Part shown: one piece after another, positions 1-63,047 of the stretch
How the letters are laid out: every line of letters begins with the position of its first letter
How positions within the stretch are numbered: position 1 is the stretch's first letter
NCBI GenBank assembly: GCA_013140635.1
Contig: JABFSM010000054.1
Span: 1 to 63,047 of the forward strand
Length of the DNA: 63,047 nucleotides
Direction: 5' to 3'
Source of the DNA: Gemmatimonadales bacterium
GTDB taxonomy: Bacteria > Gemmatimonadota > Gemmatimonadetes > Gemmatimonadales > GWC2-71-9
Position numbers and translations under genes: made by a program
The notes under the pieces: generated by a model
Seen by the model: only the letters and a program-made list of their open reading frames with translations
The model's database searches: none
Told to the model about the DNA's origin: nothing

Positions 1-1601
1 GCGCGCTCGGGCGTCAGGGTCGCGGCACGGCAGAATTCGGCGAACTGAGCCTGGTACTCTGCCACCTCCGCGCCCAGCGCGGTGCGGTCGGCCACCCATC
101 GGGTGGCGCCATCCCGAGGCCTAACCGCCACAGTCAGGGCGCTCCCCGCCGGTGCCGCGGCGTCCTCGAGGCGCTCAACGAGATGCACCGATACCGGCAA
201 GGGCCGCGCCTCGGGGCCTCGCCCCGCGCTTCGAAGGACCGGCCGGCGCGCCGGCAGATCTGCCGAGTACGTCAGGTGCTGCCGGAGACGGCCGAGCTCG
301 GATCGCACCGACTCTCGAAGCGTGTCGAACCCGCGGGCAAAGTCGACCGCGGCGCGAAGCGGCACCTGGCCCGCGAACCAGTCGGAGACCCCCTCCACCA
401 GGCGAGCCAGCGCGGGATCGGCGAATCCGACGTCGAACTCGGCGCAATCGCCCAGCCGAGCGAAATACCCCAGCACGGCGGTGACCCCCTCTTCACCGTC
501 GCCCACGCCCATCGGGGCCTGATCGGCATGCGTGTATTCGAGAGGGTTGGGGACGCCGCCGCGGAGAGGAGCGGCGGGGACCTCGAACGGGTGTTCCGTC
601 TCGAGCCGGTCGATCCAAAAGGGCTCGTGGGGACAGGTGGCGGCGGTTACGGCGGTGAGCCGCGCCACGGACGCCTCGTTCGGGAGGTCGAACCGCCCGC
701 CGGGCGCGATGCCTAACCGACTGGCCCCATCACGGGGTGACAGCGGCGTCCCGTCCAGCGTTTGCAGCCGGCGAAGCACGAGGTTGCGATCGCCGGTCGC
801 GACCTGAATCCCGGCGTCGTCGATCGAGAGGACCGTGCCCGGCGCGGCACCCGAACCGCGTTCCCCAAGCGAGGCCTCCTGCACGATGATGGCACGGCTC
901 TCATGGCTCGTCTTTGGCGAGACCAGCGGATTGGGGTAGGTCCCGAAATCCAGTGCCCGGATGAGGGTGGCGATCGTCTCCGCCGACTGGGTCCAGTCCA
1001 GGACCCCGGCGGCCGAGGGGCGGTCGGATCGCCGAAAGATCCGGCCCGGCGCGGCGTCCTGAGGATGCGGCCGGAGACGGCCTTCACCCAAGTCACGGAC
1101 CAATTCCTCGAAGCTCTCGATTCCCGCTTCGTAGCACTTCGTGTTGAGTGTGAGTGCCGTCTCACCCTCCGAAATGTCGAAGGCCCGGCGCGTGAGGACG
1201 GCGCCGCGATCGACCGCGCCCGTCATCAGGTGCCAAGTCACTCCATGCCTGGGCTCCCCGTTCAGGAGCGCCCAGACCGGGGTGTTGAGACCGGCGTACT
1301 CCGGCAGCGGCCCGTCATGAAAATTGATCGCCCCCTGCGAAGGCAGGTCGAGGATCGCCTTGGGAAGGATCTCGAGATTGGTGATGCTGAAGAGGTAGTC
1401 GAATGGCTGGAGGAGAGTGGCCTGGAGGAGCGCATCGGCGTCCGGGAGTACACGGATGCCTCGGCCAGCCGCCCATCGGTGAACGGGGCGGGCCTTAGAC
1501 ACGACTGCGACTACCTGATGACCTCCCTGTTCCAACAACTCGCCACATTGGATCAGCAGCGACTCGGAACCGACGAGGACGCACCGCCACGAAGTCGACA
1601 T
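1..1601 (-). CDS. Formyltransferase-domain protein with a C-terminal condensation-like extension. Only the N-terminal part is present because the ORF runs off the left edge, so it is absent from the ORF track.
   Basis: I translated the minus strand myself from the ATG at 1601..1599. It reads MSTSWRCVLVGSESLLIQCGELLEQGGHQVVAVVS...INFHDGPLPEYAGLNTPVWALLNGEPRHGVTWHLM (Fmt/PurN-type H-x3-LP-x3-G core), then ...FWIDRLETEHPFEVP... There is no stop before position 1. The listed plus-strand ORF 762..1790 is its antisense shadow. Confidence 0.7.
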   Translation of the reverse strand, partial: MSTSWRCVLVGSESLLIQCGELLEQGGHQVVAVVSKARPVHRWAAGRGIRVLPDADALLQATLLQPFDYLFSITNLEILPKAILDLPSQGAINFHDGPLPEYAGLNTPVWALLNGEPRHGVTWHLMTGAVDRGAVLTRRAFDISEGETALTLNTKCYEAGIESFEELVRDLGEGRLRPHPQDAAPGRIFRRSDRPSAAGVLDWTQSAETIATLIRALDFGTYPNPLVSPKTSHESRAIIVQEASLGERGSGAAPGTVLSIDDAGIQVATGDRNLVLRRLQTLDGTPLSPRDGASRLGIAPGGRFDLPNEASVARLTAVTAATCPHEPFWIDRLETEHPFEVPAAPLRGGVPNPLEYTHADQAPMGVGDGEEGVTAVLGYFARLGDCAEFDVGFADPALARLVEGVSDWFAGQVPLRAAVDFARGFDTLRESVRSELGRLRQHLTYSADLPARRPVLRSAGRGPEARPLPVSVHLVERLEDAAAPAGSALTVAVRPRDGATRWVADRTALGAEVAEYQAQFAEFCRAATLTPER

Positions 1602-1819
1602 TCTTACTCGGAGATTGGAAGCCCCCAGAACCCCACGCCTCTACTGCAAGAACCACCACATCGTCGAAGAGCTGAGGGAGTGCGCTATAAACGTATATAT
1701 CACAAGGTTTTACATATCTTTAGAGTGTCAGATAACCGGGGTCTCCGCTCGAGAATGTTGCGTAAGCGCATCCGTATTCCGCAGCGATAGCCGCCGCTCG
1801 CTATGCCGGAAAATAGCAG

Positions 1820-3031
1820 TCAGAAGCGGAGGAGTCTGCCGAGGAGAATCCCACAGGTTGCAGCAGCAAGGCCCAGGACCCAGGTCAAGGCGCTGGAGGC
1901 AGCGCATCCGAGGAGAAAAGGCCCCCCAGCCAGGGTCAGAACCGACACCCCGAGTCCCCAGGCCGCTCGCCGAGTGAGGCCGAGGCCGATCGGGAAGAAC
2001 ACCGCTCCCGCCGCCAGAACCGAGATCCACCAGTTCGTGCCGCCCAGGTCGTAGTCGAAAGGGAGGAACCCGGCCCAGAATACTTCCGGCGTCAGGGTAA
2101 GACGTTGCTCTTTTCGGCCGATTCGACTTTCGGCCGAGAGCGTCACATGCCGGAGGCTCCATTCCATCGATACCGTGACGGAGTCCCCGGCCTGCTCCGG
2201 TATTGCCTCGCGCACTATGAAGACGGGCCCTCGGAGCCCCGCATTCGTCATCCGGAGGCGCGGAAAGCCGAGAACGCTCTGTCCTTGCTGCCAGAGACCA
2301 AGGAAGTCGCCGCCGGTCGGGCTTACCACGCCGGCCAATTGAGCCCGGCCGGTGAATGCCCGTCCGGTCGTGAGGACAACGACGGCCCGCACCGTATCCG
2401 TTGCCCCGAGCTTTGCCTGCAATGCATCGGTGGCGGCGATCGGGCCGTCGGGAATCGGGAGCCCGCGCACTTGGAACGACACGATGCGGCCCGGGAAGAG
2501 CGTCGTTCTGGCGAACTCGTGCGCCCACTGCCCATACCATCCATTTCCCGACGGCACCCCAGGTGCGATCAACAGGCCGCCCACGTTCCAGGCGACCACC
2601 GCCGCGGCGGCTATCGCTGGCCCGAGCCGTCGCCACACCGCGGCGCGGCGCCCCCACCCGGCAACGATGATGGCACCGAGCCCGCCGCCGAGCGTATTCG
2701 TGACGACGTCGTGGATCGAGGCGTCCCGTCCGGGAATCCACGACAATTGGCAGAGCTCGATCATCACGCTGACGGTCGCCGCCACAAGGGCCGCGCGTAC
2801 CGGCGTCCGCCCGGTCAGCGCGAGGCCGCCACCGAAGGGCATGAAGAGCAGGACATTGAGCACGATGTCCGTGAGGAGCAGACTTCGCCCGACGGTGGAA
2901 TCGCCACCGGTCGGCGTGGGCATCAGCGTGAGTATCCCGATGACGAGCGCGGACGCCACCGTCACAACTTGGCCGTATGCCGAAGCCCTCTTCTCGGCGG
3001 ATGATCGTCCGGCTATTCTGGAGTCTGCCAT
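1820..3031 (-). CDS. VanZ-like integral membrane protein
   Basis: 403-aa ORF with an N-terminal VanZ-like pattern (LLLTDIVLNVLLFMPFG...ELCQL...GRDASIHDVVTNTLGG). Hydrophobic helices occur at both ends. Confidence 0.7.
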   Translation of the reverse strand: MADSRIAGRSSAEKRASAYGQVVTVASALVIGILTLMPTPTGGDSTVGRSLLLTDIVLNVLLFMPFGGGLALTGRTPVRAALVAATVSVMIELCQLSWIPGRDASIHDVVTNTLGGGLGAIIVAGWGRRAAVWRRLGPAIAAAAVVAWNVGGLLIAPGVPSGNGWYGQWAHEFARTTLFPGRIVSFQVRGLPIPDGPIAATDALQAKLGATDTVRAVVVLTTGRAFTGRAQLAGVVSPTGGDFLGLWQQGQSVLGFPRLRMTNAGLRGPVFIVREAIPEQAGDSVTVSMEWSLRHVTLSAESRIGRKEQRLTLTPEVFWAGFLPFDYDLGGTNWWISVLAAGAVFFPIGLGLTRRAAWGLGVSVLTLAGGPFLLGCAASSALTWVLGLAAATCGILLGRLLRF

Positions 3032-3069
3032 GACCTGCCTCGAACCTCCGGCTGCTGAGCGGAGCCCTG

Positions 3070-3918
3070 TTGCGTAAGCAAGACCCGATCCATCTCTTCT
3101 CGGTGGACGTGGAGGAGCACTTCCAGGTCAGCGCCTTCGATGGGGTGCTCTCTCGCGACGCCTGGGACAGCCAACCGAGCCGAGTCGAGGCCAGCACGCA
3201 ACGGTTGCTCGATCTGCTCGCCAAGTACGACGCGAAGGGAACCTTCTTCACCCTCGGCTGGGTGGCGGAGCGCCGGCCGGACCTGATCAAACGGATCGTC
3301 GACGCCGGCCACGAGCTCGGCTCGCACGGTTGGTGGCATCGGAAAGTCACCACGCTTACGGCGGAGCAATTCCGCGATGAGATCCGGCGGTCGAAGGATC
3401 TGCTCGAGCAGATCTCCGGTACTCCGGTTCGTGGATTCAGAGCCCCGAGTTTTTCGATCGTGCCCGGACTCGAGTGGGCCTTCGATGTGCTGATCGAGGA
3501 GGGGTACGACTACGACTCGAGCCTCTTCCCGATTCGCCGCCCGGATTATGGGTATCCCACGGCGCCTCGCGCCCCGTACCGGTTGACCCGGCCGTCCGGC
3601 TCTCTGGTGGAGTTTCCCATGGCCACTCTTTCCGTGGCGGGGTTCCGCGTGCCGGCTGCAGGCGGGGGGTACCTTCGCCAGTTCCCCATCCGGATCATTC
3701 AGGCCGCCTTTCGGCAAGCGGGAAGGGAAGGACAGCCGGCGATGTTCTACATCCACCCGTGGGAAGTGGACCCGGGGCAGCCGCGCCTTCCGGTCGGATT
3801 GGTGACTTCGTTCCGGCACTACCGCGGCCTCGAAGGGGCGCTCGGCCGAATCGAAGCGCTGCTCGGAGAATTCCGCTTTACGTCCACGGCCCGCTGGCTG
3901 GCCGAGCATTCGCTGTGA
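3070..3918 (+). CDS. Polysaccharide deacetylase, PEP-CTERM/exosortase-locus subfamily
   Basis: 282-aa ORF with a TTG start. Motifs: LFSVDVEEHFQVSAF, GTFFTLGWVAER, GHELGSHGWWH. Its stop overlaps the next start (GTGA at 3915-3918). Confidence 0.85.
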   Translation: MRKQDPIHLFSVDVEEHFQVSAFDGVLSRDAWDSQPSRVEASTQRLLDLLAKYDAKGTFFTLGWVAERRPDLIKRIVDAGHELGSHGWWHRKVTTLTAEQFRDEIRRSKDLLEQISGTPVRGFRAPSFSIVPGLEWAFDVLIEEGYDYDSSLFPIRRPDYGYPTAPRAPYRLTRPSGSLVEFPMATLSVAGFRVPAAGGGYLRQFPIRIIQAAFRQAGREGQPAMFYIHPWEVDPGQPRLPVGLVTSFRHYRGLEGALGRIEALLGEFRFTSTARWLAEHSL

Positions 3919-4943
3919 CCCAGGCCGCGCCCTATGAGGGAACCGCTTCCGAATGGGATGCGTTCGCCGCCCGATACCGGGGATATACCCATTTTCATCG
4001 CTATGCGTGGAAGTCGGTAATCGAAGAAACGTTCGGGCATCAATGTCTCTATCTCTCGGTCAGAGACGGCTCTGGCGCGCTCGCCGGGGTTCTCCCGCTG
4101 GTTCGCGTCAAGAGTCTGTTGTTCGGGCACTATCTGGTCTCGCTCCCCTTCGTCAACTACGGAGGCCCGCTCGGTGAACCCGATGCGGTGAGGGATCTCG
4201 TGGCCTCGGCGGTGGAAGAGGCGGCGCGCTCGGGCGCCAAGCTCCTCGAGCTCCGAAGCCGCGTCGAGCTTCCGGTCGACCTCGCCGTTTCCCACCGCAA
4301 GATCACCGTCGTTCTCGATCTGCCCTCGGATGCCGACGCGCTCTTCAAGAGCTTCACCTCGAAACTCCGAAGCCAGGTCCGCCGCCCGATGAAGGACGGG
4401 GTCACGATGCGGTTCGGAGCCGACCAGGTCGGGCCCTTCTTCGACGTATTCAGCCGCCATATGCGCGATCTCGGGACGCCGACCCTTCCACACCGGTTCT
4501 TCGAGGCCATCGCCCGGGCCTTTCCGACGGACGCGACCTTCGGATGTGCCTGGCATGACGGGCGACCGGTGGCGTGTGGCGCCGGCTTCAGCTGGGGGAC
4601 CGAATTCGAAATGACTTGGGCGTCGTCACTCGTCGAATTCAACAAGCTCTCCCCGAATATGCTCGTGTACTGGGAGTTCATGCAGCGGGTGGTGGCCCAG
4701 GGAGGCGGGGTCTTCAACTTCGGCCGGTGTACGCCCGATAGCGGCACGCACCGCTTCAAGCGCCAGTGGGGTTCGCGCGACGAGCCGCTCTGGTGGTATC
4801 AGCGCACGGCGCAGGGTGTTGGCGAAGCGGCCACCCCCTCACCCGATCAGGGAAAGTACCGCTGGGGTCCGAGGCTCTGGAAACACCTCCCCCTGGCCGC
4901 CTCGCGGTGGCTCGGACCCCGCATCGTTCGTTTGATTCCCTGA
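3915..4943 (+). CDS. FemAB-family protein (PEP-CTERM-locus type; aminoacyl/peptidyl-transferase-like GNAT fold)
   Basis: It lies in frame within listed ORF 3474..4943. I chose the GTG at 3915, which is coupled to the upstream stop. Motifs: WDAFAARYRGYTHFHRYAWKSVIEETFGH...GVLPLV...FRHMRDLGTP...FNFGRCTPDSGTHRFKRQWG. Confidence 0.8.
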   Translation: MTQAAPYEGTASEWDAFAARYRGYTHFHRYAWKSVIEETFGHQCLYLSVRDGSGALAGVLPLVRVKSLLFGHYLVSLPFVNYGGPLGEPDAVRDLVASAVEEAARSGAKLLELRSRVELPVDLAVSHRKITVVLDLPSDADALFKSFTSKLRSQVRRPMKDGVTMRFGADQVGPFFDVFSRHMRDLGTPTLPHRFFEAIARAFPTDATFGCAWHDGRPVACGAGFSWGTEFEMTWASSLVEFNKLSPNMLVYWEFMQRVVAQGGGVFNFGRCTPDSGTHRFKRQWGSRDEPLWWYQRTAQGVGEAATPSPDQGKYRWGPRLWKHLPLAASRWLGPRIVRLIP

Positions 4944-6103
4944 TGCCGCTTCGCCACCAGCTCCCCGCCTGGTCGCCGGTCACCCTTCGTTCCCTTGCCG
5001 CCGGTCTCTTTCCTGCCACGGATGCGCTCGAGCGGCTAACCGAACGAGTACGGACAGAATACGGCGTCGGTACGGTGATCCTGACCGCCAGCGGAACGGT
5101 CGCGTTAGCACTGGCCATTCGTGCCTCGGCACCTTCAGGTACGCGGCCCCGCGTTGCCCTGCCGGCTTGGGCCTGCCCGGACCTGATGACGGCGGCGGAT
5201 ACGGTCGACGCGGAAGTCCTCCTATATGATCTCGATCCGCGGACGTTGAGCCCCGATCTCGACTCACTTGGACGGGTGCTGTCCCGGGGGCCCCACGCGG
5301 TGGTCGCCGTGCATTGGTTCGGGCTCCCGGCCGACCTGGGTCCTCTCAGACAGATAGCCGCTGAGGCAGGGGCTCGGCTCATCGAGGATGCCGCCCAAGG
5401 TGCCTGTGGCCGAACCCCGGAGGGACCACTTGGCGCGTTCGGTGACTATGGAATCCTGAGTTTCGGCCGCGGCAAAGGGAGAACCGGCGGGGGCGGGGGC
5501 GCCCTCCTCGCTTCTCCGGCGGTTGGACTCGACGCCGCTCTCGTGGCGGCGGAGAGGGGGCTCCGATCGATCGCCGTGCTGGCGGCCCAGGGGGCGTTCT
5601 CTCGTCCATGGCTCTACGGAGTTCCCGCCTCCATTCCCTGGCTTGGTCTGGGGGAAACCCACTATCATGCTCCCCCACCGATTGCGGGGATGCACCGAAG
5701 GCAGGCTGCGGCGCTGGAGCCGGTATGGCCGGTCGCCGAAGGCGAGGGGGAGAGAAGAAGGGCCAATGCCCACCGATGGGCCGAGGCTCTGGCCGGCGTT
5801 TCTGGTGCGGATGTCTACCTTTGCCCCGCCGGTTTGACCCCTGGCTGGCTTCGGTTTCCCATCCGGTTGGCTGATGCAATTCGGGGTCGATTCCGGTCTG
5901 CCGGTGCTCGACAGCTCGGGATCATGCCGGCGTATCCCACCACCTTGGACCGGCTCCCGGTGCCGGCCGGTCGGTTGCTGGAGAGTTCGGAATCGCTTCG
6001 GGGGGCGCGGGAGCTGGCTCAAGCGCTCTTCACCTTGCCGACGCATCGGCATGTCGGCGTGGGTGACTACCTGAAAACGCTCCGGTTGTTCAGCAATACC
6101 TGA
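4943..6103 (+). CDS. DegT/DnrJ/EryC1/StrS-family PLP aminotransferase-like protein
   Basis: The ATG at 4943 overlaps the upstream TGA (TGATG). It has the fold-type-I sugar aminotransferase layout (ILTASGTVALALA...IEDAAQG...ILSFGRGKGRTGGGGGAL with a candidate PLP lysine). About 386 aa. Confidence 0.7.
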   Translation: MPLRHQLPAWSPVTLRSLAAGLFPATDALERLTERVRTEYGVGTVILTASGTVALALAIRASAPSGTRPRVALPAWACPDLMTAADTVDAEVLLYDLDPRTLSPDLDSLGRVLSRGPHAVVAVHWFGLPADLGPLRQIAAEAGARLIEDAAQGACGRTPEGPLGAFGDYGILSFGRGKGRTGGGGGALLASPAVGLDAALVAAERGLRSIAVLAAQGAFSRPWLYGVPASIPWLGLGETHYHAPPPIAGMHRRQAAALEPVWPVAEGEGERRRANAHRWAEALAGVSGADVYLCPAGLTPGWLRFPIRLADAIRGRFRSAGARQLGIMPAYPTTLDRLPVPAGRLLESSESLRGARELAQALFTLPTHRHVGVGDYLKTLRLFSNT

Positions 6104-6302
6104 GAATTCCTGCACTTTGTTCGGCCCACGTTAGGTCCAGATTCTCCGGTGTGTGCAATGATTGTCGCACGGTTCGTCCCCTGACCAAATGCTTCTACCA
6201 CGGAGATTTGCGTGACCCTCCGGATGACAAATTTCTGAGGATAGTCGCTCCACCAGCGCATTATTCTGCATTAATCTAAGTATAGCTAAGTCAATCAATT
6301 AC

Positions 6303-6330
6303 ATCCGGCATCTTAGCGGATAGTTTTTTT
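6303..6330 (+). terminator. Weak intrinsic-terminator-like hairpin plus T7 run inside the long leader of the Big_2 lipoprotein gene
   Basis: ATCCG (6303-07), 9-nt loop, CGGAT (6317-21), then AG + TTTTTTT (6324-30). A second T6 run lies at 6339-44. The stem is short and AT-containing, so the call is weak. Confidence 0.3.
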
Positions 6331-6483
6331 ACTGTGCTGTTTTTTGACGATTCGCGGCACCTTTGTGCGCCCACTTCTTGCGATTTCAGGTATCACAACA
6401 GACCCGTAATCGCGACTGGCTCACCGGCCCCGCGATTCTCATATGAACCAGAGCTTTGCAGCTCGTCGTCAAAGGCCAGATTC

Positions 6484-9400
6484 ATGACCTACCTCTTCAA
6501 GCTCGCTCATCGGATTGCCAAGATTCGAACCCCGCTCCTCATTGCCGCCATCGCCCTCTCGGGATGCGGCAAGGGGGAGAAGACCGACTTCCTAGCCCCG
6601 AACCCCAATGGGAGCACCCCGGTCCTTCAGACGATCAGGGTAGAGCCCCAGCTGGGCTCCGTTCGCGTCGGTGACGAAGTGCAGTTCACCGCCACGGGCT
6701 ATAGTGCGACCGGCGCCCTCCTCCCCGTTACGGTGGACTGGTCGGCAACCGGCGGCATCATCACCTCCGACGGCCGCTTTACCGGCGTCTTGACGGGCCC
6801 CCACACGGTGACGGCGCGAGCGCGGGACCGGCAATCGGTTGCCGACTCGGCCCGGGTTACCGTCTGGAATAGCCCGACCGAAATCCTCGCCCTCGTCGTG
6901 TCGCCCGATTCGGCGATCATCGAGGAGGGAGATACCCTAGAGTTTTCGGCGGCTCTCGCGATGGTCAACGGCGCGCTGACGCAGAGTGCGGCCGTCTCCT
7001 GGTCTTCGTCCGGCGGTTTCATGGACTCGTTCGGGCGCTTCAGCGCCGCAGTCGCGGGTGAGTACGTGATCACCGCACAGTCGGTCAGCAGCCTTCGCGG
7101 GATCGCTCGGATCTTCGTCCAGAAGAAGCGGCGGCGCCTGCAGAGGATCAACATCGATCCGACCGGGATCCAGCTCAACCCGGCGCAGACCCGGCAGTTC
7201 CAGGCCGCGGGCGATTGGTCCGATGGCAGCAGCGCCGCACCCGATGTCGTCTGGAGCGCCACCGGCGGCACCGTCGCCAATGGGCTCTTCACCGCCGCCG
7301 GCACCCCGGGAAGTTTCCAGGTCGTGGCGCGGGAGCAGGACGGCAACATCGCCGATACCGCCTCGGTGACGATTGTCGAAACGGCTATCACGAAGCTGGC
7401 GATCACCCCCGGCTCCGTTTCGCTCACGCCGAACGCGCCCCAGCAGTTCAGTGCGCTGGCGCAGCGCGCCGATAATTCATGGAACACCGTTGCGCTCAAC
7501 TGGCGGATCGTCGGCGCGGGAAGCATCTCTTCCGCTGGGCTCTACACCGCCCCCGCCGCCGCCGGGAACTACCAAGTGATCGTCGGGACGCCGGGCAGCG
7601 CCGTCGAGGACACCGCTGAGGTCCGCATCGAGACGCCGGTCGCGACCCTGAACCAGATCATCGTGGCCCCGTCCAGCGCGACGGTCGCGGCGGGCGGAAG
7701 CCGCCAGTTCTCGCTGACCGGTGTGTGGAGCGATGGTGGGTCGACCGCTCCGGATGCCTCCTGGTCCGCGACCGGTGGTACCATCTCGGCGAGTGGTCTC
7801 TTCGTGGCGGGCTCGGTCTCTGGTACGTACACCGTGATCGCCACCGCCACGAACGGGAAGGCCGATACGAGTGTCGTCACCATCTCCGCTCCCGTGCTCA
7901 CGGCCGTCCAGCTTACTCCCGCGAACAGCTCGCTCCAGGTCGGTCAGACGCAGCAATTCGCGGTCTCCGGAAGCTGGAGCAACGGCGCCACGACGGCTCC
8001 GGCGGTCTCCTATACGGCGAACGGCGGCACGATCAGCGCCGGCGGCCTCTACACTGCCGGGTCGAGCGCCGGTACCTATTCGGTGATCGCGGCTGAGCAG
8101 GGTGGTACGCTGGCCGATACCAGCTTCGTCACGATTTCGACCCCGGCGCCGGTTCTCGCCGGCGTGCTGCTCTCTCCCGCTTCGGTGACGCTCAATGCCG
8201 GCGGCGTTCAGCAGTTCACCGCGGTTGGGTCGTACAGCAACGGCACGACCGGCACGATTACCATCTCCTGGTCGGAGACCGGTGGTTCGATCAATAGCAC
8301 CGGCCGCTTCACCGCCGGGTCGACTCCGGGCACCTACCGGGTTGTCGCTCGGCTCTCCGGCGGCACTATGGCGGATACCTCGACGGTGATCATCGCGTCG
8401 CCGGCGACCCTCACCGGGCTCAGCGTTTCGCCGAAGCCCTACTCGGCCCAGGTGAGCAGCGCGGCGCGGCAGTTCAATGTGAGCGCGACCTGGTCGAGCG
8501 GCGCCACCACGGTGCCCTCGATTCTCTGGACCGCCACCGGCGGCAGCATCACCTCGGGCGGTCTTTACACGCCGAGTTCGACGGCCGGCACCTTCCGGGT
8601 CATTGCGCGGCACTCGGGCGGCACGCTTGCGGACACCACGGCGGTGACCCTCACGGCGGCCCCGCCGCCGCCGGCAACGCTCAGCAGCGTCACGATTTCG
8701 CCGAAGCCGGTGTCGATGCCGGTGGCCGGCGCCCAGCAGTTCAACGCGAGCGCGCTCTGGTCGGACGGCGGCACCACCGTGCCGAGTATCACGTGGAGCG
8801 CCACCGGCGGCACCGTGAACGGCAGCGGCGCCTACACGGCCGGTTCGACGGCGGGTACCTTCCGCGTCATCGCGGCCGGCGGCGGCAAGGCCGATACCGC
8901 TAACATCACGATCAGCGCTGTGGCGCCGACCGTGACGAGCTTCGTTCTTTCGCCCGGGAGCGCGACGGTTCCCGCGGGCAGCACCCAGCAGTTCTCGACG
9001 GCCACCACCTGGTCCAATGGTGCGAGCGGGGGGGTCACGGTATCATATTCCGCTACCGGAGGCTCTATCTCGACCAACGGACTCTTTACCGCGGCCCAGG
9101 CGGCGGGCACCTTCGCAGTCATCGCCTCCTGCAGCTGCGGGCGGGCGGATACGTCCGTCGTTGCCGTCTCGGCCGTCTCCGGTCCGACGCTGACCAGCTT
9201 GCGGGTCAGCCCCAAGCCGGTCTCGGTGTACACCGGCGGCGTCCAGGCCTTCTCCGTGACCCCCACGTGGAGCGACGGTTCGAGCACTCTTCCGTCGATC
9301 ACCTGGTCGGCCACCGGCGGCAACATCACGAATGGCGGCGTCTACACTGCCGCGGGCTCGGCCGGGACGTTCCGCGTCATCGCGAGCGGCGGCGGCAAGG

Positions 9401-10236
9401 CCGACACCTCAGAAGTCACGGTCCTCAACCAGCCGCAGGCTGGGAATCCGGTAACCGCCGGAGGCAATCAGCCGTCCGGCTTCCTGACGGCCATGGCTAC
9501 GAAGTTCGACTTCGTGCCACCGATCAACGCCTCCTTGAACGGCTGGAACAGCCGGGTAACCGGCGGCACGATCGACGCTAACAACGCCTTCACGGTGCAG
9601 GACACTGACGCGCCCTACGGGCCGACGGTGCTCCGCATTCAGTTCCCCGCAATCTCGAACGGCGAGCACTTGGGCGGGAACGCGCCGGTATGGCTCTTCG
9701 GCGGCGGGAACTTCGGCTCGGGCGCGCGGCTCTACGTTCGGGTCCGTATGAAGATCGATGCCCGGTGGAGCAACATGGGCAACGGCGGCACCAAGCTGAT
9801 GTTCGTGCGGAATTCCTCCGCGACAGACAACCACTACACCGGCTTCAACTTGATGGAGACGGACAGCCCGACGTCGATGACCGCTTCGGCCGGGTGGCAG
9901 GGTACCGGCGAGCCGGGGCTGAGCTTGTTCCACCGTCCATCGACGGGGGCGGTCAACCTGGTGGATGGGCAGTACCACGACCTCGAATGGCTTCTCACCC
10001 CGGAGAACCCGGCCGGTTCCACTAACGGACGCATCGACCTCTGGGTTGATGGGGTGAAACAGAACTTCAGCTACGGGTGGGAGAACAACATCCGGATGTT
10101 CAACCCCGGCGACACGCGTCGCTGGGAGGGAATTGAAATTCAGCCGACGTTCGGCGGTGGGATCAAGGATCCGCCGGTGCTCAGCACGCCGCTCTGGTGG
10201 AACATCGCCTCGGTCTACGTGAGCACGGGTAACTAA
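6484..10236 (+). CDS. Large surface lipoprotein with 11 tandem Big_2 (bacterial Ig-like) domains and a C-terminal jelly-roll / polysaccharide-lyase-like domain
   Basis: The internal ATG at 6484 gives MTYLFKLAHRIAKIRTPLLIAAIALSGC, a signal peptide with lipobox LSGC (Cys codon at 6565). Each ~85-aa unit repeats W(S/T)ATGG-x-I...G-x-Y/F-x-V-I-A...ADT. The C-terminal ~270 aa (GGTKLMFVRN...RIDLWVDG...WWNIASVYV) looks ConA-like. Confidence 0.85.
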   Translation: MTYLFKLAHRIAKIRTPLLIAAIALSGCGKGEKTDFLAPNPNGSTPVLQTIRVEPQLGSVRVGDEVQFTATGYSATGALLPVTVDWSATGGIITSDGRFTGVLTGPHTVTARARDRQSVADSARVTVWNSPTEILALVVSPDSAIIEEGDTLEFSAALAMVNGALTQSAAVSWSSSGGFMDSFGRFSAAVAGEYVITAQSVSSLRGIARIFVQKKRRRLQRINIDPTGIQLNPAQTRQFQAAGDWSDGSSAAPDVVWSATGGTVANGLFTAAGTPGSFQVVAREQDGNIADTASVTIVETAITKLAITPGSVSLTPNAPQQFSALAQRADNSWNTVALNWRIVGAGSISSAGLYTAPAAAGNYQVIVGTPGSAVEDTAEVRIETPVATLNQIIVAPSSATVAAGGSRQFSLTGVWSDGGSTAPDASWSATGGTISASGLFVAGSVSGTYTVIATATNGKADTSVVTISAPVLTAVQLTPANSSLQVGQTQQFAVSGSWSNGATTAPAVSYTANGGTISAGGLYTAGSSAGTYSVIAAEQGGTLADTSFVTISTPAPVLAGVLLSPASVTLNAGGVQQFTAVGSYSNGTTGTITISWSETGGSINSTGRFTAGSTPGTYRVVARLSGGTMADTSTVIIASPATLTGLSVSPKPYSAQVSSAARQFNVSATWSSGATTVPSILWTATGGSITSGGLYTPSSTAGTFRVIARHSGGTLADTTAVTLTAAPPPPATLSSVTISPKPVSMPVAGAQQFNASALWSDGGTTVPSITWSATGGTVNGSGAYTAGSTAGTFRVIAAGGGKADTANITISAVAPTVTSFVLSPGSATVPAGSTQQFSTATTWSNGASGGVTVSYSATGGSISTNGLFTAAQAAGTFAVIASCSCGRADTSVVAVSAVSGPTLTSLRVSPKPVSVYTGGVQAFSVTPTWSDGSSTLPSITWSATGGNITNGGVYTAAGSAGTFRVIASGGGKADTSEVTVLNQPQAGNPVTAGGNQPSGFLTAMATKFDFVPPINASLNGWNSRVTGGTIDANNAFTVQDTDAPYGPTVLRIQFPAISNGEHLGGNAPVWLFGGGNFGSGARLYVRVRMKIDARWSNMGNGGTKLMFVRNSSATDNHYTGFNLMETDSPTSMTASAGWQGTGEPGLSLFHRPSTGAVNLVDGQYHDLEWLLTPENPAGSTNGRIDLWVDGVKQNFSYGWENNIRMFNPGDTRRWEGIEIQPTFGGGIKDPPVLSTPLWWNIASVYVSTGN
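6625..9426 (+). repeat. Eleven tandem coding repeats (~255 nt / ~85 aa each) encoding Big_2-like domains
   Basis: Recurrent peptide blocks: WSATGGIITSDGRF, WSSSGGFMDSFGRF, WSATGGTVANGLF, WRIVGAGSISSAGLY, WSATGGTISASGLF, YTANGGTISAGGLY, WSETGGSINSTGRF, WTATGGSITSGGLY, WSATGGTVNGSGAY, YSATGGSISTNGLF, WSATGGNITNGGVY. Confidence 0.85.
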
Positions 10237-10265
10237 GCCCGGCCAGACCGGGAGGATTGAAGGAG

Positions 10266-10296
10266 GGGCGGGCGAGGTTGCCCGCCCTTACTTTTG
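10266..10296 (+). terminator. Rho-independent terminator after the Big_2 lipoprotein gene
   Basis: GGGCGGGC (10266-73), loop GAGGTT, GCCCGCCC (10280-87), followed by TTACTTTTG. It lies 30 nt after the stop at 10236. Confidence 0.7.
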
Positions 10297-10301
10297 TCTA
10301 T

Positions 10302-11450
10302 ATGCGCATCCTATTTCTGGCTGAAGGGAATCCGGAAAGCTCTGAGGGTTCGTTCTCGGGGATCTCGAAGAGCCTCGTCGACGGCTTGCGCTCGGCGGGC
10401 CACACGGTAGCGACCGGCGATGTCGACCTTCACGGCACCGGACGGATACTCGCGGCGCTCCCGCTCTTTTCTCCCCGGCGCCAGCGGTGGTCGGTTCGGT
10501 ACCACTCCCATGCCTGGCCCGCCCGCCTCCGGGGCCGCAACGCCGCTCGGCACATCGAGGCCCATCCCGAAACCGAGGTGATTCTCCAGACCGGCGCCAC
10601 CTTCGCGCCTTTGGGTCGGGGCCACCGGCCGTACCACCTGTATTGCGATTCGAACATCAAGATGGCGGAGCGGGGGGCGGGAACCGGCTTTTCGTGGGCT
10701 ACGCAGCTTACCCCCGGGGAACTCTCCGCAGTGGTCGAGCGGGAGCGGCAGGTGTACCTCGGCGCGGCTGGGATCTTCACGATCAGCGAGTATCTCCGCC
10801 AGTCGTTCATCTCGGACTTCGGGATGAATCCCGCCAAGGTCGTCACCGCCGGCGCGGGCCCTAACTTCGCATCGTCCTTCGTGCCGCCGGAACGGGTGCC
10901 GAAGCCGGCGGGAGCGCCCCCGACCATTCTCTTCGTCGGGGTCCAGTTCGAGCGAAAAGGGGGAGATGTCCTGCTCCGCGCCTTCGAGAAGGTCCGCGAG
11001 CGGCTTCCAGGCACTCGGCTCTTGGTCGTCGGACCGAAGGAGCCGGTGCCGGAGGCCCCGGGGTTGGAATGGCTGGGGTTCCTGCGGAAGGACGACCCAG
11101 GAGACCGGGACCGGCTCCTCGACGCCTATCGAGAGGCCGATCTCTTCTGTCTCCCCACTCGCTACGAACCATTCGGTATCGCATACCTCGAGGCGATGCT
11201 CTTCGGGCTTCCTTGCATCGGAACCAACGTCTGGGCCGTTCCGGAGATGGTGCACGATGGCGTCACCGGATTCCTGATTCCGCCGGACGACGCGGAAGCG
11301 CTCGCCGATAGACTGCTCACCCTGCTTCAGGACCGGGCGCTTGCCGAGCGGTTCGGCCGGGCGGGGAAGGCCCTGGCCGCGGAGCGTTTTACCTGGAAGG
11401 CCGCGACCGAGCGCATCGCGAACTACATGACCGGCTCTCTCGCGCGATGA
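10302..11450 (+). CDS. GT4-family (retaining, GT-B) glycosyltransferase
   Basis: The ATG at 10302 (MRILFLAEG) lies just after the terminator. E-x7-E region: YEPFGIAYLEAMLFGLPCIGTNVWAVPEMVHDGVTGFL. Confidence 0.85.
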   Translation: MRILFLAEGNPESSEGSFSGISKSLVDGLRSAGHTVATGDVDLHGTGRILAALPLFSPRRQRWSVRYHSHAWPARLRGRNAARHIEAHPETEVILQTGATFAPLGRGHRPYHLYCDSNIKMAERGAGTGFSWATQLTPGELSAVVERERQVYLGAAGIFTISEYLRQSFISDFGMNPAKVVTAGAGPNFASSFVPPERVPKPAGAPPTILFVGVQFERKGGDVLLRAFEKVRERLPGTRLLVVGPKEPVPEAPGLEWLGFLRKDDPGDRDRLLDAYREADLFCLPTRYEPFGIAYLEAMLFGLPCIGTNVWAVPEMVHDGVTGFLIPPDDAEALADRLLTLLQDRALAERFGRAGKALAAERFTWKAATERIANYMTGSLAR

Positions 11451-12433
11451 AGGTTCCCGGCGCCGCCGTTCTCTGTTATCACGGGGTGACGACTCCCGAG
11501 CTTCCCTCGGGTTCGATCGCGAACATCCCCGCCGACGAGATCGTCGAGGTGGTGACGGCGCTCCGCAGCGATCGTGAGATCGTCCCGCTGGCCGAACTAC
11601 TGCTCCGGCAATCCACCGGGAAGTCGGTGGCCGGGTTGGCGGCGCTGACCTTCGACGATGCCTATCTCTCCCTCGGGCAGGCGCTTGCTCCCTGGCTCCA
11701 GGCCCAACGCATTCCCTTTGCAGTCTTCGTGACCACTACCGCGTCGTCCTCGGGAGCCAAGTTCTGGTGGGACCGGGTGGACGATCTCTTCCCGGTCGTT
11801 TCCCCCGTGCGGTGGCGGAGTTTCGAGGACGCGGTCGGTCTGCCCGAGAGCTACCGCCGGGGCCAGCCCGCCGCGGAGGGGCCGCTGCGTCCCCTTCGCC
11901 AGTTCGTGCTCGCCGAGTTCAAGGGTCGCTGCGCGTCCGTATTGGACGTGGCGCTCACGGCGCTCGAGCAAGAATGCGGGCAGGGAACCAGGCACCGGGC
12001 CATGACCTACGAGGAGATCGAAGCGATGCACCGCGGGGGCGGGGTGGAAGTGGGGGTGCATACGGTGAGTCATCCGGTGTTGCCCCTCCTGTCCGACGGC
12101 GAGTTCGGCCGGGAGGTTGGCCACTGCTTCGGCGAGCTGCGGGAGCGCTTTTCCACGACGATCCCGGTGCTCGCCGTGCCCTTCGGGCTCTTCGACCTAC
12201 GAACGCTGCGGCTGGCGCGCGAGGCGGGGATGACCCACTGCCTGACGCTCGAGAACGTGCTCTTCGGCTCGGCGTCGCGGGAGGGAGCGGTGTCCAGGCT
12301 CTCGATGACTCGCGGCATTCCGGTCTGGAAGCGCCGTCTTCGCTGGCTCGGCGTGACGGAGGCGGTGCGCGCGGTTCTGCGGTTCGGCCGCCGCCCCGGC
12401 GCGTATCCGGAACTCCCGTCTCCGACGAGCTGA
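11447..12433 (+). CDS. Polysaccharide deacetylase (CE4 / NodB-homology domain)
   Basis: ATGA start/stop overlap with the upstream gene. Motifs LTFDDAYLS and GVHTVSHPVL. Confidence 0.8.
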   Translation: MKVPGAAVLCYHGVTTPELPSGSIANIPADEIVEVVTALRSDREIVPLAELLLRQSTGKSVAGLAALTFDDAYLSLGQALAPWLQAQRIPFAVFVTTTASSSGAKFWWDRVDDLFPVVSPVRWRSFEDAVGLPESYRRGQPAAEGPLRPLRQFVLAEFKGRCASVLDVALTALEQECGQGTRHRAMTYEEIEAMHRGGGVEVGVHTVSHPVLPLLSDGEFGREVGHCFGELRERFSTTIPVLAVPFGLFDLRTLRLAREAGMTHCLTLENVLFGSASREGAVSRLSMTRGIPVWKRRLRWLGVTEAVRAVLRFGRRPGAYPELPSPTS

Positions 12434-12439
12434 CGCTCG

Positions 12440-13867
12440 ATGCTCTTCGATACGCCGGTCTACATCCTTTTTCTCGCGCTGGTCGTTCCGGTTTACTGGT
12501 GGCTCAAGACCCGGCGGCGCCAAAATCCCTTTCTTCTTGCCGTCAGCTACCTCTTTTACGGCTGGTGGGACTGGCGCTTCCTCGGCCTGATCCTCGCCTC
12601 CACGGTGGTGGACTTCTACTGCGCCCGGGAGATCGACCGGTCCGACGACCCAGGCCGGCGTAAGGTCCTGCTGACGGTTTCCGTCACCGTCAATCTCGCT
12701 TTCCTCGGCTTCTTCAAGTACTTCAACTTCTTCATCGATTCGGCGGCCGTGATGTTAGGCGCGCTGGGCCTCGACGTGCCGATGCCGGTGCTGCGCATCC
12801 TCCTTCCTCCCGGCATTTCGTTCTACACCTTCCAGGAACTCGCGTATATCGTCGACGTGTACAAGCGCCGCATTCCGCCGGCCCGTTCGCTGGTCGACTA
12901 CGCGCTCTTCATCTCGCTCTTTCCGCACCTGATCGCCGGGCCGATTCAGCGCCCGTCGCACCTGCTGCCCCAGGTGGAAGAAGAGCGCCGGAAGAACTTC
13001 AAGACGATGACCGACGGGCTCCTGCTGATTCTGATGGGGCTCTTCCGAAAGGTCGTCATTGCCGACAACTGCGCGCTGCTCGCGAACAGCGCGTTCGACG
13101 GAAACTTTGGCCCGCCGACGACGGCGGTCGTCCTGCTCGGTGTCTATGCCTTCGCCTGGCAGATCTATGGAGACTTCAGCGGATACAGCGACATTGCCCG
13201 CGGATCGGCGCAGCTGCTCGGATTTCATTTCATAGTCAACTTCCGGCAGCCATATCTCTCCCGCTCGATTCAGGAGTTCTGGCGCCGGTGGCACATCAGT
13301 CTGAGCACCTGGCTCCGCGACTATCTCTACATTCCGCTGGGCGGGAACCGAAGGGGTGAGAGGCGCACGTACAAGAACCTCTTGACGACGATGGTGCTGG
13401 GGGGTCTCTGGCACGGGGCCAACTGGACCTTCGTGATCTGGGGTGCCCTCCATGGCGCCATGCTCGCCGTGACCCGCTTCTTCACGCGCGGCCGTGAGGA
13501 GCCCGATCCGGTATCCGATGAAGGGCAGAGTCTCCTCCGCGGGTGGGGAAAGCGGGTGCTCGTCTTTCACGTAGTTTGCCTAGCGTGGATCTTCTTCCGG
13601 GCTCCCTCCGTCGGCGAGGCGGCGCAGTTCCTGGGCGGTGTCGCGAACTGGGATTGGCGCCCCGAGTACGCGGCCGCGCTCTGGTACCTCGGCTTCTTCA
13701 CTCTCCCTCTTTTCGTCGTCGACCTCCATCTCGAGCGGTCGGGCGGCGAGTATCCCCTTGCGACCGCCGGGGCGCGCCCGCGTATGGCCCTTGCGGCCGT
13801 CCTTGTTGGTATGATCGCGCTACTGGCCGGAACCGACTCGAATGCCTTCATCTATTTTCAGTTCTGA
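12440..13867 (+). CDS. MBOAT-family membrane O-acyltransferase (AlgI/DltB-like)
   Basis: 475 aa and polytopic. Motif: FWRRWHISLSTWLRDYLYIPLGGNRRG...GGLWHGANWTF (conserved His region). Confidence 0.9.
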   Translation: MLFDTPVYILFLALVVPVYWWLKTRRRQNPFLLAVSYLFYGWWDWRFLGLILASTVVDFYCAREIDRSDDPGRRKVLLTVSVTVNLAFLGFFKYFNFFIDSAAVMLGALGLDVPMPVLRILLPPGISFYTFQELAYIVDVYKRRIPPARSLVDYALFISLFPHLIAGPIQRPSHLLPQVEEERRKNFKTMTDGLLLILMGLFRKVVIADNCALLANSAFDGNFGPPTTAVVLLGVYAFAWQIYGDFSGYSDIARGSAQLLGFHFIVNFRQPYLSRSIQEFWRRWHISLSTWLRDYLYIPLGGNRRGERRTYKNLLTTMVLGGLWHGANWTFVIWGALHGAMLAVTRFFTRGREEPDPVSDEGQSLLRGWGKRVLVFHVVCLAWIFFRAPSVGEAAQFLGGVANWDWRPEYAAALWYLGFFTLPLFVVDLHLERSGGEYPLATAGARPRMALAAVLVGMIALLAGTDSNAFIYFQF

Positions 13868-14822
13868 TCCTTCGGGCGGCCCGCCTCAGGATCGGCGGCT
13901 CTTCGCCGGCATCCTGGCGCTGGTGTGCGTTCTTGCCGCGGGGCTCGAGGTCGCGACCCGCTTCGTGGTCCTCGACGCGAGCCGCCTCCAGCGCCGGATC
14001 GAGAGCGCACTGGCGGAAGCGAAGACGATTCGGCCGAGCCCTGCGGCGCCAAGCGTGTTGGTGGTGGGCAATTCACTCCTCCTGGAGGCGGTCAATCCGG
14101 ACTCGATGCGGGCCCTGGTCGGACAGACGATGGACGTGCGGCTCCTGCCGATCGAGCAGACCACCTACTTCGACTGGCTGTATGGGGTCGCGCATCTACT
14201 CGAAAAGGGGTCGCGCCCCGACATCGTGGCCGTCGTCCTCCCGAGGGTCCACTTGCTGAACGACGGAATCTGGGGGCCGTATAGCGTCTTCCGCCTGGTC
14301 TCGGCGCGCGACTTGCTGGCCCTTGCCCGCGATCTCGACCTCCATCCAACCGTCATCACGAGCTATGCGCTGGCCGAAGTGAGCGAATTCTACGGTGCCC
14401 GTACGGAACTCCGCGGCGTGGCGCTCCGCGCACTCCTGCCCGGTATCGAGCAACTTGCCCCGGTCTTCGGTGGCTTCGGGCGGGGTGCCCCGCCCAAGGG
14501 GCGGCCGCTCGTGGATACGCTGGCCATCGCACGGGAGCGCATGCGGCGGATGAAGGCAACGGTCGAAGAGGGCGGATCGAGACTCGTGTGGGTCCTTCCT
14601 CCGGCCGGGGTTCTCGATTCCACGTTCGACGCCGGTAGGGACCAGGTATTGCGGGCCGCTCGGGAGGCAGAAGTCCCGGTCATGGCGCTCGACCATTCCA
14701 GTACTTACGGTGCAGATGCCTTCAGTGACGGACTCCACTTGACGCCCGCGGCCGCCGGCCGCTTTACCGCTTCCTTTGTGGAGGGGCTGCGCCGGCGGCC
14801 CCTCGAGGGAACGCGGCCATGA
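13842..14822 (+). CDS. Membrane-anchored hypothetical protein, a likely accessory partner of the MBOAT acyltransferase (AlgJ/X- or DltD-like role inferred from position only)
   Basis: 326-aa ORF overlapping the MBOAT stop by 26 nt. It has one N-terminal TM helix (LFAGILALVCVLAAGLEV) and VLVVGNSLLLEAVNP. I recognised no catalytic motif with confidence. Confidence 0.55.
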   Translation: MPSSIFSSDPSGGPPQDRRLFAGILALVCVLAAGLEVATRFVVLDASRLQRRIESALAEAKTIRPSPAAPSVLVVGNSLLLEAVNPDSMRALVGQTMDVRLLPIEQTTYFDWLYGVAHLLEKGSRPDIVAVVLPRVHLLNDGIWGPYSVFRLVSARDLLALARDLDLHPTVITSYALAEVSEFYGARTELRGVALRALLPGIEQLAPVFGGFGRGAPPKGRPLVDTLAIARERMRRMKATVEEGGSRLVWVLPPAGVLDSTFDAGRDQVLRAAREAEVPVMALDHSSTYGADAFSDGLHLTPAAAGRFTASFVEGLRRRPLEGTRP

Positions 14823-16051
14823 GCGAGCAACAGCCCTCCCTCCTCTTTCTTTCCCACCGGCTTCCCTACCCGGCTCACAACGGGGCGGCGCTGCGGACGC
14901 TGAACACCCTGAAACAGCTCCGCAAGGGATTCCGCGTCACGATGCTCTGCTTCGACCGGCGCGATGCGCCGACCGGAGGGCTGACGCCGGAGGCGCGGCT
15001 CGAGGCGATCGCCGAACTGGCCGACGTGGCGGTTGTCCCGATTCCGCAGGAGCGGTCCGGGACCAGGCTTCTCTGGGATCACCTCCGGAGCGTGGCCGCC
15101 GGGAAGCCGTACACATGGTACGTCCACGATTCGGCGGCATTCGGGGGCCACCTCCGGCGGGTGCTCGACCGAGGCGCTTTCGGCCTCGTTCATGTCGACA
15201 CCCTCGACCTGGTGCGCTGGCTTCCGGAACTGCGCGGGATTCCGGCGGCATGCACGCACCATAACGTCGAGTCGGCGCTCTTGCGCCAGCGTGCGGAGCA
15301 TGAGCGGGGTTGGCGGGGCGCCTACATGGCATGGCAGGCGGAGCGGCTCCTGGAGGCGGAGCGCGAGTGGATGCCGCGCCTGGCGCTCAACGTGGCCTGT
15401 TCCGACGACGATGCGGCGGCGTTTCGCCGGATCGCCCCCGGCTCCCGAGTCGAGGTGGTGCCGAACGGCGTCGACGTCGAGTATTTCCGGCCGGCGCCCT
15501 TGGAGGCGCCACGCGGAGGGCTCGTGTGCGTAGGAGGCACTTCTTGGCACCCCAACCGCGACGGGCTGGAGTGGTGCGCTGGCGAGCTCCTGCCCAAGAT
15601 TCGCTCCCGTGCTCCGGAAGCGAGCCTCACCTGGATCGGCAAGATTTCCGAGGCGGAGCGGACTCGATATGCTTCGACGCCCGGCCTCCGGTTGACCGGC
15701 TACGTTCCCGATGTCCGTCCGTACGTCCAGCAAGCCGCCTGTTTCATCGCTCCACTTAGGGTCGGTGGAGGAACTCGGCTCAAGATTCTCGACGCCTGGG
15801 CGATGGGGGCGCCGGTGGTTTCCACCCGAATCGGCGCGGAGGGGCTGGCGGCGGTGCATGAGGAGAATGCGCTCCTCGCCGATGACGCGGAGAGCTTCGC
15901 GGATTCTGTCGCCAAAGTCTTGGCCGATCCGACCCTCCAGCTGCGGCTCGGCGCCGCCGGGCGGCGCACCGCAGAGACGATATATGATTGGGACGTGCTG
16001 GGCGTAAAGATGAGAGCGCTCTACGAGTCCGCCCTTCGCGCCACAGATTGA
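14819..16051 (+). CDS. GT4-family glycosyltransferase (resembles the PEP-CTERM/EpsH1-associated sugar transferase type)
   Basis: ATGA overlap with the upstream gene. Motifs LLFLSHRLPYPAHNGAALRTLNTL and GGGTRLKILDAWAMGAPVVSTRIGAEGL. Confidence 0.8.
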   Translation: MSEQQPSLLFLSHRLPYPAHNGAALRTLNTLKQLRKGFRVTMLCFDRRDAPTGGLTPEARLEAIAELADVAVVPIPQERSGTRLLWDHLRSVAAGKPYTWYVHDSAAFGGHLRRVLDRGAFGLVHVDTLDLVRWLPELRGIPAACTHHNVESALLRQRAEHERGWRGAYMAWQAERLLEAEREWMPRLALNVACSDDDAAAFRRIAPGSRVEVVPNGVDVEYFRPAPLEAPRGGLVCVGGTSWHPNRDGLEWCAGELLPKIRSRAPEASLTWIGKISEAERTRYASTPGLRLTGYVPDVRPYVQQAACFIAPLRVGGGTRLKILDAWAMGAPVVSTRIGAEGLAAVHEENALLADDAESFADSVAKVLADPTLQLRLGAAGRRTAETIYDWDVLGVKMRALYESALRATD

Positions 16052-16118
16052 TCCCGTCATCTGGGCCGCGAAAATGTGCAACTTGTTTGTAACAAACGAG
16101 TTACACCATTGAGACCAG

Positions 16119-16134
16119 GGGCGTATTTTTTGCA
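16119..16134 (+). promoter_or_regulatory. Candidate sigma-54 (-24/-12) promoter for the Wzy/ligase-like gene
   Basis: gGGCGT-ATTTT-TTGCA, with GG at 16120-21 and GC at 16132-33 (canonical spacing). It lies ~50 nt upstream of the start at 16182. A 13-bp palindrome GTTTGTaACAAAC sits at 16085-16097. Confidence 0.45.
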
Positions 16135-16181
16135 GTTCCAGTGGGGTTCCGGCAGGTGGTCGACTTTGGGGGATTTGTGAT

Positions 16182-17645
16182 TTGCGGGGGACGATGACCA
16201 TAAGCGCGGTGTACGAAGCCGAGGCTTCGGCGGGCGCGGCGGAAGCCAAGAGCGGGTCGCTGACGTTGGTGAGGAACGGGCTGCAAGTTGCGCTCGCTCT
16301 GCTGACGATCATGACGATTAGCCGCGTTCACCAACAGTTCCCCGCGATTGCGAGCATTCGGCCGGCCATGGTGCTCACCTTCCTGGTGGCCATCTTTGCC
16401 TATCTGAATCCACGGCTGATCGTGCCGGACAGCCTGCTCACGACGTGGCCCGCGAAGGTGCTACGCTACCTCGTCATCTGGACATGTCTGTCGGTGGCAT
16501 TCGGCATCTCGATGGGCAACTCCGGTCAATACGTCATCACCACCTTCTCGAAAAACGTCATCTACGCCTTCCTGCTCGTGGCCGCGATTCGGAACGTTCG
16601 CGACCTCTACACCTTTGCCTGTGCCTATATCGCCGGGTCGCTGGTGCTCACCTTCAACTCACTCTTCGTTTTCAAGTTGGTGCACTATAGCGGCGACTTC
16701 AGCTACGCCCGCCTGAGCGATATGTATACCTGGGACGCGAACGACGTGGTGTGCGTCCTCATGGTGGCACTCGCGCTCTCGCTGTTGGTGCTGCAGGTGG
16801 GTGGGAAGTGGATGAAGGTCATGTCATTTCTGACGATCATCGGGATCGCCGGTACGGTCTCGCGGAGCGGGTCGCGAGGGGGTCTGGTCGGCATTCTGGT
16901 TGTCGGGCTCGCCGTCCTCCTGCTGGCGCGCGGCATTTCGGTGGTCAAGCGGGTCGCGGTGCTGGTGGTTTCGGCGGGAGCGCTCTTTGCCTGGGCGCCG
17001 CCGGGCTACTGGATGCAGATGGAGACCCTTCTCAAGCCGAAAGAGGACTACAACTACACGTCCAAGGACGGGCGTCGAGAGCTCTTCAATCGCGGAATCG
17101 GTTACATAGCGGCCTATCCGGTCTTCGGGCTGGGCATCAATAACTTCCCGAAGGCAGAGTGCGAGATTTCCGAGAAGGCCAAAATTGCCAGGCGGCAGAA
17201 CACCGGCCTGCGATGCACCCCGCCGCACAATTCGGTGATTCAGGCCGGCTCCGAAACCGGCATCCCCGGGCTCCTCCTCTGGGTCGGGCTCTTGATCTTC
17301 GGTTTCGGGCAGATGCTTTATCTCTCGTACACCTTGCCGAAGAGCTGGTTGAAGGGAACGCCGGAACAGCGGTTCCTCGCCCTCGCCCCCAGCTATCTCG
17401 CGATTGCGATCGTCGGTTTTGCGTCGACCGCCTTCTTCCTCAACTTCGCCTGGCTGGAGATCTACTACTTCATCGCCGCCATGATGGCGGGGTACCTCGC
17501 CTGCCTGGTGAGGTTCCGCAACGGGAGCGGGGCGTTGTCGCCCGTTCCGCACATCCTGCCGACGGGCGGGTCGGAGTGGCGAAGCCGGCGGGGCGGAAGC
17601 CCGGTCGCCGCACCGGTCGGCCGATTGTCCTCGCGGCGTTCCTGA
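16182..17645 (+). CDS. O-antigen ligase / Wzy-type polymerase-like polytopic membrane protein
   Basis: About 10-12 hydrophobic helices. Wzy_C-type loop SRSGSRGGLVGILVVGLAV plus a large periplasmic loop. The start could instead be the ATG at 16194. Confidence 0.8.
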   Translation: MRGTMTISAVYEAEASAGAAEAKSGSLTLVRNGLQVALALLTIMTISRVHQQFPAIASIRPAMVLTFLVAIFAYLNPRLIVPDSLLTTWPAKVLRYLVIWTCLSVAFGISMGNSGQYVITTFSKNVIYAFLLVAAIRNVRDLYTFACAYIAGSLVLTFNSLFVFKLVHYSGDFSYARLSDMYTWDANDVVCVLMVALALSLLVLQVGGKWMKVMSFLTIIGIAGTVSRSGSRGGLVGILVVGLAVLLLARGISVVKRVAVLVVSAGALFAWAPPGYWMQMETLLKPKEDYNYTSKDGRRELFNRGIGYIAAYPVFGLGINNFPKAECEISEKAKIARRQNTGLRCTPPHNSVIQAGSETGIPGLLLWVGLLIFGFGQMLYLSYTLPKSWLKGTPEQRFLALAPSYLAIAIVGFASTAFFLNFAWLEIYYFIAAMMAGYLACLVRFRNGSGALSPVPHILPTGGSEWRSRRGGSPVAAPVGRLSSRRS

Positions 17646-17661
17646 GACTGGGCCTCACGGC

Positions 17662-18864
17662 GTGACCGAGGCACCCCGCCGCTCGGTGCTCGTCACCGAC
17701 GGAAACGAGCGCGCCGCCTTGGCGAGTGTCCGCTCGCTTGGGAAGGCGGGCTTCGAGGTCGGGGTGCTGGCGGATCGTCGCTCGACCCTGGCGGGGGCAT
17801 CGCGGTATGCCGCGCGAAGCCACCTGGCGCCCTCACCCCTCGTCGAACCGGCCGCGTACGCGGACGCCGTTTGCGCCCTGGCCAAGGCGCACGGCTATCG
17901 CGTGGTGCTTCCGATGAGTGAAGCCGCTCACCTAGCGCTCTATCCGGTCGAATTCCGGCTTGCCCCCTGCCGGCTCGCGGCCGCTCCCGCCGACCGCTTT
18001 CAGGCGGTCTGCGACAAAGAGCAGGTCCTGCGGGAAGCGACCGCGCTCGGACTCTCCGTCCCCGCCCAGATCGTGCTTTCCTCGAGGCCGGGCCCCGAGT
18101 GGTCTCTCCCGGTCGACGCCCTGTTCCCGCTGGTGGTCAAGCCGGCCCGCTCGGTCGTCGGCACCACCTCGGCGCGCCGCAAGCTCGCGGTGCTCCACGC
18201 CGCGGACATGAACGAGCTCAAATCGTTGCTCGCGGGGCTGGCGGAGGCCGCCTATCCCGTGCTCCTGCAGCAACGCATTCCCGGGGAGGGCATTGGGGTG
18301 TTCCTGCTTATTTGGGAGGGTCGAGAGCTCGCGAACTTTGCTCACCGGCGTATTCGGGAGAAGCCGCCCGGGGGCGGCGTGAGCGTGGCGCGGGAGAGCG
18401 TGGCCCAGGACCCCGACTTGCTCGACCGGACCCGCGCGCTTTTTGCCCGCTTCGGCTGGAGCGGGCCCGGCATGCTGGAATTCAAGCGGGGCGCCGACGG
18501 AACGCCGTACGTCATGGAAATCAACGGCCGCCTCTGGGGCTCGCTCCAGCTTGCGATCGATGCCGGGGTGGACTTTCCCCGCTTGCTGGTCGAAGCGGTC
18601 CTCGGCGCGGCTCCGGCCCCGCCGCCACGTTATGAGGCCGGCGTCCGGACCCGGTGGTGGTGGGGCGATGTGGACCACCTCATCGCGAGGTTTCGACACC
18701 CGGAAGATGCGCGGCTCTTGCCGGCCGGCACGCCCGGGCCGCTCCGCACGGCGCTGGATGTTCTCCTCGACGGCTTCCGAGGCGCCAAAGGCGAGATCCT
18801 CCGCCTCTCCGATCCCGGGCCTTTCTTTCGGGAGTCGCTCGATTGGTTCCGGAGGGGCCGATGA
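17662..18864 (+). CDS. ATP-grasp domain protein (carboxylate-amine ligase-like)
   Basis: GTG start. Motifs: PLVVKPARSV..., VLLQQRIPGEGIGVFLL, GPGMLEFKRGADGTPYVMEINGRLWGS. Confidence 0.8.
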   Translation: MTEAPRRSVLVTDGNERAALASVRSLGKAGFEVGVLADRRSTLAGASRYAARSHLAPSPLVEPAAYADAVCALAKAHGYRVVLPMSEAAHLALYPVEFRLAPCRLAAAPADRFQAVCDKEQVLREATALGLSVPAQIVLSSRPGPEWSLPVDALFPLVVKPARSVVGTTSARRKLAVLHAADMNELKSLLAGLAEAAYPVLLQQRIPGEGIGVFLLIWEGRELANFAHRRIREKPPGGGVSVARESVAQDPDLLDRTRALFARFGWSGPGMLEFKRGADGTPYVMEINGRLWGSLQLAIDAGVDFPRLLVEAVLGAAPAPPPRYEAGVRTRWWWGDVDHLIARFRHPEDARLLPAGTPGPLRTALDVLLDGFRGAKGEILRLSDPGPFFRESLDWFRRGR

Positions 18865-19979
18865 CGGCTGGCCGCCGGCCGCTTCGCATCGGCATGCTCC
18901 TCGAATCCGACGGGCCCGGCGGCGCCGAGGTGGTCGTCTTCCGGCTTACCCAGGAGCTCCGGCAGCGCGGCCACCATGTGGTGCCGTTCGGCCCGCTGCG
19001 CGGGGTCGGGTGGCTCGGGAAGCTCTTCGATGAGGCCGGGGTGGCCCGGCGCACCCTCGACATCCGCCGCGCGCTTGACCCGGCGGCGGTCTGGTCGCTC
19101 GTCAAGCAGTGCCGCGCCGAGCGGCTCGATGTGCTGCACAGCCACGAATTCGCGATGGCGATCTACGCCACCGCCGCGGCCCGGCTCCATTCGCTGCCCC
19201 ACGTCATCACCATGCACGGCAATCAGCAGATGACAGCGGCCTGGCGCCGCCGGGTGGCGCTTCGCTGGGCGTTCCGGCGGAGTCGCGCCACCGTGGCGGT
19301 ATCGTCCGCCACGAAGGCGCAGCTCGATGCCGACTTGGGGCTGCCCGAGGGCATGGTCCGGGTGATCCGGAACGGGGTGCCGAAGCCTAACGGCAACGCC
19401 GAGGCGGTCCGCCGCGAAGTCGGGGTGGCTCCCGGAGAGATCGTCCTCCTGATGGTCGGCAACATGGACCACCGGAAGGGCCACATGGTGTTGCTGAACG
19501 CGCTCGCGCTGCTGGAGGACCGGGGCCGGCGCTTTCCCTGGCGGCTCCTCGTGGCCGGCGGGCGCGGGGGCGACCAGGAGGCTCCCGTCGCGGAGTTCGT
19601 CGCCGCCCGCGGCTGGGGGGGCCGGGTGAACGTCCTGCTCCAGCGGAGCGACGTCCCCGACCTCCTGGCCGCCGCCGACATCTTCCTGATGCCGTCGCTC
19701 TGGGAGGGGCTGCCCCTTGCCGTGCTGGAGGCGATGCTCGCCGGACGCCCGGTCCTCGCGTCCCGCACGTCCGGTATTCCGGAGGCGATCGAAAGCGGCG
19801 TGGACGGCGTGCTCGTTCCGCCGGGCGATGCCGCGGCCCTCGCCGACGCGCTCGCTCCTCTCCTCGCCGATCCCGCCCGTCGCGCCCTCCTTGGGGACGC
19901 GGCCCGGCGCCGCGCCGAGCGGGAATTCACCATCGAGGTGATGACCGACCACTACGAGCAGATCTATGCCGGCCGGTAA
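18861..19979 (+). CDS. GT4-family glycosyltransferase
   Basis: The ATG at 18861 overlaps the upstream TGA (ATGA). Motifs MLLESDGPGGAEVVV and SLWEGLPLAVLEAMLAGRPVLASRTSGIPEAIESGVDGVLV. Confidence 0.85.
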   Translation: MTAGRRPLRIGMLLESDGPGGAEVVVFRLTQELRQRGHHVVPFGPLRGVGWLGKLFDEAGVARRTLDIRRALDPAAVWSLVKQCRAERLDVLHSHEFAMAIYATAAARLHSLPHVITMHGNQQMTAAWRRRVALRWAFRRSRATVAVSSATKAQLDADLGLPEGMVRVIRNGVPKPNGNAEAVRREVGVAPGEIVLLMVGNMDHRKGHMVLLNALALLEDRGRRFPWRLLVAGGRGGDQEAPVAEFVAARGWGGRVNVLLQRSDVPDLLAAADIFLMPSLWEGLPLAVLEAMLAGRPVLASRTSGIPEAIESGVDGVLVPPGDAAALADALAPLLADPARRALLGDAARRRAEREFTIEVMTDHYEQIYAGR

Positions 19980-21114
19980 GCCGCCGGAGGCGCTGTTATG
20001 CGTGGTACCCTACGAATCGAACGTGGGGTTCGCCTGGAGTTTCATCGAAGGGTTGTATGCACGGCTCGCCGACCGCCTGGCGGGGCAGGGCATCCCGACC
20101 TTCGTCTCCTATCGCCGGATCGATCGACCCCCCACGACGCTCCAGGGCAGTAGTGCCGCGCCGATAGAATTGGACCTGGAGCGCTCTTCGTTCGGGGCGC
20201 TCTGGACGATTCTGCGCGAGCTGCGCCGCCGCCGCATCCGGGTTCTCTACTTGACCGACAGCGCCTCGGTCACGCCGCGCCACTGGTTTTTTCGGCTGGC
20301 CGGAGTGCGCTGGATCGTGGTGCACGATCACACCTCCGGCGCGCGGACCGTGCCCCGCGGCTTCCGGCGCGCGCTCAAGTGGCTCGCGGCGCGGGTGCCG
20401 GGACTTGCCGCGGACCGGGTCCTTGCGGTGAGCGACTATGTGGCCAGGCGGCAGCGTGAGGTGGTGCTCCTTCCCGAGCGGCGTCTCCGTCGAGTCTGGA
20501 ACGGCCTGCCGCTGCCGGCCGAGATCCATGCCCGGGACGCCCGGACTCGGCTCGGGCTTCCCCTATCACCCGACATTGTCGTCTGTGTCTGCCGCGCCGC
20601 GCCGGAGAAAGGGGTGGAGACCCTCTTCCGCGCGTTCGATGCGGTGTGGCGGGAGCGGCCGAGCTCCACGCCCCCATTGCTCATCTACGTGGGAGATGGC
20701 CCGCACCTTCCCGCGCTACTCGCCTGCCGAGAGACGCTTCAGTCGAAGGACGCCATCCAGTGTGTGGGGTACCAGCGTGATGTCGGGGCATACCTCTCCG
20801 CGGCCACAGTTGTGGCGGTGCCCTCGATTTGGGAGGATGCCCTTCCGCTCGGCGTCCTCGAGGCGATGGCCAGGGCGCGACCGGTGGTCGCTTCCACTGT
20901 GGGCGGAATTCCGGAAATGGCGCGGGATGGGCGCGAAGGAGTGCTCGTGCCTGCAGGGAACGTCGAGGCTCTCAGAGGGGCGCTCTGCGCGCTTCTCGAC
21001 GATCCTTCGGGGCGGGAGAGGCTGGGTCGGGCGGGGCGTGAGCGAGTGGCCGAGTCGTTCCGCCCGGAGGATCAGCTCGAGGCGATTCACGAGTCGATTG
21101 CGGCGGGCTTCTAA
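19966..21114 (+). CDS. GT4-family glycosyltransferase
   Basis: Motif: SIWEDALPLGVLEAMARARPVVASTVGGIPEMARDGREGVLV. It overlaps the upstream gene by 14 nt. Confidence 0.85.
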   Translation: MPAGKPPEALLCVVPYESNVGFAWSFIEGLYARLADRLAGQGIPTFVSYRRIDRPPTTLQGSSAAPIELDLERSSFGALWTILRELRRRRIRVLYLTDSASVTPRHWFFRLAGVRWIVVHDHTSGARTVPRGFRRALKWLAARVPGLAADRVLAVSDYVARRQREVVLLPERRLRRVWNGLPLPAEIHARDARTRLGLPLSPDIVVCVCRAAPEKGVETLFRAFDAVWRERPSSTPPLLIYVGDGPHLPALLACRETLQSKDAIQCVGYQRDVGAYLSAATVVAVPSIWEDALPLGVLEAMARARPVVASTVGGIPEMARDGREGVLVPAGNVEALRGALCALLDDPSGRERLGRAGRERVAESFRPEDQLEAIHESIAAGF

Positions 21115-22322
21115 CCGACCTCTGCGCAAATGCCGAGCAAAGCGCGGTTCGTCTCCCGCACGTCGTAGTACTCGAGGACGAACGTCCGGCCGGCGTCGCC
21201 GAGCTCGTCCAGATGCCGGTCGTCCATCGCGAGCAGCCTCTCGTACGCCGAAGCGAGCGCTTCGGCATCCCGGCACGGAATCGAGTAGGGGGCCATGGCG
21301 GGAGGAATCGACTCGGGCAGCCCGCCGTTCTGGGTCGTGATGACCGGCAGCCTCATCAGCATTGCCTCTTGCACCACGCACCCCTGCGTTTCCCTCCACT
21401 GCTCGGTGGGCACACTGGGCAAGATCAGCGCGTCGAACTGATCCATCGCGCGGATCATCTTTCGGCTGGGCTGGTTGGCGAGGAAATGGACGGAATCGGT
21501 CAGCCCAAGCCGATGAGCGGAGGCCTCCAGGTCGTCTCGGCAGGGTCCGTTGCCCATGATGGTCAGCGACACAGACACGGTTGTGCGGGACCGGACGATC
21601 GCCAGCGCCTCGAGGGCGTATTGCAATCCCTTTTCTTCCACGAGCCGCCCGGCGTAGAGCAGGCGGAAGACCCCGCCGGGGCGGCGCGACTTCGGCAGGC
21701 TCGGCGTGTATTCGGCGAGGTTGAAGCCGACCGGAACGATCCGCACCTTCGACTCGCCGCATCCTCTCGCGAGGACTTCCTCCCTGCTGGACCTGGTGTT
21801 GGTGAAAACGACGTCCGCGAGTTCGAACGCCAGGCGGGCATTCGACGAGACCCGCATCGTCGATGACTCGCCGCCGTGGTGATAGAGCGCCACGACGGCC
21901 CTCGGGTAGAGCTCCTTGAGGAAGGGAAGGGTGCAGAGGAGCCAGAAGTCATGCACCAGGAGCACATCGGGCGCGCGCTCGGGGAAGACGAGCGCCTTGC
22001 TGAACGCGCTCAGCCGCGTGCGCAAGGTGTCGGTGACGGCGCCGGCCGCCGTGAGTGCGCGACCCAACATTCGCGGCGCCGAAGCGATCATCCGCCCGGC
22101 AAACCGGGGTGCCTCACGCAATGACTGGGGGAAATAGCGAGTCCGTCCGACGAGACCCAGCTCCTCGATGACCGGATTCACCACCGGCCAGGCTTGGGTG
22201 GCGAGGATGCTGAGGTCGTGCCCATCCCGGACGAACTGCGCCAGCTGCGCGTCGAGGTACGGCCGGTACGGATTGGGATAGGTCTCCGTCGCGACGAAGA
22301 TGCGAATCGGAGGCGCGTTCAT
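21111..22322 (-). CDS. GT4-family glycosyltransferase
   Basis: 403 aa. Motif: RETQGCVVQEAMLMRLPVITTQNGGLPESI. It is convergent with the plus-strand operon, and the stops overlap by 4 nt. Confidence 0.8.
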   Translation of the reverse strand: MNAPPIRIFVATETYPNPYRPYLDAQLAQFVRDGHDLSILATQAWPVVNPVIEELGLVGRTRYFPQSLREAPRFAGRMIASAPRMLGRALTAAGAVTDTLRTRLSAFSKALVFPERAPDVLLVHDFWLLCTLPFLKELYPRAVVALYHHGGESSTMRVSSNARLAFELADVVFTNTRSSREEVLARGCGESKVRIVPVGFNLAEYTPSLPKSRRPGGVFRLLYAGRLVEEKGLQYALEALAIVRSRTTVSVSLTIMGNGPCRDDLEASAHRLGLTDSVHFLANQPSRKMIRAMDQFDALILPSVPTEQWRETQGCVVQEAMLMRLPVITTQNGGLPESIPPAMAPYSIPCRDAEALASAYERLLAMDDRHLDELGDAGRTFVLEYYDVRETNRALLGICAEVG

Positions 22323-23299
22323 TCCACGGTAATCCCGGCAAGTCCGAGCGTCATCCTTCGGGGGGACGCCGACGGCGGACCCTTCGCCTGCACGATTCGC
22401 GGAAGATGGGCCCAGGGCGCCTCATCGAACCGGCACCCCGGCGGCGGGTGCGCCACGTATCCCTCGGCAACGGCAAGGCGTATGCTGGCCGAGAGCCATT
22501 TCGAGGACTTGTAGTTCATGAAGTGAAGATAGGGGACCTCAACCCCATCTCGCACCGAGATGAGCCGCCCATCGGTCCATTCCCATTCCAGGGGGTGCTC
22601 CCAGAACTGCGAACCGTCGTGCCACCGGACGTTGCTGAGCGGCGTGGTGTAGGCTTCCCGTGCGTAGAAGCTGCGGTCAAGCGCAGCATCGAGGCCCAGA
22701 GACCGAACGAAACGGTACCACTTGAAGGCATACCACCGGCCGAACGTGCGCTGCAGCGCGAACAACTCCGTGCTGAATTGAAATTCGTCGTAGCTCACAT
22801 GGTCCGGCCGCTCCAGCTCCATTTGCCAGCCCGACACCGCGAAGCATTTGCGCCGGAACGTCTCGGTGTTGCGCAGCAGGCAGAAGTGTCCCGCTACGCG
22901 CCGGTCATGGGTGGTGATGACATTCGCTCCGCGGCGGACCGGACCTTCGAGAAACCGCTCCAGGTTGCCATAGAGCACGTCCATGTCGCCGAAGCCCCAG
23001 TAACGGGCTCCCTGCAGCTCCTCGGCATGGATTTCCCCGAGAAACGGCTTGAGGTCGGTGAGTTTGTACGCGGGCATCGCGGAGAGATCGATGCCCAGGC
23101 GGTTTCCCGCAAAGCCGGTGTAGTCCTTGAAGGATCGGCGCTCGACGCCAACGTTTGGCGGGAGATGGTGGGGAGTCGGGTCGTCGGTGTAAATCAGCCA
23201 GCGAATCGTGGGGTTCCGCTCACAGGTGGCCAGGAACAGCGGAAACCACTCGGGAAGACTCCCGAAATAGGGCAGGATGATACAGGCTGTCGGTGGCAA
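22319..23299 (-). CDS. Uncharacterised glycosyltransferase-like protein (family typical of capsule/EPS loci)
   Basis: 326 aa. The N-terminal IILPYFGSLPEWFPLFLATCERNPTIRWLIYTDD signature and WGFGDMDVLYG resemble a DUF-type putative GT family. The assignment is from memory only. Confidence 0.55.
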   Translation of the reverse strand: MPPTACIILPYFGSLPEWFPLFLATCERNPTIRWLIYTDDPTPHHLPPNVGVERRSFKDYTGFAGNRLGIDLSAMPAYKLTDLKPFLGEIHAEELQGARYWGFGDMDVLYGNLERFLEGPVRRGANVITTHDRRVAGHFCLLRNTETFRRKCFAVSGWQMELERPDHVSYDEFQFSTELFALQRTFGRWYAFKWYRFVRSLGLDAALDRSFYAREAYTTPLSNVRWHDGSQFWEHPLEWEWTDGRLISVRDGVEVPYLHFMNYKSSKWLSASIRLAVAEGYVAHPPPGCRFDEAPWAHLPRIVQAKGPPSASPRRMTLGLAGITVE

Positions 23300-23326
23300 C
23301 GGCGGTCCGTCGATGGTCCGGGCGGC

Positions 23327-24190
23327 CTACGGGCCGGCCGCAGCGTCAGCGGCGGGTGACGCCGCGCCGTAGCCGAACAGCACATGCTCGGTGGGAAGGG
23401 CTCGCCAGGCGCCCGGCGGGAGCTTTCCCTGTCGCACAAGTTGGCGCGCCTTCATCCACCCGCGAACGCCATGAAACCGGAGTGCATCGCGGGCCGCCAC
23501 GAAGAGCTTCGAGCGCCGGAGCCGAGCGAAGGGAAGCTGTTCCATCGGCTTCGACCAGCCGGTCACGTAGGATTGGTAGTGTTGCTCGTTGAGCCAGCTG
23601 CCTTTCGGCCCGACTATCGCTCGAAATCGAACCGGGTACGGGTATTTGCTATAGACGTCGATCTCGTGAGCGATCGGGAACGCATGCTCGAGCCGCCGGC
23701 GGGCTGCCTCCCGCGTGATCATGTACGAGTAGCATCCCCAAGGCCCCCCCGAAAGCCGATAGGCCCGAAAGGTCTCGTTGATGATGAATGGGGAGCCTGC
23801 GTCGTAGAAGACCTGCCCGTCCGAGTTCATCCAGTCGCAGTTGAGGTAGCAGTAGTCCCAGTCGGCGTTCTCGATGCCGCGTTGCAGGACTCGGACGAAC
23901 CGAGGGTCCGGCCGCGCGTCGTCTTCAACAACCAGGCCGTGGGGTTTCCCGGTCTTGAGGAACTGCTCATAGGTCCGTATGTGGGACATGTAACAACCGA
24001 TATGCCCCAACGGGAGCTCGACACCGGGCGCGACCACCCGAACCAGCTCCTCCTTCGAAAGCGCGGAACCGTCCACGCCCTCAATGAGCTCGAACTCGGC
24101 GCCGATGTGCCGAAGGTGGCGAGTGGCGGCCTTACGGCGCTCCGCCGCCCTGGCAAGGCTGATGAGGAATACGGGTATGGCCTGGCCCAA
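23327..24190 (-). CDS. GT25-family glycosyltransferase (LPS/EPS beta-glycosyltransferase-like)
   Basis: Motif: IPVFLISLARAAERRKAATRHLRHIGAEFELIEGVDG. 287 aa. Confidence 0.75.
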   Translation of the reverse strand: MGQAIPVFLISLARAAERRKAATRHLRHIGAEFELIEGVDGSALSKEELVRVVAPGVELPLGHIGCYMSHIRTYEQFLKTGKPHGLVVEDDARPDPRFVRVLQRGIENADWDYCYLNCDWMNSDGQVFYDAGSPFIINETFRAYRLSGGPWGCYSYMITREAARRRLEHAFPIAHEIDVYSKYPYPVRFRAIVGPKGSWLNEQHYQSYVTGWSKPMEQLPFARLRRSKLFVAARDALRFHGVRGWMKARQLVRQGKLPPGAWRALPTEHVLFGYGAASPAADAAAGP

Positions 24191-24209
24191 GCACTACCTC
24201 CCTTCGGAC

Positions 24210-25400
24210 TTATCCGCCCAGCACTTCGTCGTAGACCGCCGCCGTTGCGTTGGCGTTGTTCGAAATGTCGAACCCCTGTGCCCGTTCTTCCGCCGCCCGT
24301 CCGATGGCGGCGCGAAAGCCCCCGTCTTCCGCGAGCCGGGCCAAATGCGCGGCCAGCTCCGCCGGGCGGGCGGGGTGAAAGAGGAGCCCCGAGCCTTCCG
24401 ACACGATTTCCGCCGGTCCGCCAAGCTCGGACGCCACGATCGGCTTTCCGAGCGCCATCGCTTCCACCACGACGAGGCCGAACGGTTCCGGGAAAGTCGA
24501 AGCATGGACGATGGCGTCGGCGGCCAGCATGAGATCCGGGATATCCCGACGTTCACCGAGAAAGACGAGGCGATCGGCAAGCCCGGCCTCGGCGATCCGC
24601 CGATCGAGCTCGGCCCGATAGCCGGCCGCATAGGAGGGCGTTGCCCCGGCAAACCGGACTTGAGTACGCGCCCGGATGCTTTCGGGGAGCGCGATCACCG
24701 CCTCGACCAAGACGTGCTGTCCCTTCCAGTCTTTGATATTGCCGGGCATCAACACGAAAAAATCATCTGGCCGCAGGCCGAGCCGCTGACGGGTGAGCTC
24801 GGGAGGGGTGGTGGCGCGGGCGCGGAATTCCTTGATGTTCGTGCCAAGGTGGATCACCCGGATGAGCTCCTCGGGGATGTCGCACTCGACCAGCCGCGAG
24901 GCGATATGCTGGCTGATGGCTATGACTCGGTCGAACCGGCCGGTCAGCCAACGCCGAAAGGCGGCCTCGTCTCGCCCGGCATCTCCCATGGCCGTCACGA
25001 GGCAGGGGCAGCCATGCCACTTGGCCGCCGGCAGCCAGTCGTCGCATCCGACCCGGGGCGAGTTGTTCAAATGCAGCAGGTCGATTCGGAGGTCGGCGAG
25101 CGCCCGGCGCCGCGACACCACCGCGCGCAGCATCTTGAGGGCGCGTTCCGGGATGGACCCCGATTCGTTGACACGGTTTTCGTACGACCGCACCGTCTCG
25201 AAGAGATGCGTCTCCACGCCGGCGGCGCGAAGGGCGGGCACGAATCGGTTGTCTTCGTAGAACATCACGACCGGCTCGTAGCGGGTCCGATCGAGATGCA
25301 CGGCGAGGTCGTACAAGGCCTGATACGATCCGCCGACGGTCCCATCCTCGTTCGCCTCGACGAAGAGAATTCGACGGGGCCGCGGCGCCGCCGTCGTCAC
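24210..25400 (-). CDS. GT4-family glycosyltransferase
   Basis: It lies in frame within listed ORF 24210..25907. I chose the GTG at 25400, which overlaps the Wzt stop (GTGA). Motifs RRILFVEANEDGTVGGS and STFPEPFGLVVVEAMALGKPIVASELGGPAEIV. Confidence 0.8.
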   Translation of the reverse strand: MTTAAPRPRRILFVEANEDGTVGGSYQALYDLAVHLDRTRYEPVVMFYEDNRFVPALRAAGVETHLFETVRSYENRVNESGSIPERALKMLRAVVSRRRALADLRIDLLHLNNSPRVGCDDWLPAAKWHGCPCLVTAMGDAGRDEAAFRRWLTGRFDRVIAISQHIASRLVECDIPEELIRVIHLGTNIKEFRARATTPPELTRQRLGLRPDDFFVLMPGNIKDWKGQHVLVEAVIALPESIRARTQVRFAGATPSYAAGYRAELDRRIAEAGLADRLVFLGERRDIPDLMLAADAIVHASTFPEPFGLVVVEAMALGKPIVASELGGPAEIVSEGSGLLFHPARPAELAAHLARLAEDGGFRAAIGRAAEERAQGFDISNNANATAAVYDEVLGG

Positions 25401-26638
25401 GACCGCCAGACCGCGCCTATGGGCGTTTCGGAGCCGCTCACGCCGCGGGCCGTGGTCGGCTTGAACTCCGCGTTCAGATTCACGTTGCCGAAAAACGGGG
25501 TCGACTCTCGCACGGGAACGAAGGCACTCGGGCCGTTGGCGGCGAACTGCTGCGCCAACACGTCGAAACTGCAGGTCTCGATCGTATAGGCGCCTGGGGG
25601 CAAGTTCATCTGGAGAGAGAGCCGGACCTCGAACGGTCCGCTCTCCGGAAGCGCGACCCCGGCCCGCTTGGTACTGGTGGCGAAGATGACCTTGCCGGTG
25701 CCCGGTTCTTCGATCCTCACGTCGACCGGATCGAGGTGCGGGGGCACTCCTTCCGGCGCGATGGTGCCGCGGATCGTGAGGTTGATGCGTTCGCCGGTCA
25801 CCACGCCGTCGCGCTCCGCCAGGAGGATCTGCTCGATATGCACCGGGCACGATCCGTTGCCGGCCGTCGTCCGGTCCACGTTCAGGTTGAGGTACGCCGA
25901 AACGCACTCCGTCGGCGAACCCTGCTGGACCATCGCGCCGCGGTTGAGCAGCAGCGCCTTGGTGCAGAGCTCCGTCACGCGCTCCAGCTGGTGCGAGACG
26001 ATGACCACCGGAATACTGCTCCGAATCATCTGGCGGAGCCGCTCGAAGGCGCGCTGCTGGAAGCGGAAGTCGCCCACCGCCAGGACCTCGTCGATGATCA
26101 GGACTTCCGGCTCCAGATGGGCGGCGATCGAGAAGCCCAAGCGAGCGTTCATGCCGCTCGAATACCGCTTGACGGGGGTGTCGATGAAGTCTTCCAGCTC
26201 CGCGAAGCCGACGATGTCGTCGAAGCGGCGCTTGATGTCGGCTTGGCGCATGCCCATGATGGCGCCCTGCAGCGCGACGTTTTCCCGGCCGGTCAAGTCC
26301 GGATGGAAACCCGCGGCGATTTCGATGAGGGCTCCGATCCGTCCACGCACCTCGGCCTGGCCCCTCGTCGGACGGATGATCTTGGTCAGCGTCTTGAGGA
26401 CGGTGGACTTGCCGGCCCCGTTCGGACCGATGATGCCCAGCGCCTCGCCGGGCTCGACCGAAAAGCTCAAGTCGCTGAGCGCCCAGAAGTCTCCCGTGGC
26501 CATCTCGTCTGCCGGCCGGCGCCTGCGGAAGAGGCGGCCGCCGAGCGCCGGGATGAGATCGCGCAGGCTGTCATGCACCTGGCCGCGCCGGAACCTCTTC
26601 CAGACATGGTCGAATTGCACCCGGGGGGTGTGGTTCAT
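25397..26638 (-). CDS. wzt: Polysaccharide ABC-exporter ATP-binding protein (Wzt type) with a C-terminal glycan-binding-like domain
   Basis: ATG at 26638 (MNHTPRVQF). Walker A GPNGAGKST, signature YSSGMNARL, Walker B LIIDEVLAVGD. A ~170-aa beta-rich C-terminal extension follows the NBD. Confidence 0.85.
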   Translation of the reverse strand: MNHTPRVQFDHVWKRFRRGQVHDSLRDLIPALGGRLFRRRRPADEMATGDFWALSDLSFSVEPGEALGIIGPNGAGKSTVLKTLTKIIRPTRGQAEVRGRIGALIEIAAGFHPDLTGRENVALQGAIMGMRQADIKRRFDDIVGFAELEDFIDTPVKRYSSGMNARLGFSIAAHLEPEVLIIDEVLAVGDFRFQQRAFERLRQMIRSSIPVVIVSHQLERVTELCTKALLLNRGAMVQQGSPTECVSAYLNLNVDRTTAGNGSCPVHIEQILLAERDGVVTGERINLTIRGTIAPEGVPPHLDPVDVRIEEPGTGKVIFATSTKRAGVALPESGPFEVRLSLQMNLPPGAYTIETCSFDVLAQQFAANGPSAFVPVRESTPFFGNVNLNAEFKPTTARGVSGSETPIGAVWRS

Positions 26639-26646
26639 CGGCAGGC

Positions 26647-27564
26647 TCACAAGTACTCGGCGAACAGGAATTCGAGCCGGTGAAAGAGCACCGCGCTCGC
26701 CGTGAGCAGGACCGCGGCCGCTCCAAATCCGTAGACGAGATACCACGGCTGCCAGATGATCGTTTCCACCCCGGACGCGGCGACCGTCGCGATCGGGGAA
26801 AGTAAGTTATGCCCCTCGATAACCGCTAGGCGCAGCCCCTCCAAAAACGGAGCCAGGGGATTCAACATGAGGAGCGTGGCGAACTTCGGCCCCCCCATGC
26901 CGGCGTCGAAAAAGACCGGAGTGAAGAAGATCCCGAAGGTGAGCATGATCTGCACCAGGTACTTGACGTCTCGCAGAAACAGATTGGCGCAGGACAAGAG
27001 CAGGCACATCGCGGCCGTGAAGGTGACGATGCCCAGGAGGAGGAACGGCAGCCAGACGAGCCCGGTGAGCGAAACCGACCCGGTCACGACGAGCAGCACG
27101 CTCACAACCCCGAGCGAGATCGCCGAGTCGAAGCACTGCGCCAGCATCGACGACAGCGGAAGGACCTCACGGGGAAAGTAGACCTTGCCGACGAGATTCA
27201 TGTTGCCGCTCAGACTGACCACGGCAAAGCCGATGCTCCCGACAAAGAACGACCAGGGAACCGCCTTGAGGGCGGTTCCGGCGACGTCGTTGAGCGTTAC
27301 CCCTCCCCCCGCCCGGGACAGGGCCAGGCGGACGACCACTCCGGCTGTTACGATGAGCATCGGCATGAGAATCGCCCACGCCACTCCCATCACGGCCTGC
27401 TTGTAGCGAACCCTGATGTCTCGCAGCGTCAGTTGCAGGAGCAGTTCTCGATGGCTCACCAGGTCGTGAACGATCTCGCGGAGGTCCGCCAGTGCGGTGA
27501 ACCTGGACGAGGGGGGCACAGCAGAGAGGTTTGGTTCCCCCTGGGCGCTCACGGTGTTTGACAT
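26647..27564 (-). CDS. wzm: ABC-2 type polysaccharide exporter permease (Wzm type)
   Basis: Motif: HRELLLQLTLRDIRVRYKQAVMGVAWAILMP, plus six hydrophobic helices. The start is ambiguous: ATG at 27564 preferred, with upstream in-frame starts at 27591 and 27615. Confidence 0.8.
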   Translation of the reverse strand: MSNTVSAQGEPNLSAVPPSSRFTALADLREIVHDLVSHRELLLQLTLRDIRVRYKQAVMGVAWAILMPMLIVTAGVVVRLALSRAGGGVTLNDVAGTALKAVPWSFFVGSIGFAVVSLSGNMNLVGKVYFPREVLPLSSMLAQCFDSAISLGVVSVLLVVTGSVSLTGLVWLPFLLLGIVTFTAAMCLLLSCANLFLRDVKYLVQIMLTFGIFFTPVFFDAGMGGPKFATLLMLNPLAPFLEGLRLAVIEGHNLLSPIATVAASGVETIIWQPWYLVYGFGAAAVLLTASAVLFHRLEFLFAEYL

Positions 27565-27580
27565 ATTCTGTTGTGGCAAA

Positions 27581-27595
27581 GCAAGATACATGCCG
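27581..27595 (-). promoter_or_regulatory. Candidate sigma-54 promoter facing wzm-wzt
   Basis: The minus strand reads CGGCAT-GTATC-TTGCT. The predicted TSS lies only ~5 nt before the ATG at 27564, so either the mRNA is nearly leaderless or a downstream GTG is the true start. Confidence 0.4.
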
Positions 27596-27683
27596 TTGAT
27601 TGCAGCGATTTGCACTCAATAATCGGGTCCCGGGTAGGGTCGAATTCTCGGGGATTTCCCCCGGGATGGCCCTGCCGGCCATT

Positions 27684-27699
27684 GGGCAGGAATCCTGCA
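27684..27699 (+). promoter_or_regulatory. Candidate sigma-54 promoter facing the methyltransferase gene
   Basis: gGGCAG-GAATC-CTGCA, with GG at 27685-86 and GC at 27697-98. It lies 55 nt upstream of the ATG at 27754. Confidence 0.4.
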
Positions 27700-27753
27700 A
27701 AGGCGCGGACTATTGCATCGGACTCAAATACCCCCATTCACCGGGTGAATGTG

Positions 27754-28563
27754 ATGACGCCGAATCCTCCCCACTCGATCGAGGCAGAAGAGCGCTTCGA
27801 AATTCAGCGCCACAACGAGCTGTACGACCGGCAGAGGCCCCAAGAGCTCGGCATCATGACCCCCTGGGACTGGGAGCGGTTCGACCAGATCCTGGAGCGC
27901 ACCGACCCCTACATCGAGTCGGTACGCCGGCTGGGCGATCTTCGCGGTAAGCGGGTATTCGATGTCGGCTGCGGCAGCGGCTGGCTCAGCATCATCCTGG
28001 CCAAACGGGGTGCGTTGGTCGATGGGATGGACATCTCACCCGAGGCGGTGCGCACGGCGGAGCTGCGGTCGGCCCGGAACGGGGTGGGCGATCAGTGCCG
28101 TTTTCGCGCCGGTTCGTGTTACGAACTCCCCTATGAAGACGGCCGCTTCGAGGTCGTCGCCGGCCAGAGCATTCTCCATCACGTCGGTGACAAGGCGAGG
28201 GCCGCCGCGGAATTGTTTCGGGTGATGCGCCCCAGCGCGCACGCCGTTTTCCACGAGCCGTTCGGCAACAGCCTGATGATGGAGCGGCTCCGGCGCCTGG
28301 TGCCGGTGCCGTCAGGCTCCCCCGACGATCCGGAGCAGTGGTCTCACCAGTTCAAATACAGCGACCTCCCACCCTTCCGGGCGCACTTCGAGGTCGAGAT
28401 CGAGGAATTCCAGTTCTTCTCGCGTCTCGATCGGGTCATCCGGTCGCCGAAGGTGCGGCTCGCCCTGGGACGCTTCGATCGTGCGCTTCTTGCCAAGGTC
28501 GGCTTTCTCCGGCAGTACGCCCGGGCGATCGTGATTGTCCTGCGGAAGCCACCCGCCCGCTAA
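27754..28563 (+). CDS. Class I SAM-dependent methyltransferase
   Basis: The ATG at 27754 lies in frame within listed ORF 27571..28563. Motif I: VFDVGCGSGWLSIILAKRGALVDGMDIS. Also FEVVAGQSILHHV. Confidence 0.8.
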   Translation: MTPNPPHSIEAEERFEIQRHNELYDRQRPQELGIMTPWDWERFDQILERTDPYIESVRRLGDLRGKRVFDVGCGSGWLSIILAKRGALVDGMDISPEAVRTAELRSARNGVGDQCRFRAGSCYELPYEDGRFEVVAGQSILHHVGDKARAAAELFRVMRPSAHAVFHEPFGNSLMMERLRRLVPVPSGSPDDPEQWSHQFKYSDLPPFRAHFEVEIEEFQFFSRLDRVIRSPKVRLALGRFDRALLAKVGFLRQYARAIVIVLRKPPAR

Positions 28564-29225
28564 CGGCCCGACTCACCACCCTCAGTTGCCGCCGCCGGCC
28601 GCCGTGCCTGGAGCCATGTCGCCAGTTGCAGCGCGTCTCGCTCCACCGCTTTGAACAGACGTGTGGCCTCGGGCTCATCTGCCGCGTATGGGTCGGGAAT
28701 GTCGGTGCCGCGATAGACGCCGCCCAGATCCACGCCGCCAAGGAGCACCACCCGGTCGTGGCCGCTAGGTGCGCGCGCCAGGATCTCCGCTTCGATCCCA
28801 TGGTCCAACGCCACGATGAGGTCGGCCCGGGATACCAGGGCGTAGTCGAAGGCCTGCGCCCGGTGGTCGGCTAGGGATAGCCCGAGGGTCCGGGCGTACG
28901 CGGCGGCGCGAGGGTCGGCCCCGGTGCCCGGCTTGGCGTTGATCCCCGCCGAAGTGACCGACACCGTCGTTCCCTCCTTGAGCCGGGCTCGCACGATGGC
29001 TTCCGCCAAAGCACTCCGCATGATGTTGCCGCGGCATACGAAGATGACCAGAGCCGGGTTGCCCAACCGCTCGGGGAATCGGTCCAGCTTTGAGAGGAGC
29101 CGGCGGGCAAGCACTCTCCGAATGAAGATCGTCCGCGAGCGGAGGGTGGGCAGCGCACGAAGCTGACCGACGAAAGCGGCCAGTCCGGGGGCTACCCGTT
29201 TGATGTGACGGCGAAGAGTGCTCAC
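28560..29225 (-). CDS. Low-molecular-weight protein-tyrosine phosphatase (Wzb-like) with an N-terminal extension
   Basis: C-x5-R-S loop VIFVCRGNIMRS and IPDPY. I chose the GTG at 29225 because the upstream 61 codons of listed ORF 28560..29408 lie in low-GC, non-coding-looking sequence. The start is uncertain. Confidence 0.7.
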   Translation of the reverse strand: MSTLRRHIKRVAPGLAAFVGQLRALPTLRSRTIFIRRVLARRLLSKLDRFPERLGNPALVIFVCRGNIMRSALAEAIVRARLKEGTTVSVTSAGINAKPGTGADPRAAAYARTLGLSLADHRAQAFDYALVSRADLIVALDHGIEAEILARAPSGHDRVVLLGGVDLGGVYRGTDIPDPYAADEPEATRLFKAVERDALQLATWLQARRPAAATEGGESGR

Positions 29226-29409
29226 CCGCCGAAAAGTCGTGGAATGCCTTGGCCAATTCAATGTGCGCCTGGTGCCGAGATCCAAGATAGGGGCAGAGAA
29301 CTGTCCTATCGTGGAACTGTATACGCTGCAATTACTTATGGCGTATTGCCCCCGAGGTGGCCGGTTCCGCCCCTTGGACCAAGCCACCGCGACAGCGCGG
29401 GGTCTCATT

Positions 29410-29425
29410 CGGCATAGGGTTTGCT
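29410..29425 (+). promoter_or_regulatory. Candidate sigma-54 promoter for the PqqD-B2-NTase-ABC operon
   Basis: CGGCAT-AGGGT-TTGCT, with GG at 29411-12 and GC at 29423-24. It lies 46 nt upstream of the ATG at 29471. It shares the -24/-12 hexamers with the site at 27581-95. Confidence 0.55.
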
Positions 29426-29470
29426 AAGTCCTTGGCCTAGTTCTGGATGCGCACCTAATCGGGATCGACG

Positions 29471-29737
29471 ATGACCACATACCGCCGCCACGCCGATCTT
29501 CGACTTACTTCCCTCGAAGGTGAAGGCGTCGTCCTCCACCTCGGCGCCCGGCGCTATTTCACCGTTACAGAGAGCGGACTCACCATCCTCGAAGCGCTGG
29601 TCGAGCCGAAGAGCTTCGACGCGCTCGTCGAGGCGATCCTCCACGAGTACGAGATCGACCGGCCCAAGGCCGAAGAGAGCACCCGCAAGTTCCTGGACGA
29701 GTGCCTCAAGGCCGCGTTGGTGGAAGAAGTGCCGTGA
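29471..29737 (+). CDS. PqqD-family protein (RiPP recognition element / lasso B1-like peptide chaperone)
   Basis: 88 aa. Motif: LEGEGVVLHLGARRYFTVTESGLTILEALVEPKSFDALVEAIL. This matches the typical PqqD/RRE length and pattern. Confidence 0.8.
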   Translation: MTTYRRHADLRLTSLEGEGVVLHLGARRYFTVTESGLTILEALVEPKSFDALVEAILHEYEIDRPKAEESTRKFLDECLKAALVEEVP

Positions 29738-30159
29738 CACGGTCCGGGGTCATGCGCTGGCGGATCCGGACCGTCGGAACCGTGCTGGTGGTGCCTCCGC
29801 TCTTGCACCTGCTGCCCCTGCACCGGTTGGCGCCTCGCCTGGGGCGCGGGAGGCGCTACCCATCCGATCCGGTGCTCACCGAGCGGATCGTCGGCTGGGT
29901 CGACCGGCTGCTCTGGCGTCTGCCCTGGCCCTGGCGTTTCACCTGCCTCAAGCGCGCCGCCGTCCTCTACGCGTTGCTCCGCCGCACCGGGATCGACATC
30001 GAGCTCTGGATCGGCGTCCGGCGCGACGAAACCCGGAGCCTGGCCGCGCACGCCTGGCTCGTGCATAACGGCTCTCCGTTTCTCGAGACCGGCGCCGAGC
30101 ACATTCCGTCGTTTCAGGTGATCGCCCGCTTTCCCGAAGCCGGCGCGGCCGTCCGATGA
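29734..30159 (+). CDS. Transglutaminase-like cysteine protease of the lasso-peptide B2 type
   Basis: The GTG at 29734 overlaps the pqqD-like stop (GTGA). Motif: FTCLKRAAVLYALLRRTGIDIELWIGVRRD...LAAHAWLVHNGSPF, the Cys...His core of McjB-C-terminal/B2 proteins. Confidence 0.75.
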   Translation: MTRSGVMRWRIRTVGTVLVVPPLLHLLPLHRLAPRLGRGRRYPSDPVLTERIVGWVDRLLWRLPWPWRFTCLKRAAVLYALLRRTGIDIELWIGVRRDETRSLAAHAWLVHNGSPFLETGAEHIPSFQVIARFPEAGAAVR

Positions 30160-31277
30160 CGCACCCCCCCATCGCGCTCCTGCTCCGCACCCTCCGGCTC
30201 CAGGGAGGCCTCACCGATCGGGAAGCGGCCGCGGAGTGGGCGCGGGTCGATATCCACGGGCTCGAGCGGCTGCTGGCGTTCGAGGGGGCGGCGCTCTGGC
30301 TTTACCGCCGACTGCAGGCGCTCGGTGCGGCTTCCGCGCCGGCCGGCGCGGAGGCGTTGCGCGCACTGGCCCATGGCATTGCGATGGCCAACATGCGTGC
30401 CGACGAGGAAGCCGCCGCGGTGCTCGCCCTGCTCGGCCGGGCCGGCATTCCGGTGGCTCTCATCAAGGGCCAGGCCCGCCGCGCCGCCGCGGAGCGATAC
30501 CCCTTTGCCAATGCGCGCGCCGTGGCCGATGTCGATCTGCTGGTGCCGGACGACGCGGCCGACCGGGGCTTCGAGCTGCTCGTGGCGGAGGGGTACGAGC
30601 CGAGCTTCGGCTGGGCGAGTCCCTGGAAGGTGGAACACCACCGCCCCGCGCTCTGGAATCACCGGCGGGTGGCCGTGGAACTCCACACCACCACCGGCGA
30701 TACCGTCCCGCCGGCGGAGGCGTGGCGCCGCGCCACGGCCCTGGCCGACGGCGTCACCTGGAACGGCGCCCCCCACCGCGTGCCTAACGCCACCGAACTG
30801 GTGTGGCAGGCGGCCGCCCACGCCCTCGGCGACGGAACCAAGGGGTACACGCTGAAGGCGTTCCTCAACGCGGCGGCGGTGCTGGCCCGCGCGCCGGAGA
30901 TCCGCTGGGACACGATCCGGGAGCGGATCGATGCCGGGGAAGTGGTCGATCTCCGCTCCAGGCGGCGGGTGCCGAAAGCGCGCCTCTGGAGCTGGCTTCG
31001 CACCGCCCAGGATCTGGCCGGCGGCCCCCTTCCCGGCATCCTGGCCGGCGCCGTTCCCTTTCCGCTCGAGCGCCATCTGGTGTGGCGCGCGGCGGTGTTG
31101 AACCGAGGGTTTGGGGAACGGGTCCGGGAACGGCTGCTCGAAGAGGGGGCCCGGACCGAGGCGCGGATGAGTCTCAGCCCCGCCGTGGCGGGCTCCGGGC
31201 CGATGCAGCGGCTCCGGCGACGGGGGTCCTCCCTGGCCGCGCGGCTGCTCTATAACGGGTGGCTCGCGTGGCGATAA
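30156..31277 (+). CDS. Uncharacterised nucleotidyltransferase family protein (NTP_transf_5-like)
   Basis: ATGA overlap with the B2 gene. Motifs VADVDLLVPDDAADRGFELLVAEGY and VAVELHTT. This family is recurrent in lasso and HprK-related cassettes. Confidence 0.7.
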   Translation: MTHPPIALLLRTLRLQGGLTDREAAAEWARVDIHGLERLLAFEGAALWLYRRLQALGAASAPAGAEALRALAHGIAMANMRADEEAAAVLALLGRAGIPVALIKGQARRAAAERYPFANARAVADVDLLVPDDAADRGFELLVAEGYEPSFGWASPWKVEHHRPALWNHRRVAVELHTTTGDTVPPAEAWRRATALADGVTWNGAPHRVPNATELVWQAAAHALGDGTKGYTLKAFLNAAAVLARAPEIRWDTIRERIDAGEVVDLRSRRRVPKARLWSWLRTAQDLAGGPLPGILAGAVPFPLERHLVWRAAVLNRGFGERVRERLLEEGARTEARMSLSPAVAGSGPMQRLRRRGSSLAARLLYNGWLAWR

Positions 31278-33103
31278 AGGCGGGGATCACCGCCGGCCTC
31301 ACCCATTTTCGCTCGTTGCTCCGCGCGCATCCGCGCCTCGTCGTTCGCTTCGTCCTGACCTCCCTCGGCCGCTCCGCCGCCGGCCTCGGGACCATCCTCT
31401 TGACGCGCGACTTTCTTGCCGGGGTGCTCGACCGAAGCGCCGGGGCGGGAAGCGGTCCGGCGCTTTCCCTCTGGGGCATCGCCGGCCTCCTGTTCGCCTC
31501 GTTCCTCTTTTCGAGCCTGCTCGCCTTCGACAATCGCGTCACCCAGCAGCGAATGGTGAAGGTCTTGGAGCTCGGGATGATGGAGCGGGTGATCCGCCAT
31601 CTGCTGCGGCTCTCGGTGGCGTTCTTCGACCGGCAGAGCCACGGCGATCTGCTCCAGGCGGTGCGCCAGGACGTGATGGCGCTCCGGACCCTCGTCTTCG
31701 CGCTGGCGGGGATCACCCTCGAAGCGGTCGGCGCGCTGGGGCTCTTCCTGGCCGCGCTCTGGCTCAGCCCGCGCCTGACGCTCTGGGCGCTGGTCGTGCT
31801 TCCGCTCTGCAGCATCCCCGTCATCGTCGCGGCCCGCCGGGCTCTGGCCCGGTCTCGCGAGCTCCGCCGCACCGGCTACGTGCTGTTCGACGCGATTCTT
31901 CAGCTCCTTCGCGGCATCCGGATCATCAAGGTGTACGGGGGCGACGAGGCCGAAGCGCGCACCACGATGGAAAAGGGGCGTCGTTACTTCGACGAGCTCA
32001 TCGAGATGGTCCGGATCAGCTCATATGCCCAGGTCGTGCTGGAAACGATCGGCGGGCTCGGGCTTGTCATCGTGGTGGTGGTGGGCGGCTTCGACGTGAT
32101 GGCCGGCCGGCTCGACTGGCCCTCCCTGCTCGCCTTTCTCCTGGCGCTCCGCGCGCTCTTCGGACCGGTCAACAACATCAACAGCGGGCTGGTGGCGCTG
32201 GGCGGGTTGGGTGCCTCGGTTGAGCGGGTCTCCGAGCTCCTTGCCACGACACCCGAGGTTCCCGAAGCGGCGGATGCCGACCCCCTTCCTCTTCCCCCTG
32301 CTCTGATCTCCTTCGACCGAGTCGGTTTTGCGTACCGCAACGAGCCGGTGCTCCGGGATGTCTCTTTTTCGGTGCGGGCCGGCGAAACGCTCGGGATCGC
32401 CGGGCCTTCAGGATCGGGGAAGACGACGCTCCTCAACCTCGTCGCGCGTTTCTACGATCCGGCCGAGGGGGCGATACGGTTCGATGGGAAGAATCTGACG
32501 GAGATCCGGCTTGCCGACCTCTATGCCAACTTGGGTATCGTGACCCAGGAGCCCTTCCTTTTTGCCACGACGGTCCGCGAAAACATCCGCTGCGGACGCC
32601 CCGCCGCGGCGGATGGTGAGGTCGAGGAGGCCGCCCGCGCAGCGGGAATTCATGAGGAGATTCTCGCCTTGTCGGGAGGCTACGAGACGGTCGTCGGCGT
32701 TGGCGGCGTCGGGCTCTCCGGCGGCCAAGCCCAGCGAATCAACATCGCCCGCGCGCTGGTGAAGAACCCGCCGATCCTCCTCCTCGACGAGGCCACCGCG
32801 AGCCTCGACTCGATGTCCGAGCTCGTGGTGCAGCAGGCATTGGAGCGGCTCATGGTCGGTCGCACGACCTTCGTGGTGGCGCATCGCCTCTCAACGCTGC
32901 GCCATGCCTCTCGCATTCTGGTGCTGGAAGGAGGACGCATTGCCGGTCTCGGACCCCATGGTGAGCTCCTCGAGACCTGTCCCCTCTACCGGAGAATGTG
33001 GGACCTTCAGCAACTAGCGGGAATGGAGCCAGCCCCTATTGGGAATACTGTTGCACTTGTGCAGCAAATACCCGATTTTCCCCCTCAGATTGGACCCTCC
33101 TGA
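31259..33103 (+). CDS. ABC exporter, fused TMD-NBD half-transporter (MsbA/McjD-like)
   Basis: Six N-terminal helices. Walker A GPSGSGKTT, signature LSGGQAQR, Walker B ILLLDEATASLD. It overlaps the NTase stop. Confidence 0.85.
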   Translation: MARVAIKAGITAGLTHFRSLLRAHPRLVVRFVLTSLGRSAAGLGTILLTRDFLAGVLDRSAGAGSGPALSLWGIAGLLFASFLFSSLLAFDNRVTQQRMVKVLELGMMERVIRHLLRLSVAFFDRQSHGDLLQAVRQDVMALRTLVFALAGITLEAVGALGLFLAALWLSPRLTLWALVVLPLCSIPVIVAARRALARSRELRRTGYVLFDAILQLLRGIRIIKVYGGDEAEARTTMEKGRRYFDELIEMVRISSYAQVVLETIGGLGLVIVVVVGGFDVMAGRLDWPSLLAFLLALRALFGPVNNINSGLVALGGLGASVERVSELLATTPEVPEAADADPLPLPPALISFDRVGFAYRNEPVLRDVSFSVRAGETLGIAGPSGSGKTTLLNLVARFYDPAEGAIRFDGKNLTEIRLADLYANLGIVTQEPFLFATTVRENIRCGRPAAADGEVEEAARAAGIHEEILALSGGYETVVGVGGVGLSGGQAQRINIARALVKNPPILLLDEATASLDSMSELVVQQALERLMVGRTTFVVAHRLSTLRHASRILVLEGGRIAGLGPHGELLETCPLYRRMWDLQQLAGMEPAPIGNTVALVQQIPDFPPQIGPS

Positions 33104-33114
33104 GGCCCTCTATG

Positions 33115-33130
33115 TGGCAAGGTTCCTGCA
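33115..33130 (+). promoter_or_regulatory. Candidate sigma-54 promoter for the nucleotide-sugar operon
   Basis: TGGCAA-GGTTC-CTGCA(T). It lies 57 nt upstream of the ATG at 33187. A TGCACttGTGCA palindrome lies at 33052-33063. Confidence 0.55.
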
Positions 33131-33186
33131 TAGGAACTGATTGATCCAGAATCATTTGCACGATTCCCCCCAACGCTGAGCAGGAA

Positions 33187-34320
33187 ATGACGGCCGCGGC
33201 CACCAAGATTCCAGCGCTGCCCGCGCTGCTAGACCAGGATCTCTCGTTTATTCAGGGCCAGTTGCGGTCTGAGCTGACGGAGCTTGCCGGCCGCCGGATA
33301 TTGATCACCGGCGGGGCCGGCTTTTTGGGGTACTACCTCGTTCAGGCGTTGGACCATTGGAATCGGTCTGCACCTTCAGCCGACCGTATTGCCATCACCG
33401 TCTTCGACAACTTGAAGCGTGGCGAGCCGCGCTGGCTCACCGATCTCGCGGCCGGGAAGCGGCTGACGCTCGCCCGGCATGACATGCGAGAGCCGCTTCC
33501 GGCCGACATGGCGGCCTTCGAGTACATCATTCACGCCGCCGGTATCGCGTCGCCGACATTCTACCGGCGGTTTCCCATCGAGACGATGGACGCGAATATC
33601 AACGGGCTCCGCGCCTTGCTCGAGTACGCCCGAGCCCGGCAGGAGAGCGCCGATCCGGTTCGCGGATTCCTTTTCTTCTCCAGTTCGGAGATCTACGGGG
33701 ATCCGCCCGCCGAGTGGATCCCAACGCCGGAGCACTACCGCGGCAATGTCTCCTGCACCGGCCCCCGCGCTTGTTATGACGAATCGAAGCGGTACGGCGA
33801 AACGTTGTGCGTGGAGTTTGCGCGGGTCTACGGGCTCCCGATTACCGCCGCGCGCCCCTTCAACAATTTCGGGCCGGGGCTCAAGATTTCCGACCGGCGG
33901 GTGATTCCCGATTTTGCCGCGGACATTCTCGCGGGCCGGGACATCGTGCTCCTCTCCGACGGCAAACCTTCCCGGACCTTTTGCTACGTGGCCGATGCGG
34001 TCGCCGGCTATCACAAGGTGCTGGTCCGGGGCCGCCCGGGAGAGGCGTACAACATCGGTATCGAGACGCCCGAAATCACCATGGCCGAATTGGCCGCGCG
34101 GATGGTGGAGATCGGCCGGGAGCTGGTCGGCTATTCGGGAAAGGTCGTCTTGGGGGCGAGCGCCGAAGCGGCGTATCTGGAAGACAATCCGGCGCGGCGG
34201 TGTCCCTCGATTCAGAAGGCCCGTGAGCATATCGGCTACGCGCCGGCGATCACGCTGGACGAGGGGCTCCGCCGAAGCTTCGCTTGGTACACGCACCATC
34301 GTCAGGGCAGCGACGCCTGA
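33187..34320 (+). CDS. NAD-dependent epimerase/dehydratase (extended SDR; UDP-glucuronate decarboxylase-like)
   Basis: Motifs ILITGGAGFLGYYL and YDESKRYGE (YxxxK). 377 aa. Confidence 0.8.
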   Translation: MTAAATKIPALPALLDQDLSFIQGQLRSELTELAGRRILITGGAGFLGYYLVQALDHWNRSAPSADRIAITVFDNLKRGEPRWLTDLAAGKRLTLARHDMREPLPADMAAFEYIIHAAGIASPTFYRRFPIETMDANINGLRALLEYARARQESADPVRGFLFFSSSEIYGDPPAEWIPTPEHYRGNVSCTGPRACYDESKRYGETLCVEFARVYGLPITAARPFNNFGPGLKISDRRVIPDFAADILAGRDIVLLSDGKPSRTFCYVADAVAGYHKVLVRGRPGEAYNIGIETPEITMAELAARMVEIGRELVGYSGKVVLGASAEAAYLEDNPARRCPSIQKAREHIGYAPAITLDEGLRRSFAWYTHHRQGSDA

Positions 34321-35669
34321 TGCGGGTCGCCATCATCGGTGCCGGATACGTCGGGCTGGTCAGCGGCGTCTGCTTGGCCGAGCAGGGGCATCAGGTGACC
34401 TGCGTGGACCTGGACCCCGCGAAGGTCGCGCGCATCAACGCCGGCGAGCCGCCGATTCACGAGAACGGCCTCGGCGAGTTGCTTCGCCGGCATGTCGGAC
34501 GGGGTTTCCGCGCCACGACCGATCTGGCCGCCGCGGTCCGCGGCGCCGAACTGACCATGATCGCGGTAGGGACGCCGTTCGACGGCCACCGTATCGACCT
34601 TACGGCCGTGACGGCCGCGAGCCGAGAGATCGGCGCGGCGCTGCGAGGAGTCGACGCCTATCACGTCGTCGTCGTGAAGAGCACCGTGGTGCCGGGCACG
34701 ACCGAAACGACGGTGCGCCGGGGCGTCGAGGAGGGATCGGGCAAGGTGGCGGGGCAGGGGTTCGGCTTGGGCATGAATCCCGAGTTTCTCACCGAAGGAC
34801 AGGCGGTGGAGGATTTTCTCCACCCCGATCGGATCGTTCTCGGCGGCATCGACGAGCGAACGCTGAACCGGATGGCGGAGCTCTACCAGGGATTTGCCGG
34901 GGTTCCCGTCGTACGGACCAACCCGCGCACCGCGGAAATGATCAAGTACGCCTCGAACGCCATGCTGGCCACCGCTATTTCGTTCAGCAACGATCTGGCC
35001 GGCCTCTGCACGCTGCTGGGAGAGATCGACATCGCCGAGGTCATGCAGGGCGTCCATCTTTCCGCCTACCTCTCGCCGGCGCTCGAGGACGGCACCCGGA
35101 TTCGCGCCCCGCTCGCCTCCTTCTACGACGCCGGCTGCGGCTTCGGCGGCAGCTGCCTGCCGAAGGACGTCAAGGCGCTCGTGGCGCAGGGAGCCGAGTT
35201 GGGCCACCCGCTTCGGGTGCTCCAAGCGGTGCTGGACGTCAATCGGGACCAAAGCCACGAAGTGCTCCGGCTGCTTCGCAAGCATCATCCGACGCTTCGC
35301 GATCTGCGGGTGACCGTTCTCGGCCTGGCCTTCAAGCCGGATACCGACGACGTCCGCGAATCCCCCGGCCTTCGAATCGTCGAACTGCTCCTCGATGAGG
35401 GGGCGCGGGTTACCGGATACGATCCGGCCGCGCGTCCCGCGCTCAACGGACGCCATCCCGCCACCGCCCTGACGCTCGCTCCCGACCTCGCTGTGGCGAT
35501 AGGCGGTGCCGAGGCGATCGTGATCGCGACTCGGTGGGATGAATTCCGCCGGCTTCCCCGCCTGCTGGACGGCGTGGTGCCGCAGCCCCTCGTGGTCGAC
35601 GGGCGGCGGCTGTTGCCGCCGAAGAGCGTGTCACGTTATGAAGGGATCGGACGGGGGATGCCGGCGTGA
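34320..35669 (+). CDS. ugd: UDP-glucose/GDP-mannose 6-dehydrogenase family protein
   Basis: The ATG at 34320 overlaps the upstream TGA. Motifs MRVAIIGAGYVGLVSG and GFGGSCLPKD (catalytic Cys). Confidence 0.85.
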   Translation: MRVAIIGAGYVGLVSGVCLAEQGHQVTCVDLDPAKVARINAGEPPIHENGLGELLRRHVGRGFRATTDLAAAVRGAELTMIAVGTPFDGHRIDLTAVTAASREIGAALRGVDAYHVVVVKSTVVPGTTETTVRRGVEEGSGKVAGQGFGLGMNPEFLTEGQAVEDFLHPDRIVLGGIDERTLNRMAELYQGFAGVPVVRTNPRTAEMIKYASNAMLATAISFSNDLAGLCTLLGEIDIAEVMQGVHLSAYLSPALEDGTRIRAPLASFYDAGCGFGGSCLPKDVKALVAQGAELGHPLRVLQAVLDVNRDQSHEVLRLLRKHHPTLRDLRVTVLGLAFKPDTDDVRESPGLRIVELLLDEGARVTGYDPAARPALNGRHPATALTLAPDLAVAIGGAEAIVIATRWDEFRRLPRLLDGVVPQPLVVDGRRLLPPKSVSRYEGIGRGMPA

Positions 35670-36190
35670 TCTTCGATCCGACGCCGATTCCGGGGGCCTA
35701 CGTCGTAACGCCCGAGCCGCTTCGGGACGAGCGCGGGTCCTTCGCGCGGGTCTGGTGCCGCGAGGAGTTCGCCCGCCACGGGCTCGCGGACGTGGTCGCG
35801 CAAATCAATGTCGGCGTGAGCCCCAAGGCCGGCACGCTGCGTGGGCTTCACTACCAGGTGCCGCCTTATCAGGAAGCGAAGCTGGTCTGCTGCACGCGCG
35901 GGGCGGCGTTCGACGTCGTGGTCGGTCTCCGCAAGGGCTCTCCGGCCTACGGGACATGGCACGGAGTCGCGCTCGACCCCGGCGCGGACCGGATGCTCTA
36001 TGTGCCGGAGGAATGCGCGCACGGATACCTCACGCTCGTCGACGACACGGAGGTACGGTACCAGGCGTCGACGCCATACTCCTCGGCGGCCTCACGCGGG
36101 GTTCGGTTCGATGACCCGGCGCTCGGGATCGCCTGGCCGCGGCCGATCGAGGTGGTCTCCGCCCGCGACGCCGCGTGGCCCGCCCTATGA
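35666..36190 (+). CDS. dTDP/CDP-4-dehydro-6-deoxysugar 3,5-epimerase (RmlC-like cupin)
   Basis: GTGA overlap with the upstream gene. Motifs IPGAYVVTPEPLRDERGSFARVW and LRGLHYQ. Confidence 0.8.
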   Translation: MIFDPTPIPGAYVVTPEPLRDERGSFARVWCREEFARHGLADVVAQINVGVSPKAGTLRGLHYQVPPYQEAKLVCCTRGAAFDVVVGLRKGSPAYGTWHGVALDPGADRMLYVPEECAHGYLTLVDDTEVRYQASTPYSSAASRGVRFDDPALGIAWPRPIEVVSARDAAWPAL

Positions 36191-37509
36191 ACCGAGCCCT
36201 TGACGCTCTGCTCGCCGAAGCCGCTCGGGCGGGCCGGCCGATCCGGGTCGGACTGATCGGCGCCGGTGTGACGGGGCGGGCCATCGCCTTGCAGTTGCTG
36301 ACGCCGCCTATCGGCATCCATCTGCTCGCCGTTGCCAATCGCACCGTCGAGCGGGCGGAACAGGCCTTTCGGGAAGGCGGAGCGCCGGCCCCGGTTCGGG
36401 TGGCCGAGCCCGACGCGCTCGATCGGGTGGCCGACGCGATGGGCCATGCCGTCACGACCGACCCCTCCGTACTGAACCGGGCGAAGTCCATCGACGTGAT
36501 CGTCGAGGTCACCGGAACCCAGGAGTTCGCCGCCCGCGCGGTGACCGAAGCGATTGCCCACAAGAAGCATGTGGTGCTCGTCAACGCGGAGCTCGATTCG
36601 ACACTCGGTTCGCTGCTGGCCGCGCAGGCGCGGGATGCCGGGGTGGTCCTGACCAATACGGACGGCGACGAACCGGGCGTGGCGATGACGCTGCTCCGGT
36701 ATCTCCGGTCGCTGGGACTCGAGACCGTGGCGGCCGGAAACCTGAAGGGGATGATCGACCACTACCGAACCCCCGAAACGCAGCGCGCATTCGCGGAGCA
36801 GTACGGCCAGGACGCCCGCAAGGTGACTTCCTTCGCCGACGCGACGAAGCTCTCCATGGAGGCGACGATTCTCGCCAACGCCACGGGGTTCCGCGTGGGC
36901 AAGCGAGGGATGTACGGCCCCAAGTGCGCCCACATCTCCGAATTGCCGGCGCTCCTGCCCGACGCCGATCTGCTTGCCGGAGGATTGGTGGACTTTGCGC
37001 TCGGCGCGGCGCCGCATACCGGCGCCTTCGTGATCGTCCACGAGCCGAATCCGGCCAAGCGGCGGCATCTTTCCTACTACAAGCTCGGAAGCGGGCCGTT
37101 CTACGCTTTCTACACGCCATTTCACCTTCCGCACATTCAGATCGTGTCGACCATCGCCCGCGCCGCGTTGCAGCGTGATCCGACCGTGGCCGCGGTGGGG
37201 GCGCCGAGATGTGAAACGATCACGATCGCCAAGCGCGATCTCCGCGCCGGCGACGTGCTGGATGGCGTCGGCGGCTTCTGCGCTTATGGCCTGATCGAGA
37301 ATACGGCCGAGGCCCGGGTGGAGCGGGCCCTGCCGATGGGGTTGTCCGAGGGTTGTCGCCTGCGTCGCGGTCTCCCCCGCGACAGCGTCGTGCGGTTCGA
37401 CGACGTCGAATTGCCGGGTGGGCGCCTCATCGACCAACTGTGGGAGGAGCAGACGACTCGATTCGAATCGGCTCTGCTCTCTCCCTCGGGAACTGGAGGA
37501 GCTTCATGA
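36187..37509 (+). CDS. NAD(P)-binding oxidoreductase with a C-terminal SAF domain (homoserine-dehydrogenase-like)
   Basis: ATGA overlap with the upstream gene. Motifs IRVGLIGAGVTGRAIA and ITIAKRDLRAGDVLDGVGGF (SAF-like). Confidence 0.65.
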   Translation: MNRALDALLAEAARAGRPIRVGLIGAGVTGRAIALQLLTPPIGIHLLAVANRTVERAEQAFREGGAPAPVRVAEPDALDRVADAMGHAVTTDPSVLNRAKSIDVIVEVTGTQEFAARAVTEAIAHKKHVVLVNAELDSTLGSLLAAQARDAGVVLTNTDGDEPGVAMTLLRYLRSLGLETVAAGNLKGMIDHYRTPETQRAFAEQYGQDARKVTSFADATKLSMEATILANATGFRVGKRGMYGPKCAHISELPALLPDADLLAGGLVDFALGAAPHTGAFVIVHEPNPAKRRHLSYYKLGSGPFYAFYTPFHLPHIQIVSTIARAALQRDPTVAAVGAPRCETITIAKRDLRAGDVLDGVGGFCAYGLIENTAEARVERALPMGLSEGCRLRRGLPRDSVVRFDDVELPGGRLIDQLWEEQTTRFESALLSPSGTGGAS

Positions 37510-38300
37510 AGGTCGTACTCTTTTGCGGCGGGCTCGGCATGCGGCTCCGCGACCACGCCGACAACGTGCCGAAACCGATGGTGCCGCTCGGCTACCGGCC
37601 GATTCTCTGGCATCTGATGAAGTACTACGCCTACCACGGGCACCGGGACTTCATTCTCTGCCTCGGCTACCGCGCCGACCTGATCAAGAACTTCTTCCTC
37701 AACTATGAGGAGGCGGTGTCCAACGACATCATCATCTCGCAAGGGGGGCGCCGGCGCGAGCTGCTGACCAGCGACATCGACGATTGGCGGATCACGCTGG
37801 TCGAAACCGGCCTGAGCAGCAACATCGGGGAACGCTTGGTGGCGGTGAAGAAACACCTCGCGGGCGAGGAGATGTTTCTCGCCAACTACAGCGACGGGCT
37901 GAGCGACCTGCCGCTTCAGCGGCAGATCGACACCTTCGAGCGCGAGGGCTCGACCGCCTGCTTCCTCTCGGTCAAGCCTAACCTGAGCTATCACTTCGTT
38001 GCCGCCGATGCGAACGGGCAAGTCGAGAGTTTCCGGGACATCGCGCACTCGGGGCTCCGGATCAACGGCGGGTTCTTCATCTTTCGGAAGGAGATCTTCG
38101 ACGTCATCCGCCCCGGTGAGGAACTCGTCGAGGAGCCGTTCCGGCGGTTGATGGAGCAACGCAGCCTCTTGGCTTACGAGTACGACGGATTCTGGCTGCC
38201 GATGGACACCGCGAAAGACCGGGCCAAGCTCGACGAGCTCTACGCCTCGGGGTCGCCCCCGTGGACGGTCTGGCGGAAGAACGGATCGACGAATGGTTAG
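37506..38300 (+). CDS. rfbF: Glucose-1-phosphate cytidylyltransferase
   Basis: ATGA overlap with the upstream gene. Motif: MKVVLFCGGLGMRLRDHADNVPKPMVPLGYRPILWHLMKYY. Confidence 0.85.
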   Translation: MKVVLFCGGLGMRLRDHADNVPKPMVPLGYRPILWHLMKYYAYHGHRDFILCLGYRADLIKNFFLNYEEAVSNDIIISQGGRRRELLTSDIDDWRITLVETGLSSNIGERLVAVKKHLAGEEMFLANYSDGLSDLPLQRQIDTFEREGSTACFLSVKPNLSYHFVAADANGQVESFRDIAHSGLRINGGFFIFRKEIFDVIRPGEELVEEPFRRLMEQRSLLAYEYDGFWLPMDTAKDRAKLDELYASGSPPWTVWRKNGSTNG

Positions 38301-38973
38301 CGATCGGCGATCGCTGCTCTCGCTCCGTCCCCCAGGCCGGCGGGCGCTCCGGATTCTCTGTCTTGGCGCCCACGCCGATGACATCGAAATCGGTTGCGGA
38401 GGTACCCTCCTCGGTCTGACCGATCGACGGCCCGCGCCGCGTATGCACTGGGTCGTGCTGAGCGGGAACTCGGCGCGCCAGGCGGAAGCGCGCCGGAGCG
38501 CCCGCTCATTCCTCGGCGAGTCGCGCGCGCCCGAGGTGACCACGCATGCCTTCAGGGAGAGCTACTTCCCGGCGCAGTATGCGGCGATCAAAGACGCGCT
38601 GCAGGCGCTGGCCAAGCAGGTATCGCCCGATCTTGTCCTGACGCACACCAGGGACGATGCCCACCAGGACCATCGCATCGTCTCGGAACTCACCTGGAAT
38701 GCATTCCGGGATCACCTCATCCTCGAGTACGAGGTGCCCAAGTGGGATGGAGATCTCGGCCGCCCGAATCTCTATGTGCCGGTCACTCGCCGGTCGCTGG
38801 AGCGAAAGATCAGGATGCTCTTCTCGACTTTTCGGAGCCAGCGCGGCAAGGACTGGTTCGACGGCGAGACGTTCCGCGGCCTGGCGCGCCTGCGCGGCAT
38901 GGAGTGTCGTTCGCCGAGCGGATTTGCGGAAGCGTTCCACGCCCCGAAACTCACGCTCACGGTGGGAGCATAG
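38293..38973 (+). CDS. PIG-L / LmbE-family N-deacetylase
   Basis: Motifs ILCLGAHADDIEIGCGGTLL and DAHQDHR. Confidence 0.8.
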   Translation: MVSDRRSLLSLRPPGRRALRILCLGAHADDIEIGCGGTLLGLTDRRPAPRMHWVVLSGNSARQAEARRSARSFLGESRAPEVTTHAFRESYFPAQYAAIKDALQALAKQVSPDLVLTHTRDDAHQDHRIVSELTWNAFRDHLILEYEVPKWDGDLGRPNLYVPVTRRSLERKIRMLFSTFRSQRGKDWFDGETFRGLARLRGMECRSPSGFAEAFHAPKLTLTVGA

Positions 38974-38986
38974 CATTCCCCTACGG

Positions 38987-40069
38987 GTGAGCCATCTCGT
39001 TGCTCCCGCACCATTCGGCGGGCTCGAAGCGGTCGTTGCCGCCCTTGCGGGGGGAATGGCGCGCCGCGGGCATGATGTGCGCATCCTTGCTCTCCTCGGC
39101 GCGTCGGGCGGCTGCGCGGCCTTCGAGGAGCTCATACCCCTCGGTGTCGAGCTCGTGGAATTGCGGCACCCTCCCCGAGACTATCGTGCCGAGGCGCGCG
39201 CGGTACGCACCGAAATCGACCGGCGGGGAGCCGGTGTCCTTCACACCCACGGTTACCATGCCGATCTGGTTGGGCTCTGGGCAAGCGGAGCGCCCGGCAG
39301 CCGTCTGGTTTCGACGGCGCACGGTTTCACCGGCGGTGGTTGGAAGAACCGGCTGTACGAGTGGGTGGATCGGCGGGTACTTCGCCGGTTCAACGCCGTC
39401 GTCGCTGTGTCGAGACCATTAGGGGAGCGGCTTACGGCATCCGGGGTACCGCGAGATCGAGTGGCGGTTATCCCGAATGGGTACGTCCCTCCAGAGGAGC
39501 TCTTGACCCGGGAGCAAGCGCGCCAACGTCTCGGTATTCCTTCGGAAGCGTTGGTTGCGGGATGGGTTGGGCGGCTGTCCCACGAGAAGGGCCCCGACCT
39601 GATGCTCGAGGCGCTTCGGCTGGCCCCCGCCTGGCATTGTGCCTTTATCGGGACTGGCCCGCTCCGGCAGCTGTTGATCCGGCAGGCGGAGCGGCTGGGT
39701 ATCGCTCCGCGAGTGGGCTGGCATGGCGCACTGCCGGCCGCCGCCGGGTACTTTCGCGCGTTCGACGCCATCGTCGTGAGTTCGCGCACGGAAGGGACGC
39801 CTATCGTCGTGCTCGAAGGGATGGGAGCAGGAGTGCCGCTCATCACCACCGAGGTTGGAGGGATTCCGGACATGCTGACCGGTGCCGAGGCGCTGCTCGT
39901 TTCCGCCGGTTCGGCGGAGGGTATTGCCGAGGCACTGGAGGAGGTGCGCGCTCGGCCTGAAGCAGCGCGGCGACGCGCGCTGGCGGCTCGGGCCCGGCTG
40001 GAGGCAGACTACTCGCTCGATTCGATGCTCGACAGATACGAGACTCTCTACCAGGGGCTTGCCGCCTGA
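38987..40069 (+). CDS. GT4-family glycosyltransferase
   Basis: The GTG at 38987 lies in frame within listed ORF 38657..40069. Motifs VSHLVAPAPFGGLEAVV and SRTEGTPIVVLEGMGAGVPLITTEVGGIPDML. Confidence 0.8.
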   Translation: MSHLVAPAPFGGLEAVVAALAGGMARRGHDVRILALLGASGGCAAFEELIPLGVELVELRHPPRDYRAEARAVRTEIDRRGAGVLHTHGYHADLVGLWASGAPGSRLVSTAHGFTGGGWKNRLYEWVDRRVLRRFNAVVAVSRPLGERLTASGVPRDRVAVIPNGYVPPEELLTREQARQRLGIPSEALVAGWVGRLSHEKGPDLMLEALRLAPAWHCAFIGTGPLRQLLIRQAERLGIAPRVGWHGALPAAAGYFRAFDAIVVSSRTEGTPIVVLEGMGAGVPLITTEVGGIPDMLTGAEALLVSAGSAEGIAEALEEVRARPEAARRRALAARARLEADYSLDSMLDRYETLYQGLAA

Positions 40070-41253
40070 TGCTGGACAACATCACCGACTCCTCCCGGAT
40101 CGAAGGCGAGTTCATTCTCCTCTTTCCCATCGTCTTGCTGGTCTTTTCGTATATGGTGTATCCGGCCATCATGTGGGTGGTCGGGCGGTTCCGTTCCTAT
40201 CCTCTCCCCAAAGAGGACCCGCCCGAATGGCCCGAGATTACCATCACCCTTCCGGTCTACAATGAAGAGAGGGCGATCGCCGCGACGATCGAAGCGCTCC
40301 TTGCGCTGGATTATCCGGTCGATCGTCGCCACATCCTCGTTGTGTCCGATGCCTCGACCGATCGCACCGATGAGATCGTCGGGGGGTTCGCGTCCCGAGG
40401 GGTACGGCTGGTGCGGTTGCCGGTTCGCGCGGGAAAAACCGCCGCGGAAAACGCGGCGTTGTTACATGTCAAAGGCGAAATCATCGTCAATACCGATGCC
40501 ACCATCCGGATCCTCCCCGGTGCACTGAAGGCGTTGGTGAGAGTCTTTCAAGACCCGAAGATCGGGTTGGCTTCCGGCCATGACACGAGCGTGGGGGACG
40601 CGTCCCACGAGGGGAACTATGCCGAATCGGGCTACGTCGGCTATGAAATGTGGGTGCGTTCGCTGGAAACCAGAACCGGTTCGATCGTCGGGGCGAGCGG
40701 CTGCTTCTATGCGAATCGGCGGGAGCTATTCGACATCTTGTTTCCGTCGGCGCTGAGCCGAGACTTCGCCTCGGCGCTCATCGCCGTGGAGCGGGGATAC
40801 CGTGCGGTCTCGGTCGACGATGCGGTGTGCCTGGTTCCTCGTACCAAGTCGCTCAAGTCGGAGTACCGGCGGAAGATCCGCACGATGACCCGCGGTCTCG
40901 AAACGCTTTGGTACAAGAGGGCGGCGATCTTCAAGGGAGGGCCGTTGTTCGCCTTCCAGGTCCTGACCCACAAGCTGATCCGTTGGCTGGTTTTCCTTCC
41001 CTTGCCGCTCGTCCCGATCGGACTCCTCATTCTCGCGCCGACCTACCCCTGGGCCAGGTGGAGTCTCTACGCCGCGATTCTCGGAACCCTGCTCGGCATC
41101 GCCGCCTTTGCTTGGCCCGATGGCAAGCGGCCTCCCAGGATTCTCGGCATTCCCGGGTTCGTCGTCGGTTCAACGGTTGCGGGGTTCATCGCATGGATCA
41201 AAGCGCTGCAGGGCGAACTCAATCCGGTTTGGGAGCCAACCAGGAGAAACTGA
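40069..41253 (+). CDS. GT2-family membrane glycosyltransferase (synthase-like, with N- and C-terminal TM helices)
   Basis: Motifs ITITLPVYNEERAI, VVSDASTDRT and VNTDAT. C-terminal helices follow the catalytic domain. Confidence 0.8.
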   Translation: MLDNITDSSRIEGEFILLFPIVLLVFSYMVYPAIMWVVGRFRSYPLPKEDPPEWPEITITLPVYNEERAIAATIEALLALDYPVDRRHILVVSDASTDRTDEIVGGFASRGVRLVRLPVRAGKTAAENAALLHVKGEIIVNTDATIRILPGALKALVRVFQDPKIGLASGHDTSVGDASHEGNYAESGYVGYEMWVRSLETRTGSIVGASGCFYANRRELFDILFPSALSRDFASALIAVERGYRAVSVDDAVCLVPRTKSLKSEYRRKIRTMTRGLETLWYKRAAIFKGGPLFAFQVLTHKLIRWLVFLPLPLVPIGLLILAPTYPWARWSLYAAILGTLLGIAAFAWPDGKRPPRILGIPGFVVGSTVAGFIAWIKALQGELNPVWEPTRRN

Positions 41254-41387
41254 CTTGAAGTTGTTGTAGCGGTGCCGCGTCAACCGCACTTTCAGAGCTG
41301 AGTGCCGGCTGTCGTCGTTCGGCGCTTCTCTCGCACAAGTCTCTTCCCATTCACCTCTTAGAAAACCGCATCTCCCGCGTGCCATAC

Positions 41388-41402
41388 TGGCTCGGGGCTT
41401 GC
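41388..41402 (+). promoter_or_regulatory. Candidate sigma-54 promoter for the mini PEP-CTERM protein gene
   Basis: TGGCTC-GGGGC-TTGC(G), with GG at 41389-90 and GC at 41401-02. It lies 34 nt upstream of the ATG at 41436. Confidence 0.55.
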
Positions 41403-41435
41403 GGTGCCCATCCTAGTAATGGAATCTGGTCGCCA

Positions 41436-41660
41436 ATGACACCACTCCGATTGCTTCTCGCGCTGGTCGTCCTCTCCATCGCTTCAGCCCCCGCTGTGTC
41501 CTCGCTCCAGCTTTCGACACCGGATCCCGCACACCCCCTCGAGCTTTCGGCAGGTTCCGAGGATACTTCGACTCCAGGGCCGGCGGTCATGCTTCTGGTG
41601 GCGGCGGGGCTGCTGGGGTTGGCTGGGCTCGGGTATGGGCGGCGGAGGCGGCACCACTAG
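41436..41660 (+). CDS. 74-aa secreted mini-protein with a PEP-CTERM-like sorting signal (PGP variant)
   Basis: The internal ATG of listed ORF 41379..41660 gives a signal peptide MTPLRLLLALVVLSIASAPAVSS. A ~24-aa acidic/Pro-rich segment follows, then TPGPAVMLLVAAGLLGLAGLGYGRRRRHH (motif + TM helix + Arg cluster). Confidence 0.65.
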   Translation: MTPLRLLLALVVLSIASAPAVSSLQLSTPDPAHPLELSAGSEDTSTPGPAVMLLVAAGLLGLAGLGYGRRRRHH

Positions 41661-41666
41661 ATAACT

Positions 41667-41686
41667 GGGCGGCTTACCAGCCGCCC
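41667..41686. terminator. Hairpin between convergent genes (possible bidirectional terminator)
   Basis: GGGCGGCT, loop tacc, AGCCGCCC (8-bp GC stem). It overlaps the last codons of the minus-strand sugar transferase. The flanking T/A runs are poor. Confidence 0.4.
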
Positions 41687-42456
41687 TTACGAAGCAGAAT
41701 GACCGGGATCGTCTCAAGCATAATCTTGAGGTCCTGCCAGAACCCCTGCGACCGCACATACTCGAGATCGAACTCCACCTTCCGCTCGACGTCTTCGAGG
41801 CAGGAGTCGTATTGCTGCCGGACCTGCGCGAGGCCGGTGATGCCGGGCCGGGCCCGCTGCCGCAGCTTGTAGTCGGGAATCGCTTCCCGAAGCTGCGCAA
41901 AGATCGTCGGGCGCTCGGGCCGAGGGCCTACGACATTCATCTCCCCCTTGAGCACGTTGAGGAGCTGGGGAAGCTCGTCGAGCCGATACTGCCGGAGGAC
42001 GCGTCCGATCTTGGTAACGCGCGGGTCGTTCTTCGTGGCCCAGACCGGTCCGGTCTGTTGTTCCGCGGCCATGTGCATCGTGCGGAACTTGTAGATCGTA
42101 AACGGCTTACCGCCGAGATCCTGCTTGCGGCGCGGATCGTTCGGTCCGGCGTTCGAGTTCCGGTTGTCGAGTCCTACGCGGACTTGGGTGTGAAAGATCG
42201 GCCCTCTCGAGGTCACCTTGACGAGAATCGCGATGACGATCCAGAGCGGAAGCGTCAGGATGATCCCCAACGAGCCGACGATGACGTTGAGGAGGCGGCG
42301 TGCCCCCGCATGGTCCTCGAGCTGGGTATCAGCCGGCGCGGGCGGCACGACCCTGAGGTAGGGTTGACGGGTGCCCGCGACCCGTCCGGCCCGCTCCTCG
42401 TTCCGTCCGCCGGGGAGTTTGATCATTGGTGGCTGGGGGTTCGGTGCAGAGGTCAT
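41674..42456 (-). CDS. Polyprenyl-phosphate glycosyl-1-phosphate transferase (bacterial sugar transferase, small single-TM type)
   Basis: Motifs GPIFHTQVRVG, GKPFTIYKFRTM and DELPQLLNVLKGEMNVVGPRPE. Confidence 0.9.
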   Translation of the reverse strand: MTSAPNPQPPMIKLPGGRNEERAGRVAGTRQPYLRVVPPAPADTQLEDHAGARRLLNVIVGSLGIILTLPLWIVIAILVKVTSRGPIFHTQVRVGLDNRNSNAGPNDPRRKQDLGGKPFTIYKFRTMHMAAEQQTGPVWATKNDPRVTKIGRVLRQYRLDELPQLLNVLKGEMNVVGPRPERPTIFAQLREAIPDYKLRQRARPGITGLAQVRQQYDSCLEDVERKVEFDLEYVRSQGFWQDLKIMLETIPVILLRKGGW

Positions 42457-42460
42457 TACC

Positions 42461-43294
42461 TCAGAACACCTGTCCCGCGAGGTAGCCGAGCGAGAGTGCC
42501 GCCGTGATGACCGGTAGGATCACGCTGAAGAAGCCCGATCCTCCGACGCGGACGGTACGGGAGCCGCCGATGAGAATCTCGTCGCCGGCGGCCAGGCTGA
42601 GCTGATCGATGGTCTTTCCAGCCGTGAGCGCCTGCGCAAAGCCCTCGCGCGTGACAATCTCCTTCCCGGCGCGTTCCACCCGGGACTTCGTGGGATCGCT
42701 GCCCTGGTTGGGACCCCCGGCGGCCATGATCGCGTCGCCCAACATTACATCGGGTGCAATCTGGTAGAACCCCGGACGGGTTACCTGCCCGAGGAAGCTG
42801 AGACGGACCGTCGTCTGGACGTGTACGACCGGATTCCGCAAATACTTCTGGATTTCGGTCTTGACGTGATTCTCGGTTTCGGATCGAAGGACTCCCCGAA
42901 CCGAGATCTCCCCAACCGCCGGCAGGAGGATCGTCCGGTTGGGAGAAACCGTGAACGAATCGGACAGGGTAGGCTCGCCCTGGACGGAGATGATGACACG
43001 GTCGCCGGGGCGGAGATCGCCATCGGTGAGCCGCCCGCGCAACAGGGCGATTTCACGCCGCTTGGCATCCTTGATTCTGCCGCTGTAGCCGGGGGACGAG
43101 AGAATCGTCTCCGCATCGGCAATCGCCGCCTCGAGTTGGGCGCGGGTCGTCTGCGCCTGAATCCCCCCTTGAGGGGGGGCTGGGGGCGCGACCGGCGGTC
43201 CGCCGGGACCCTGGGCGGAACCCTGCGTCGTGCCTATTCCAATCCCGGCGAGCACCAGGATTCGCCTTACTAGAGTTCTCACTGGCAGACTCAT
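42461..43294 (-). CDS. wza: Polysaccharide export protein (Wza-like; Poly_export + SLBB domains)
   Basis: Signal peptide MSLPVRTLVRRILVLAGIGIG. Motifs LRPGDRVIISVQGEP and GAVTRPGFYQI-type block (GQVTRPGFYQIAP). Confidence 0.8.
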   Translation of the reverse strand: MSLPVRTLVRRILVLAGIGIGTTQGSAQGPGGPPVAPPAPPQGGIQAQTTRAQLEAAIADAETILSSPGYSGRIKDAKRREIALLRGRLTDGDLRPGDRVIISVQGEPTLSDSFTVSPNRTILLPAVGEISVRGVLRSETENHVKTEIQKYLRNPVVHVQTTVRLSFLGQVTRPGFYQIAPDVMLGDAIMAAGGPNQGSDPTKSRVERAGKEIVTREGFAQALTAGKTIDQLSLAAGDEILIGGSRTVRVGGSGFFSVILPVITAALSLGYLAGQVF

Positions 43295-43374
43295 GGTTCG
43301 AGCAAAGAGCAGGGACTGTGCTTACGCCAAGGCCTCGCGATACTCGGTCTCAAGATCATGTGGGCCACCATATA

Positions 43375-43389
43375 GCGAGACTTGGGCCA
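43375..43389 (-). promoter_or_regulatory. Weaker sigma-54-like promoter candidate facing the wza-like operon
   Basis: The minus strand reads TGGCCC-AAGTC-TCGC(T). The GG/GC spacing is correct but the -12 element is TCGC rather than TTGC. It lies ~80 nt upstream of the ATG at 43294. Confidence 0.3.
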
Positions 43390-43807
43390 GCGTTACGAGG
43401 TCAAGAGGATACAAAAAGCGCGGCAACGTTGCATCAGTGCGTTGCGATGATGCTACAGCAGTGCTGTGTCGGTGTGACTATTGTGCCGTGACTTGGTCCT
43501 TAAGTCCAAGTAGCGCATATAATAAACAGGCTCCAGCTTCGGCAGAACATTTGCGGCAAGACTCACTGTCGAGCCGCACGCAGGTGGGTTCCGAAAGACC
43601 GGTTTCTTCCAGGGCCTACTGTGTAACTTATTCTGTAGCAATCAGTTATAGATCAACAACGAAACAGATGGTCTTGAGAGCAAGAAGCACGGAATCTCAG
43701 CATTCAGCGGTACGATGCCGTCCAAATGCAACATCTCAGTGCATCGGAACGTTGCAGGCTCTTGTCAGGTGCACGTTGACTCGCTTCTTCCCAGGTGGGC
43801 GGACTCA

Positions 43808-44677
43808 ATGGATGAAGGCTCCAGGCAGCCCAAGGTTCTGATCGCGAACGATCAGGAGTGGTCTGCCCGATCGCTGGAGAGCATTTTCGCGGGCGAGGAC
43901 TACGCCGTGATCCGTGCGTTTACCGGGCACCAGGCAATTCAAAAAGCGGCCGCTGCGCTTCCCGATGTCATCATCCTCGACCGGCAAATGCCGGATCTCG
44001 ATGGCGCGGAGGTCTGTCGCCGGCTGCGGGCCGACCCCCGCTTCGGCGCTACCACCCCGATCCTGATCACGACCGCAGGTCAGGCGGGCCGCGCTCAGCG
44101 CATCGAAGCGTTCCAGGCCGGTGCCTGGGACTTCATCGGCCAACCGATCGATGGCGAGGCAATCCTCTGCAAGGTGCGGACATTTCTCCAAGCGAAGCGA
44201 GCGGCGGAGCATCTGCAGACGGACACCATGGTGGATTCCACGACGGGTCTCTATACCCGCGAGGGGATGGCGCGGCGAGCCCGAGAGGTGGCCTCCGAGG
44301 CGACCCGGCATCATCAGTCGGTAGCCTGCGTCGTATTCACTCCGGATGTCCAGGTTCTTCAGGACGCGATTCACTCCATCGATGAAATCGCGAAGGGTGT
44401 CGCCCGATTCTTCAAAGAGTCCGGCCGAACCGCCGATGTGGTCGCTCGGCTCGGTCCGCTCGAGTTTGCGGTCATCGCTCCAACCACCTCCGCGGAGGGC
44501 GCGGCGCGGATGGTGGAGCGGATCGAGTCGGCGCTCACGGCTCAGTCTGACGGCGATGGGGGCCGCGTTCCGGTCCGGGCCGGATACTTCGCGGTCGCCG
44601 ACTTTGCCGACGAGCCCGTCGGGTTTGAAGAGATGATCGCCAAGGCCTTGGCCTCCGCCAAAGTCACGGCCGCTTAG
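43808..44677 (+). CDS. Response-regulator receiver fused to a degenerate GGDEF domain (A-site GPLEF, I-site RxxD retained)
   Basis: ATG at 43808. REC motif DVIILDRQMPDLDG. The GGDEF-like domain carries RTAD-VVARL-GPLEF (nt 44426-44467), which has the same spacing as RxxD-x5-GGDEF. Confidence 0.75.
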   Translation: MDEGSRQPKVLIANDQEWSARSLESIFAGEDYAVIRAFTGHQAIQKAAAALPDVIILDRQMPDLDGAEVCRRLRADPRFGATTPILITTAGQAGRAQRIEAFQAGAWDFIGQPIDGEAILCKVRTFLQAKRAAEHLQTDTMVDSTTGLYTREGMARRAREVASEATRHHQSVACVVFTPDVQVLQDAIHSIDEIAKGVARFFKESGRTADVVARLGPLEFAVIAPTTSAEGAARMVERIESALTAQSDGDGGRVPVRAGYFAVADFADEPVGFEEMIAKALASAKVTAA

Positions 44678-44692
44678 CGGGCGTTCCGCAGG

Positions 44693-47125
44693 TCAGGCCT
44701 TCGCGCCCTGCGTCAGCCCTTTCGGTTCTTCCTGGCCCTCGATCTCATCTTCCGCGGCATACCCGTAACTGTACGAGTAGTACTTGTAGGCGCCCGCACC
44801 GGCGTGAATGTGGTTGAGCACCGCGCCGAGAACGCGAACCGGCAAACGGTCGAGAATCCGCAACTTCGCCTCCGCCATCTGCCGGTCGGTCTCGCCGCTC
44901 CGAAGAACGATCAGCATGTTGCCGGTGTGGGTCCCCAAGACGAACGGATCGATGCCGGCACCCAGCGGCGGGCTGTCCACCAGCACGACTTCGTACTGAC
45001 TCTTGAGCCGCCCGATGAGTTCGGCCATCCTCGCCGAGCCGAGGAGCTCGGGGCCATGCTGCAGGCGAGTGCCGCACGGGATCATCGTCAAGTTCCGGTG
45101 CGACGTCGGCCGGAGGGTGGACTCGTACGAGACCTGCGGATTGCCCAGGTAGTCGAGCAAGCCGGGCCGCCGTTCCGCACCGAATGTCCGGTGGAGGTCG
45201 CCGCGCCGGGTATCGCCGTCGATCAGAATCGTGCGGTAGCCCGCCTCGGCGAACGAGAGCCCGAGGTTGGAGGAGATCAGCGACTTCCCATCGCCCGGAC
45301 TCGGGCTCGAAACCGTAATGCAAATCGGGCTGCCCGGCTCGAACGAGTGGGCCAGATTGAGCCGGATGGAGCGGAAGGCCTCGACCACTTGGGCCAGATG
45401 GTCGGAGGGGACCGCCTTGCCATTCCGGCTGCGCGGAATGGCGGGGACCGCGCCGAGAATCGTGAGCCCGAGCTCATGCGACGCCTGATCCGGATATCGG
45501 AAGCGGCGGTCCATACGGTCGAGCAGCACGGCGAGGCCAAGGCCGAGCCCCAGGCTGGCCAGGAACCCCATCGTGATGATCTTGGAGGCTTGGTTGCCCA
45601 GCGGCCGAGTCGGGACGGCGGCGTGGTCGAGTACGCTCACGTCGGGGATGGCGCTGATCTCGGCGAGCTTCGTCTCTTCGTATCGGCTCTGCAGGTTGAT
45701 ATACAAGATCTTCGCGCTCTCGAGCTCCCGTTCGAGCCGCCCTTCGGTGATCGTCCGGACCGGGATGCCCTTGAGCTCTTCGCCCGCGCTGTTGATGCGG
45801 GAGTCGAGGTCGCCTTCCTGGATGGCCAGCTGGCGCGCCAGCGCTCGGGCATACGCGGGAATGGTCGAGCTCCGCAGGGTGTTCACGCGGTCCTGCAGAT
45901 CCTTGACCCCCTTGAACTCGTCGGTGTACTTGGTCCGGAGCGCGCGAAGCTCCGCGTCGGCCACGGTGAGTTCGGCCAAGACTTTCGAAAGCTCGGGGGC
46001 GGAGCGGACCGAACTGATCGTCTGAAAGGCGTCGACGGCGATCTCGCCGCTGGTTAGGCGGCGGAGCACATCCTCGATGGCCCGGCGGTCGTTGCGCACC
46101 GTTTCGAGCTGGACCCGCTGGTCGAAGTACCGGCCGTAGGCCGTCTGCTCGGTCATCTGGAGGCCGGAGGCGACGGCGACGTTTTCGCGGGGCTGGGTGA
46201 TCGTCGCCACGCGGAACGAGGCGAGCCCCTGTTCGGCGGCGCGGAGGCGCTTTTCCTGTTGACTCACCTGGTCGGCGAGCAGGGAGGAGAGCTCGCGCAG
46301 TTTCTGCTTCTTCAAGTCCGCCGCGACCTTGAGGAACTGTTCCTGGATCGCTTGCATCGTCGAGGCCAGCAACTGCGGATCGGTGCCTTTGAGTTTGAGC
46401 TCCAGGAAGTTGCCGTTTTCCGTCGGCATGAACGGCTCCAGGTCTTCCTTGAGCTGGGCGGAGGCATCTCTCGGCGAAAGGAGGCTGAACGAAACCGACA
46501 TCCCCGCCGCCAGCTTCTGTGGCCCCGGCATCCATTTGAGCCCCGCCTCGCGGCCGACCGAGTCGGTGAGCGCGCCGGCGGAAAGCTGAAGTCCGCTGTT
46601 GTTCTTCAACGAGTAGCCCCGCCCGGAGTCATCGACCGACAGGATGTACTGGCCGGGCAGAAACCGTTCGGAGAGTTCGAGGTCGGCAAAGAGGTTCGGG
46701 GCCGCGCCTTGGCCGGGGAGCAGATAGAGCTTGAGCTTGTTGACGACCGGCTCGAGCACCGCATAGGACTTGAGGAGCTCTATCCAATTGGACGAGGAGA
46801 GCAGCTCGGGCGCTTGGATCGGACCGCCGTTCTGGGAGCGGTCGTTCTTGATATAGATGGTCCCGCTGACCTCGAATTCCTTCTCGATCATGCGCGTGGC
46901 AAGGACGCTGACCGTCGCTCCAGCCACTGTCACCAGCACGATCAACCAGGCAAACCGCCGGATCGCCGAGAAGATACGGAGGAACTTCCCGCTTCCCGGA
47001 TCGTCGAGGGCGGGGCCCAAGCCAGCCTGAGTCAACGCAGCCTGCGTTGGCGCATGGGGGGGGACTACCCGAGTCCCGACGTCAGATGGAGTGCTTGACT
47101 GACCGGGGATCAGCGAACCAGTCAT
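44693..47125 (-). CDS. wzc: Polysaccharide co-polymerase / BY-type tyrosine autokinase (Wzc/GumC-like)
   Basis: 810 aa with two TM helices flanking a coiled-coil periplasmic domain. Walker A SPSPGDGKS, A' ILIDGDTRRGD, Walker B VVLVDSPP. C-terminal Tyr cluster YKYYSYSYGY. SD AGAGGA precedes the ATG. Confidence 0.9.
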   Translation of the reverse strand: MTGSLIPGQSSTPSDVGTRVVPPHAPTQAALTQAGLGPALDDPGSGKFLRIFSAIRRFAWLIVLVTVAGATVSVLATRMIEKEFEVSGTIYIKNDRSQNGGPIQAPELLSSSNWIELLKSYAVLEPVVNKLKLYLLPGQGAAPNLFADLELSERFLPGQYILSVDDSGRGYSLKNNSGLQLSAGALTDSVGREAGLKWMPGPQKLAAGMSVSFSLLSPRDASAQLKEDLEPFMPTENGNFLELKLKGTDPQLLASTMQAIQEQFLKVAADLKKQKLRELSSLLADQVSQQEKRLRAAEQGLASFRVATITQPRENVAVASGLQMTEQTAYGRYFDQRVQLETVRNDRRAIEDVLRRLTSGEIAVDAFQTISSVRSAPELSKVLAELTVADAELRALRTKYTDEFKGVKDLQDRVNTLRSSTIPAYARALARQLAIQEGDLDSRINSAGEELKGIPVRTITEGRLERELESAKILYINLQSRYEETKLAEISAIPDVSVLDHAAVPTRPLGNQASKIITMGFLASLGLGLGLAVLLDRMDRRFRYPDQASHELGLTILGAVPAIPRSRNGKAVPSDHLAQVVEAFRSIRLNLAHSFEPGSPICITVSSPSPGDGKSLISSNLGLSFAEAGYRTILIDGDTRRGDLHRTFGAERRPGLLDYLGNPQVSYESTLRPTSHRNLTMIPCGTRLQHGPELLGSARMAELIGRLKSQYEVVLVDSPPLGAGIDPFVLGTHTGNMLIVLRSGETDRQMAEAKLRILDRLPVRVLGAVLNHIHAGAGAYKYYSYSYGYAAEDEIEGQEEPKGLTQGAKA

Positions 47126-47213
47126 CGGATCCTCTTATTCCTCGTGATTCCAGACCGTTGAATCGGGACGACCATGCGGTGGCATAGCTGCACCACCTCA
47201 TCCCACAACCCTA

Positions 47214-47230
47214 ATGCAAGGGCGGTACCG
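47214..47230 (-). promoter_or_regulatory. Candidate sigma-54 promoter facing wzc
   Basis: The minus strand reads CGGTAC-CGCCC-TTGCA(T). It lies ~90 nt upstream of the ATG at 47125. Confidence 0.4.
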
Positions 47231-47412
47231 CAACATAGCAATTCGACCGTCCCCCAGACAGGATGGGCTCTACCAGGACTTGCCGGCGAAGCGATGGACT
47301 TGATGTTGTATAATTCCTACACATGTATTGTATCTGTGCATCGAATTCGGTCTCTTGTATCGCCGTGCCGACGACGGTGCAGAATGCTCGTGGGCATTGT
47401 GTCTCATCTTTG

Positions 47413-47428
47413 CGGCATAGTTTTCGCT
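47413..47428 (+). promoter_or_regulatory. Candidate sigma-54 promoter facing the sigma-54 activator gene itself
   Basis: CGGCAT-AGTTT-TCGC(T), with GG at 47414-15 and GC at 47426-27. It lies 44 nt upstream of the ATG at 47472. Confidence 0.45.
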
Positions 47429-47471
47429 TTTGTTGTGGGCGTCCACTTACAACCTGATCGGCTCGGCGGCC

Positions 47472-49007
47472 ATGAGCAGTCCACTGGTTACGGATCCAAA
47501 CCGCTCCTACGCACCCGGAAGCGACAGCTCCGCGGCGCGCGATCCGCTTTCGATCCCCCCGGAGATCAAAGCCAGTATTCGGATTCTCCTGGTCGACGAC
47601 GAACGGACCCTTCGGGAGAGTTGCGCCAGCGTCCTTCAGATGGACGGCTTCTCGGTAACGCTGGCGGGGCGGGGTGAGGAGGCGGTCGACCTCCTCAAGA
47701 ATCGGAAGTTCGACATCATGCTGGTCGACCTGTATATGTCGCAGGTTTCCGGCCTCGAGTTGCTGCGGGCCGCGCTCGATTCCAATCGAGACATCATCGT
47801 GGTCGTCATGACCGGCAATCCCAGCGTGTCGACCAGCATCGAAGCGCTCCGTGCCGGCGCCTGGGACTACCTTCCGAAGCCGTTCTCGGCGACCCATCTC
47901 CAGGTCTTGATCGGCCGAGCATCGCACGCGGTCATGGTCAATCGCGAAGCCAGCGAGCTTCGCCAGCGGGTTCTTCAGCAGCACAGCCACAGCGATACTC
48001 TGACCCTCATCGGCATTTCACCGCCATTCCGGAAGGCAGTCGAGTTGGCGCGGAAGGTGGCCCTGACCGACGCGAGCGTCTTCATCAGCGGGGAAAGCGG
48101 AACCGGCAAAGAAGTCATTGCCCAGTTCATTCACCAGCACAGCCGCCGGTCGCGCAAGCCGCTCGTGGCCATCAACTGCGCGGCGCTTCCGGAACCGCTC
48201 CTGGAATCGGAGATGTTCGGCCACCGGAAGGGCTCCTTTACCGGCGCCGATCGTGATAAGCCCGGCCTGCTCGAGACCGCGAATGGCGGCTCCTTTTTCC
48301 TGGACGAGCTCACCGAAATGCCGCTGGCGTTGCAGGCTAAGTTGCTGCGAGTCATTCAAGACGGTGTCGTGCGCCGAGTCGGCTCCGAGTCGACCGACGC
48401 CCAAATCGACGTCCGCTTCATTTCCGCCACCAACCGCGATCCGCAGCAGGCGGTGGATAGCGGCGTGCTTCGCGGCGACTTGTTCTACCGGCTCCGCGTG
48501 GTGCCGATTGCCCTACCGCCGCTTCGGAAGCGCCAAGAGGACATTCCGCTCTTGGCCAATCACTTCCTCACCTACTATTGGCACCGGCACCGCCAGATGC
48601 CCGACCGGTGTCCGCGGCTCAGCGAGGAGAGCATCGCCTTCCTCAAGTCGCGCCCGTGGCGCGGCAATGTGCGGGAGCTGCAGAACGTCATCGAGCACAC
48701 GACGGTCCTGATGGATCCGGATCAAGTGATCCAGCCGGGCGACATCCCGCTCTACGAGGACGGCGCCGGCGAACCCGCGGTGGAGGCTCGGCCGGTTCCG
48801 ACACCGATGGGGAACGAACCGTATCATGTGGCGAAGGACCGAGTCGTGGCCGATTTCGAGAAGCAGTACCTTACGGCGCTGGTCGAGCGCGCCGCGGGCA
48901 ACATGTCGAAGGCGGCGCGGCTTGCGGGGGTCGACCGTACCACGCTCTATCGTTTGATCGACAAGCACCAGTTGCTGCGGGCCGACGGTGAAGGATCGGT
49001 CGAGTGA
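47472..49007 (+). CDS. NtrC-family sigma-54-dependent response regulator (REC-AAA+-HTH; candidate PEP-CTERM-box regulator, PrsR-like)
   Basis: REC motif ILLVDDERTLRE...DIMLVDLYM. AAA+ motifs GESGTGKEV, FFLDELTEM and ESEMFGHRKGSFTGA (GAFTGA variant). HTH motif NMSKAARLAGVDRTTLYRLI. Confidence 0.85.
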   Translation: MSSPLVTDPNRSYAPGSDSSAARDPLSIPPEIKASIRILLVDDERTLRESCASVLQMDGFSVTLAGRGEEAVDLLKNRKFDIMLVDLYMSQVSGLELLRAALDSNRDIIVVVMTGNPSVSTSIEALRAGAWDYLPKPFSATHLQVLIGRASHAVMVNREASELRQRVLQQHSHSDTLTLIGISPPFRKAVELARKVALTDASVFISGESGTGKEVIAQFIHQHSRRSRKPLVAINCAALPEPLLESEMFGHRKGSFTGADRDKPGLLETANGGSFFLDELTEMPLALQAKLLRVIQDGVVRRVGSESTDAQIDVRFISATNRDPQQAVDSGVLRGDLFYRLRVVPIALPPLRKRQEDIPLLANHFLTYYWHRHRQMPDRCPRLSEESIAFLKSRPWRGNVRELQNVIEHTTVLMDPDQVIQPGDIPLYEDGAGEPAVEARPVPTPMGNEPYHVAKDRVVADFEKQYLTALVERAAGNMSKAARLAGVDRTTLYRLIDKHQLLRADGEGSVE

Positions 49008-50086
49008 GCGCTCCGACCGAGGTTGAAACGGGACTGGTGGAGGCTCTGGAGGCGGCCTGCCGGCAAGTACCGGCGGAGTCCGGCGGCGCGCTGCTCGCCG
49101 ATGCCGCCTCGAGCGAAGAAGTCTCCGCGCTGGTGGGCGTTATTTCTTCCGGGGTACTGGCCCACCTTCGCGGCGAGGCGATGCCTGCGTTGCCCCGGAC
49201 CCATCTGGCCCGCCGCATCCTGCAAAGCTTCCGCAAACACTATCTCGAAGGCGCGGCCGCTCAGTCGCCCCCGGCGTCGAGCGCCACCCTCTTGGCCGGC
49301 CTCGGGTCGATCGAAGCGGTGGCGGCGGCGCTCGAGGGAGACTGGCGCCAGCGGTTCAGCGACCGTCTCTCCGGTCCCGACGGCCTCGAGTTGGTCGTCG
49401 AGGTGGCGCACGATCTTCGCTCCCCGTTGACCTCGATTCTCTTCCTGGCGGAGACGCTGCGCCGCGGGCGAAGCGGCCCGCTGACGCCGCTTCAGGAGCG
49501 CCAGCTCGGGTTGATCTATGCGGCGGCGTTCGGGCTTACCTCGGTGGCCAGCGACGTCATCGAGCTCGCGCGCGGCGGCGAACGCCAGGTCGATCTCGAT
49601 CCGCTCCCATTCTCGGTCGCCGATATTCTCGAGTCGGTGCGCGACATCGTCCAGCCGATTGCCGAGGAGAAGGGCCTCGAGGTGCAGCTGGTCTCGAACG
49701 AAGAGGGGCTCCGGGTCGGACACCCTGTGGCCCTGAGCCGGGTGCTGCTCAACCTGACCACGAACGCCCTCAAGTTCACCGATGAGGGCAACGTCGAGAT
49801 GCGGGCCGAGCCCCTTGCCGACACCCGGCTCGAATTTTCGGTGCGGGACACGGGGCGGGGCATTCCTCCGAATTCGATGGCGATGCTCTTCGAGCCTTTC
49901 CGGCGGCGGCAGCGAGATCGGGAGTATGCGTTCTCCGGGTCGGGGCTCGGCCTCTCGATTTGCCGGAAATTGGTGGAGGCGATGGGGTCCGAGCTCAAGG
50001 TGGAAACCGAGGCGGGGAAAGGCACTACCTTCTCGTTCGTGTTGGCGCTTCCCCGGGTCAATCCGGAGGATGGACAGCTCAGCTGA
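49004..50086 (+). CDS. Soluble sensor histidine kinase (HisKA + HATPase_c, no TM segment)
   Basis: GTGA overlap with the regulator gene. H-box VAHDLRSPLTSI, N-box LLNLTTNALKFT, G-boxes VRDTGRGIP and GSGLGLSICRKLV. Confidence 0.85.
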   Translation: MSAPTEVETGLVEALEAACRQVPAESGGALLADAASSEEVSALVGVISSGVLAHLRGEAMPALPRTHLARRILQSFRKHYLEGAAAQSPPASSATLLAGLGSIEAVAAALEGDWRQRFSDRLSGPDGLELVVEVAHDLRSPLTSILFLAETLRRGRSGPLTPLQERQLGLIYAAAFGLTSVASDVIELARGGERQVDLDPLPFSVADILESVRDIVQPIAEEKGLEVQLVSNEEGLRVGHPVALSRVLLNLTTNALKFTDEGNVEMRAEPLADTRLEFSVRDTGRGIPPNSMAMLFEPFRRRQRDREYAFSGSGLGLSICRKLVEAMGSELKVETEAGKGTTFSFVLALPRVNPEDGQLS

Positions 50087-50360
50087 CAACCTCGGACCTA
50101 CCGTGTCCCGGCTCGGCTAGGTAGGTTTGGCGCGCGGACGGTTGGGCGGCCATTGGGGCCGCCACCCGAGTCCGAGCGATTCAACAGCGGTATCGCCCCG
50201 AGGGTCCCGTACCGAATTCCTGGCACCACCACAACGTGGTCCGGGAAGCGGAAGGGACTCAGGAAGGGGCGGGCCGCGGAGACGACAGCAACACGTGAGT
50301 CACCCGACCCATCGGGCCGGCCGCCAGGCCTTGGCCCAGGCGCAAAGCGCCCCATCACCC

Positions 50361-51863
50361 GTGCACACGCATCATGCTCCGCACGCGGCCCTCCTCATCG
50401 ACTTCGACAATGTCACCCTCGGGATTCGAAGCGACCTGACGAAGGAGCTTCGTACCCTTCTCAACAGCGACATTATCAGGGGCAAGGTGGCGGTCCAGCG
50501 CGCCTACGCGGACTGGCGACGGTACCCACAGTACGTGGTTTCCCTCTCCGAGTCGTCGATCGATCTGATCTTCGCCCCGGCCTTCGGCACCAACAAGAAA
50601 AACGCTACCGACATCCGCCTCGCGGTCGACGCGACGGAGCTGGTCTTCACGCGGCCGGAAATCGGGACCTTTATCCTGCTCTCCGGCGACAGCGACTTCT
50701 CGTCGTTGGTGATCAAGCTCAAGGAGTACGGGAAGTACGTCATCGGCGTGGGCATTCGCGAATCGGCGAGCGACCTGCTGATCCAGAACTGCGACGAATA
50801 CTATTCGTACAGCGATCTGGCCGGACTCACCAAGGAAGCCGATGTGCCGTCGGCGCCGCGCGACCCTTGGGAGCTGGCGGCGCAAGCGGTGGAGCAGATG
50901 ACCCGCAACGGCGACGTCATGCGCTCGGACCGGCTCAAGCAGGTGATGCAGCAGATCGATCCAAACTTCGACGAACGCAACATCGGCTTCAACCGCTTCA
51001 GCAAATTCGTCGCGGAAGCGGGAACGAAAGGCGTTCTCAAGGTCACCAAGCTCGACAACGGACAGTATGAAGTGGCGCTCGCGGGTAAACGCGCGACGCC
51101 GGCCAAGGCCGACGTCAAACCGGAACCCTCGGCCGAACCGGCGCGCGACGGCCGCGGGCGGCGGGGCCGGGGTCGGGGGCGTGGTCGAGGCCGTGCTCCG
51201 GAAGCGCCGGCCGAGAGAGAACCGGAGGCCGCTCCTTCGGGGAGCCCGGGGCGGAGCGCCGGCCTTTCGTTGGCCGGGGCCTTTCAGCTGCTCAACCGTG
51301 CGTTGGCGGAAATGCCGACCCCGGTGGGTGGCGAGGCGGTACGGGCTCGAATGGCCGCGCTCCATGGGCGGGAGGATTCACTCCTGGAGCCGGAGCGGTT
51401 TGCGCGGTTCCTTCGCCAGGCGAACGATGCGGAGATTGCGGACGTTCGTCATCTAGCCGATGGAAGCTACGAACTGAGCTCGCATCGGGCCGATCTTTCG
51501 ATAGGCCACGCGGTGCTTTCTTCGGAACCGGCGACGGAACGAAATGGAAGCACCACTCCCCCGGCTGGGGGTGCTGCGCTCCGATTCCGCCGAGGGTCTC
51601 GCGCACCGGTCCGGCCGCTTGAGTTGCCGCTCATTGGAATGGTGCATGTGGACGATGAGCCCAAGGCCACACCGGAACCGGAGGCGGCGCCGGCCGCCCC
51701 GGCGACGGCGGGGGCAGACGAGCCGAAGCGCGGTCGCCAGCGGGGCGGGCGCGGGCGCGGTGGAAAAAAGGCGGCGGCCGCGGTTGACGCCGAGCCGGTT
51801 ACGGCGGCTGTGGCCGAACCGGTGCGGAAGCCCAAACGGCCGGGAGCCAAGAAGCGGGGGTGA
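50361..51863 (+). CDS. NYN (LabA-like) domain + OST-HTH/LOTUS domain protein with Arg/Gly- and Ala/Pro/Glu-rich tails
   Basis: NYN motifs ALLIDFDNV and FILLSGDSDFSSLVIKLKEYGKYVIGVG. LOTUS-like block DVMRSDRLKQVMQQIDPNFDERNIGFNRFSKFV. RG tracts GRGRRGRGRGRGRGR and RGRQRGGRGRGGKK. The start is uncertain (GTG at 50361 preferred; upstream GTG at 50295 or TTG at 50127). Confidence 0.75.
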   Translation: MHTHHAPHAALLIDFDNVTLGIRSDLTKELRTLLNSDIIRGKVAVQRAYADWRRYPQYVVSLSESSIDLIFAPAFGTNKKNATDIRLAVDATELVFTRPEIGTFILLSGDSDFSSLVIKLKEYGKYVIGVGIRESASDLLIQNCDEYYSYSDLAGLTKEADVPSAPRDPWELAAQAVEQMTRNGDVMRSDRLKQVMQQIDPNFDERNIGFNRFSKFVAEAGTKGVLKVTKLDNGQYEVALAGKRATPAKADVKPEPSAEPARDGRGRRGRGRGRGRGRAPEAPAEREPEAAPSGSPGRSAGLSLAGAFQLLNRALAEMPTPVGGEAVRARMAALHGREDSLLEPERFARFLRQANDAEIADVRHLADGSYELSSHRADLSIGHAVLSSEPATERNGSTTPPAGGAALRFRRGSRAPVRPLELPLIGMVHVDDEPKATPEPEAAPAAPATAGADEPKRGRQRGGRGRGGKKAAAAVDAEPVTAAVAEPVRKPKRPGAKKRG

Positions 51864-52453
51864 AGCCGCTCGCCAGAGCTTTCTTTGATCGCCCCGCGGA
51901 GGTCGTTGCCAAAGACCTGCTCGGGGCGATGATCGTTTCTACGATCGGCGGGTGCCGCACGAGCGGAGTGATCGTGGAGACCGAAGCGTACCTCGGATTC
52001 GACGACCCCGCCTCCCATGCCTATCGTGGCCGCCGCCACGCCGGGAATCTGAATCTCTATGCGCCCCCCGGACCCTGGTACGTGTACCTCTCCTACGGCA
52101 TCCACTGGTGCGCCAACCTCGTCACCGGGAATCCGGCGGCGGGAGCGGCGGTGCTGCTTCGCGCGGTAGTTCCCCAGGAGGGCGTCCCGGTGATGCGCCG
52201 GCGGCGCGGGAAGGCTCCCGACCGCCACCTTGCCGATGGCCCGGGAAAGCTCTGCCAGGCACTCGGCATTACGCGCAGAGAGGACGGTCTCTTGATGAGC
52301 CGGTCCGCGCTTCGAGTCGGTCTGGTAGGTGAGAGTCCGGCGGGCGGGATCGTGGCGACGCCGAGGGTGGGCATCACCAAAGCCGCGGATTGGCCGCTCA
52401 GGTTTCTTCGAACGACCGGTTCAGCAAGTGGAGGGCGTGCACGGGGGGATTGA
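51860..52453 (+). CDS. mpg: DNA-3-methyladenine glycosylase (Mpg/AAG family)
   Basis: Motif: FFDRPAEVVAKDLLG...GVIVETEAYLGFDDPASHAYRGRR...YVYLSYGIHWCANLV. Confidence 0.85.
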   Translation: MKPLARAFFDRPAEVVAKDLLGAMIVSTIGGCRTSGVIVETEAYLGFDDPASHAYRGRRHAGNLNLYAPPGPWYVYLSYGIHWCANLVTGNPAAGAAVLLRAVVPQEGVPVMRRRRGKAPDRHLADGPGKLCQALGITRREDGLLMSRSALRVGLVGESPAGGIVATPRVGITKAADWPLRFLRTTGSASGGRARGD

Positions 52454-53546
52454 CCCATTGCTCGAAGTAGGCGCGGTTGACCTCGCCCATTCTTGCCATG
52501 AGGTCGGGGTGGTCGAGCAGGCGCCGGCAGAGCTCGACACATTCCGCGGGGCTATGGTAGGGGAGGTAGTGAACCCCCGCCTCGATCGGCGCCAGGAACT
52601 CCTTATCGATCGGCTGGCTGACCACCGCGCATCCCGCCGCAAGGTATTCGGCAAATTTCCATCCGACGCTCCCACTCAGACCGACACAGTTGACGGCCAC
52701 GGTGGCCGATCGCAACTGCCGGTGGTGTTCCTCCGTGTTGACATGCCGGTGCAAGAGCAGCGGTTCGGCCACTTGCTTGGCGAAGGGGGAGTGAACGATC
52801 CCGATGGTCGCCATATCGGGGAAGGCCCGCTGGAGCACCCGCACCGTTTCGACACGATCGTCGTTGGCCACGTCGAAGACGTCGCCGGAACCGGGTGTCG
52901 TCATCCATAGCCGCGGCTGAAAGACGATGAGCGGCTGCTTCGCGTCGGTGGGATTGGCGCGGGCGGAGTCGGGAGGTGGCAGCAGCAGCCAGAGCCGGGC
53001 GTCGTTGTAGGCCTGGCGGAGCAGTTTCGTCAGATTCGGCCGAGCCTGACGGGCTTGGCTGGTGTGGAGCGATCCATAGATCGCCGCGGCCACCAGGCGC
53101 CAGGCCGGCCGCGAGAACCCGGCGACCGTCATCCCGAGCGGCCGGATCTTGTGCGCGCCGGCCGGCCCGGCGGCCGGCCGGGTCTCGGGACCGCACTGTC
53201 GCTTGTAGTAGAGATCCGCGAAGTCGAGGGGGTCGGGATAGATCTTGTCGCCCCGGTCGTGAAAATCGAAGACCACCTGCTTGGTCCGGCCCGAACGGAT
53301 TTCGGTGACGATCAGTTCCATCGTCATGAGGGAGTCGCACACGCGGTCGATGTACTCGACCGCCAGCGAGATGACGCCGCGGCGCTTGAGGATGGCGAGC
53401 CCCGTCAGCAGTCCCGACATCTGGACCAAGTCGAGCTGGGGGTAGACCCGCCAGACCACATGGTATCGCTTGCCGGCCGTCATGCTGTCCGGACCGGACG
53501 CGGGCGCCGGGCGCCTCTTCGGGGCGGCCAGGAGATCAGGCGGCAC
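52398..53546 (-). CDS. CgeB-like / GT1-type glycosyltransferase-domain protein
   Basis: The C-terminal block VNCVGLSGSVGWKFAEYLAAGCAVVSQPI...HYLPYHSPAECVELCRRLLDHPDL resembles the Glyco_trans_1_2 type. An alternative start is the ATG at 53483. Confidence 0.55.
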   Translation of the reverse strand: MPPDLLAAPKRRPAPASGPDSMTAGKRYHVVWRVYPQLDLVQMSGLLTGLAILKRRGVISLAVEYIDRVCDSLMTMELIVTEIRSGRTKQVVFDFHDRGDKIYPDPLDFADLYYKRQCGPETRPAAGPAGAHKIRPLGMTVAGFSRPAWRLVAAAIYGSLHTSQARQARPNLTKLLRQAYNDARLWLLLPPPDSARANPTDAKQPLIVFQPRLWMTTPGSGDVFDVANDDRVETVRVLQRAFPDMATIGIVHSPFAKQVAEPLLLHRHVNTEEHHRQLRSATVAVNCVGLSGSVGWKFAEYLAAGCAVVSQPIDKEFLAPIEAGVHYLPYHSPAECVELCRRLLDHPDLMARMGEVNRAYFEQWVNPPVHALHLLNRSFEET

Positions 53547-54855
53547 GTCGACCTAACGCCTTTGCGGCCGCGCCCTCGCCGCTCATGAATGCCTCGTCGG
53601 TCCAGAGGTACCCCCAGTCGCCATACCGCCCGCAATAGCCGATGCCGACCTCGTCGAGGTATCCATGCACCACGGCGAGCGCGGGCGCCCGCTCGAGATC
53701 GAAGATGATATTGGCGTACTCCACGACCTGGGCGTGCCGGAGCACGATCGTATCGTCCTGGCGAAGGATGCCGCAACGCACCAGCCCGTCGATCGTCGAC
53801 TGGATCAACGACTCCGGACTCACGCGGAGGGGCCGGTACTTCTTCGAGAAATAGATCTCGGACTGAATGCTGGACATGCCCTCCGGCACCGTGTGCAGCG
53901 ACATGTTCCGGGGAAAACTGACTCGGCTGAACGGAAACTCCTCTTCGTAGAAGTAGGTCCAGCTCGAGGTCGAGACATCGGGGCGGGCCACGCCCAGGTT
54001 GACCAGCACCACGGTGGTACAGGCCAGCCGGGCGGCCGCTTCGCGAACCTCGCGTGGCGCACCGTCGATCATGGGGATCAAGTCGGGAAGCGGCACCGAC
54101 GAAATCAAATGATCGTAGTCGACGGCTCGGCCATTCGCGAAATGGGCGCGGCGCGCCTTCGGCTCGATCCGAATCAACTTGTGCCGCAGGTGGATGTCGC
54201 AGCGCTCGTGAAACCGGCGCAAGAATTCGGCGAACCCGTTCTTCTTGGGGTATCGATAGTCCTGGACGTAGTGGATGTTGGGCGGATTCGAGACAAGCGC
54301 CCCGGTCAGGATCTCCTCCAGCTTGGCCTGGTACAGCCGGGGGCCCACCCACTCCGTGCTCATGTTGGCGGCATCGGTCGTATGGTACTTCCTGGTGTAC
54401 TGCATCGGGAAGGTCTCGGCGTAGCTTCGGCCGTATCCCGCCACGAGCCAATCTTCGTAATTGCGGATTTCCACCGGCGCTCCCTGGCGGGCCGCCACGA
54501 AGTCGGCGATGACCTTCACGACGAGCTCCTCCGGGAGACCCCGAAGATTGGTGATCACCGGATGGGTGACCCAATGGCCTCGCCAGTAGTTGTCGATTCG
54601 GGCATCGATGGTTTCGTACTCGCCTCCGAGATTCGCAAGCAGGAGGTCCTTGATGCGCTGATCCTTCGTGAAGGAGACGTGAGGGCCCTCGTCGAAAATG
54701 AAGCCGTTCACCGTATGCGAGGCGGTGTGGCCGCCGGGATAGTCCAGTTGGTCGAAGAGGGCAGGCGTCAGCCCCTCGGCCTGGAGAAGATGCGCCGCGC
54801 CCAGAGCACCCATTCCGGTGCCCATGATCACGATTCGTGGGGCTGTTCCTCGCAT
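53536..54855 (-). CDS. FAD/NAD(P)-binding oxidoreductase (amine-oxidase / UDP-galactopyranose-mutase-like)
   Basis: ATG at 54855. Motif: RIVIMGTGMGALGAAHLLQAEGLTPALFDQLDYPGGH (GxGxxG + dinucleotide fold). About 439 aa. Confidence 0.7.
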   Translation of the reverse strand: MRGTAPRIVIMGTGMGALGAAHLLQAEGLTPALFDQLDYPGGHTASHTVNGFIFDEGPHVSFTKDQRIKDLLLANLGGEYETIDARIDNYWRGHWVTHPVITNLRGLPEELVVKVIADFVAARQGAPVEIRNYEDWLVAGYGRSYAETFPMQYTRKYHTTDAANMSTEWVGPRLYQAKLEEILTGALVSNPPNIHYVQDYRYPKKNGFAEFLRRFHERCDIHLRHKLIRIEPKARRAHFANGRAVDYDHLISSVPLPDLIPMIDGAPREVREAAARLACTTVVLVNLGVARPDVSTSSWTYFYEEEFPFSRVSFPRNMSLHTVPEGMSSIQSEIYFSKKYRPLRVSPESLIQSTIDGLVRCGILRQDDTIVLRHAQVVEYANIIFDLERAPALAVVHGYLDEVGIGYCGRYGDWGYLWTDEAFMSGEGAAAKALGRRAA

Positions 54856-54898
54856 CCGCTCGCTCCGGAATAGTATATATAGATTCCGAGACATCGGT

Positions 54899-54913
54899 GC
54901 AACAAGCGTACCG
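54899..54913 (-). promoter_or_regulatory. Candidate sigma-54 promoter facing the oxidoreductase/GT-like pair
   Basis: The minus strand reads CGGTAC-GCTTG-TTGC(AC). It has the same -24 hexamer as the wzc site. It lies ~45 nt upstream of the ATG at 54855, which argues against the longer 54894 start. Confidence 0.45.
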
Positions 54914-54961
54914 CGAGGGGTGGTAGCCTAACGAAATTGGGGATCGATCGGTCCGGCGGTG

Positions 54962-55009
54962 CGGAAAACAGCGATGGCCGGAAGCCCCGCACCGCGGGGG
55001 TTCCCGGCC
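54962..55009 (-). terminator. Likely intrinsic terminator of the outer-membrane protein gene
   Basis: A long imperfect hairpin GGCCGGAAGCCCCGC-acc-GCGGGGGTTCCCGGCC (54976-55009). On the minus strand it is followed by ...CTGTTTTCC. Confidence 0.5.
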
Positions 55010-55041
55010 ATCCTACGACCGACGGAGGGCTCGGCGGAGAA

Positions 55042-55731
55042 TCAGTACCCGCCGCCCTTGATCTCCTGTTTGGTGCTTCCGAGCGAAAAGCGGAGGCCGC
55101 CCATGATCGAGTGCCCGGTGCCGCGGAGGAGATTGCCCTCGCTGGGCGACGAACTGATCTGATACTGCCCGAACGCCGCGAGACGGCCAACCCGGAATTG
55201 GACCCCTGCCAGGAACGACATGAACCCGGTGGCCGATTTCTCGTGGGCGTCATCGGCGCTCGCCGCCGCGTCGGCGGGGGAGGTAAAGACATCATCGACT
55301 TGTGGGCTCACCACCTGGAGGAAGCCGAAGCCGACGCCGAGGTAGGGCTCCAACGAGCCGCGCACCGGATAGCCGGTGAGGCTAAAGCCGTAGCGGCGAA
55401 GGCGGTCAAAGGTCACCGCGCGGGTCACCCCGGCGTTGGAATCGACAAAGGCGCTCGATTCGTTGTTTCCGAACGCCTCGTCGACGCCGATGATCAGGCC
55501 CCCGCGGCGGGAAACGATCGAGAGGTGCGCGCCGAACGCCGGAAGACCGGTCCGGGTCTGGGCCTGAGTCTCGAAGATCATCGCGCCGGTCTGGGCCCCG
55601 AAGAACCACTTGAACCGATTGTCTCGGATCTCTGCGACGGGCGCGTCGGAGCGCACCTGTTGCGCGGCGGTCGGCCCGGCGACGGCGAACGCCGACGCGA
55701 CGAGCGCGAAGACTCGGGAAGAGAAGCGCAT
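55042..55731 (-). CDS. Outer-membrane beta-barrel protein (OmpA-like/OMP_b-brl type)
   Basis: ATG at 55731. Signal peptide MRFSSRVFALVASAFAVAGPTAAQQ. Alternating-hydrophobicity strands, and the C-terminus ends in aromatic ...GGGY. Confidence 0.7.
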   Translation of the reverse strand: MRFSSRVFALVASAFAVAGPTAAQQVRSDAPVAEIRDNRFKWFFGAQTGAMIFETQAQTRTGLPAFGAHLSIVSRRGGLIIGVDEAFGNNESSAFVDSNAGVTRAVTFDRLRRYGFSLTGYPVRGSLEPYLGVGFGFLQVVSPQVDDVFTSPADAAASADDAHEKSATGFMSFLAGVQFRVGRLAAFGQYQISSSPSEGNLLRGTGHSIMGGLRFSLGSTKQEIKGGGY

Positions 55732-56055
55732 TGAGACTGCCTCCAAACGGGAAGTCGGTGCCCTTCAACTATGGCTGCTGCAACAACTTGGTGGCAATGA
55801 GGCTAGCAAACCCCGTGCTCGGACAGCTGGGTGTCGCAAACTTGTCAGGTCGGTAGTGCGCCGGGTGGTGGCATGGTCAATTCAGTGATGTTAAGTAGTT
55901 GTATTTCAAATGCTTACGGCCAGCCCCATCCGCGGCTGCCACCGCAACCACATGATCCCCGGACCTCGGCCCGACTCTCCCGGGCTTCTGAAACGCATCC
56001 TTTCGGCAAAAGACGATACGGCTGAGTGGGGCTGAATGTCCCCGGGGTCTTCCGG

Positions 56056-57009
56056 TCACCTGCGGGCGAGTTCTACCAGAAGATCGGGCCTCTCGAAGAG
56101 ATCTGGGCCGAGTGTGAGATGGTAGCAGCGCGCCTGGTTTGCCAATCGCCCGAGGGCGTCGAGGTGTTCCTGGGAGTGCACCGGCTCGTACAGTACCCAC
56201 TGCGACCACTTTACCAGGCCCGCGAGCACGTCGCGAGGGGCCATAGGTGCCAGTTCGGTTTGCTCGCCGATCGTCGGGAAGGCGATAATCTCAGGGAGGA
56301 TCTCCGGAACCCAATGTCCACCGAGCTCCTCAGGCCAGTACCCCTCCTTTGCCCGCTCCGGCAGGGGCAGGCCCCCTTTCGCCCCTAGTAGGCTTCGACC
56401 ACCGCTCCGAAGCGCGATTCTCGACCGGAACCCCATGACGGCGATCTTCCGGCCATGCGCCGCCAGGAACCCGATGTCGTCGGTTCCGATACCCCAGCCC
56501 CGCGAAGCGACGAGCGCCGTGGTGGTGGACTTTCCGCAGTTCGAATCGCCGGCAATGAGCCAACCGTGGCCTTCGGGGTCGCGGAGGGCCGCCCCGTGCA
56601 CGTGATACCAGCCAAGCCGCCGGAGCACGAAGACGAGGACGACGAGCAGGAATGTCCTCGCGGCCTCGGCGATGTGGGGCACCGCCTCGGGGCTGAACCA
56701 GAGCGCGACCTCCGGCCGAGTTGGATGTACGACAGCCATCGCCGGCGCACTGGTCCACATCACTCTGACGGTGCCGGAGGGGGGGCCCGCTTGAATGACC
56801 ACGGTCGGTTGGCGGAGGGGTTCCCGCGTATCGCTGCCGAAGGGCGGGGTGGGAGACACGGTTACCGAAATGCGAAACCGGCCCGGCCACGCCAGCTCGG
56901 ACTCCGTAAGCCAGGCGCGCAGCCCCGCCTCGACCGCCGGGTCGGCGCAATCCAGCTCGTAGCCCCCGGCGTTGCCGGGTGAGGTCTCGACAATCTCTGG
57001 TCTGGTCAC
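56056..57009 (-). CDS. HPr-kinase-related P-loop protein (HprK-related kinase type)
   Basis: Motif: HGAALRDPEGHGWLIAGDSNCGKSTTTALVASRGWGIGTDDIGF (HprK C-terminal-domain-like P-loop). I preferred the GTG at 57009 (~317 aa) because codons upstream (57010-57225) cross low-GC sequence. An alternative start is the ATG at 57102. Confidence 0.7.
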   Translation of the reverse strand: MTRPEIVETSPGNAGGYELDCADPAVEAGLRAWLTESELAWPGRFRISVTVSPTPPFGSDTREPLRQPTVVIQAGPPSGTVRVMWTSAPAMAVVHPTRPEVALWFSPEAVPHIAEAARTFLLVVLVFVLRRLGWYHVHGAALRDPEGHGWLIAGDSNCGKSTTTALVASRGWGIGTDDIGFLAAHGRKIAVMGFRSRIALRSGGRSLLGAKGGLPLPERAKEGYWPEELGGHWVPEILPEIIAFPTIGEQTELAPMAPRDVLAGLVKWSQWVLYEPVHSQEHLDALGRLANQARCYHLTLGPDLFERPDLLVELARR

Positions 57010-57160
57010 TGGCGGTCTGGTCTGTCTCCGAGGAAGGAAGCTTCGACGTCGAATACATACTATGCAAAGACAGCGCCGGGTACCTTGCGGCCCCGGCGCC
57101 ATCCTCCCAGCACGTGCAGTCAGAATCGCGAGATCGAGTCTCCGGACTCGCGCCGGTGCG

Positions 57161-57313
57161 TTAGCACCAGCCGAAGTACCGGTACAACCAATTGCACTCG
57201 GGCGCTTGCGTCTGGCTGGTCTCACCCCCGCCCGACACGAGCGTCTGCGTCAGCACCGCCAACGCCGCTTCCTCGTGCAGGACCGGTTCAACAAACTGCC
57301 GCTTCTGCCGCAT
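57161..57313 (-). CDS. 50-aa candidate RiPP precursor peptide (lasso-type leader signature)
   Basis: I translated MRQKRQFVEPVLHEEAALAVLTQTLVSGGGETSQTQAPECNWLYRYFGWC* myself. The Shine-Dalgarno is strong (GGAGGAAGAACC-ATG). 42 of 49 third positions are G/C, matching coding DNA here. It lies directly upstream of, and co-directional with, the HprK-like gene. Confidence 0.6.
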   Translation of the reverse strand: MRQKRQFVEPVLHEEAALAVLTQTLVSGGGETSQTQAPECNWLYRYFGWC

Positions 57314-57441
57314 GGTTCTTCCTCCAGTCCGGGGTTCCCAAGGGGATGGGTTCGTTCCTTGAGCCATCGGTGCCCCCTGGTAGTGCCACCGTCAGACGCT
57401 GTGCGAAGTCGTGCGAACCCAGCGATGGCTCCCATCAAAGG

Positions 57442-57456
57442 GCAAGTTGCAAGCCG
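57442..57456 (-). promoter_or_regulatory. Candidate sigma-54 promoter facing the precursor-like ORF
   Basis: The minus strand reads CGGCTT-GCAAC-TTGC(C) with correct GG/GC spacing. It lies ~130 nt upstream of the ATG at 57313. Confidence 0.4.
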
Positions 57457-57490
57457 GAGGATGCCGCCCGTTGTCTGCTAGATAACTCAT

Positions 57491-57515
57491 TGATTTTGCT
57501 TGATTTATCTGATTT
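57491..57515. repeat. Three phased TGATTT direct repeats in an AT-rich island
   Basis: TGATTT occurs at 57491-96, 57501-06 and 57510-15 (9-10 bp phasing). The minus strand of 57483-57495 reads AATCAATGAGTTA, which fits the IHF-type WATCAANNNNTTR pattern. Confidence 0.5.
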
Positions 57516-57624
57516 GATCGAAGTGGCTTGCGAGGGATCGAATCGGCAATCGATGACTCGGCGCAACAGCGAAGAACGGGTCAGATGGCCGATTCTTGAG
57601 GTGCCAAAACCAGCAGCGGTGGCT

Positions 57625-58824
57625 TCAGATCAGTCCGAGTTTGACACCGACGCGCTTGAAGGCCGCGAGCGCCTCGTCGAGGTCCGCCCTCGTATGCGCC
57701 GCCGAAATCTGGCATCGGACCCGTGCCGTGCCATGAGGCACAACCGGGAATCCGAAGCCGGTGACGAATACCCCCTCGTCGAGCATCATTTCACTCACCT
57801 GGATCGCGGCGGCGGTTTCGCCGATGATGACCGGAATGATCGGCGTCTCGCCGTCGAGCGGCTTGAACCCCAGGGCAAGCAACTGTTCCCGGAAGTACCG
57901 GGTATTGGTGCGGAGCCGCTCGACCCGTTCCGGGTGCGCCTCGAGGAACCGAACGCTTGCGAGCGCGCTCCCCGCGACGGTGGCGGGGAGCGCGTTGCTG
58001 AAGAGTTGGGGCCGCCCGCGCTGCGTCAGGTAGTCACAGAGCCCTTCGCTCCCCGCCACGAATCCCCCCGCGGCTCCGCCCAACGCCTTGCCCAGCGTGC
58101 TGGTGATGATGTCCACCTCGCCGACCATGCCGAAATGCTCCGGCGTGCCTCGGCCGGTCTTGCCGAGCACACCGGTGGAGTGGCTGTCGTCGACCACCAG
58201 CACCGCCCCATGTTTTCGGCAGACCTCTTTGAGGCCGGGGAGGTCGGCGATGGCGCCTTCCATCGAGAAGATGCCGTCGGTGATCACCATCTTCACCTCG
58301 CGGTCACGAGCCGCGGAGAGCTTGGCGTCGAGATCGGCGAGGTCGGCGTGTTCGTACACGCCGGTTTGACACTTGGTGATGGCCTTGGCGAGCCGGATGC
58401 CGTCGATGATCGAGGCATGGTTGAGCCGGTCGCTCAGCACCAGGTCGCGTTCGGTGAGCACGGTTCCCGGAAGGGCCTCGTTGGCGTTCCAGCAGCTCAC
58501 GAACGAGAGCGACGCGTCGGTGCCGACGAGCCGGGCCAGCGCTTCCTCGAGTTCGCGATGGATCGTGAAGGTGCCGCAGATGAAACGCACGGAGGCGGTG
58601 CCCGCCCCGTAGCGATCGAGGGCATCTTTCCCGGCGGCCACCACCTCCGGCTCGGCTGACAGGCCGAGGTAGTTGTTCGACGAGAGGATGATGACCTCGC
58701 CGCGGCCCTCCATCCGCGCTCGCGGGGCTTGTGGTCCCTCCAGGTAATTGAGCCGCTTGTACACGCCGTCCCGGCGGAACTGCTCGAGTTGCCCGGCAAT
58801 GCGAGATTCGAGGGCGTCGCTCAC
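57625..58824 (-). CDS. kbl: Glycine C-acetyltransferase (2-amino-3-ketobutyrate CoA ligase)
   Basis: Motifs YKRLNYLEGPQ, ILSSNNYLGLS and STLGKALGGAAGG (PLP Lys). 399 aa. Confidence 0.9.
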   Translation of the reverse strand: MSDALESRIAGQLEQFRRDGVYKRLNYLEGPQAPRARMEGRGEVIILSSNNYLGLSAEPEVVAAGKDALDRYGAGTASVRFICGTFTIHRELEEALARLVGTDASLSFVSCWNANEALPGTVLTERDLVLSDRLNHASIIDGIRLAKAITKCQTGVYEHADLADLDAKLSAARDREVKMVITDGIFSMEGAIADLPGLKEVCRKHGAVLVVDDSHSTGVLGKTGRGTPEHFGMVGEVDIITSTLGKALGGAAGGFVAGSEGLCDYLTQRGRPQLFSNALPATVAGSALASVRFLEAHPERVERLRTNTRYFREQLLALGFKPLDGETPIIPVIIGETAAAIQVSEMMLDEGVFVTGFGFPVVPHGTARVRCQISAAHTRADLDEALAAFKRVGVKLGLI

Positions 58825-59864
58825 TGGGCAATCTCCAGGATGACCTTCCCCGCCGAACCCTCCTTGATGACGGCAATCGCATCCGCAATCCCTTCCAGCG
58901 GGAAGCGGTGAGTCACGACGGGAAGGGGGTCGAGCTGGCCGCTACGCAGGAACCGGGTCATCTGGTGCCAGGTCGAGTACATCTTGCGGCCGGTCACGCC
59001 GTATAGCGTGAGCCCCTTGAAGATGATGTCCCGGGCGAAGTCCACCTCGGTGCTCCGGCTCGGCGTGCCCAACAGATTCACCCTCCCGCCGAGGCGGGCC
59101 GCGGCGAAGGCCTGGGCATGTCCCGCCGGATGGCCGCTCATTTCGCAGATGAGATCTACGCCAACGCCGCCCGTCAGCTCGAGGATCCGGGAGAGCACGT
59201 CGTCCTTTCCCGGATTGAGCGTCACGTCGGCGCCCATTTTCCGCGCCAGCCCCAGGCGGAGGTCGTTGTAGTCGCTCGCAACGACGAGAGAGGCTCCCGC
59301 GGCCTTGGCCACCCCGCAGGCGAAGCATCCGATTGGACCGCATCCGAGCACGAAGACCGTGCTGCCGGTGACGGCGTCCCCTTCGAGCACCGTGTGGACG
59401 GCGTTGCCGATCGGGTCCATGATCGCGCCGATGTCGACTGGAATGCCCTCGAGGGGAATCACGTTGGTCGCGGGCATGGCGATGTAGTCGGCAAAAGCGC
59501 CATCACGGTCGACGCCGATAATCCGAGTCCGGGTGCAGAGATGCCCATGCCCGGTCCGGCACTGGAGGCAATGGCCGCAGATGATGTGGCCCTCGGCGGT
59601 CACCTTGTCGCCCACCTTGAGGAGCCCTTCGGCGGCGGCTTGCGGGCCCAAATCGGCGATCTCACCGGCAAACTCATGGCCGATGACCACCGGCGGCCGG
59701 AGCCGGTTGCTGGCCCAGCTATCCCATTCCCAGATGTGGAGGTCGGTGCCGCAGACACCGGCGGCCTTCACGCGGATGAGCACGTCGCTCGGTCCGAATG
59801 TTGGAACGGGAACTTCGCGCAGCTCCATTCCGGGCCGGGGACCGGTCTTAACCAAGGCGCGCAT
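58821..59864 (-). CDS. tdh: L-threonine 3-dehydrogenase (Zn-dependent MDR)
   Basis: Motif: VLIRVKAAGVCGTDLHIWEWDSWA...GHEFAGEI. It overlaps kbl by 4 nt, the classic tdh-kbl pair. Confidence 0.9.
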   Translation of the reverse strand: MRALVKTGPRPGMELREVPVPTFGPSDVLIRVKAAGVCGTDLHIWEWDSWASNRLRPPVVIGHEFAGEIADLGPQAAAEGLLKVGDKVTAEGHIICGHCLQCRTGHGHLCTRTRIIGVDRDGAFADYIAMPATNVIPLEGIPVDIGAIMDPIGNAVHTVLEGDAVTGSTVFVLGCGPIGCFACGVAKAAGASLVVASDYNDLRLGLARKMGADVTLNPGKDDVLSRILELTGGVGVDLICEMSGHPAGHAQAFAAARLGGRVNLLGTPSRSTEVDFARDIIFKGLTLYGVTGRKMYSTWHQMTRFLRSGQLDPLPVVTHRFPLEGIADAIAVIKEGSAGKVILEIAQ

Positions 59865-59912
59865 CGACGCTCAGGGGAGTTGAGGGCGGGGGAATATAGC
59901 GGAAAGACCGGT

Positions 59913-62852
59913 CTACACGGCCGCCGGGACCGCCACTTTTTCGATGCGCACCGCGCTCACCTTGAATTCGGCGATCTTGGCATAGGGATCGAGCGCGGGA
60001 TTGGTCAATACGTTGGCCGCCGCCTCGCGGAAGTGCATCGGGATGAAGACCTGTCCCGGGGCCTGCCGGTCGGAAACCCGCACGCCGATCAGCACACTTC
60101 CGCGCCGGCTCGACACCCTGACCGTCTCGCCTTCCGCCAGGCCGAGCTCGAGAGCGTCCACCGCGGCTATTTCGACGACGGGCACCGGTTCGCGGGAGTC
60201 GAGCCCGGTGGAGCGGCGCGTCATCGTGCCGGTATGCCAGTGATACATCTGCCGGCCGGTATTGAGGAAATAGGGATAGTCGGCGCTGGGCAGTTCGGCC
60301 GGGGGGAGGTACTCCACCGGCACGAGCCGCGCGCGGCCGTCGGCGGTCGGAAAACTGTCCGCAAAGAGGAAGGCGGTGCCCGGCGAGTCGGGCGTCAACA
60401 CCGGATATTGCAGCGACCCCTCCCGCCGCAACTTTTCGTAGGACACTCCCCGCCAATTCGGGGTGACCCGCGCAATCTCGTCCATCACCTCGGAAGCGGA
60501 GTTGTGCGGCGTGGCGAGTCCGAGCCGGCGGGAGAGATCGATCAGGATCTCCAGATCGCCCCGCGCCTGGCCGGGGGTCGGCACCGCCGCGTTGGCGATC
60601 TGAATATGGCGGTCGGTGTTGGCGTAGGTTCCCTCTTTTTCCGCGAAGGAAGCCCCCGGCAGTACCACGTCCGCCCAGCGCGCGGTCTCGGTCAGGAAGA
60701 GATCCTGCACCGTGAGGAATTCGAGCTTCCGGACCCACTCCTCGGCCTTGGCCACGTTCGGGTCGGAGAGGACCGGATTCTCGCCCATCACGAACATCGC
60801 CCGGACCGAACTCCCCTCTTTCACCACTTCGGTGACCATCAGCCCCTTCTCGAGCGAAAGGGACTCGGCGGGCACTCCCCACGCCGCCGCGTACTCGGCG
60901 CGATTGGCGGGGTCGGTCACTGGGCGATAATCGGTGTACGCGAACGGAATCGCGCCGACGTCGCTCGCGCCCTGCACGTTGTTTTGCCCGCGAATCGGAA
61001 TCATCGCGGCGCCCCAGCGGCCGATCATGCCGCAACTGAGCAGCAAGTTGAGCAAGCTCGTCACGATGTCGGTACCGGTGGCGTGCTGGGTGAGCCCCAT
61101 CGCCCAGAGGGTGGAGGTGTTGGGCCCTTTGGCATAGAGCTCGGCGGCTCGCTTGATCTGCTCCGCGGGAATGCCGCAAATCTTCTGCGCCATTTCCGGG
61201 GTATAGGGCGCGACCGCCGCCTTCACCTCCTCGAATCCCGCCGTGCGGCCGCCGATGAAACGGAGGTCGGCGAGCCCCGCCGCGATAATGTGCTGCAGCA
61301 TGGCGTTGTAGAGCGCCACGTCGGTGCCGGGAAGCATCTGCAAATGGACGTCGGCGAGCGCGGCCAGTTCGGTCTTTCGCACGTCCGCCACAATCAGCTT
61401 GGCGCCTTTGGCCCGGGCCCGCTTGATCAATGCGCCGAATACGGGGTGGCTCTCCGTGGTATTGGCGCCGGCAATGAAGATGACATCGCACGCCTCTTCG
61501 ATTTCGCGCATCGAGCCGGAAGCGGCGGCGGTGGCGAGCGCCCGGTTCATGGCCGCCACGGAGGTGGAATGGCAGAGCCTGGTGCAGTGATCGACGTTGT
61601 TGGTGCGGAAGGCCCCCCGCACCATGCGCATCAGGAGGTAGTTCTCTTCGTTGCTGCATTTGGCGGAGGAAAACGCGGCGAGCGCCTGTGGCCCCGCGGT
61701 GTCACGGATTCGAAGGAACTCCTGGGCGGCAAGGCTCATCGCCTCCTCCCAAGTGGCCTCGCGGAAGGTGTCGTACCACTCGGCAGGCGTGGCGACCCGG
61801 TCGCGCACGTCGCCATCGTCGATCAAGAGCTGGCCGGTCTGCGGCGGCTTCCCAACCTGGCGGCTCGGTGGCTTTGGCTTCCGCCGGTGGCCCTCTTCGG
61901 CCACCGTTTGCCAGGCGCCGTCGCGGTAGCGCGGCGACTCACCGGTCCAAGTCCAGCGGCCGTCGCGCTGCTCCCATCCCTTTCGGATGAGTGGCTGGGT
62001 CAACCGATCGCGGTGCTGCGGGAAATCGTACCCGAAACGGCCCTTGACGCAGGTGGAGCCTTGGTTCGGCGTACGCTCCTCGATCCAGGGGGAGGTAACC
62101 CGGACAACGGTGTCGTCGTGCACGTGGAGGTCGATCTGGCACCCGACACCGCAATAGGGGCAGACCGATCGGACCTTCCGATCCGGTTCCAGGATGGCGA
62201 GGGCGTCGAACCGCTTTCGCGGCATCACTTCGAAGATGGCGCCGGTTGGGCAGACGCGGACGCACTCGCCGCACCAGGTGCACCCGGCGTGATCGGGATC
62301 GCCGTCGCCGCCGACGATGATTTCGGTGTGCATGCCGCGGAGGGCCACGTCGAGCACGCCGACTTCCTGAATGTCCTCGCACGCCCGCACGCAGCGGGTG
62401 CAGAGAATGCAGCGGGACATGTCGTGGCTGATCATCACGTCGCCGGGACGGGTGTCGCCGCCGCGGAGGGGGAGCTCGCGCGTCTCAGGGATCACACCAT
62501 AGCGGGTGACATACTCCTCGAACTCGTTGGCCGGATGCTCTCGACCCCCATTGGCCAGATGCTCGCCGGGATATCGCTCCAGGAGGAACCGCAGCACGCT
62601 CTTCCGGTTGTCGACGGCCGGGTCTGATTCGGTTTCGACCACCATGTCCTGCGCCGCGGGGGTTCCGCACGCCGGAACCAGCTTGGGCGCTCCCGCGACG
62701 GAAACGAGGCAGATGCGGCAGTTGGCGACGTTGGGAAGCTTCGGATACCAACAGAGAGTGGGGATGTCGACGCCCTGAGCCCGGGCGGCGTTCAGGATGG
62801 TGGCGCCGGGCTCAAACGGGATGACCGTTCCGTTCAGGGTAAAGCTGGGCAT
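59913..62852 (-). CDS. Formate dehydrogenase alpha subunit (NAD-linked type with N-terminal 2Fe-2S/4Fe-4S domains and a Mo/W-bisPGD domain; Cys variant)
   Basis: 979 aa. Motifs CWYPKL...CRICLV, CILCTRCVRAC, CPYCGVGCQ and HCTRLCHSTSV. There is no in-frame TGA, so it is not a selenoprotein. Confidence 0.9.
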   Translation of the reverse strand: MPSFTLNGTVIPFEPGATILNAARAQGVDIPTLCWYPKLPNVANCRICLVSVAGAPKLVPACGTPAAQDMVVETESDPAVDNRKSVLRFLLERYPGEHLANGGREHPANEFEEYVTRYGVIPETRELPLRGGDTRPGDVMISHDMSRCILCTRCVRACEDIQEVGVLDVALRGMHTEIIVGGDGDPDHAGCTWCGECVRVCPTGAIFEVMPRKRFDALAILEPDRKVRSVCPYCGVGCQIDLHVHDDTVVRVTSPWIEERTPNQGSTCVKGRFGYDFPQHRDRLTQPLIRKGWEQRDGRWTWTGESPRYRDGAWQTVAEEGHRRKPKPPSRQVGKPPQTGQLLIDDGDVRDRVATPAEWYDTFREATWEEAMSLAAQEFLRIRDTAGPQALAAFSSAKCSNEENYLLMRMVRGAFRTNNVDHCTRLCHSTSVAAMNRALATAAASGSMREIEEACDVIFIAGANTTESHPVFGALIKRARAKGAKLIVADVRKTELAALADVHLQMLPGTDVALYNAMLQHIIAAGLADLRFIGGRTAGFEEVKAAVAPYTPEMAQKICGIPAEQIKRAAELYAKGPNTSTLWAMGLTQHATGTDIVTSLLNLLLSCGMIGRWGAAMIPIRGQNNVQGASDVGAIPFAYTDYRPVTDPANRAEYAAAWGVPAESLSLEKGLMVTEVVKEGSSVRAMFVMGENPVLSDPNVAKAEEWVRKLEFLTVQDLFLTETARWADVVLPGASFAEKEGTYANTDRHIQIANAAVPTPGQARGDLEILIDLSRRLGLATPHNSASEVMDEIARVTPNWRGVSYEKLRREGSLQYPVLTPDSPGTAFLFADSFPTADGRARLVPVEYLPPAELPSADYPYFLNTGRQMYHWHTGTMTRRSTGLDSREPVPVVEIAAVDALELGLAEGETVRVSSRRGSVLIGVRVSDRQAPGQVFIPMHFREAAANVLTNPALDPYAKIAEFKVSAVRIEKVAVPAAV

Positions 62853-63047
62853 TGCCGGGCGGTCCGTCCGAGAGAGGGGCAGTTTCGAGGATACGGCCCT
62901 CGTACGCTTCGGCGCAAGCTCCGGCGCCCGCGTCGTCGCTCCAAACGTATGTCCAGATTGGGGTTCGGGTGCTCGGTCGGAGCTGTTAGGCGGTGTCTAC
63001 GCCGTCGAGGCCCGCGATTCGGCCCGCGGGAGGGGGTGGGTCAGCAG

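What the first reader, a model, noticed from the sequence alone, without database searches (positions are those of the whole stretch)
16119..57456. Island-wide set of -24/-12 (sigma-54-type) promoter candidates, including one upstream of the activator gene itself
Seen in sequence: I found eleven intergenic matches with exact GG-N10-GC spacing and TGGCAC/TTGC-like flanks. All face the adjacent gene at plausible 5'-UTR distances. They are 16119 (gGGCGT-N5-TTGCA), 27581(-) (CGGCAT-N5-TTGCT), 27684 (gGGCAG-N5-CTGCA) and 29410 (CGGCAT-N5-TTGCT). Also 33115 (TGGCAA-N5-CTGCA), 41388 (TGGCTC-N5-TTGCG), 43375(-) (TGGCCC-N5-TCGCT) and 47214(-) (CGGTAC-N5-TTGCA). Also 47413 (CGGCAT-N5-TCGCT), 54899(-) (CGGTAC-N5-TTGCA) and 57442(-) (CGGCTT-N5-TTGCC). 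The hexamer CGGCAT recurs three times and CGGTAC twice. The window also encodes an NtrC-family activator with an intact GAFTGA-type loop (GSFTGA). Established knowledge: PEP-CTERM/exosortase loci are associated with a PrsK/PrsR sigma-54-dependent two-component system. Inference: almost every transcription unit of the island would be one sigma-54 regulon, including the RiPP-like genes, the mini PEP-CTERM protein and the regulator. I have not computed a background expectation.
Basis: partly seen in the sequence, partly recalled or inferred. Interest (0 to 1): 0.6.

Follow-up and report, generated by a model that had tools for sequence, protein, structure and literature searches.

The report
Sigma-54 regulon of polysaccharide island
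In this uncultured soil bacterium (Gemmatimonadales), most operons of a large slime-polysaccharide gene island carry sigma-54-type promoters, and several also carry a conserved docking site for the activator protein encoded in the island; this is a well-supported but conventional kind of genetic switch.

Summary
All eleven -24/-12 candidates exist (coordinates within 1 nt), and I found two more (43540+, 57063-). They exceed chance. The island's 3.4 kb of intergenic DNA holds 13 PWM hits against 1.3-1.8 expected (P about 2e-9). The excess disappears when the spacing is shifted by one base. rpoN is present with an intact RpoN box, and the local regulator is a REC-AAA+-HTH activator with a GSFTGA loop.

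Three sites (wzc 47215-, regulator 47413+, GGDEF receiver 43540+) are conserved islands in otherwise diverged intergenic DNA across 11-74 Gemmatimonadales genomes. Between the divergent wzc and regulator promoters lies a conserved palindrome, TGTTGC-N6-GCAACA, about 70-90 nt from each -24 box. Similar palindromes sit upstream of 43540/43374, 33115 and 16119, weakly upstream of 41388, and at a second glycan cluster on contig C201.

Five sites (27580, 29410, 54898, 57063, 57441) lack this palindrome. Three weak sites (27684, 41388, 43374) are doubtful.

The PrsK/PrsR-exosortase frame does not apply: no exosortase was found, and both PrsK and PrsR models score below cut-off. The closest working analogue is the Vibrio fischeri syp/SypG locus.

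Earlier follow-ups of this scan reported the same regulon and palindrome in other Gemmatimonadota genomes.

The parts
47215..47230 (-). sigma-54 -24/-12 promoter of wzc (CGGTACCGCCCTTGCA). The predicted start site is about 79 nt before ATG 47125.
   Evidence: 10.1 bits. GG and TTGCA are invariant in 11 genus genomes while the surroundings diverge: 0.83 of genomes share the window's base in the box against 0.40 elsewhere. The consensus CGGTAY-N5-TTGCA appears in 41 of 74 Gemmatimonadales loci, and in 38 of the 47 loci that have a divergent wzc.
47413..47428 (+). sigma-54 promoter of the activator-kinase operon (CGGCATAGTTTTCGCT), implying autoregulation. The leader to ATG 47472 is about 33 nt.
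   Evidence: 13.2 bits. GCGGCA.A.TTTCGC is invariant in 11 genus genomes (0.89 base sharing). 50 of 74 loci have a GG-N10-GC site >=9 bits within 170 nt of the activator start.
47304..47321 (.). Enhancer-like palindrome TGTTGTATAATTCCTACA, 73 nt from the wzc -24 box and 91 nt from the activator -24 box.
   Evidence: TGT-N12-ACA (TGTTGC-N6-GCAACA) occurs between the two promoters in 31 of 41 loci against 0.8 in shuffles. The window's site scores 18.0 bits under the PWM built from those other genomes.
43540..43555 (+). sigma-54 promoter facing the REC-GGDEF gene (CGGCAGAACATTTGCG). The leader is about 242 nt.
   Evidence: 11.0 bits. GG...TTGC is invariant in all 14 aligned genus genomes. A palindrome lies 82 nt upstream.
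43440..43457 (.). Enhancer-like palindrome CGTTGCGATGATGCTACA between 43374(-) and 43540(+), next to the GCAACGTTGC half-sites.
   Evidence: 14.8 bits. The null frequency of >=12 bits upstream of 3057 gene starts is 0.29%. TGTTGC..CAACA-like blocks sit at the same place in the genus alignment.
43374..43389 (-). Weak candidate promoter before wza (TGGCCCAAGTCTCGCT).
   Evidence: 10.2 bits. Conserved in only 3 of 14 genus genomes. It shares the 43440 palindrome, 50 nt away. Doubtful.
33115..33130 (+). Candidate promoter of the sugar-nucleotide/glycosyltransferase operon 33187-41253 (TGGCAAGGTTCCTGCA).
   Evidence: 15.7 bits. A palindrome at 33049-33066 scores 14.2 bits, 48 nt upstream. No close orthologous region was available, and distant orthologues carry a sigma-70-like promoter instead.
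33049..33066 (.). Enhancer-like palindrome TGTTGCACTTGTGCAGCA, inside the 3' end of the ABC exporter gene.
   Evidence: 14.2 bits.
16119..16134 (+). Candidate promoter of the Wzy_C/ATP-grasp/GT4 operon (GGGCGTATTTTTTGCA).
   Evidence: 12.3 bits. The leader to ATG 16194 is about 49 nt. The perfect palindrome TGTAAC-N6-GTTACA at 16088-16105 scores 12.2 bits but lies only 13 nt upstream.
16088..16105 (.). Palindrome TGTAACAAACGAGTTACA.
   Evidence: 12.2 bits. It is unusually close to the -24 box.
27580..27595 (-). Candidate promoter of the wzm-wzt-GT operon (CGGCATGTATCTTGCT).
   Evidence: 17.2 bits, the best score in the whole genome. No palindrome lies upstream. The upstream regions of wzm in relatives cannot be aligned. 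The leader to ATG 27564 is only about 5 nt.
27684..27699 (+). Weak candidate before the methyltransferase gene (GGGCAGGAATCCTGCA).
   Evidence: 10.9 bits. The only upstream 'palindrome' hit overlaps the 27580 promoter itself. Uncertain.
29410..29425 (+). Candidate promoter of the PqqD-B2-nucleotidyltransferase-ABC operon (CGGCATAGGGTTTGCT).
   Evidence: 14.5 bits. The leader is 35 nt. No palindrome lies upstream. In relatives this operon directly follows the HprK-like gene with no intergenic gap.
41388..41403 (+). Weak candidate before the 75-aa PEP-CTERM-like ORF 41433-41660 (TGGCTCGGGGCTTGCG).
   Evidence: 10.4 bits. A weak palindrome at 41265-41282 scores 9.8 bits, 105 nt upstream. In G015, the only genome with the same small ORF, the box at the equivalent place is TAGCAC...CTGCT (AG instead of GG), with a 12.4-bit palindrome 132 nt upstream.
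54898..54913 (-). Candidate promoter of the FAD-oxidoreductase/GT-like operon (CGGTACGCTTGTTGCA).
   Evidence: 14.1 bits. No palindrome and no comparators.
57063..57078 (-). Weak candidate before the HprK-like kinase gene (CGGCGCTGTCTTTGCA).
   Evidence: 10.3 bits. No palindrome.
57441..57456 (-). Weak candidate before the RiPP-like precursor ORF (CGGCTTGCAACTTGCC).
   Evidence: 9.9 bits. In G041, CGGAACGAGAGTTGCG lies about 95 nt upstream of a homologous precursor. No palindrome.
47472..49007 (+). NtrC-family response-regulator activator (REC, sigma-54 AAA+, AAA lid, HTH_8) with a GSFTGA loop.
   Evidence: Orthologues align from the ATG at 47472.
49004..50086 (+). Histidine kinase (HisKA + HATPase_c) in the same operon as the activator.
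   Evidence: It lies downstream of the activator in 71 of 74 loci.
44693..47125 (-). Wzc-like BY-kinase / chain-length co-polymerase.
43808..44677 (+). REC-GGDEF response regulator.

Best explanation
The stretch from 16 to 57 kb is an extracellular-polysaccharide island of a Gemmatimonadales bacterium. Most of its operons are transcribed by sigma-54 RNA polymerase. Its conserved core is wza/priming GT, REC-GGDEF, wzc, and the activator-kinase pair. I propose the following mechanism. The locus-encoded NtrC-family response regulator (47472-49007) is phosphorylated by the kinase in its own operon. It then assembles on palindromes of the type TGTTGC-N6-GCAACA, which lie roughly 50-105 nt upstream of the -24 boxes. 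By DNA looping it contacts sigma-54 holoenzyme that is already bound in closed complex at CGGYAY-N5-YTGCW promoters. It uses ATP hydrolysis, through the GSFTGA loop, to open those promoters. One central palindrome serves two divergent promoters, wzc and the activator's own operon, so the system is positively autoregulated. The same module drives the REC-GGDEF gene, the sugar-nucleotide/glycosyltransferase operon (33115), probably the Wzy_C operon (16119), and a second glycan cluster on contig C201. The strong -24/-12 sites that lack the palindrome (27580, 29410, 54898) are probably real sigma-54 promoters served by a distant site or by another of the roughly 10 activators. One or two of the 10-bit sites are expected to be chance. 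Shown here: the motifs, their enrichment, the spacing specificity, their conservation, the geometry, and the presence of rpoN and the activator. Inferred: which protein binds the palindrome, phosphorylation control, start sites, and the actual sigma-54 dependence.
For: Enrichment: 13 against 1.8 (shuffles) or 1.33 (rest of genome), P = 2e-9, top hot spot of the genome. Spacing-specific excess: 11 against 2.9, with none at N-1 or N+1. rpoN scores 423 bits against a cut-off of 277 and carries ARRTVAKYR. The activator has REC + Sigma54_activat + HTH_8 and a GSFTGA loop. Footprints: the wzc and activator boxes are conserved (0.83 and 0.89 base sharing) within intergenic DNA that is otherwise 0.40 shared, across 11 genomes. 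CGGTAY-N5-TTGCA, with a variable spacer, appears in 40 distinct sequences among 74 loci and tracks the presence of wzc, 38 of 47 against 3 of 27. The 43540 box is invariant in 14 genomes. Enhancer: TGT-N12-ACA in 31 of 41 loci against 0.8 in shuffles, at about 70-86 nt and about 70 nt from the two -24 boxes. In the window, palindrome hits >=12 bits lie upstream of 7 of 13 sites against a null of 0.29%. The independent new instances are 43440, 33049 and 16088. Palindrome-plus-promoter pairs recur before other EPS operons in G015, G017, G033, G029 and G025 and at C201:1707/1800 in a GT2/methyltransferase cluster. No sigma-70 consensus promoter was found in 41200-47500, 0 against 1.0 expected.
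Against: The promoter PWM came from my memory of the published consensus. Genome-wide, the intergenic excess over shuffles is modest (142 against 97; 24 against 15 at >=13 bits), so a single site's score is weak evidence. Five sites have no palindrome. Exact k-mer and dyad searches across the island's upstream regions found no shared motif. Site 43374 is poorly conserved. The counterpart of 41388 in G015 has AG in place of GG. The palindrome at 16088 is only 13 nt from the -24 box, and the one at 33049 only 48 nt, both closer than the conserved spacing of about 70-90 nt. The activator promoter has TCGC rather than TTGC at -12. The variable part of the island has no close orthologous regions, so 6-7 sites could not be tested by conservation.
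Confidence: 0.75

Rival explanations
1. The sites are real sigma-54 promoters but not one regulon. The local activator controls only the palindrome-bearing core (wzc, itself, GGDEF, 33115, perhaps 16119 and 41388). The RiPP-like cassettes, wzm-wzt and the 54898 operon answer to other activators.
For: There is no palindrome >=6 bits within 160 nt upstream of 27580, 29410, 54898, 57063 or 57441. About 10 PF00158 activators are encoded in the genome. No shared k-mer or dyad was found across all upstream regions.
Against: Enhancers can lie further away or downstream. I scanned only 10-160 nt upstream, with a PWM built from a single control region. All these sites share the lineage-typical CGGYAY form of the -24 box.
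Confidence: 0.4
2. The matches are chance occurrences in AT-richer intergenic DNA, picked out by eye.
For: The bare GG-N10-GC pattern is at background. Genome-wide, shuffles yield 97 of the 142 intergenic hits. The six sites of about 10-11 bits are individually unremarkable.
Against: None of 300 shuffles reaches the observed count in the window. P = 2e-9 against the rest of the genome. The excess vanishes at spacing +/-1. Three sites are conserved footprints across up to 74 genomes. The sites co-occur with an independently derived palindrome.
Confidence: 0.03
3. The conserved GG...TTGC boxes are binding sites for some other DNA-binding protein or alternative sigma factor, and not for sigma-54.
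For: There is no experimental start site. The activator box has a non-canonical TCGC. One clade has TTAC at -12 before the activator gene.
Against: The bipartite structure has an invariant GG and TTGC exactly 10 nt apart and a free spacer. It has a fixed orientation towards the gene and sits next to a sigma-54 activator gene. An enhancer-like palindrome lies about 70-90 nt upstream. All of this is the textbook sigma-54 arrangement.
Confidence: 0.05

Closest known systems
Vibrio fischeri syp locus with the response-regulator activator SypG (PMC10162802, citing Yip 2005 and Ray 2013)
   Same: A polysaccharide locus encodes its own REC-AAA+-HTH sigma-54 activator. All operons of the locus depend on sigma-54 and that activator through a locus-specific enhancer. 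A phosphorelay controls the activator.
   Different: Different phylum, and no orthology was shown: the LuxO/SypG-like NCBIfam model scores 356 bits against a cut-off of 800. Here the activator promoter itself is sigma-54-type and shares one enhancer with the divergent wzc. The enhancer sequence is TGTTGC-N6-GCAACA. The partner is a simple HisKA kinase in the same operon. Nothing has been tested experimentally.
PrsK/PrsR/sigma-54 control of PEP-CTERM/exosortase EPS loci (Haft 2006, PMC1569441; RpoN-dependent pepA with a mapped TGGCAC/CTGCTT promoter, PMC9850573)
   Same: An NtrC-family two-component system plus sigma-54 promoters inside an EPS locus. The island's glycosyltransferases resemble XrtA-associated families at sub-threshold scores. 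One small PEP-CTERM-like ORF is present.
   Different: The defining proteins were not found. No exosortase was detected, and both the PrsR and PrsK models score below cut-off. The small ORF has PGP in place of PEP and matches no PEP-CTERM model.
Myxococcus xanthus EpsI/Nla24, an NtrC-like activator of the eps locus (PMC4877007), and the general finding that sigma-54 controls the cell exterior (Francke 2011, PMC3162934)
   Same: An activator of the sigma-54 type is encoded in or controls a Wzx/Wzy-Wzc-Wza type EPS locus. c-di-GMP-related proteins are part of the circuit.
   Different: No c-di-GMP binding by this activator is indicated. The promoter and enhancer architecture was worked out here only by comparative genomics.
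Earlier follow-ups of this scan on other Gemmatimonadota genomes (e1-2319380, e1-2351525)
   Same: The same kind of locus, the same palindrome (TGTnGC-N6-GCnACA) in the BY-kinase/activator divergent region, and sigma-54 promoters before many operons.
   Different: Those loci were reported to include exosortase genes, which I did not find in this genome. The palindrome was derived here independently, before those notes were read.

Membership tests
sigma-54 (-24/-12) promoters | GG and GC exactly 10 nt apart, with TGGCAC/TTGCW-like flanks | tested here: met
   All 13 sites. Scores are 9.9-17.2 bits.
sigma-54 (-24/-12) promoters | More frequent than background, spacing-specific, intergenic and facing genes | tested here: met
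   13 against 1.3-1.8 expected. No excess at spacing +/-1. In co-directional gaps, 5 hits face the gene and 1 does not.
sigma-54 (-24/-12) promoters | rpoN present with its DNA-binding RpoN box | tested here: met
   C39:3701-5323 scores 423 bits against a cut-off of 277 and carries ARRTVAKYR.
sigma-54 (-24/-12) promoters | A cognate activator with a GAFTGA-type loop | tested here: met
   GSFTGA within the PF00158 domain. Francke 2011 (PMC3162934) lists Ser at position 2 of the loop as occurring in LevR.
sigma-54 (-24/-12) promoters | Conservation of the boxes in orthologous control regions | tested here: inconclusive
   Met for 47215, 47413 and 43540. Poor for 43374. There is a single supporting analogue for 57441 and a single AG-variant analogue for 41388. 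Seven sites have no comparable regions.
sigma-54 (-24/-12) promoters | Transcription start 10-14 nt downstream of the GC, dependent on rpoN | not testable with these tools
The organism is an uncultured MAG.
PrsK/PrsR - PEP-CTERM/exosortase regulon | PrsR equivalog (TIGR02915 >= 502.6 bits) | tested here: not met
   The local activator scores 360 bits. The best score in the genome is 389.
PrsK/PrsR - PEP-CTERM/exosortase regulon | PrsK equivalog (TIGR02916 >= 300 bits) | tested here: not met
   The local kinase scores 55.6 bits. The best score in the genome is 90.7.
PrsK/PrsR - PEP-CTERM/exosortase regulon | An exosortase (EpsH/XrtA) in the genome | tested here: not met
   PF09721 gives 0 matches in the 93%-complete assembly. 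Absence from an incomplete MAG is not proof.
PrsK/PrsR - PEP-CTERM/exosortase regulon | PEP-CTERM cargo proteins behind the promoters | tested here: inconclusive
   There is one 75-aa ORF with a signal peptide, a TPGP motif, a TM helix and RRRRHH. It has no Pfam hit. An orthologue with TTPGP occurs in G015.
syp/SypG-type locus-encoded activator regulon (works-like comparison) | A locus-encoded REC-type activator plus a shared enhancer upstream of several sigma-54 promoters of one EPS locus | tested here: met
   Palindromes lie at 47304, 43440, 33049 and 16088, and weakly at 41265, upstream of 7-8 of the 13 sites. The same modules occur in relatives.
syp/SypG-type locus-encoded activator regulon (works-like comparison) | Orthology to SypG or to the syp genes | tested here: not met
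   The LuxO-type model NF041946 scores 356 bits against a cut-off of 800. The island's gene content is Wzc/Wza/Wzm-Wzt/GT4 and not syp-like.

The most novel reading that the evidence does not exclude
The cyclase-less, lasso-like peptide cassette forms one operon in relatives: precursor, HprK-like kinase, PqqD, B2 protease, nucleotidyltransferase and ABC exporter. In this genome it has been split into two pieces 27 kb apart. Each piece carries its own -24/-12 promoter (57441/57063 and 29410). This would mean that a modified secreted peptide is obligatorily co-expressed with the polysaccharide under sigma-54, possibly through a second activator. The peptide could be a matrix-associated factor or a signal feeding back on the island's kinase.
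Probability: 0.2. Interest if true: 0.6.

Novelty: new member of a known kind. Interest (0 to 1): 0.4.

Why it matters
Gemmatimonadota are abundant in soil and wastewater yet almost unstudied genetically. This analysis gives a concrete, testable wiring diagram for how they switch on slime and capsule production. It names the promoters (CGGYAY-N5-YTGCW), the likely activator site (TGTTGC-N6-GCAACA), a positive autoregulatory loop, and the target operons. It also corrects the annotation frame, because this is not a PrsK/PrsR-exosortase system. The principle of sigma-54 plus a locus-encoded activator controlling an EPS locus is already established (the syp locus, PrsR, EpsI, Francke 2011). The same regulon was already reported by this scan in other Gemmatimonadota genomes. 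The value is therefore confirmatory and practical, not conceptual.

Tried and rejected
(1) The bare GG-N10-GC count is uninformative in 66% GC DNA.
(2) Exact 7-8-mer and palindromic-dyad searches across the island's own upstream regions found no shared motif. The enhancer emerged only from the 41-genome comparison.
(3) Footprinting of the wzm promoter failed because the upstream regions in 10 relatives cannot be aligned. Some carry TCGCAT-N5-TTGCT, with CG in place of GG.
(4) Orthologues of gene 33187 exist only in other genera, and two of them carry a sigma-70-like TTGCAC-N16-TACAAT promoter.
(5) The region downstream of the priming GT holds the mini PEP-CTERM ORF in only one other genome, G015.
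(7) A sigma-70 consensus scan of 41200-47500 found nothing, 0 against 1.0 expected. This is only weak negative information.
(8) I considered whether the sites are copies of a repeat. Their flanks share no sequence, so I rejected that.

Full report
CONTEXT. The window is contig C65 of a 3.82-Mb, 349-contig, 93%-complete assembly with 66% GC. Close relatives of its activator protein all come from MAGs labelled Gemmatimonadales or Gemmatimonadota. No gene finder was on hand, so I called genes with a codon-usage caller trained on the genome's own long ORFs. It gave 3588 genes and 91% coding.

NCBIfam and Pfam searches show that 16-57 kb is an extracellular-polysaccharide island. It holds:
- a Wzy_C/O-antigen-ligase-like gene, an ATP-grasp gene and several GT4 genes;
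- Wzm/Wzt ABC export genes, a methyltransferase and a low-molecular-weight tyrosine phosphatase;
- a PqqD/B2/NTP_transf_5/ABC cassette;
- sugar-nucleotide enzymes, plus GT4 and GT2 genes;
- a priming phosphoglycosyl transferase and a Wza-like exporter;
- a REC-GGDEF protein and a Wzc-like BY-kinase;
- an NtrC-family activator with a histidine kinase;
- further on, a GT-like/FAD-oxidoreductase pair, an HprK-like kinase and a small precursor-like ORF.

THE OBSERVATION. All eleven sites are present with exact GG-N10-GC spacing. The minus-strand coordinates are off by one. The counts of CGGCAT (three) and CGGTAC (two) are correct. I scored them with a 16-position matrix written from my memory of the published consensus (YTGGCACG-N4-TTGCW, Barrios 1999). 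This matrix is my own knowledge and not a tool result. The sites score 9.9-17.2 of a possible 22.4 bits. Site 27580(-) is the best-scoring site in the whole genome.

The scan added four further intergenic hits:
- 43540(+), 11.0 bits;
- 57063(-), 10.3 bits;
- 55869(+), which lacks the GC and faces no gene;
- 29312(+), 9.1 bits.

Each of the 13 retained sites faces a start codon. The predicted leaders are 5-242 nt. For 27580(-), the first in-frame ATG of wzm would leave only about 5 nt of leader.

IS IT MORE THAN CHANCE? The bare GG-N10-GC pattern is at background (1391 against 1338 +/- 32). The full motif is not.
- The window's 4.5 kb of intergenic DNA holds 13 hits >=9.9 bits against 1.8 +/- 1.3 in 300 dinucleotide-preserving shuffles. 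None of the 300 reaches 13.
- Against the rate in all other intergenic DNA of the genome, the island (3.45 kb intergenic) has 13 against 1.33 expected, P = 2e-9. It is the top 40-kb hot spot of the assembly.
- Coding DNA in the window has the same hit density as coding DNA elsewhere (0.24 against 0.21 per kb).
- A regex that does not use my weights (YGG-N8-YYGCW) gives 11 against 2.9 expected (P = 2e-4). The same regex with the spacer one base shorter or longer gives 2 against 2.8 and 3 against 2.9.

The excess is therefore real and spacing-specific. About 1-2 of the 13 sites are expected to be chance. Genome-wide, the intergenic excess over shuffles is modest (142 against 97), so a single 10-bit site proves little on its own.

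THE MACHINERY. rpoN is present at C39:3701-5323. It matches TIGR02395 over its full length at 423 bits against a cut-off of 277, and it carries the RpoN box ARRTVAKYR. About ten PF00158 activators are encoded in the genome. The island's activator (47472-49007) has REC, Sigma54_activat, AAA-lid and HTH_8 domains and a GSFTGA loop. Orthologues align from the ATG at 47472.

PHYLOGENETIC FOOTPRINTS. Orthologues of the activator occur in all 24 genus genomes searched (81-87% identity) and in other families of the order at 56-71%. The block priming-GT(-)/wza(-)/REC-GGDEF(+)/wzc(-)/activator(+)/kinase(+) is conserved in most of the six relatives examined, from the genus and two other families of the order. 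The glycosyltransferase part of the island varies.

A MAFFT alignment of the wzc-activator intergenic region from 11 genus genomes is largely diverged. On average, 0.40 of genomes share the window's base.

I then examined 74 Gemmatimonadales loci whose activators are 72-85% identical to this one.
- 41 loci carry NGGYHY-N5-YTGC on the strand facing away from the activator, in 40 distinct sequences. The consensus is C-GG-T-A-Y-N5-TTGC-A. GG and TTGC are invariant, while the spacer and flanks vary. The median position is 266 nt upstream of the activator start.
- The element tracks the presence of a divergent wzc: 38 of 47 loci with wzc have it, against 3 of 27 without.
- 50 of 74 loci have a GG-N10-GC site >=9 bits within 170 nt of the activator start, in several sequence variants: CGGCAC..TCGCC, TGGTAT..ATGCW and TGGCGC..TTGCT.

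THE ENHANCER. Among the 41 loci, the dyad TGT-N12-ACA occurs between the two divergent promoters in 31, against 0.8 in shuffles. The full motif is the palindrome TGTTGC-N6-GCAACA. It typically lies 70-86 nt from the wzc -24 box and about 70 nt from the activator -24 box. The window's copy is at 47304-47321, 73 and 91 nt from the two boxes.

I built a symmetrised matrix from those other genomes and scanned the window.
- 47304 scores 18.0 bits.
- 43440 scores 14.8 bits. It is 82 nt upstream of 43540(+) and 50 nt from 43374(-).
- 33049 scores 14.2 bits, 48 nt upstream of 33115.
- 16088 scores 12.2 bits, 13 nt upstream of 16119.
- 41265 scores 9.8 bits, 105 nt upstream of 41388.
- A hit at 27569 overlaps the 27580 promoter and is not counted.

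The null comes from pseudo-promoters placed 60 nt upstream of 3057 other gene starts. A score >=12 bits occurs in 0.29% of them.

No palindrome lies upstream of 27580, 29410, 54898, 57063 or 57441. Elsewhere in the genome, the only other strong pair is on contig C201. There a 16.6-bit promoter (TGGCATTTCCCTTGCT) has a 17.8-bit palindrome 75 nt upstream. It sits in the divergent region of another GT2/methyltransferase/GT4 glycan cluster.

In the EPS islands of relatives, palindrome-plus-promoter pairs recur before other operons. Examples are a second divergent pair around one palindrome in G033 and a pair before the priming GT in G025. This is the classical enhancer/sigma-54 architecture. It supports autoregulation of the activator and control of several operons by it.

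WHAT COULD NOT BE TESTED. The variable part of the island has no close orthologous control regions.
- The wzm upstream regions of 10 relatives cannot be aligned.
- Orthologues of 33187 occur only in other genera, and two of them carry a sigma-70-like TTGCAC-N16-TACAAT promoter.
- The mini PEP-CTERM-like ORF exists in only one other genome, where the corresponding box has AG in place of GG.
- In relatives, the PqqD cassette directly follows the HprK-like gene. The promoter at 29410 is therefore specific to this genome's rearranged arrangement.
- In G041, a homologous precursor (MAQKKRFVEPSLHEEAPLATLTQ...) has CGGAACGAGAGTTGCG about 95 nt upstream. This is a single supporting analogue for 57441.

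COMPARISON WITH KNOWN SYSTEMS.
- TIGR02915 scores 360 bits against a cut-off of 502.6.
- TIGR02916 scores 56 bits against a cut-off of 300.
- No PF09721 exosortase was found in the genome.

Functionally, the closest described system is the Vibrio fischeri syp locus. There the locus-encoded response-regulator activator SypG and sigma-54 drive all four operons (PMC10162802). Further analogues are PrsR/RpoN control of PEP-CTERM genes (PMC1569441, PMC9850573), EpsI/Nla24 in Myxococcus (PMC4877007), and the general link between sigma-54 and the cell exterior (PMC3162934). No paper on sigma-54 regulons in Gemmatimonadota turned up in the held library.

After finishing my analysis I found that earlier follow-ups of this scan had reported the same regulon and the same palindrome (TGTnGC-N6-GCnACA) in other Gemmatimonadota genomes.

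VERDICT. Three promoters and the enhancer are solid on comparative evidence. Five more sites (33115, 27580, 29410, 54898, 16119) are probable. Five (27684, 41388, 43374, 57063, 57441) are weak. 'One regulon' is shown only for the palindrome-bearing subset. This is a new member of a known kind of system.

Noticed in passing
window 56056-57367(-) and 29471-33103(+); L086-L090: In relatives (G004, G014, G041) the HprK-like kinase gene ends immediately before PqqD-B2-nucleotidyltransferase-ABC, forming one operon. In this genome the precursor and kinase lie 27 kb from the rest. The G041 precursor shares the leader K(K/R)xFVEPxLHEEAxLAxLTQ..VSGG but has a different core. No lasso cyclase was seen.
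   Followed up: partly
window 43308-43322: The palindrome AGCAC-N5-GTGCT lies about 20 nt upstream of the wza ATG. GCA...GTGCT is invariant in 14 genus genomes. On the minus strand it reads like a -24/-12 box with AG in place of GG. Its function is unknown; it could be a second regulator site or a 5'-UTR element.
   Followed up: no
window 43716-43747: A conserved TGTGTG-N5-TTGCAACA-like box lies 40-90 nt upstream of the GGDEF start codon. That places it downstream of the conserved 43540 promoter, inside the predicted 242-nt leader. It resembles the enhancer palindrome (10.5 bits at 43716).
   Followed up: partly
genome contig C201:1707-1815: A second glycan cluster (GT2, methyltransferase-like, GT2, GT4) has a 16.6-bit -24/-12 site with a 17.8-bit enhancer palindrome 75 nt upstream. 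It is probably part of the same regulon, and the contig may be physically close to the island.
   Followed up: partly
window 41433-41660; L052: A 75-aa ORF has a signal peptide, a TPGP motif, a TM helix and RRRRHH (PEP-CTERM-like, with PGP). It has one orthologue (TTPGP...RRKKKQKAV) in G015, yet no exosortase (PF09721) was detected in this 93%-complete genome.
   Followed up: partly
window 27562-27615: The start of wzm is ambiguous. The longest ORF (GTG 27615) would contain the 17.2-bit promoter. ATG 27564 leaves about a 5-nt leader, which would make the transcript nearly leaderless.
   Followed up: no
L071, L072 (orthologues of gene 33187 in other genera): These orthologues carry a conserved sigma-70-like TTGCAC-N16-TACAAT upstream, in place of a -24/-12 box. 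The same sugar-nucleotide gene therefore sits under different promoter classes in different lineages.
   Followed up: no
L108, L113, L120, L123, L130, L143, L150, L157: In one clade, the box before the activator gene reads TGGTAAAAACGTTACT, with TTAC in place of TTGC at -12. These loci also lack the CGGTAY wzc box, which suggests a rewired variant of the control region.
   Followed up: no

What the first reader, a model, noticed from the sequence alone, without database searches (positions are those of the whole stretch)
29410..33103. Lasso-like maturation cassette (PqqD/B1, B2 protease, nucleotidyltransferase, ABC exporter) with no cyclase and no adjacent precursor, embedded in an EPS island
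Seen in sequence: four translationally coupled genes (GTGA and ATGA overlaps, plus a 19-nt start/stop overlap) lie behind a -24/-12 promoter. They encode an 88-aa PqqD/RRE protein, a 141-aa Cys/His transglutaminase-like protein (TCLKRAAVLYALLRR...AAHAWLV), an NTP_transf_5-like nucleotidyltransferase (DVDLLVP...ELH) and a TMD-NBD ABC exporter. Established knowledge: B1+B2+D, optionally with an HPr-kinase-like kinase and a nucleotidyltransferase, are the accessory genes of split-B lasso peptide clusters, for example the phosphorylated paeninodin type. The defining asparagine-synthetase-like lasso cyclase (C protein) is absent from all 63 kb. From memory, NCBIfam/TIGRFAM models named 'HprK-related kinase A/B' and 'HPr-rel-A system PqqD family peptide chaperone' describe an uncharacterised cassette seen in exosortase/PEP-CTERM-bearing genomes. 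I do not assert accession numbers. Inference: this may be a leader-cleaving, tailoring and exporting RiPP-like pathway that yields a linear or otherwise-cyclised peptide, co-regulated with EPS production. In the B2 protein the usual third catalytic Asp after HAW is not obvious (FLETGAEH), which is worth checking.
Basis: partly seen in the sequence, partly recalled or inferred. Interest (0 to 1): 0.85.

Follow-up and report, generated by a model that had tools for sequence, protein, structure and literature searches.

The report
Cyclase-free lasso-like peptide pathway
This Gemmatimonadales contig encodes a complete lasso-type peptide maturation kit with no ring-closing enzyme, so it most likely makes short linear phosphorylated peptides; that extends a class described in 2026 in Bacillota to a new phylum and a different leader protease.

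Summary
Four overlapping genes at 29471-33103 encode PqqD/RRE, a lasso-type B2 cysteine protease, a PF14907 nucleotidyltransferase and an MsbA-like ABC exporter. They sit in an XrtA-type EPS island, and the 63 kb hold no Asn-synthetase-like cyclase.

The two "missing" parts lie 24 kb away on the minus strand:
- a 50-aa precursor (57313-57161);
- an HprK/PEPCK-fold kinase (57009-56056).

In 29 of 31 other Gemmatimonadota loci with the kinase, kinase-B1-B2 are contiguous and cyclase-free. N follows in nearly all and a precursor ORF was found upstream in most.

All 33 tabulated precursors carry a lasso-type leader: F-17 (one Y), P-14 and T-2. Their cores are short (median 9 aa), always have a Ser in the first six residues, and rarely meet lasso-core rules.

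B2 keeps Cys, His and a Glu at His+12.

The closest known system is the Bacillota LPP family (Popov et al. 2026), which uses a SipW-like peptidase instead of B2. The cassette is not a member of the NCBIfam HPr-rel-A models.

Verdict: a new B2-dependent variant of a known kind. The chemistry and the link to EPS are inferred, not shown.

The parts
57161..57313 (-). Precursor peptide gene (50 aa): MRQKRQFVEPVLHEEAALAVLTQ | TLVSGGGETSQTQAPECNWLYRYFGWC. The leader has F-17, P-14, L-12 and T-2. The predicted core is 27 aa with Ser4.
   Evidence: ORF preceded by GGAGGA. tblastn matches to the small ORFs upstream of the kinase in L004 (2.4e-8) and L001 (2.6e-7). It is the only six-frame match in the window to the lasso-leader pattern. 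It fits the 33-precursor family alignment.
56056..57009 (-). HprK/PEPCK-fold P-loop kinase (317 aa, GDSNCGKSTT), the predicted Ser kinase of the core peptide.
   Evidence: 64% identity to the L004 orthologue, E 2e-113. Same boundaries as NCBI HOP28_03035. Only weak hits to TIGR04352 and PF07475. Profile against PDB sequences: HprK 1jb1, E 0.007. AF2 model pLDDT 94.6. Foldseek top hits are PEPCK and HprK/P, with TMt 0.54-0.60 for the latter.
29410..29425 (+). Candidate sigma-54 (-24/-12) promoter CGGCATAGGGTTTGCT, 46 nt upstream of PqqD.
   Evidence: 9/12 match, with a background of about 10% per 300 nt. Supported indirectly by the family-wide enrichment upstream of precursors (8/23 loci at >=10/12 against 2.2% background) and by the enrichment of such sites in the window's intergenic DNA.
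29471..29737 (+). B1: stand-alone PqqD-type RiPP recognition element (88 aa).
   Evidence: PF05402 1.8e-12. Lasso PqqD NCBIfam models score 41.8 and 33.6 bits, below their cutoffs. Best PDB sequence match is TbiB1 5v1u, 7e-7.
29734..30159 (+). B2: transglutaminase-like Cys protease (141 aa from the GTG; an ATG at 29752 gives 135 aa), the predicted leader peptidase.
   Evidence: PF13471 1.2e-18; NF033537 62.8 bits, above its cutoff of 33. Cys (TCLKR), His (AHAWL) and Glu at His+12 are conserved in at least 90% of 26 orthologues.
30156..31277 (+). N: PF14907 nucleotidyltransferase-fold enzyme (373 aa) with an invariant D125-V-D127 and E175/H177.
   Evidence: PF14907 1.3e-28. Invariant columns in 42 sequences. 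AF2 model pLDDT 93.5. Foldseek hits: ANT(2'')-Ia (TMt 0.63-0.71), LnuA and FKRP.
31259..33103 (+). D: MsbA-like half-transporter ABC exporter (614 aa, TMD-NBD, no peptidase domain).
   Evidence: PF00664 plus PF00005; best NCBIfam hit MsbA_rel at 367 bits, below cutoff. Orthologues lie directly after N in L004 (73% identity), L007 (64%) and L033.
25397..27615 (-). Wzt/Wzm ABC-2 glycan exporter pair. This is a candidate associated module, not a proven part.
   Evidence: Pfam ABC_tran plus ABC2_membrane. Homologues adjoin the cassette in L006 (overlapping N), L019, L021, L024, L026 and L028.
47430..49007 (+). Sigma-54 enhancer-binding response regulator (a candidate regulator). Its partner histidine kinase is at 49004-50086.
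   Evidence: Sigma54_activat 1.2e-64. PEP_resp_reg TIGR02915 scores 360 bits, below its cutoff of 502.6.

Best explanation
The window holds a complete, cyclase-free, lasso-derived RiPP pathway split over two loci.

Proposed steps (all inferred unless marked as shown):
1. The 50-aa precursor (57313-57161, minus strand) carries a lasso-type leader.
2. The PqqD/B1 protein binds the leader's FxxPxL motif and presents the peptide to the other enzymes.
3. The HprK-like kinase phosphorylates the conserved Ser near the start of the core (Ser4 of TLVSGGG...).
4. The PF14907 nucleotidyltransferase-fold enzyme adds a further group to that phospho-Ser. This would be a phosphodiester-linked sugar or alditol, as PsmN does with hexose.
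5. The B2 Cys-His-Glu protease cuts after Thr(-2)-Gln(-1).
6. The MsbA-like ABC exporter releases a short linear modified peptide.
7. Expression is probably sigma-54 dependent and coordinated with the surrounding EPS genes.

Shown here: gene content, homology, folds, motif conservation and neighbourhood conservation. Inferred: every chemical step, the order of steps, the export route and the regulation.
For: Gene content and folds:
- All six components are present and intact.
- The kinase has an HprK/PEPCK-type fold.
- N has an ANT(2'')/FKRP-like nucleotidyltransferase fold and an invariant DxD. The corresponding DxD double mutant of PsmN abolishes hexose addition to phospho-Ser in pseudomycoidin (PMC6993621).
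- B2 retains Cys, His and Glu at His+12.

Neighbourhood conservation:
- K-B1-B2 are contiguous in 29 of 31 other kinase-bearing Gemmatimonadota loci, and N follows in nearly all.
- None of these loci has a lasso cyclase.

Precursors (33 tabulated, from 24 loci):
- F-17 in 32/33, P-14 in 33/33, L-12 in 31/33, T-2 in 33/33. This matches the [Y/W]xxPx[L/V/I..] RRE-binding motif and the penultimate-Thr rule of lasso leaders (PMC13381572; PMC10368454 abstract).
- Ser within the first 6 core residues in 33/33.
- Core median 9 aa; only 3/33 meet minimal lasso-core rules.

Published precedent: LPP in Bacillota has the same enzyme set minus the cyclase and is polyphosphorylated on core Ser3 (PMC13381572).

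Exporter: the ABC gene overlaps N in the window, L004 and L033.

Sigma-54:
- 8/23 loci have a >=10/12 match upstream of the first precursor, against a 2.2% background (P about 2e-8).
- 11/29 sites in the window fall in the 9.9% of DNA that is intergenic (P about 6e-5).
Against: - No biochemical data exist for any member of this Gemmatimonadota family.
- The kinase matches HprK families only weakly by sequence.
- The function of N is unproven even in the model systems: LppN was inactive in the heterologous host.
- The window's own -24/-12 sites are weak, at 8-9/12.
- The window's arrangement is atypical, with A-K separated from B1-B2-N-D. Co-function is therefore assumed from the orthologous contiguous operons.
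- Only 4 loci, including the window, carry the MsbA-like exporter, so export may use other routes.
- One relative (L033) has a PP-loop Asn_synthase-like gene next to the precursor.
- The rest of this MAG's genome could not be searched.
Confidence: 0.78

Rival explanations
1. It is an ordinary split lasso-peptide cluster. A canonical Asn-synthetase-like cyclase encoded elsewhere in the genome closes the ring, and the product is a phosphorylated lasso peptide of the paeninodin or pseudomycoidin type.
For: - B1, B2, kinase, N and D are exactly the accessory set of paeninodin-like clusters (PMC6993621; PMC13381572).
- B2 passes the NCBIfam lasso B2 cutoff.
- The window's own core has Glu at position 8.
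- L033 has a PP-loop Asn_synthase-like gene beside the operon.
- The genome outside this contig could not be searched.
Against: - No cyclase lies within 10 kb in about 33 loci, including loci on 0.5-5 Mb contigs.
- 30 of 33 predicted cores fail minimal lasso rules. Many are 4-9 aa long, too short to thread.
- The L033 protein scores 16.6 bits against a cutoff of 525 for the lasso cyclase model, and it has no homologue in any other locus.
Confidence: 0.07
2. The cassette serves polysaccharide rather than peptide biology. The ABC protein would flip lipid-linked oligosaccharide, N would modify a glycan, and the PqqD/B2 proteins would have no peptide substrate.
For: - The cassette is embedded in an EPS island with XrtA-type genes.
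- The best NCBIfam hits for the ABC protein are MsbA-like.
- Wzm/Wzt pairs recur beside the cassette.
- N resembles FKRP, a glycan-modifying phosphotransferase.
Against: - A conserved precursor gene with an invariant RRE-binding motif and Thr-2 travels with the cassette in at least 24 loci.
- Several loci (L001, L003, L031, L032) lie outside any glycan locus.
- B1 is most similar to a structurally characterised leader-binding RRE, TbiB1.
- The B2 catalytic residues are conserved.
Confidence: 0.05
3. In this particular genome the system is a rearranged, non-functional remnant, because the operon has been broken into A-K and B1-B2-N-D.
For: The split arrangement is seen in only this window, and possibly in L010, out of about 33 loci. 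The local sigma-54-like sites are weak.
Against: - All six ORFs are intact, with high GC3 and conserved catalytic residues.
- Each half has its own intergenic region holding a -24/-12-like site 46-54 nt upstream.
- The precursor has a good RBS.
- The junction is reproduced in an independent assembly.
Confidence: 0.06

Closest known systems
LPP (linear polyphosphorylated peptide) clusters of Bacillota, lppA-K-B-S-D-N of Paenibacillus alginolyticus (Popov et al., Nat Commun 2026, PMC13381572)
   Same: - No macrolactam cyclase.
- Same enzyme set otherwise: HprK-like kinase, discrete RRE, uncharacterised NTP transferase and MsbA-like exporter.
- The leader carries a lasso-like xxP RRE-binding motif.
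- A Ser close to the start of the core: Ser3 is polyphosphorylated in LPP, and Ser is present within core positions 1-6 in all 33 precursors here.
- Frequently embedded in capsule or EPS loci.
   Different: - The leader peptidase here is the lasso-type B2 Cys protease, not the SipW-like signal peptidase LppS. No such peptidase turned up in the window's Pfam scans.
- The phylum is Gemmatimonadota, whereas LPP is stated to be restricted to Bacillota.
- The leader motif is FxxPxL...T-2 rather than YxxPxVLxHQxIxFETxxS.
- Cores are much shorter: median 9 aa against 45 aa for LppA.
- The window's B1 is closer in sequence to lasso B1 proteins (5v1u; 9x90_B) than to PDB entry 9x8z_B, labelled 'PqqD family protein'. 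I presume 9x8z_B is LppB but did not verify it. If so, this hints at an independent origin.
Paeninodin/pseudomycoidin-type phosphorylated lasso peptide clusters (A, C, B1, B2, K, N, D)
   Same: B1, B2, HprK-like kinase, PF14907 N with its DxD motif, and the ABC exporter. The lasso-type leader with a penultimate Thr is also shared.
   Different: There is no cyclase C. Cores mostly cannot form a lasso. The conserved Ser is near the N-terminus of the core, not at its C-terminus.
NCBIfam 'HPr-rel-A system'
   Same: An HprK-like kinase together with a PqqD-family protein, in an uncharacterised peptide-maturation context.
   Different: The kinase scores 16.4 bits against a cutoff of 200. The PqqD protein gives no hit to the system's PqqD model at E<=1. 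It is not a member.

Membership tests
Canonical lasso peptide biosynthetic cluster | Asparagine-synthetase-like macrolactam cyclase (C protein) | tested here: not met
   No PF00733 hit among the window genes scanned. No SGGxDS ORF in the window. None in about 33 related loci, apart from a sub-threshold PP-loop protein in L033.
Canonical lasso peptide biosynthetic cluster | Core peptide able to form a lasso: residue 1 is G/A/S/C, Asp/Glu at position 7-9, and a tail long enough to thread | tested here: not met
   Only 3 of 33 predicted cores meet both residue rules. Median core length is 9 aa, range 4-32. The window's core starts with Thr and has Glu8.
Canonical lasso peptide biosynthetic cluster | Leader with the [Y/W]xxPxL RRE-binding motif and a penultimate Thr | tested here: met
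   F-17 in 32/33 (Y in 1/33), P-14 in 33/33, L-12 in 31/33, T-2 in 33/33. Motif definition taken from PMC13381572 and the PMC10368454 abstract.
Canonical lasso peptide biosynthetic cluster | Split B protein: a PqqD-type RRE (B1) plus a transglutaminase-like Cys protease (B2) | tested here: met
   PF05402 and PF13471. NF033537 scores 62.8, above its cutoff of 33. B1 falls below the NCBIfam lasso_PqqD cutoffs. Cys/His/Glu are conserved.
LPP family (Popov et al. 2026) | SipW-like archaeal-type signal peptidase I (LppS) as the leader peptidase | tested here: not met
   No signal-peptidase family appeared in the Pfam scans of window genes. Every related locus has B2 at that position.
LPP family (Popov et al. 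2026) | HprK-like kinase, discrete RRE, NTP transferase and MsbA-like exporter, with no cyclase | tested here: met
   The exporter is present in only 4 loci, including the window.
LPP family (Popov et al. 2026) | Precursor N-terminal consensus YxxPxVLxHQxIxFETxxS | tested here: inconclusive
   Only the xxPx(L/V) part and a downstream T...S are shared. The consensus here is KKxFVxPxLxEEAxLAxxTL followed by a Ser 1-6 residues later. No LPP sequences were available for alignment.
LPP family (Popov et al. 2026) | Polyphosphorylation of a Ser near the N-terminus of the core | not testable with these tools
   Needs mass spectrometry. The only support here is the 33/33 conservation of an early core Ser.
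NCBIfam HPr-rel-A system (TIGR04352 and partner models) | Kinase scoring above the TIGR04352 cutoff, and PqqD matching the system's PqqD model | tested here: not met
   TIGR04352 scores 16.4 bits against a cutoff of 200. No HPr-rel-A PqqD model appears among the hits at E<=1.
XrtA/PEP-CTERM-type EPS locus (genomic context) | XrtA-associated marker genes and an exosortase | tested here: inconclusive
   TIGR03006 (339.8 against a cutoff of 276.2) and TIGR03019 (290.9 against 260.35) pass. PEP_resp_reg, pepcterm_TyrKin, pepcterm_export and PEP_O_lig_1 fall below their cutoffs. No exosortase domain was seen in the window scans.

The most novel reading that the evidence does not exclude
The short phospho-Ser peptides may not be free antibiotics or signals. 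They could be primers, caps or carriers that are covalently joined to polysaccharide through a phosphodiester. In this reading N acts as an FKRP/LicD-like phospho-sugar transferase and the island's glycosyltransferases extend the product. The conjugate would leave through the co-located Wzm/Wzt or MsbA-type ABC systems under sigma-54 control. That would make it a ribosomal peptide-glycan conjugate pathway that arose from lasso machinery independently of Bacillota LPP.
Probability: 0.12. Interest if true: 0.85.

Novelty: new variant of a known kind. Interest (0 to 1): 0.62.

Why it matters
- It would show that losing the cyclase from phosphorylated-lasso machinery is not peculiar to Bacillota. 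Here it has also happened, probably independently, in Gemmatimonadota, with the lasso B2 protease retained.
- It would define a family of very short linear peptides (4-32 aa) with one conserved modifiable Ser, often encoded in tandem arrays. That is a tractable system for working out what PF14907 enzymes do.
- It flags a systematic mis-annotation. NCBI names these B2 genes "lasso peptide biosynthesis B2 protein" although their clusters cannot make lassos.
- The recurring adjacency to Wzm/Wzt and EPS genes, here and in LPP, makes a link between these peptides and the cell envelope or biofilm testable.

Tried and rejected
- NCBIfam HPr-rel-A membership: rejected, scores far below the cutoffs.
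- Searching for a cyclase: Pfam scans, a PP-loop motif scan and tblastn with the L033 Asn_synthase-like protein all found nothing in the window.
- Sequence search of B2 and N against PDB chains: no useful hits.
- Sigma-70 promoter and intrinsic terminator scans around both loci: nothing above chance.
- A window-wide count of TGGCAC-N5-TTGC with 2 mismatches: not enriched overall, 47 against 50 expected. Enrichment appears only when position relative to genes is considered.
- Rfam and tRNA scans of the window: empty.
- My first GC3-based gene picker missed the kinase and two XrtA-type genes. They were recovered by tblastn and ORF inspection.
- Looking for relatives outside Gemmatimonadota with the three protein searches and the genome scan: only Gemmatimonadota, plus one distant cyanobacterial kinase (L030, 27% identity). 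The methods favour close relatives, so absence elsewhere is not shown.
- A simple inversion to explain the split operon was considered by hand from the coordinates (no tool call). It does not restore the A-K-B1 order.
- Literature phrase searches for cyclase-less lasso clusters returned only the LPP paper.

Full report
**Observation**

| Gene | Coordinates | Junction |
|---|---|---|
| PqqD | 29471-29737 | — |
| B2 | GTG 29734-30159 | GTGA overlap |
| N | 30156-31277 | ATGA overlap |
| ABC exporter | GTG 31259-33103 | 19-nt overlap |

The domain assignments hold:
- PqqD matches PF05402 (1.8e-12).
- B2 matches PF13471 (1.2e-18) and NF033537 lasso_biosyn_B2 at 62.8 bits, above its cutoff of 33.
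- N matches PF14907 (1.3e-28).
- The exporter has ABC_membrane plus ABC_tran, its best NCBIfam hits are MsbA-like, and it has no C39 peptidase domain.

The window is the whole 63,047-bp contig of a Gemmatimonadales MAG; N is NCBI HOP28_02930.

I predicted genes from GC3 and scanned nearly all of them against Pfam. This confirms an EPS island:
- several GT4 genes, MBOAT and Wzy_C;
- Wzm/Wzt and LMW-PTP;
- Bac_transf, Poly_export and a Wzc-like tyrosine kinase;
- a sigma-54 activator with a histidine kinase.

Two genes at 3070-4943 pass the curated cutoffs of XrtA/PEP-CTERM-associated families (TIGR03006 and TIGR03019). No exosortase was seen.

There is no Asn_synthase domain, no SGGxDS PP-loop ORF and no tblastn match to an Asn_synthase-like neighbour of a relative.

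**The missing parts are in the window**

I looked up neighbourhoods of N homologues. They showed a fixed operon: a small ORF (29-40 aa), a roughly 310-aa protein with no Pfam hit, then PqqD, Transglut_core3 and NTP_transf_5, sometimes followed by an ABC exporter.

tblastn of those two upstream genes against the window found both on the minus strand, 24 kb from the cassette:
- The roughly 310-aa protein maps to 57009-56056 (64% identity to L004, E 2e-113). It has the same boundaries as NCBI HOP28_03035.
- The small ORF maps to 57313-57161, preceded by GGAGGA.

An independent assembly (L034) is 100% identical to window 24869-30669. It reproduces the LMW-PTP-PqqD junction, so the split is not an artefact of this contig.

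**What the parts are**

*Kinase.* The 317-aa protein has a P-loop (GDSNCGKSTT).
- By sequence it matches HprK families only marginally: TIGR04352 at 16.4 bits against a cutoff of 200, and PF07475 at 15 bits.
- A family profile finds HprK chains first in the PDB (1jb1, E 0.007).
- A confident AF2 model (pLDDT 94.6) matches PEP carboxykinases and HprK/P (TMt 0.54-0.60 on 2qmh, 3tqf and 1kkl). From established knowledge, these share one P-loop kinase fold.

*N.* It has an invariant D125-V-D127 and E175/H177 across 42 sequences.
- Its model (pLDDT 93.5) resembles ANT(2'')-Ia, LnuA and the ribitol-phosphate transferase FKRP.
- The E-values are marginal (the best is 8.7e-3).
- In pseudomycoidin, the homologue PsmN is required to add hexose to phospho-Ser, and a DxD double mutant is inactive (PMC6993621).

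*B2.* Across 26 orthologues the Cys of TCLKR, the His of AHAWL and a Glu twelve residues after that His are conserved in at least 90%.
- From memory, unverified here, the McjB triad is C150/H182/D194, which has the same His-to-acid spacing.

*B1.* Its best solved relative is the lasso RRE TbiB1 (5v1u, 7e-7). Next come 9x90_B, labelled "lasso peptide biosynthesis PqqD family chaperone" (1e-4), and 9x8z_B, labelled "PqqD family protein" (0.62).

**The family**

A genome scan with a kinase alignment returned 22 Gemmatimonadota loci (Gemmatimonadales and Longimicrobiales) and one distant cyanobacterial hit.

Adding the look-ups gives 31 other Gemmatimonadota loci with the kinase. K-B1-B2 are contiguous in 29 of them, and N follows in nearly all. 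The exceptions are:
- L012, which lacks N;
- L015, where N is in two pieces;
- L010, which has K alone.

The MsbA-like exporter follows N only in the window, L004, L007 and L033.

Homologues of the window's Wzt/Wzm adjoin the cassette in L006 (overlapping N), L019, L021, L024, L026 and L028.

About 4 of 10 Pfam-annotated neighbourhoods are glycan loci. The rest are unrelated housekeeping contexts.

No locus has a lasso cyclase. L033 has a 386-aa PP-loop protein upstream of the precursor. It scores 16.6 bits against a cutoff of 525 for the lasso cyclase model and has no homologue in any other locus.

**The precursors**

I tabulated 33 precursors from 24 loci. Three more, from L032 and L035, fit the same pattern.

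| Feature | Count |
|---|---|
| F at -17 | 32/33 (Y in the other) |
| P at -14 | 33/33 |
| L at -12 | 31/33 |
| T at -2 | 33/33 |
| L or Q at -1 | 33/33 |
| Ser within first six core residues | 33/33 |
| Meets minimal lasso-core rules | 3/33 |

- E-10, E-9, A-8 and L-6 are also strongly conserved.
- This is the lasso leader architecture: the [Y/W]xxPx[L/V/I...] RRE-binding motif (PMC13381572) plus the penultimate Thr used by the leader peptidase (PMC10368454 abstract).
- Downstream of the predicted cut the cores are hypervariable and short, with a median of 9 aa and a range of 4-32.
- The conserved Ser usually follows a hydrophobic residue and often precedes Gly-Gly.
- Several loci encode tandem arrays: four precursors in L013 and five in L016.
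- The window's core is TLVSGGGETSQTQAPECNWLYRYFGWC. Like those of its closest relative L035, it ends in a Cys-flanked aromatic stretch.

**Regulation**

The site at 29410-29425 is a 9/12 match to TGGCACG-N4-TTGCW with correct GG/GC spacing. About 10% of random 300-nt windows do as well, so it proves nothing alone. Two controls raise its prior:
- Upstream of the first precursor, 8 of 23 related loci have a >=10/12 match, against a 2.2% background (P about 2e-8). L001, L009 and L027 have perfect matches.
- In the window, 11 of 29 sites scoring >=9 fall in the 9.9% of DNA that is intergenic (P about 6e-5). Six of them lie 46-90 nt upstream of operon starts, including PqqD, the kinase, Wzc, Poly_export and the epimerase.

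A sigma-54 activator sits at 47430-49007. Co-regulation with EPS is therefore plausible but inferred.

**Mechanism (inferred)**

1. B1 binds the FxxPxL motif.
2. The kinase phosphorylates the early core Ser.
3. N extends the phosphate with a sugar-like group.
4. B2 cuts after T-2/x-1.
5. The ABC exporter, or in other genomes Wzm/Wzt or an unlinked pump, exports the linear product.

The order of steps is unknown. In LPP, phosphorylation precedes efficient cleavage.

**Comparison with known systems**

The nearest described system is the LPP family of Bacillota (PMC13381572).
- It has a precursor, the HprK kinase LppK, the RRE LppB, the MsbA-like LppD and the NTP transferase LppN.
- It has no cyclase, sits in capsule loci, and carries polyphosphate on core Ser3.
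- Its defining leader peptidase is a SipW-like signal peptidase, and the authors state that it is restricted to Bacillota.

The present family keeps the lasso B2 protease, has a different leader consensus and much shorter cores, and lives in Gemmatimonadota. Its B1 looks closer to lasso B1 proteins than to the PDB entry I presume to be LppB. It therefore works like LPP but fails LPP's defining peptidase feature. It also fails the lasso family's defining cyclase and core features, and it is not an HPr-rel-A system.

I found no paper in the held library that describes it. NCBI annotates its B2 genes as lasso B2. A survey of marine Gemmatimonadota counts "lasso peptide" BGCs in 29 MAGs (PMC11316326). 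I did not test whether those include this cassette.

**Verdict**

This is a real, conserved and apparently complete pathway. It is a new B2-dependent variant of the recently described cyclase-free, phosphorylated linear RiPPs. No chemistry is proven, and the rest of this genome could not be searched.

Noticed in passing
L033:8086-9246: A 386-aa PP-loop (SGGRDS) Asn_synthase-like gene lies directly upstream of the precursor-K-B1-B2-N-D operon in the relative whose kinase is closest among long contigs. It is unique among about 33 loci and far below the lasso-cyclase cutoff. That locus's core (ISDGGDADNTG...) has Asp8.
   Followed up: partly
L013:9297-9843; L016:1136-1612; also L012, L018, L022, L025, L035: Tandem arrays of 2-5 precursor genes share near-identical leaders and differ in their short cores, as in multi-precursor RiPP clusters.
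   Followed up: partly
window 57161-57240 (-); L035:1183-1769: The window's core and both cores of its closest relative end in Cys-flanked stretches: ECNWLYRYFGWC and ECGQWEWIWNNDC (aromatic-rich), and HHCGERCAH. These may be disulfide loops, and most other family members lack them.
   Followed up: no
window 25397-27615 (-); L006:11119-13151; L019, L021, L024, L026, L028: Wzm/Wzt ABC-2 glycan exporter pairs recur next to the cassette. In L006 they overlap N by 4 nt and are followed by VanZ and LMW-PTP, genes that are also present in the window.
   Followed up: partly
window 27684, 29410, 33115 (+); 43374, 47215, 57063 (-): -24/-12-like sites lie 46-90 nt upstream of at least six operon starts in the island. 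Overall, 11 of 29 sites scoring >=9/12 fall in the 9.9% of DNA that is intergenic (P about 6e-5), which suggests a sigma-54 regulon.
   Followed up: partly
window 3070-4943 (+): An XrtA-system polysaccharide deacetylase (TIGR03006) and a FemAB-family XrtA/PEP-CTERM-associated protein (TIGR03019) pass their curated cutoffs, yet no exosortase gene was seen in the 63 kb.
   Followed up: partly
window 28965-29470: A roughly 500-nt intergenic region separates the LMW-PTP start (as called in L034) from PqqD. It shows no detectable remnant of the precursor or kinase genes that occupy this position in relatives.
   Followed up: partly
L007:7568-9301; L028:5274-7869: Some loci carry duplicated kinases (L007, L028) and a duplicated B1 (L028) ahead of B2-N.
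   Followed up: no
L030:247-1386: A Spirulinaceae contig encodes a distant kinase homologue (27% identity) behind a precursor with a textbook lasso leader (PYHTPQLQEYGTINTLTQ). It is probably a true kinase-bearing lasso cluster, but the contig is too short to tell.
   Followed up: no
window 6484-10236 (+): A 1250-aa lipoprotein-like protein carries many Big_2-type repeats and a roughly 300-aa C-terminal domain with no Pfam hit, at the left side of the EPS island.
   Followed up: no
window 50127-51863 (+): A NYN-domain protein has long Arg/Gly- and Ala/Pro-rich low-complexity regions. It sits between the two-component system and a methylpurine-DNA glycosylase gene.
   Followed up: no

What the first reader, a model, noticed from the sequence alone, without database searches (positions are those of the whole stretch)
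41388..41686. 74-aa mini PEP-CTERM-like protein with a PGP variant motif and its own sigma-54 promoter, but no exosortase nearby
Seen in sequence: signal peptide (MTPLRLLLALVVLSIASAPAVSS), then a ~24-residue acidic/Pro-rich middle (LQLSTPDPAHPLELSAGSEDTS), then TPGP-AVMLLVAAGLLGLAGLGY-GRRRRHH. After both termini are removed, only ~20-25 residues would remain. Established knowledge: PEP-CTERM signals (Pro-Glu-Pro + TM + basic cluster) are recognised by exosortases, and tiny PEP-CTERM proteins are enriched next to EPS loci. Their function is unknown. One idea is that they act as acceptors or primers for glycan attachment. Inference: here Glu is replaced by Gly (PGP), the gene sits at the end of the sugar operon behind TGGCTC-N5-TTGC, and the sorting enzyme must be encoded elsewhere.
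Basis: partly seen in the sequence, partly recalled or inferred. Interest (0 to 1): 0.6.

Follow-up and report, generated by a model that had tools for sequence, protein, structure and literature searches.

The report
Orphaned PEP-CTERM mini-protein after exosortase loss
A 74-residue secreted, membrane-anchored mini-protein in a Gemmatimonadales polysaccharide locus is a leftover of the PEP-CTERM/exosortase sorting system: relatives carry the sorting enzyme at exactly this spot, it is missing here, and the signal's key glutamate has become glycine.

Summary
The ORF is real: 41436-41660, 74 aa, with a signal peptide, a ~25-aa acidic Pro/Ser/Thr linker, TPGP, an 18-aa TM helix and RRRRHH.

Its tail is homologous to the PEP-CTERM tails of this clade. 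A custom HMM gives 39 bits, the best of 48,924 ORF tails in the genome. It fails the curated PEP-CTERM model because Glu is replaced by Gly.

The 93%-complete MAG has no exosortase, no EpsI and no other PEP-CTERM protein. In same-genus relatives, exosortase and EpsI lie directly after the sugar-transferase gene. Here 13 nt separate that gene's stop from the mini-ORF's stop.

Two other exosortase-less alleles of the locus carry the same mini-gene. One is 75 aa and also reads TPGP. The other is 96 aa and still reads TPEP. A 209-aa PEP-CTERM protein shares their signal peptide and tail.

The −24/−12 element is at chance level within the window. However, such elements are strongly enriched upstream of Gemmatimonadales PEP-CTERM genes (16/26 against 6% in controls).

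Verdict: this is an orphaned PEP-CTERM derivative. It is most likely a σ54-driven peptide anchored in the inner membrane, or a relic slowly decaying. It is not an exosortase substrate. Interest is modest.

The parts
41388..41402 (+). σ54-type -24/-12 element TGGCTC-N5-TTGC, starting 48 nt and ending 33 nt upstream of the ATG
   Evidence: The exact match is unique in the window, but 0.75 matches are expected by chance. Comparative support: 16 of 26 Gemmatimonadales PEP-CTERM genes carry a match of >=8/11 within 200 nt upstream, against 6.4% of 1,945 control upstream regions. The syntenic PEP-CTERM genes of G002/G003/G006 read TGGCCC-N5-TTGCT. rpoN is present on contig C39.
41436..41660 (+). 74-aa mini-ORF (stop included): an orphaned PEP-CTERM derivative
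   Evidence: codon-position GC; custom tail HMM, 39 bits, top of 48,924 ORF tails; orthologues at the same site.
41436..41504 (+). Predicted Sec signal peptide (aa 1-23; n-region MTPLR, h-region LLLALVVLSIA, candidate signal peptidase I sites APA|V or VSS|L)
   Evidence: Read directly from the sequence; no predictor was run. The orthologues have equivalent N-termini (MKNLRALTVAFALAGAVVLPGKAAA, MKNFGFVTAALVLAGAVSLPGTASA).
41505..41570 (+). Short acidic Pro/Ser/Thr-rich linker (aa 24-45), the only 'mature' extracytoplasmic part
   Evidence: Sequence. This region is poorly conserved between orthologues.
41571..41582 (+). TPGP motif (ACT CCA GGG CCG). It corresponds to TPEP of PEP-CTERM tails, with Glu replaced by Gly through a single GAG>GGG-type change
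   Evidence: All 28 local tails have PEP. Among library hits there are 158 PEP, 1 PNP and 1 PEA, and the only PGP is the G015 orthologue.
41583..41657 (+). TM helix AVMLLVAAGLLGLAGLGY (aa 50-67) plus the basic cluster GRRRRHH (aa 68-74)
   Evidence: Matches profile positions 13-34 of the LPXTG_anchor model (TM and basic part only, 17.6 bits) and the clade's PEP-CTERM tails.
41661..41673 (.). 13-nt spacer between the convergent stop codons. This is the empty slot where relatives carry EpsI and exosortase (1.5-3.2 kb)
   Evidence: No trace of either gene was found by blastn, tblastx or tblastn.
41667..41686 (.). 8-bp GC hairpin GGGCGGCU-UACC-AGCCGCCC straddling the 3' end of the sugar-transferase gene. 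Possibly a bidirectional terminator, but without a clear U-tract
   Evidence: -16.9 kcal/mol, z = -4.2. The simple terminator scan did not call it. The orthologues in G015 and the ENA contig have classical hairpin plus U-tract terminators.
41674..42456 (-). Polyprenyl glycosylphosphotransferase (priming sugar transferase). In congeners its 3' neighbour is the exosortase
   Evidence: TIGR03025, 265 bits, below the cut-off; TIGR03013, 218 bits, below the cut-off.
40069..41253 (+). GT2 glycosyltransferase, the upstream neighbour of the mini-ORF and a syntenic anchor
47583..48974 (+). NtrC-family σ54 enhancer-binding response regulator in the same EPS island. A candidate activator only
   Evidence: 360 bits to PEP_resp_reg (PrsR), cut-off 502.6. 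It is one of at least eight such regulators in the genome.

Best explanation
The ORF encodes an orphaned derivative of a PEP-CTERM protein.

**How it arose**
- In the ancestor of this locus allele, a PEP-CTERM gene lay between the GT2 gene and the EpsI/exosortase pair of a Wza/Wzc-type polysaccharide locus.
- The mature domain of that protein was whittled down. Forms of 209, 96 and 75/74 aa still exist.
- The EpsI and exosortase genes were deleted.
- With the enzyme gone, the Glu of the Pro-Glu-Pro recognition motif was no longer constrained and became Gly.

**What the product does now (inferred)**
- It is probably transcribed from a σ54-type promoter, as PEP-CTERM genes of this order often seem to be.
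- It is exported by Sec and cut by signal peptidase I.
- It is not processed further. It stays in the inner membrane as a peptide of about 50 residues. About 25 acidic Pro/Ser/Thr-rich residues face the periplasm, one TM helix spans the membrane, and RRRRHH lies in the cytoplasm.
- This is the intermediate state that Haft's model proposes before exosortase acts.
- Any remaining role, for example as a small accessory of the polysaccharide machinery, is unknown.

**Shown:** the sequence architecture, the homology of the tail, the absence of the enzyme, the synteny, and the existence of orthologues.

**Inferred:** expression, topology, lack of cleavage, and the order of events.
For: 1. **The tail is PEP-CTERM-derived.**
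 - P0001 residues 42-73 hit canonical VPEP tails in 57 of 61 related genomes.
 - An HMM built from 28 local tails scores it at 37-39 bits, E = 7e-10, the top hit among all own-genome ORF tails. Changing G to E in silico adds about 9 bits.

2. **The enzyme is missing.**
 - PF09721, TIGR04178 and tblastn with the exosortase and EpsI of G014 find nothing in G000.
 - No PEP-CTERM protein scores above the cut-off.
 - 17 of 25 congeners have an exosortase and 22 of 25 have PEP-CTERM proteins. Besides G000, the only congeners that lack both are the near-closed genomes G015, G017 and G018.

3. **The deletion is at this exact site.**
 - In congeners the exosortase starts about 50-250 nt after the sugar-transferase gene, followed by EpsI, sometimes a 245-290-aa PEP-CTERM gene, and then GT2.
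 - The gap between the two anchor genes is about 3.2 kb in relatives that keep all three genes (1.6 kb in G014, which has only exosortase and EpsI). It is 420 nt in G000, 526 nt in G015 and 21 nt in G017.

4. **Orthologues exist.**
 - G015 has a 75-aa mini-protein with TTTPGP.
 - An ENA contig has a 96-aa mini-protein with STTPEP in the same exosortase-less slot.
 - The 209-aa P0004 has a near-identical signal peptide and tail.
 - The sugar-transferase tree groups G000, G014, G015 and the ENA contig (support 97/96).

5. **Glu is constrained only where the enzyme is present.** The motif is PEP in 28 of 28 local tails and in 158 of 160 P-x-P tail motifs in library hits other than the G015 orthologue; one further hit reads PEA. 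It is Gly in 2 of the 3 orphan mini-proteins.

6. **The promoter is credible.**

7. **Published background.** Haft et al. 2006 (PMC1569441) proposed that lone PEP-CTERM regions in EpsH-less genomes are remnants. They also proposed that signal-peptide cleavage leaves such proteins anchored by the C-terminal helix.
Against: - There is no expression evidence.
- The G000 copy has only a weak Shine-Dalgarno sequence, unlike GAGGAG in G015 and GAGGA in the ENA contig.
- The mini-protein evolves 4-5 times faster than its neighbours (dN 0.89 against 0.17-0.21). Its dN/dS of about 0.5 was estimated at saturated dS, so purifying selection is not demonstrated.
- The σ54 element is absent upstream of the G015 copy and is at chance level within the window alone.
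- The MAG is 93% complete, so absence of the enzyme rests on the empty slot plus the absence of substrates, not on a closed genome.
- Whether the genome behind the ENA contig lacks an exosortase is unknown.
Confidence: 0.75

Rival explanations
1. The ORF is a non-functional relic. It is a decaying remnant that is no longer translated, or has no role, on its way to the complete loss seen in G017.
For: - dN is 4-5 times that of the neighbouring genes and dN/dS is about 0.5.
- The recognition motif is mutated.
- The curated HMM fails.
- The Shine-Dalgarno sequence in G000 is weak.
- G017 and about 30 other Gemmatimonadales loci have nothing between GT2 and the sugar transferase.
- Haft 2006 explicitly anticipates such remnants.
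Against: - The open frame, signal peptide, P-x-P, GL.GL helix and basic cluster are kept in three lineages whose flanking genes have dS > 1.2.
- The codon-position GC pattern fits a coding frame in both G000 and G015.
- Two orthologues keep a good Shine-Dalgarno sequence and a classical terminator.
- G000 keeps a σ54-type promoter of the kind typical for PEP-CTERM genes.
Confidence: 0.17
2. TPGP-TM-RRRR is a working sorting signal recognised by an enzyme other than an exosortase, that is, a new 'PGP-CTERM' system.
For: - TPGP is identical (codon GGG) in two species whose mini-proteins are otherwise only 27-31% identical.
- The two prolines and the helix signature are retained.
Against: - There is one copy per genome, it occurs in only two genomes, and it has no paralogues.
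- No rhombosortase scores above the cut-off and no sortase was found.
- The sister orphan still has PEP.
- The PGP form is not found elsewhere among 1.8 billion representative proteins, even though the query profile favoured it.
Confidence: 0.05
3. The protein is a genuine exosortase substrate, and the enzyme lies in the unassembled 7% of the genome.
For: MAG completeness is 93% in 349 contigs. Some incomplete congeners have PEP-CTERM proteins but no detected exosortase (G001, G019, G025).
Against: - In 15 of 16 congeners where both genes were found in these searches, the exosortase lies immediately 3' of this sugar-transferase gene. That position is contiguous and empty here.
- The genome has no other PEP-CTERM protein.
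- G015, with the same allele, is in 8 contigs and also has no exosortase.
Confidence: 0.03

Closest known systems
PEP-CTERM domain proteins sorted by exosortase (EpsH/XrtA); TIGR02595 / PF07589; Haft et al. 2006, PMC1569441
   Same: - Signal peptide, short low-complexity region, P-x-P, TM helix with a GL.GL pattern, and an Arg-rich end.
- Location inside an EPS locus.
- A single-gene unit behind a σ54-type element.
- Demonstrable homology to the clade's PEP-CTERM tails.
   Different: - Glu of the near-invariant PEP is Gly.
- The protein is below detection by the curated model.
- There is no exosortase or EpsI in the genome, and it is the only such tail in the genome.
Lone PEP-CTERM regions in EpsH-less genomes (Chlorobium tepidum, two copies), read by Haft et al. 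2006 as possible remnants of a lost system
   Same: PEP-CTERM-type tails persist without the enzyme, at very low copy number.
   Different: - Here the deletion site of the enzyme can be pinpointed by synteny.
- The relic is shared by three lineages.
- The recognition Glu has changed in two of them.
Small RpoN-dependent PEP-CTERM proteins such as PepA of Aquincola tertiaricarbonis/Zoogloea (PMC9850573)
   Same: A PEP-CTERM gene with a -24/-12 promoter (TGGCAC/CTGCTT in that paper) linked to exopolysaccharide and floc biology.
   Different: - Those organisms keep the exosortase and PrsK/PrsR. Here no regulator reaches the PrsR cut-off and no exosortase exists.
- A different phylum is involved.
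62-aa mini PEP-CTERM proteins of congeners G001/G005 (MKRVL...TVVPEPATMALLATGLIGLAGLGFLRHRRKK)
   Same: The same mini architecture and the best full-tail match to P0001 (45-48% identity over residues 27-72).
   Different: They have a canonical PEP, lie in a different locus (downstream of a ThiC-like gene), and G005 has an exosortase.
LPXTG cell-wall anchor (TIGR01167), the only curated model over its cut-off
   Same: A hydrophobic helix plus a basic C-terminus (17.6 bits against a cut-off of 15.9).
   Different: The match covers only profile positions 13-34. There is no LPXTG motif and no sortase in the genome, and the organism is a diderm. The hit is generic, not evidence of membership.

Membership tests
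PEP-CTERM sorting domain (TIGR02595 / PF07589) | Near-invariant Pro-Glu-Pro motif just before the helix | tested here: not met
   The motif is Pro-Gly-Pro (CCA GGG CCG). All 28 local tails have PEP. Library hits give 158 PEP, 1 PNP and 1 PEA, and the only other PGP is the G015 orthologue.
PEP-CTERM sorting domain (TIGR02595 / PF07589) | Score at or above the curated cut-off of the family HMM (16 bits) | tested here: not met
   No TIGR02595 or PF07589 hit even at E <= 10. The whole-genome scan does not list this site at E <= 1.
PEP-CTERM sorting domain (TIGR02595 / PF07589) | TM helix followed by a basic cluster at the extreme C-terminus, and an N-terminal signal peptide | tested here: met
   AVMLLVAAGLLGLAGLGY plus GRRRRHH. 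The N-terminus is MTPLR followed by an 11-residue hydrophobic core and an APA|V site. This was judged by inspection. The custom clade HMM gives 37-39 bits.
PEP-CTERM sorting domain (TIGR02595 / PF07589) | Co-occurrence with an exosortase (EpsH/Xrt) in the same genome, usually with several PEP-CTERM paralogues | tested here: not met
   The assembly is 93% complete, but the canonical slot for the enzyme is contiguous and empty.
σ54-dependent PEP-CTERM regulon (PrsK/PrsR/PrsT, Haft 2006) | -24 GG / -12 GC element upstream of the gene | tested here: met
   TGGCTC-N5-TTGC at 41388-41402. Such elements are enriched upstream of clade PEP-CTERM genes.
σ54-dependent PEP-CTERM regulon (PrsK/PrsR/PrsT, Haft 2006) | Cognate PrsR (TIGR02915) regulator above the cut-off | tested here: not met
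   The best hit in the genome is 389 bits and the hit in the window is 360 bits, against a cut-off of 502.6. PrsK and PrsT were not searched.
LPXTG/sortase substrates (TIGR01167) | LPXTG motif and a sortase in the genome | tested here: not met
   Only profile positions 13-34 matched. No PF04203 hit.
GlyGly-CTERM/rhombosortase substrates | Gly-Gly motif and a rhombosortase (TIGR03902, at least 84 bits) | tested here: not met
   There is no GG before the helix. The best rhomboid-family hit is 52.7 bits.

The most novel reading that the evidence does not exclude
The orphan tail is not junk but has been put to a new use. After exosortase loss, a PEP-CTERM tail with Glu replaced by Gly (a change that arose twice) is kept as a σ54-controlled, permanently membrane-anchored micro-protein that takes part in polysaccharide assembly. 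Alternatively, it is the substrate of an unrecognised enzyme. If so, these three natural alleles (PEP and PGP without enzyme, PEP with enzyme) would show which residues of the signal serve the exosortase and which serve membrane insertion.
Probability: 0.12. Interest if true: 0.6.

Novelty: new variant of a known kind. Interest (0 to 1): 0.35.

Why it matters
No exosortase/PEP-CTERM cleavage has been reconstituted biochemically, and the role of the invariant Glu is only inferred. This locus offers a natural comparison. The same gene slot exists in four forms:
- with enzyme and PEP;
- without enzyme but still PEP;
- without enzyme and PGP, in two lineages;
- completely empty.

The pattern supports the view that Glu is kept only for the enzyme, while the prolines, helix and basic cluster persist without it. 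It also provides ready-made constructs for a cleavage assay.

The finding has a practical side for annotation. A PEP-CTERM-like tail in a genome should not be read as evidence that an exosortase is present.

A by-product is that σ54-type promoters upstream of PEP-CTERM genes, described for Proteobacteria, also appear in Gemmatimonadota.

Tried and rejected
- **Curated HMMs.** NCBIfam and Pfam give no PEP-CTERM hit. Only a generic LPXTG_anchor tail match was found, and it was rejected because it covers the TM and basic part only and no sortase exists.
- **Word-based homologue search.** With P0001 it found nothing at E <= 1. With the G015 mini-protein and with P0005 it found only the queries themselves.
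- **Paralogues in the own genome.** A regex scan and a custom-HMM scan found none. The only other weak hit is a 33-aa ORF on C109 without P-x-P.
- **Remnants of exosortase or EpsI in the 420-nt gap.** blastn and tblastx against the gaps of six relatives matched only the PEP-CTERM tails. tblastn of the G014 exosortase and EpsI against the whole genome gave a best E of 0.47.
- **Alternative sorting enzymes.** The rhombosortase search found only generic rhomboids below the cut-off. No sortase and no TIGR04178 domain were found.
- **PrsR.** The nearby NtrC-type regulator is below the cut-off and is one of many.
- **σ54 element in G015.** It is not conserved there.
- **Other mini SP-TM ORFs in the same slot.** None were found in 80 genome loci and 80 metagenome loci.
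- **P0004 in 250 family genomes.** Not found.
- **dN/dS.** dS is saturated at 1.2-1.7, so the ratio is only indicative.
- **Single origin with the species tree.** The RpoB tree rejects G000 and G015 as sisters (AU p = 4e-7), while the locus genes group them. Simple vertical inheritance was therefore rejected in favour of a shared or recombined locus allele.
- **First RpoB tree.** One search used some wrong ORFs and was discarded.
Full report
**1. Observation**

Its parts are:
- a Sec-type N-terminus: MTPLR, then the hydrophobic core LLLALVVLSIA, then small residues with APA|V or VSS|L as possible signal peptidase I sites;
- a 22-27-residue acidic Pro/Ser/Thr-rich stretch;
- T46-P-G-P49;
- an 18-residue helix, AVMLLVAAGLLGLAGLGY;
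- the C-terminus GRRRRHH.

TGGCTCGGGGCTTGC lies at 41388-41402. An 8-bp GC hairpin at 41667-41686 sits between this ORF and the convergent sugar-transferase gene.

Codon-position GC is 0.73/0.55/0.72. This is the pattern expected for a coding frame in a 66% GC genome, and it recurs in the orthologue of G015.

The neighbours form a generic Wza/Wzc-type polysaccharide locus: GT1, GT2, priming glycosylphosphotransferase, Wza-like exporter, REC-GGDEF protein and Wzc-like kinase. None of them reaches the cut-offs of the XrtA-specific models. The organism is a Gemmatimonadales MAG.

**2. Is it a PEP-CTERM protein?**

Curated models say no. TIGR02595 and PF07589 do not report it even at E <= 10. The only model above its cut-off is LPXTG_anchor, at 17.6 bits, and it matches only the helix and basic part.

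Homology says yes.
- Residues 42-73 hit the C-termini of 200-450-aa ORFs in 57 of 61 related genomes. Those tails read ...T(V/T)(V/T)PEPatmaLLATGLvGLaGaG..RRRRK.
- I built an HMM from 28 such tails, all of which have PEP.
- That HMM scores the mini-protein at 37-39 bits (E = 7e-10). It is the best of 48,924 ORF tails in the organism's own genome.
- Changing Gly48 to Glu in silico raises the score by about 9 bits.

The tail is therefore a PEP-CTERM tail with a single change in the recognition motif.

**3. Where is the exosortase?**

Nowhere in this assembly.
- PF09721, TIGR04178 and tblastn with a congener's exosortase and EpsI find nothing.
- No PEP-CTERM protein scores above the cut-off.
- No sortase or rhombosortase is present.

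In the genus, which has 26 species genomes including G000, 17 of the 25 congeners have an exosortase and 22 of 25 have PEP-CTERM proteins. Besides G000, the congeners that lack both are G015, G017 and G018, and those three are near-closed assemblies of 5-10 contigs.

Synteny settles the point.
- In 15 of 16 congeners where both genes were found in these searches, the exosortase begins about 50-250 nt after the orthologue of the sugar transferase at 41674-42456.
- It is followed by an EpsI-like gene, in some species by a convergent 245-290-aa PEP-CTERM gene, and then by the convergent GT2 gene.
- The distance between the sugar transferase and GT2 is about 3.2 kb in G003, G006 and G020 and 1.6 kb in G014.
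- It is 420 nt in G000, 526 nt in G015 and 21 nt in G017.

In G000, 13 nt separate the stop codon of the mini-ORF from the stop codon of the sugar transferase. No remnant of exosortase or EpsI is detectable there.

Across 80 genome loci and 80 metagenome loci of the order, both forms of the locus are common.
- Genome loci: 35 with the enzyme pair and 31 without (24 of these with a gap of 200 nt or less, 7 with more); 14 were cut or otherwise unclassified.
- Metagenome loci: 23 with and 32 without.

Loss of the enzyme pair is therefore a recurrent polymorphism of this polysaccharide locus.

**4. Relatives of the mini-gene**

G015 carries a 75-aa ORF in the same place and orientation: MKNLRALTVAFALAGAVVLPGKAAAVAHQPDSYDRGVGAPAPATTTPGPLSMVFLATGLVGLMLVARRKKKQKAV. 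It has the same TPGP (codon GGG in both species), a good Shine-Dalgarno sequence (GAGGAG) and a classical terminator.

A profile of the two mini-proteins was searched against 1.8 billion representative proteins. It returned:
- the G015 protein itself;
- a 96-aa mini-protein, P0005, with a very similar signal peptide and tail but a canonical STTPEP;
- a 209-aa PEP-CTERM protein, P0004, with a nearly identical signal peptide and tail (alignment).

P0005 lies on an ENA contig directly convergent with the sugar transferase and exporter. The spacer is 111 nt and contains a terminator. This is the same exosortase-less slot.

The sugar-transferase tree groups G000, G014, G015 and this contig (support 97/96). 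The GT2 tree makes G000 and G015 sisters (89/89). RpoB rejects that pairing (AU p = 4e-7). The locus allele therefore has a history different from the core genome. G014, within the same allele group, keeps exosortase and EpsI but has no mini-gene.

The simplest reading has four steps:
- a PEP-CTERM gene next to the enzyme pair was shortened;
- the enzyme pair was lost;
- Glu then changed to Gly in the G000 lineage;
- Glu changed to Gly separately in the G015 lineage, because the nearer relative of G015 still has Glu.

That makes two changes at this codon among three orphan copies. By contrast, all 28 local tails have PEP. Of the 160 P-x-P tail motifs in library hits other than the G015 orthologue, 158 have Glu, one reads PNP, and one further hit reads PEA. 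This holds even though the query profile favoured Gly.

**5. Is it still a gene?**

For:
- three lineages keep the open frame, signal peptide, P-x-P, GL.GL helix and basic cluster, although the flanking genes have dS of 1.2-1.6;
- two copies keep good translation and termination signals.

Against or unclear:
- dN is 0.89, against 0.17-0.21 for the neighbours, and dN/dS is about 0.5 at saturated dS;
- the G000 copy has a weak Shine-Dalgarno sequence;
- no expression data could be obtained.

**6. The promoter**

On window statistics alone the -24/-12 match is unremarkable: 1 found against 0.75 expected. I then examined the 200 nt upstream of 26 distinct PEP-CTERM(-like) genes in the fetched Gemmatimonadales loci.
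- 16 carry a match of at least 8 of 11 positions to TGGCAC-N5-TTGCA, with GG and GC fixed. Nine carry at least 9 of 11. The matches usually lie 45-60 nt before the start codon.
- The control set was 1,945 upstream regions of long ORFs in this genome. There the rates are 6.4% and 1.2%.
- The binomial probability is 2e-13. Counting only about 10 independent gene families, it is still about 1e-5.
- The syntenic PEP-CTERM genes of G002, G003 and G006 read TGGCCC-N5-TTGCT, and that of G020 reads TGGTCC-N5-TTGCA.

The G000 element (TGGCTC-N5-TTGCG, starting 48 nt before the ATG) belongs to this class. rpoN is present. An NtrC-type activator lies 6 kb away, although it is below the PrsR cut-off and is one of at least eight in the genome. 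The G015 copy has lost the element.

This agrees with published work. Haft et al. 2006 reported σ54 motifs upstream of proteobacterial PEP-CTERM genes. The PepA gene of Aquincola is RpoN-dependent (PMC9850573).

**7. Mechanism**

Haft's model holds that, after signal-peptide removal, a PEP-CTERM protein is held in the inner membrane by its C-terminal helix, with PEP at the periplasmic face, until EpsH acts. Without EpsH, the expected fate of this product is to remain there. It would be a bitopic peptide of about 50 residues, with about 25 acidic Pro/Ser/Thr-rich residues in the periplasm and RRRRHH in the cytoplasm. That is my best explanation (confidence 0.75 for the orphan-derivative reading as a whole). 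Within it, I put roughly even odds on 'still useful' against 'slowly decaying'.

Rivals:
- a pure relic (0.17);
- a new signal recognised by some other enzyme (0.05);
- an exosortase hidden in the unassembled 7% of the genome (0.03).

**8. Comparison and novelty**

The protein works like a PEP-CTERM tail that has stalled before the exosortase step, and it descends from such a tail. It fails three defining features of the family: the Glu, the curated HMM score, and co-occurrence with an exosortase. I therefore do not file it as a member.

Lone PEP-CTERM regions in EpsH-less genomes were already noted as probable remnants in 2006 (Chlorobium tepidum). What is new here:
- the exact deletion site can be identified;
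- a graded series of alleles exists;
- the repeated Glu-to-Gly change occurs only where the enzyme is absent;
- σ54-type promoters of PEP-CTERM genes are extended to Gemmatimonadota.

This makes it a new variant of a known kind, of modest interest (0.35). Its main use is as a natural experiment on which residues of the signal serve the enzyme.

Noticed in passing
Loci L003-L013, L057, L060, L061, L065, L104, L105, L108, L159 (upstream of PEP-CTERM genes); window 41388-41402: σ54-type -24/-12 elements are strongly enriched 45-60 nt upstream of PEP-CTERM genes across Gemmatimonadales. Examples are CGGCATATCGCTTGCT and TGGCCC-N5-TTGCT. 16 of 26 genes score >=8/11, against 6.4% of 1,945 control upstream regions. 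Haft 2006 described this for Proteobacteria. I found no report for Gemmatimonadota.
   Followed up: partly
Window 40069-42456 and loci L113-L272: The exosortase and EpsI pair is a presence/absence polymorphism of an otherwise conserved GT2 / sugar-transferase / exporter / Wzc locus in Gemmatimonadales. Among 80 genome loci, 35 have the pair and 31 do not. Among 80 metagenome loci, 23 have it and 32 do not. At least three separate losses occurred within one genus.
   Followed up: partly
G015 (L052/L113) compared with G000: The gene trees of the EPS locus (GT2, sugar transferase) group G000 with G015 and G014. RpoB places G015 inside a different clade (AU p = 4e-7). This suggests lateral exchange or recombination of the polysaccharide locus between species of the genus.
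   Followed up: partly
L193 3719-3946 (+) and L194 3767-3953 (+): In the two closest metagenomic loci that keep the exosortase, the GT2-EpsI spacer holds a conserved small ORF that starts with a single TM helix followed by RR (M..W.WLLSGAMA.VA.A..ALLVL...RR). It has no signal peptide or P-x-P. Its relationship to the mini-gene is unknown.
   Followed up: no
Own genome contig C109, about 7719-7820 (-): A 33-aa ORF, MRLTVAVSETISMVVLAGGLLGLSVAGLLKKKK, is the only other own-genome ORF tail that resembles the clade's PEP-CTERM helix (23 bits). It has no P-x-P motif and no signal peptide. It may be chance or another fragment.
   Followed up: no
L003 1492-1680 (-) and L007 1492-1680 (-) (G001, G005): A canonical 62-aa mini PEP-CTERM protein (MKRVL...TVVPEPATMALLATGL...RHRRKK) lies just downstream of a ThiC-like gene. 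After signal-peptide removal, only about 10 residues would precede the PEP motif.
   Followed up: no
Library proteins P0003 (697 aa), P0006, P0007: Some database 'proteins' contain two or three complete units of signal peptide, domain and PEP-CTERM in tandem within one frame. Each tail is followed directly by a new signal peptide. These look like tandem PEP-CTERM genes merged by gene calling or by read-through of stop codons.
   Followed up: no
G013 (L084, L092): Two different partial rpoB copies are present in one MAG (94.5% and 88.7% identity to the G000 RpoB). This suggests a mixed bin.
   Followed up: no
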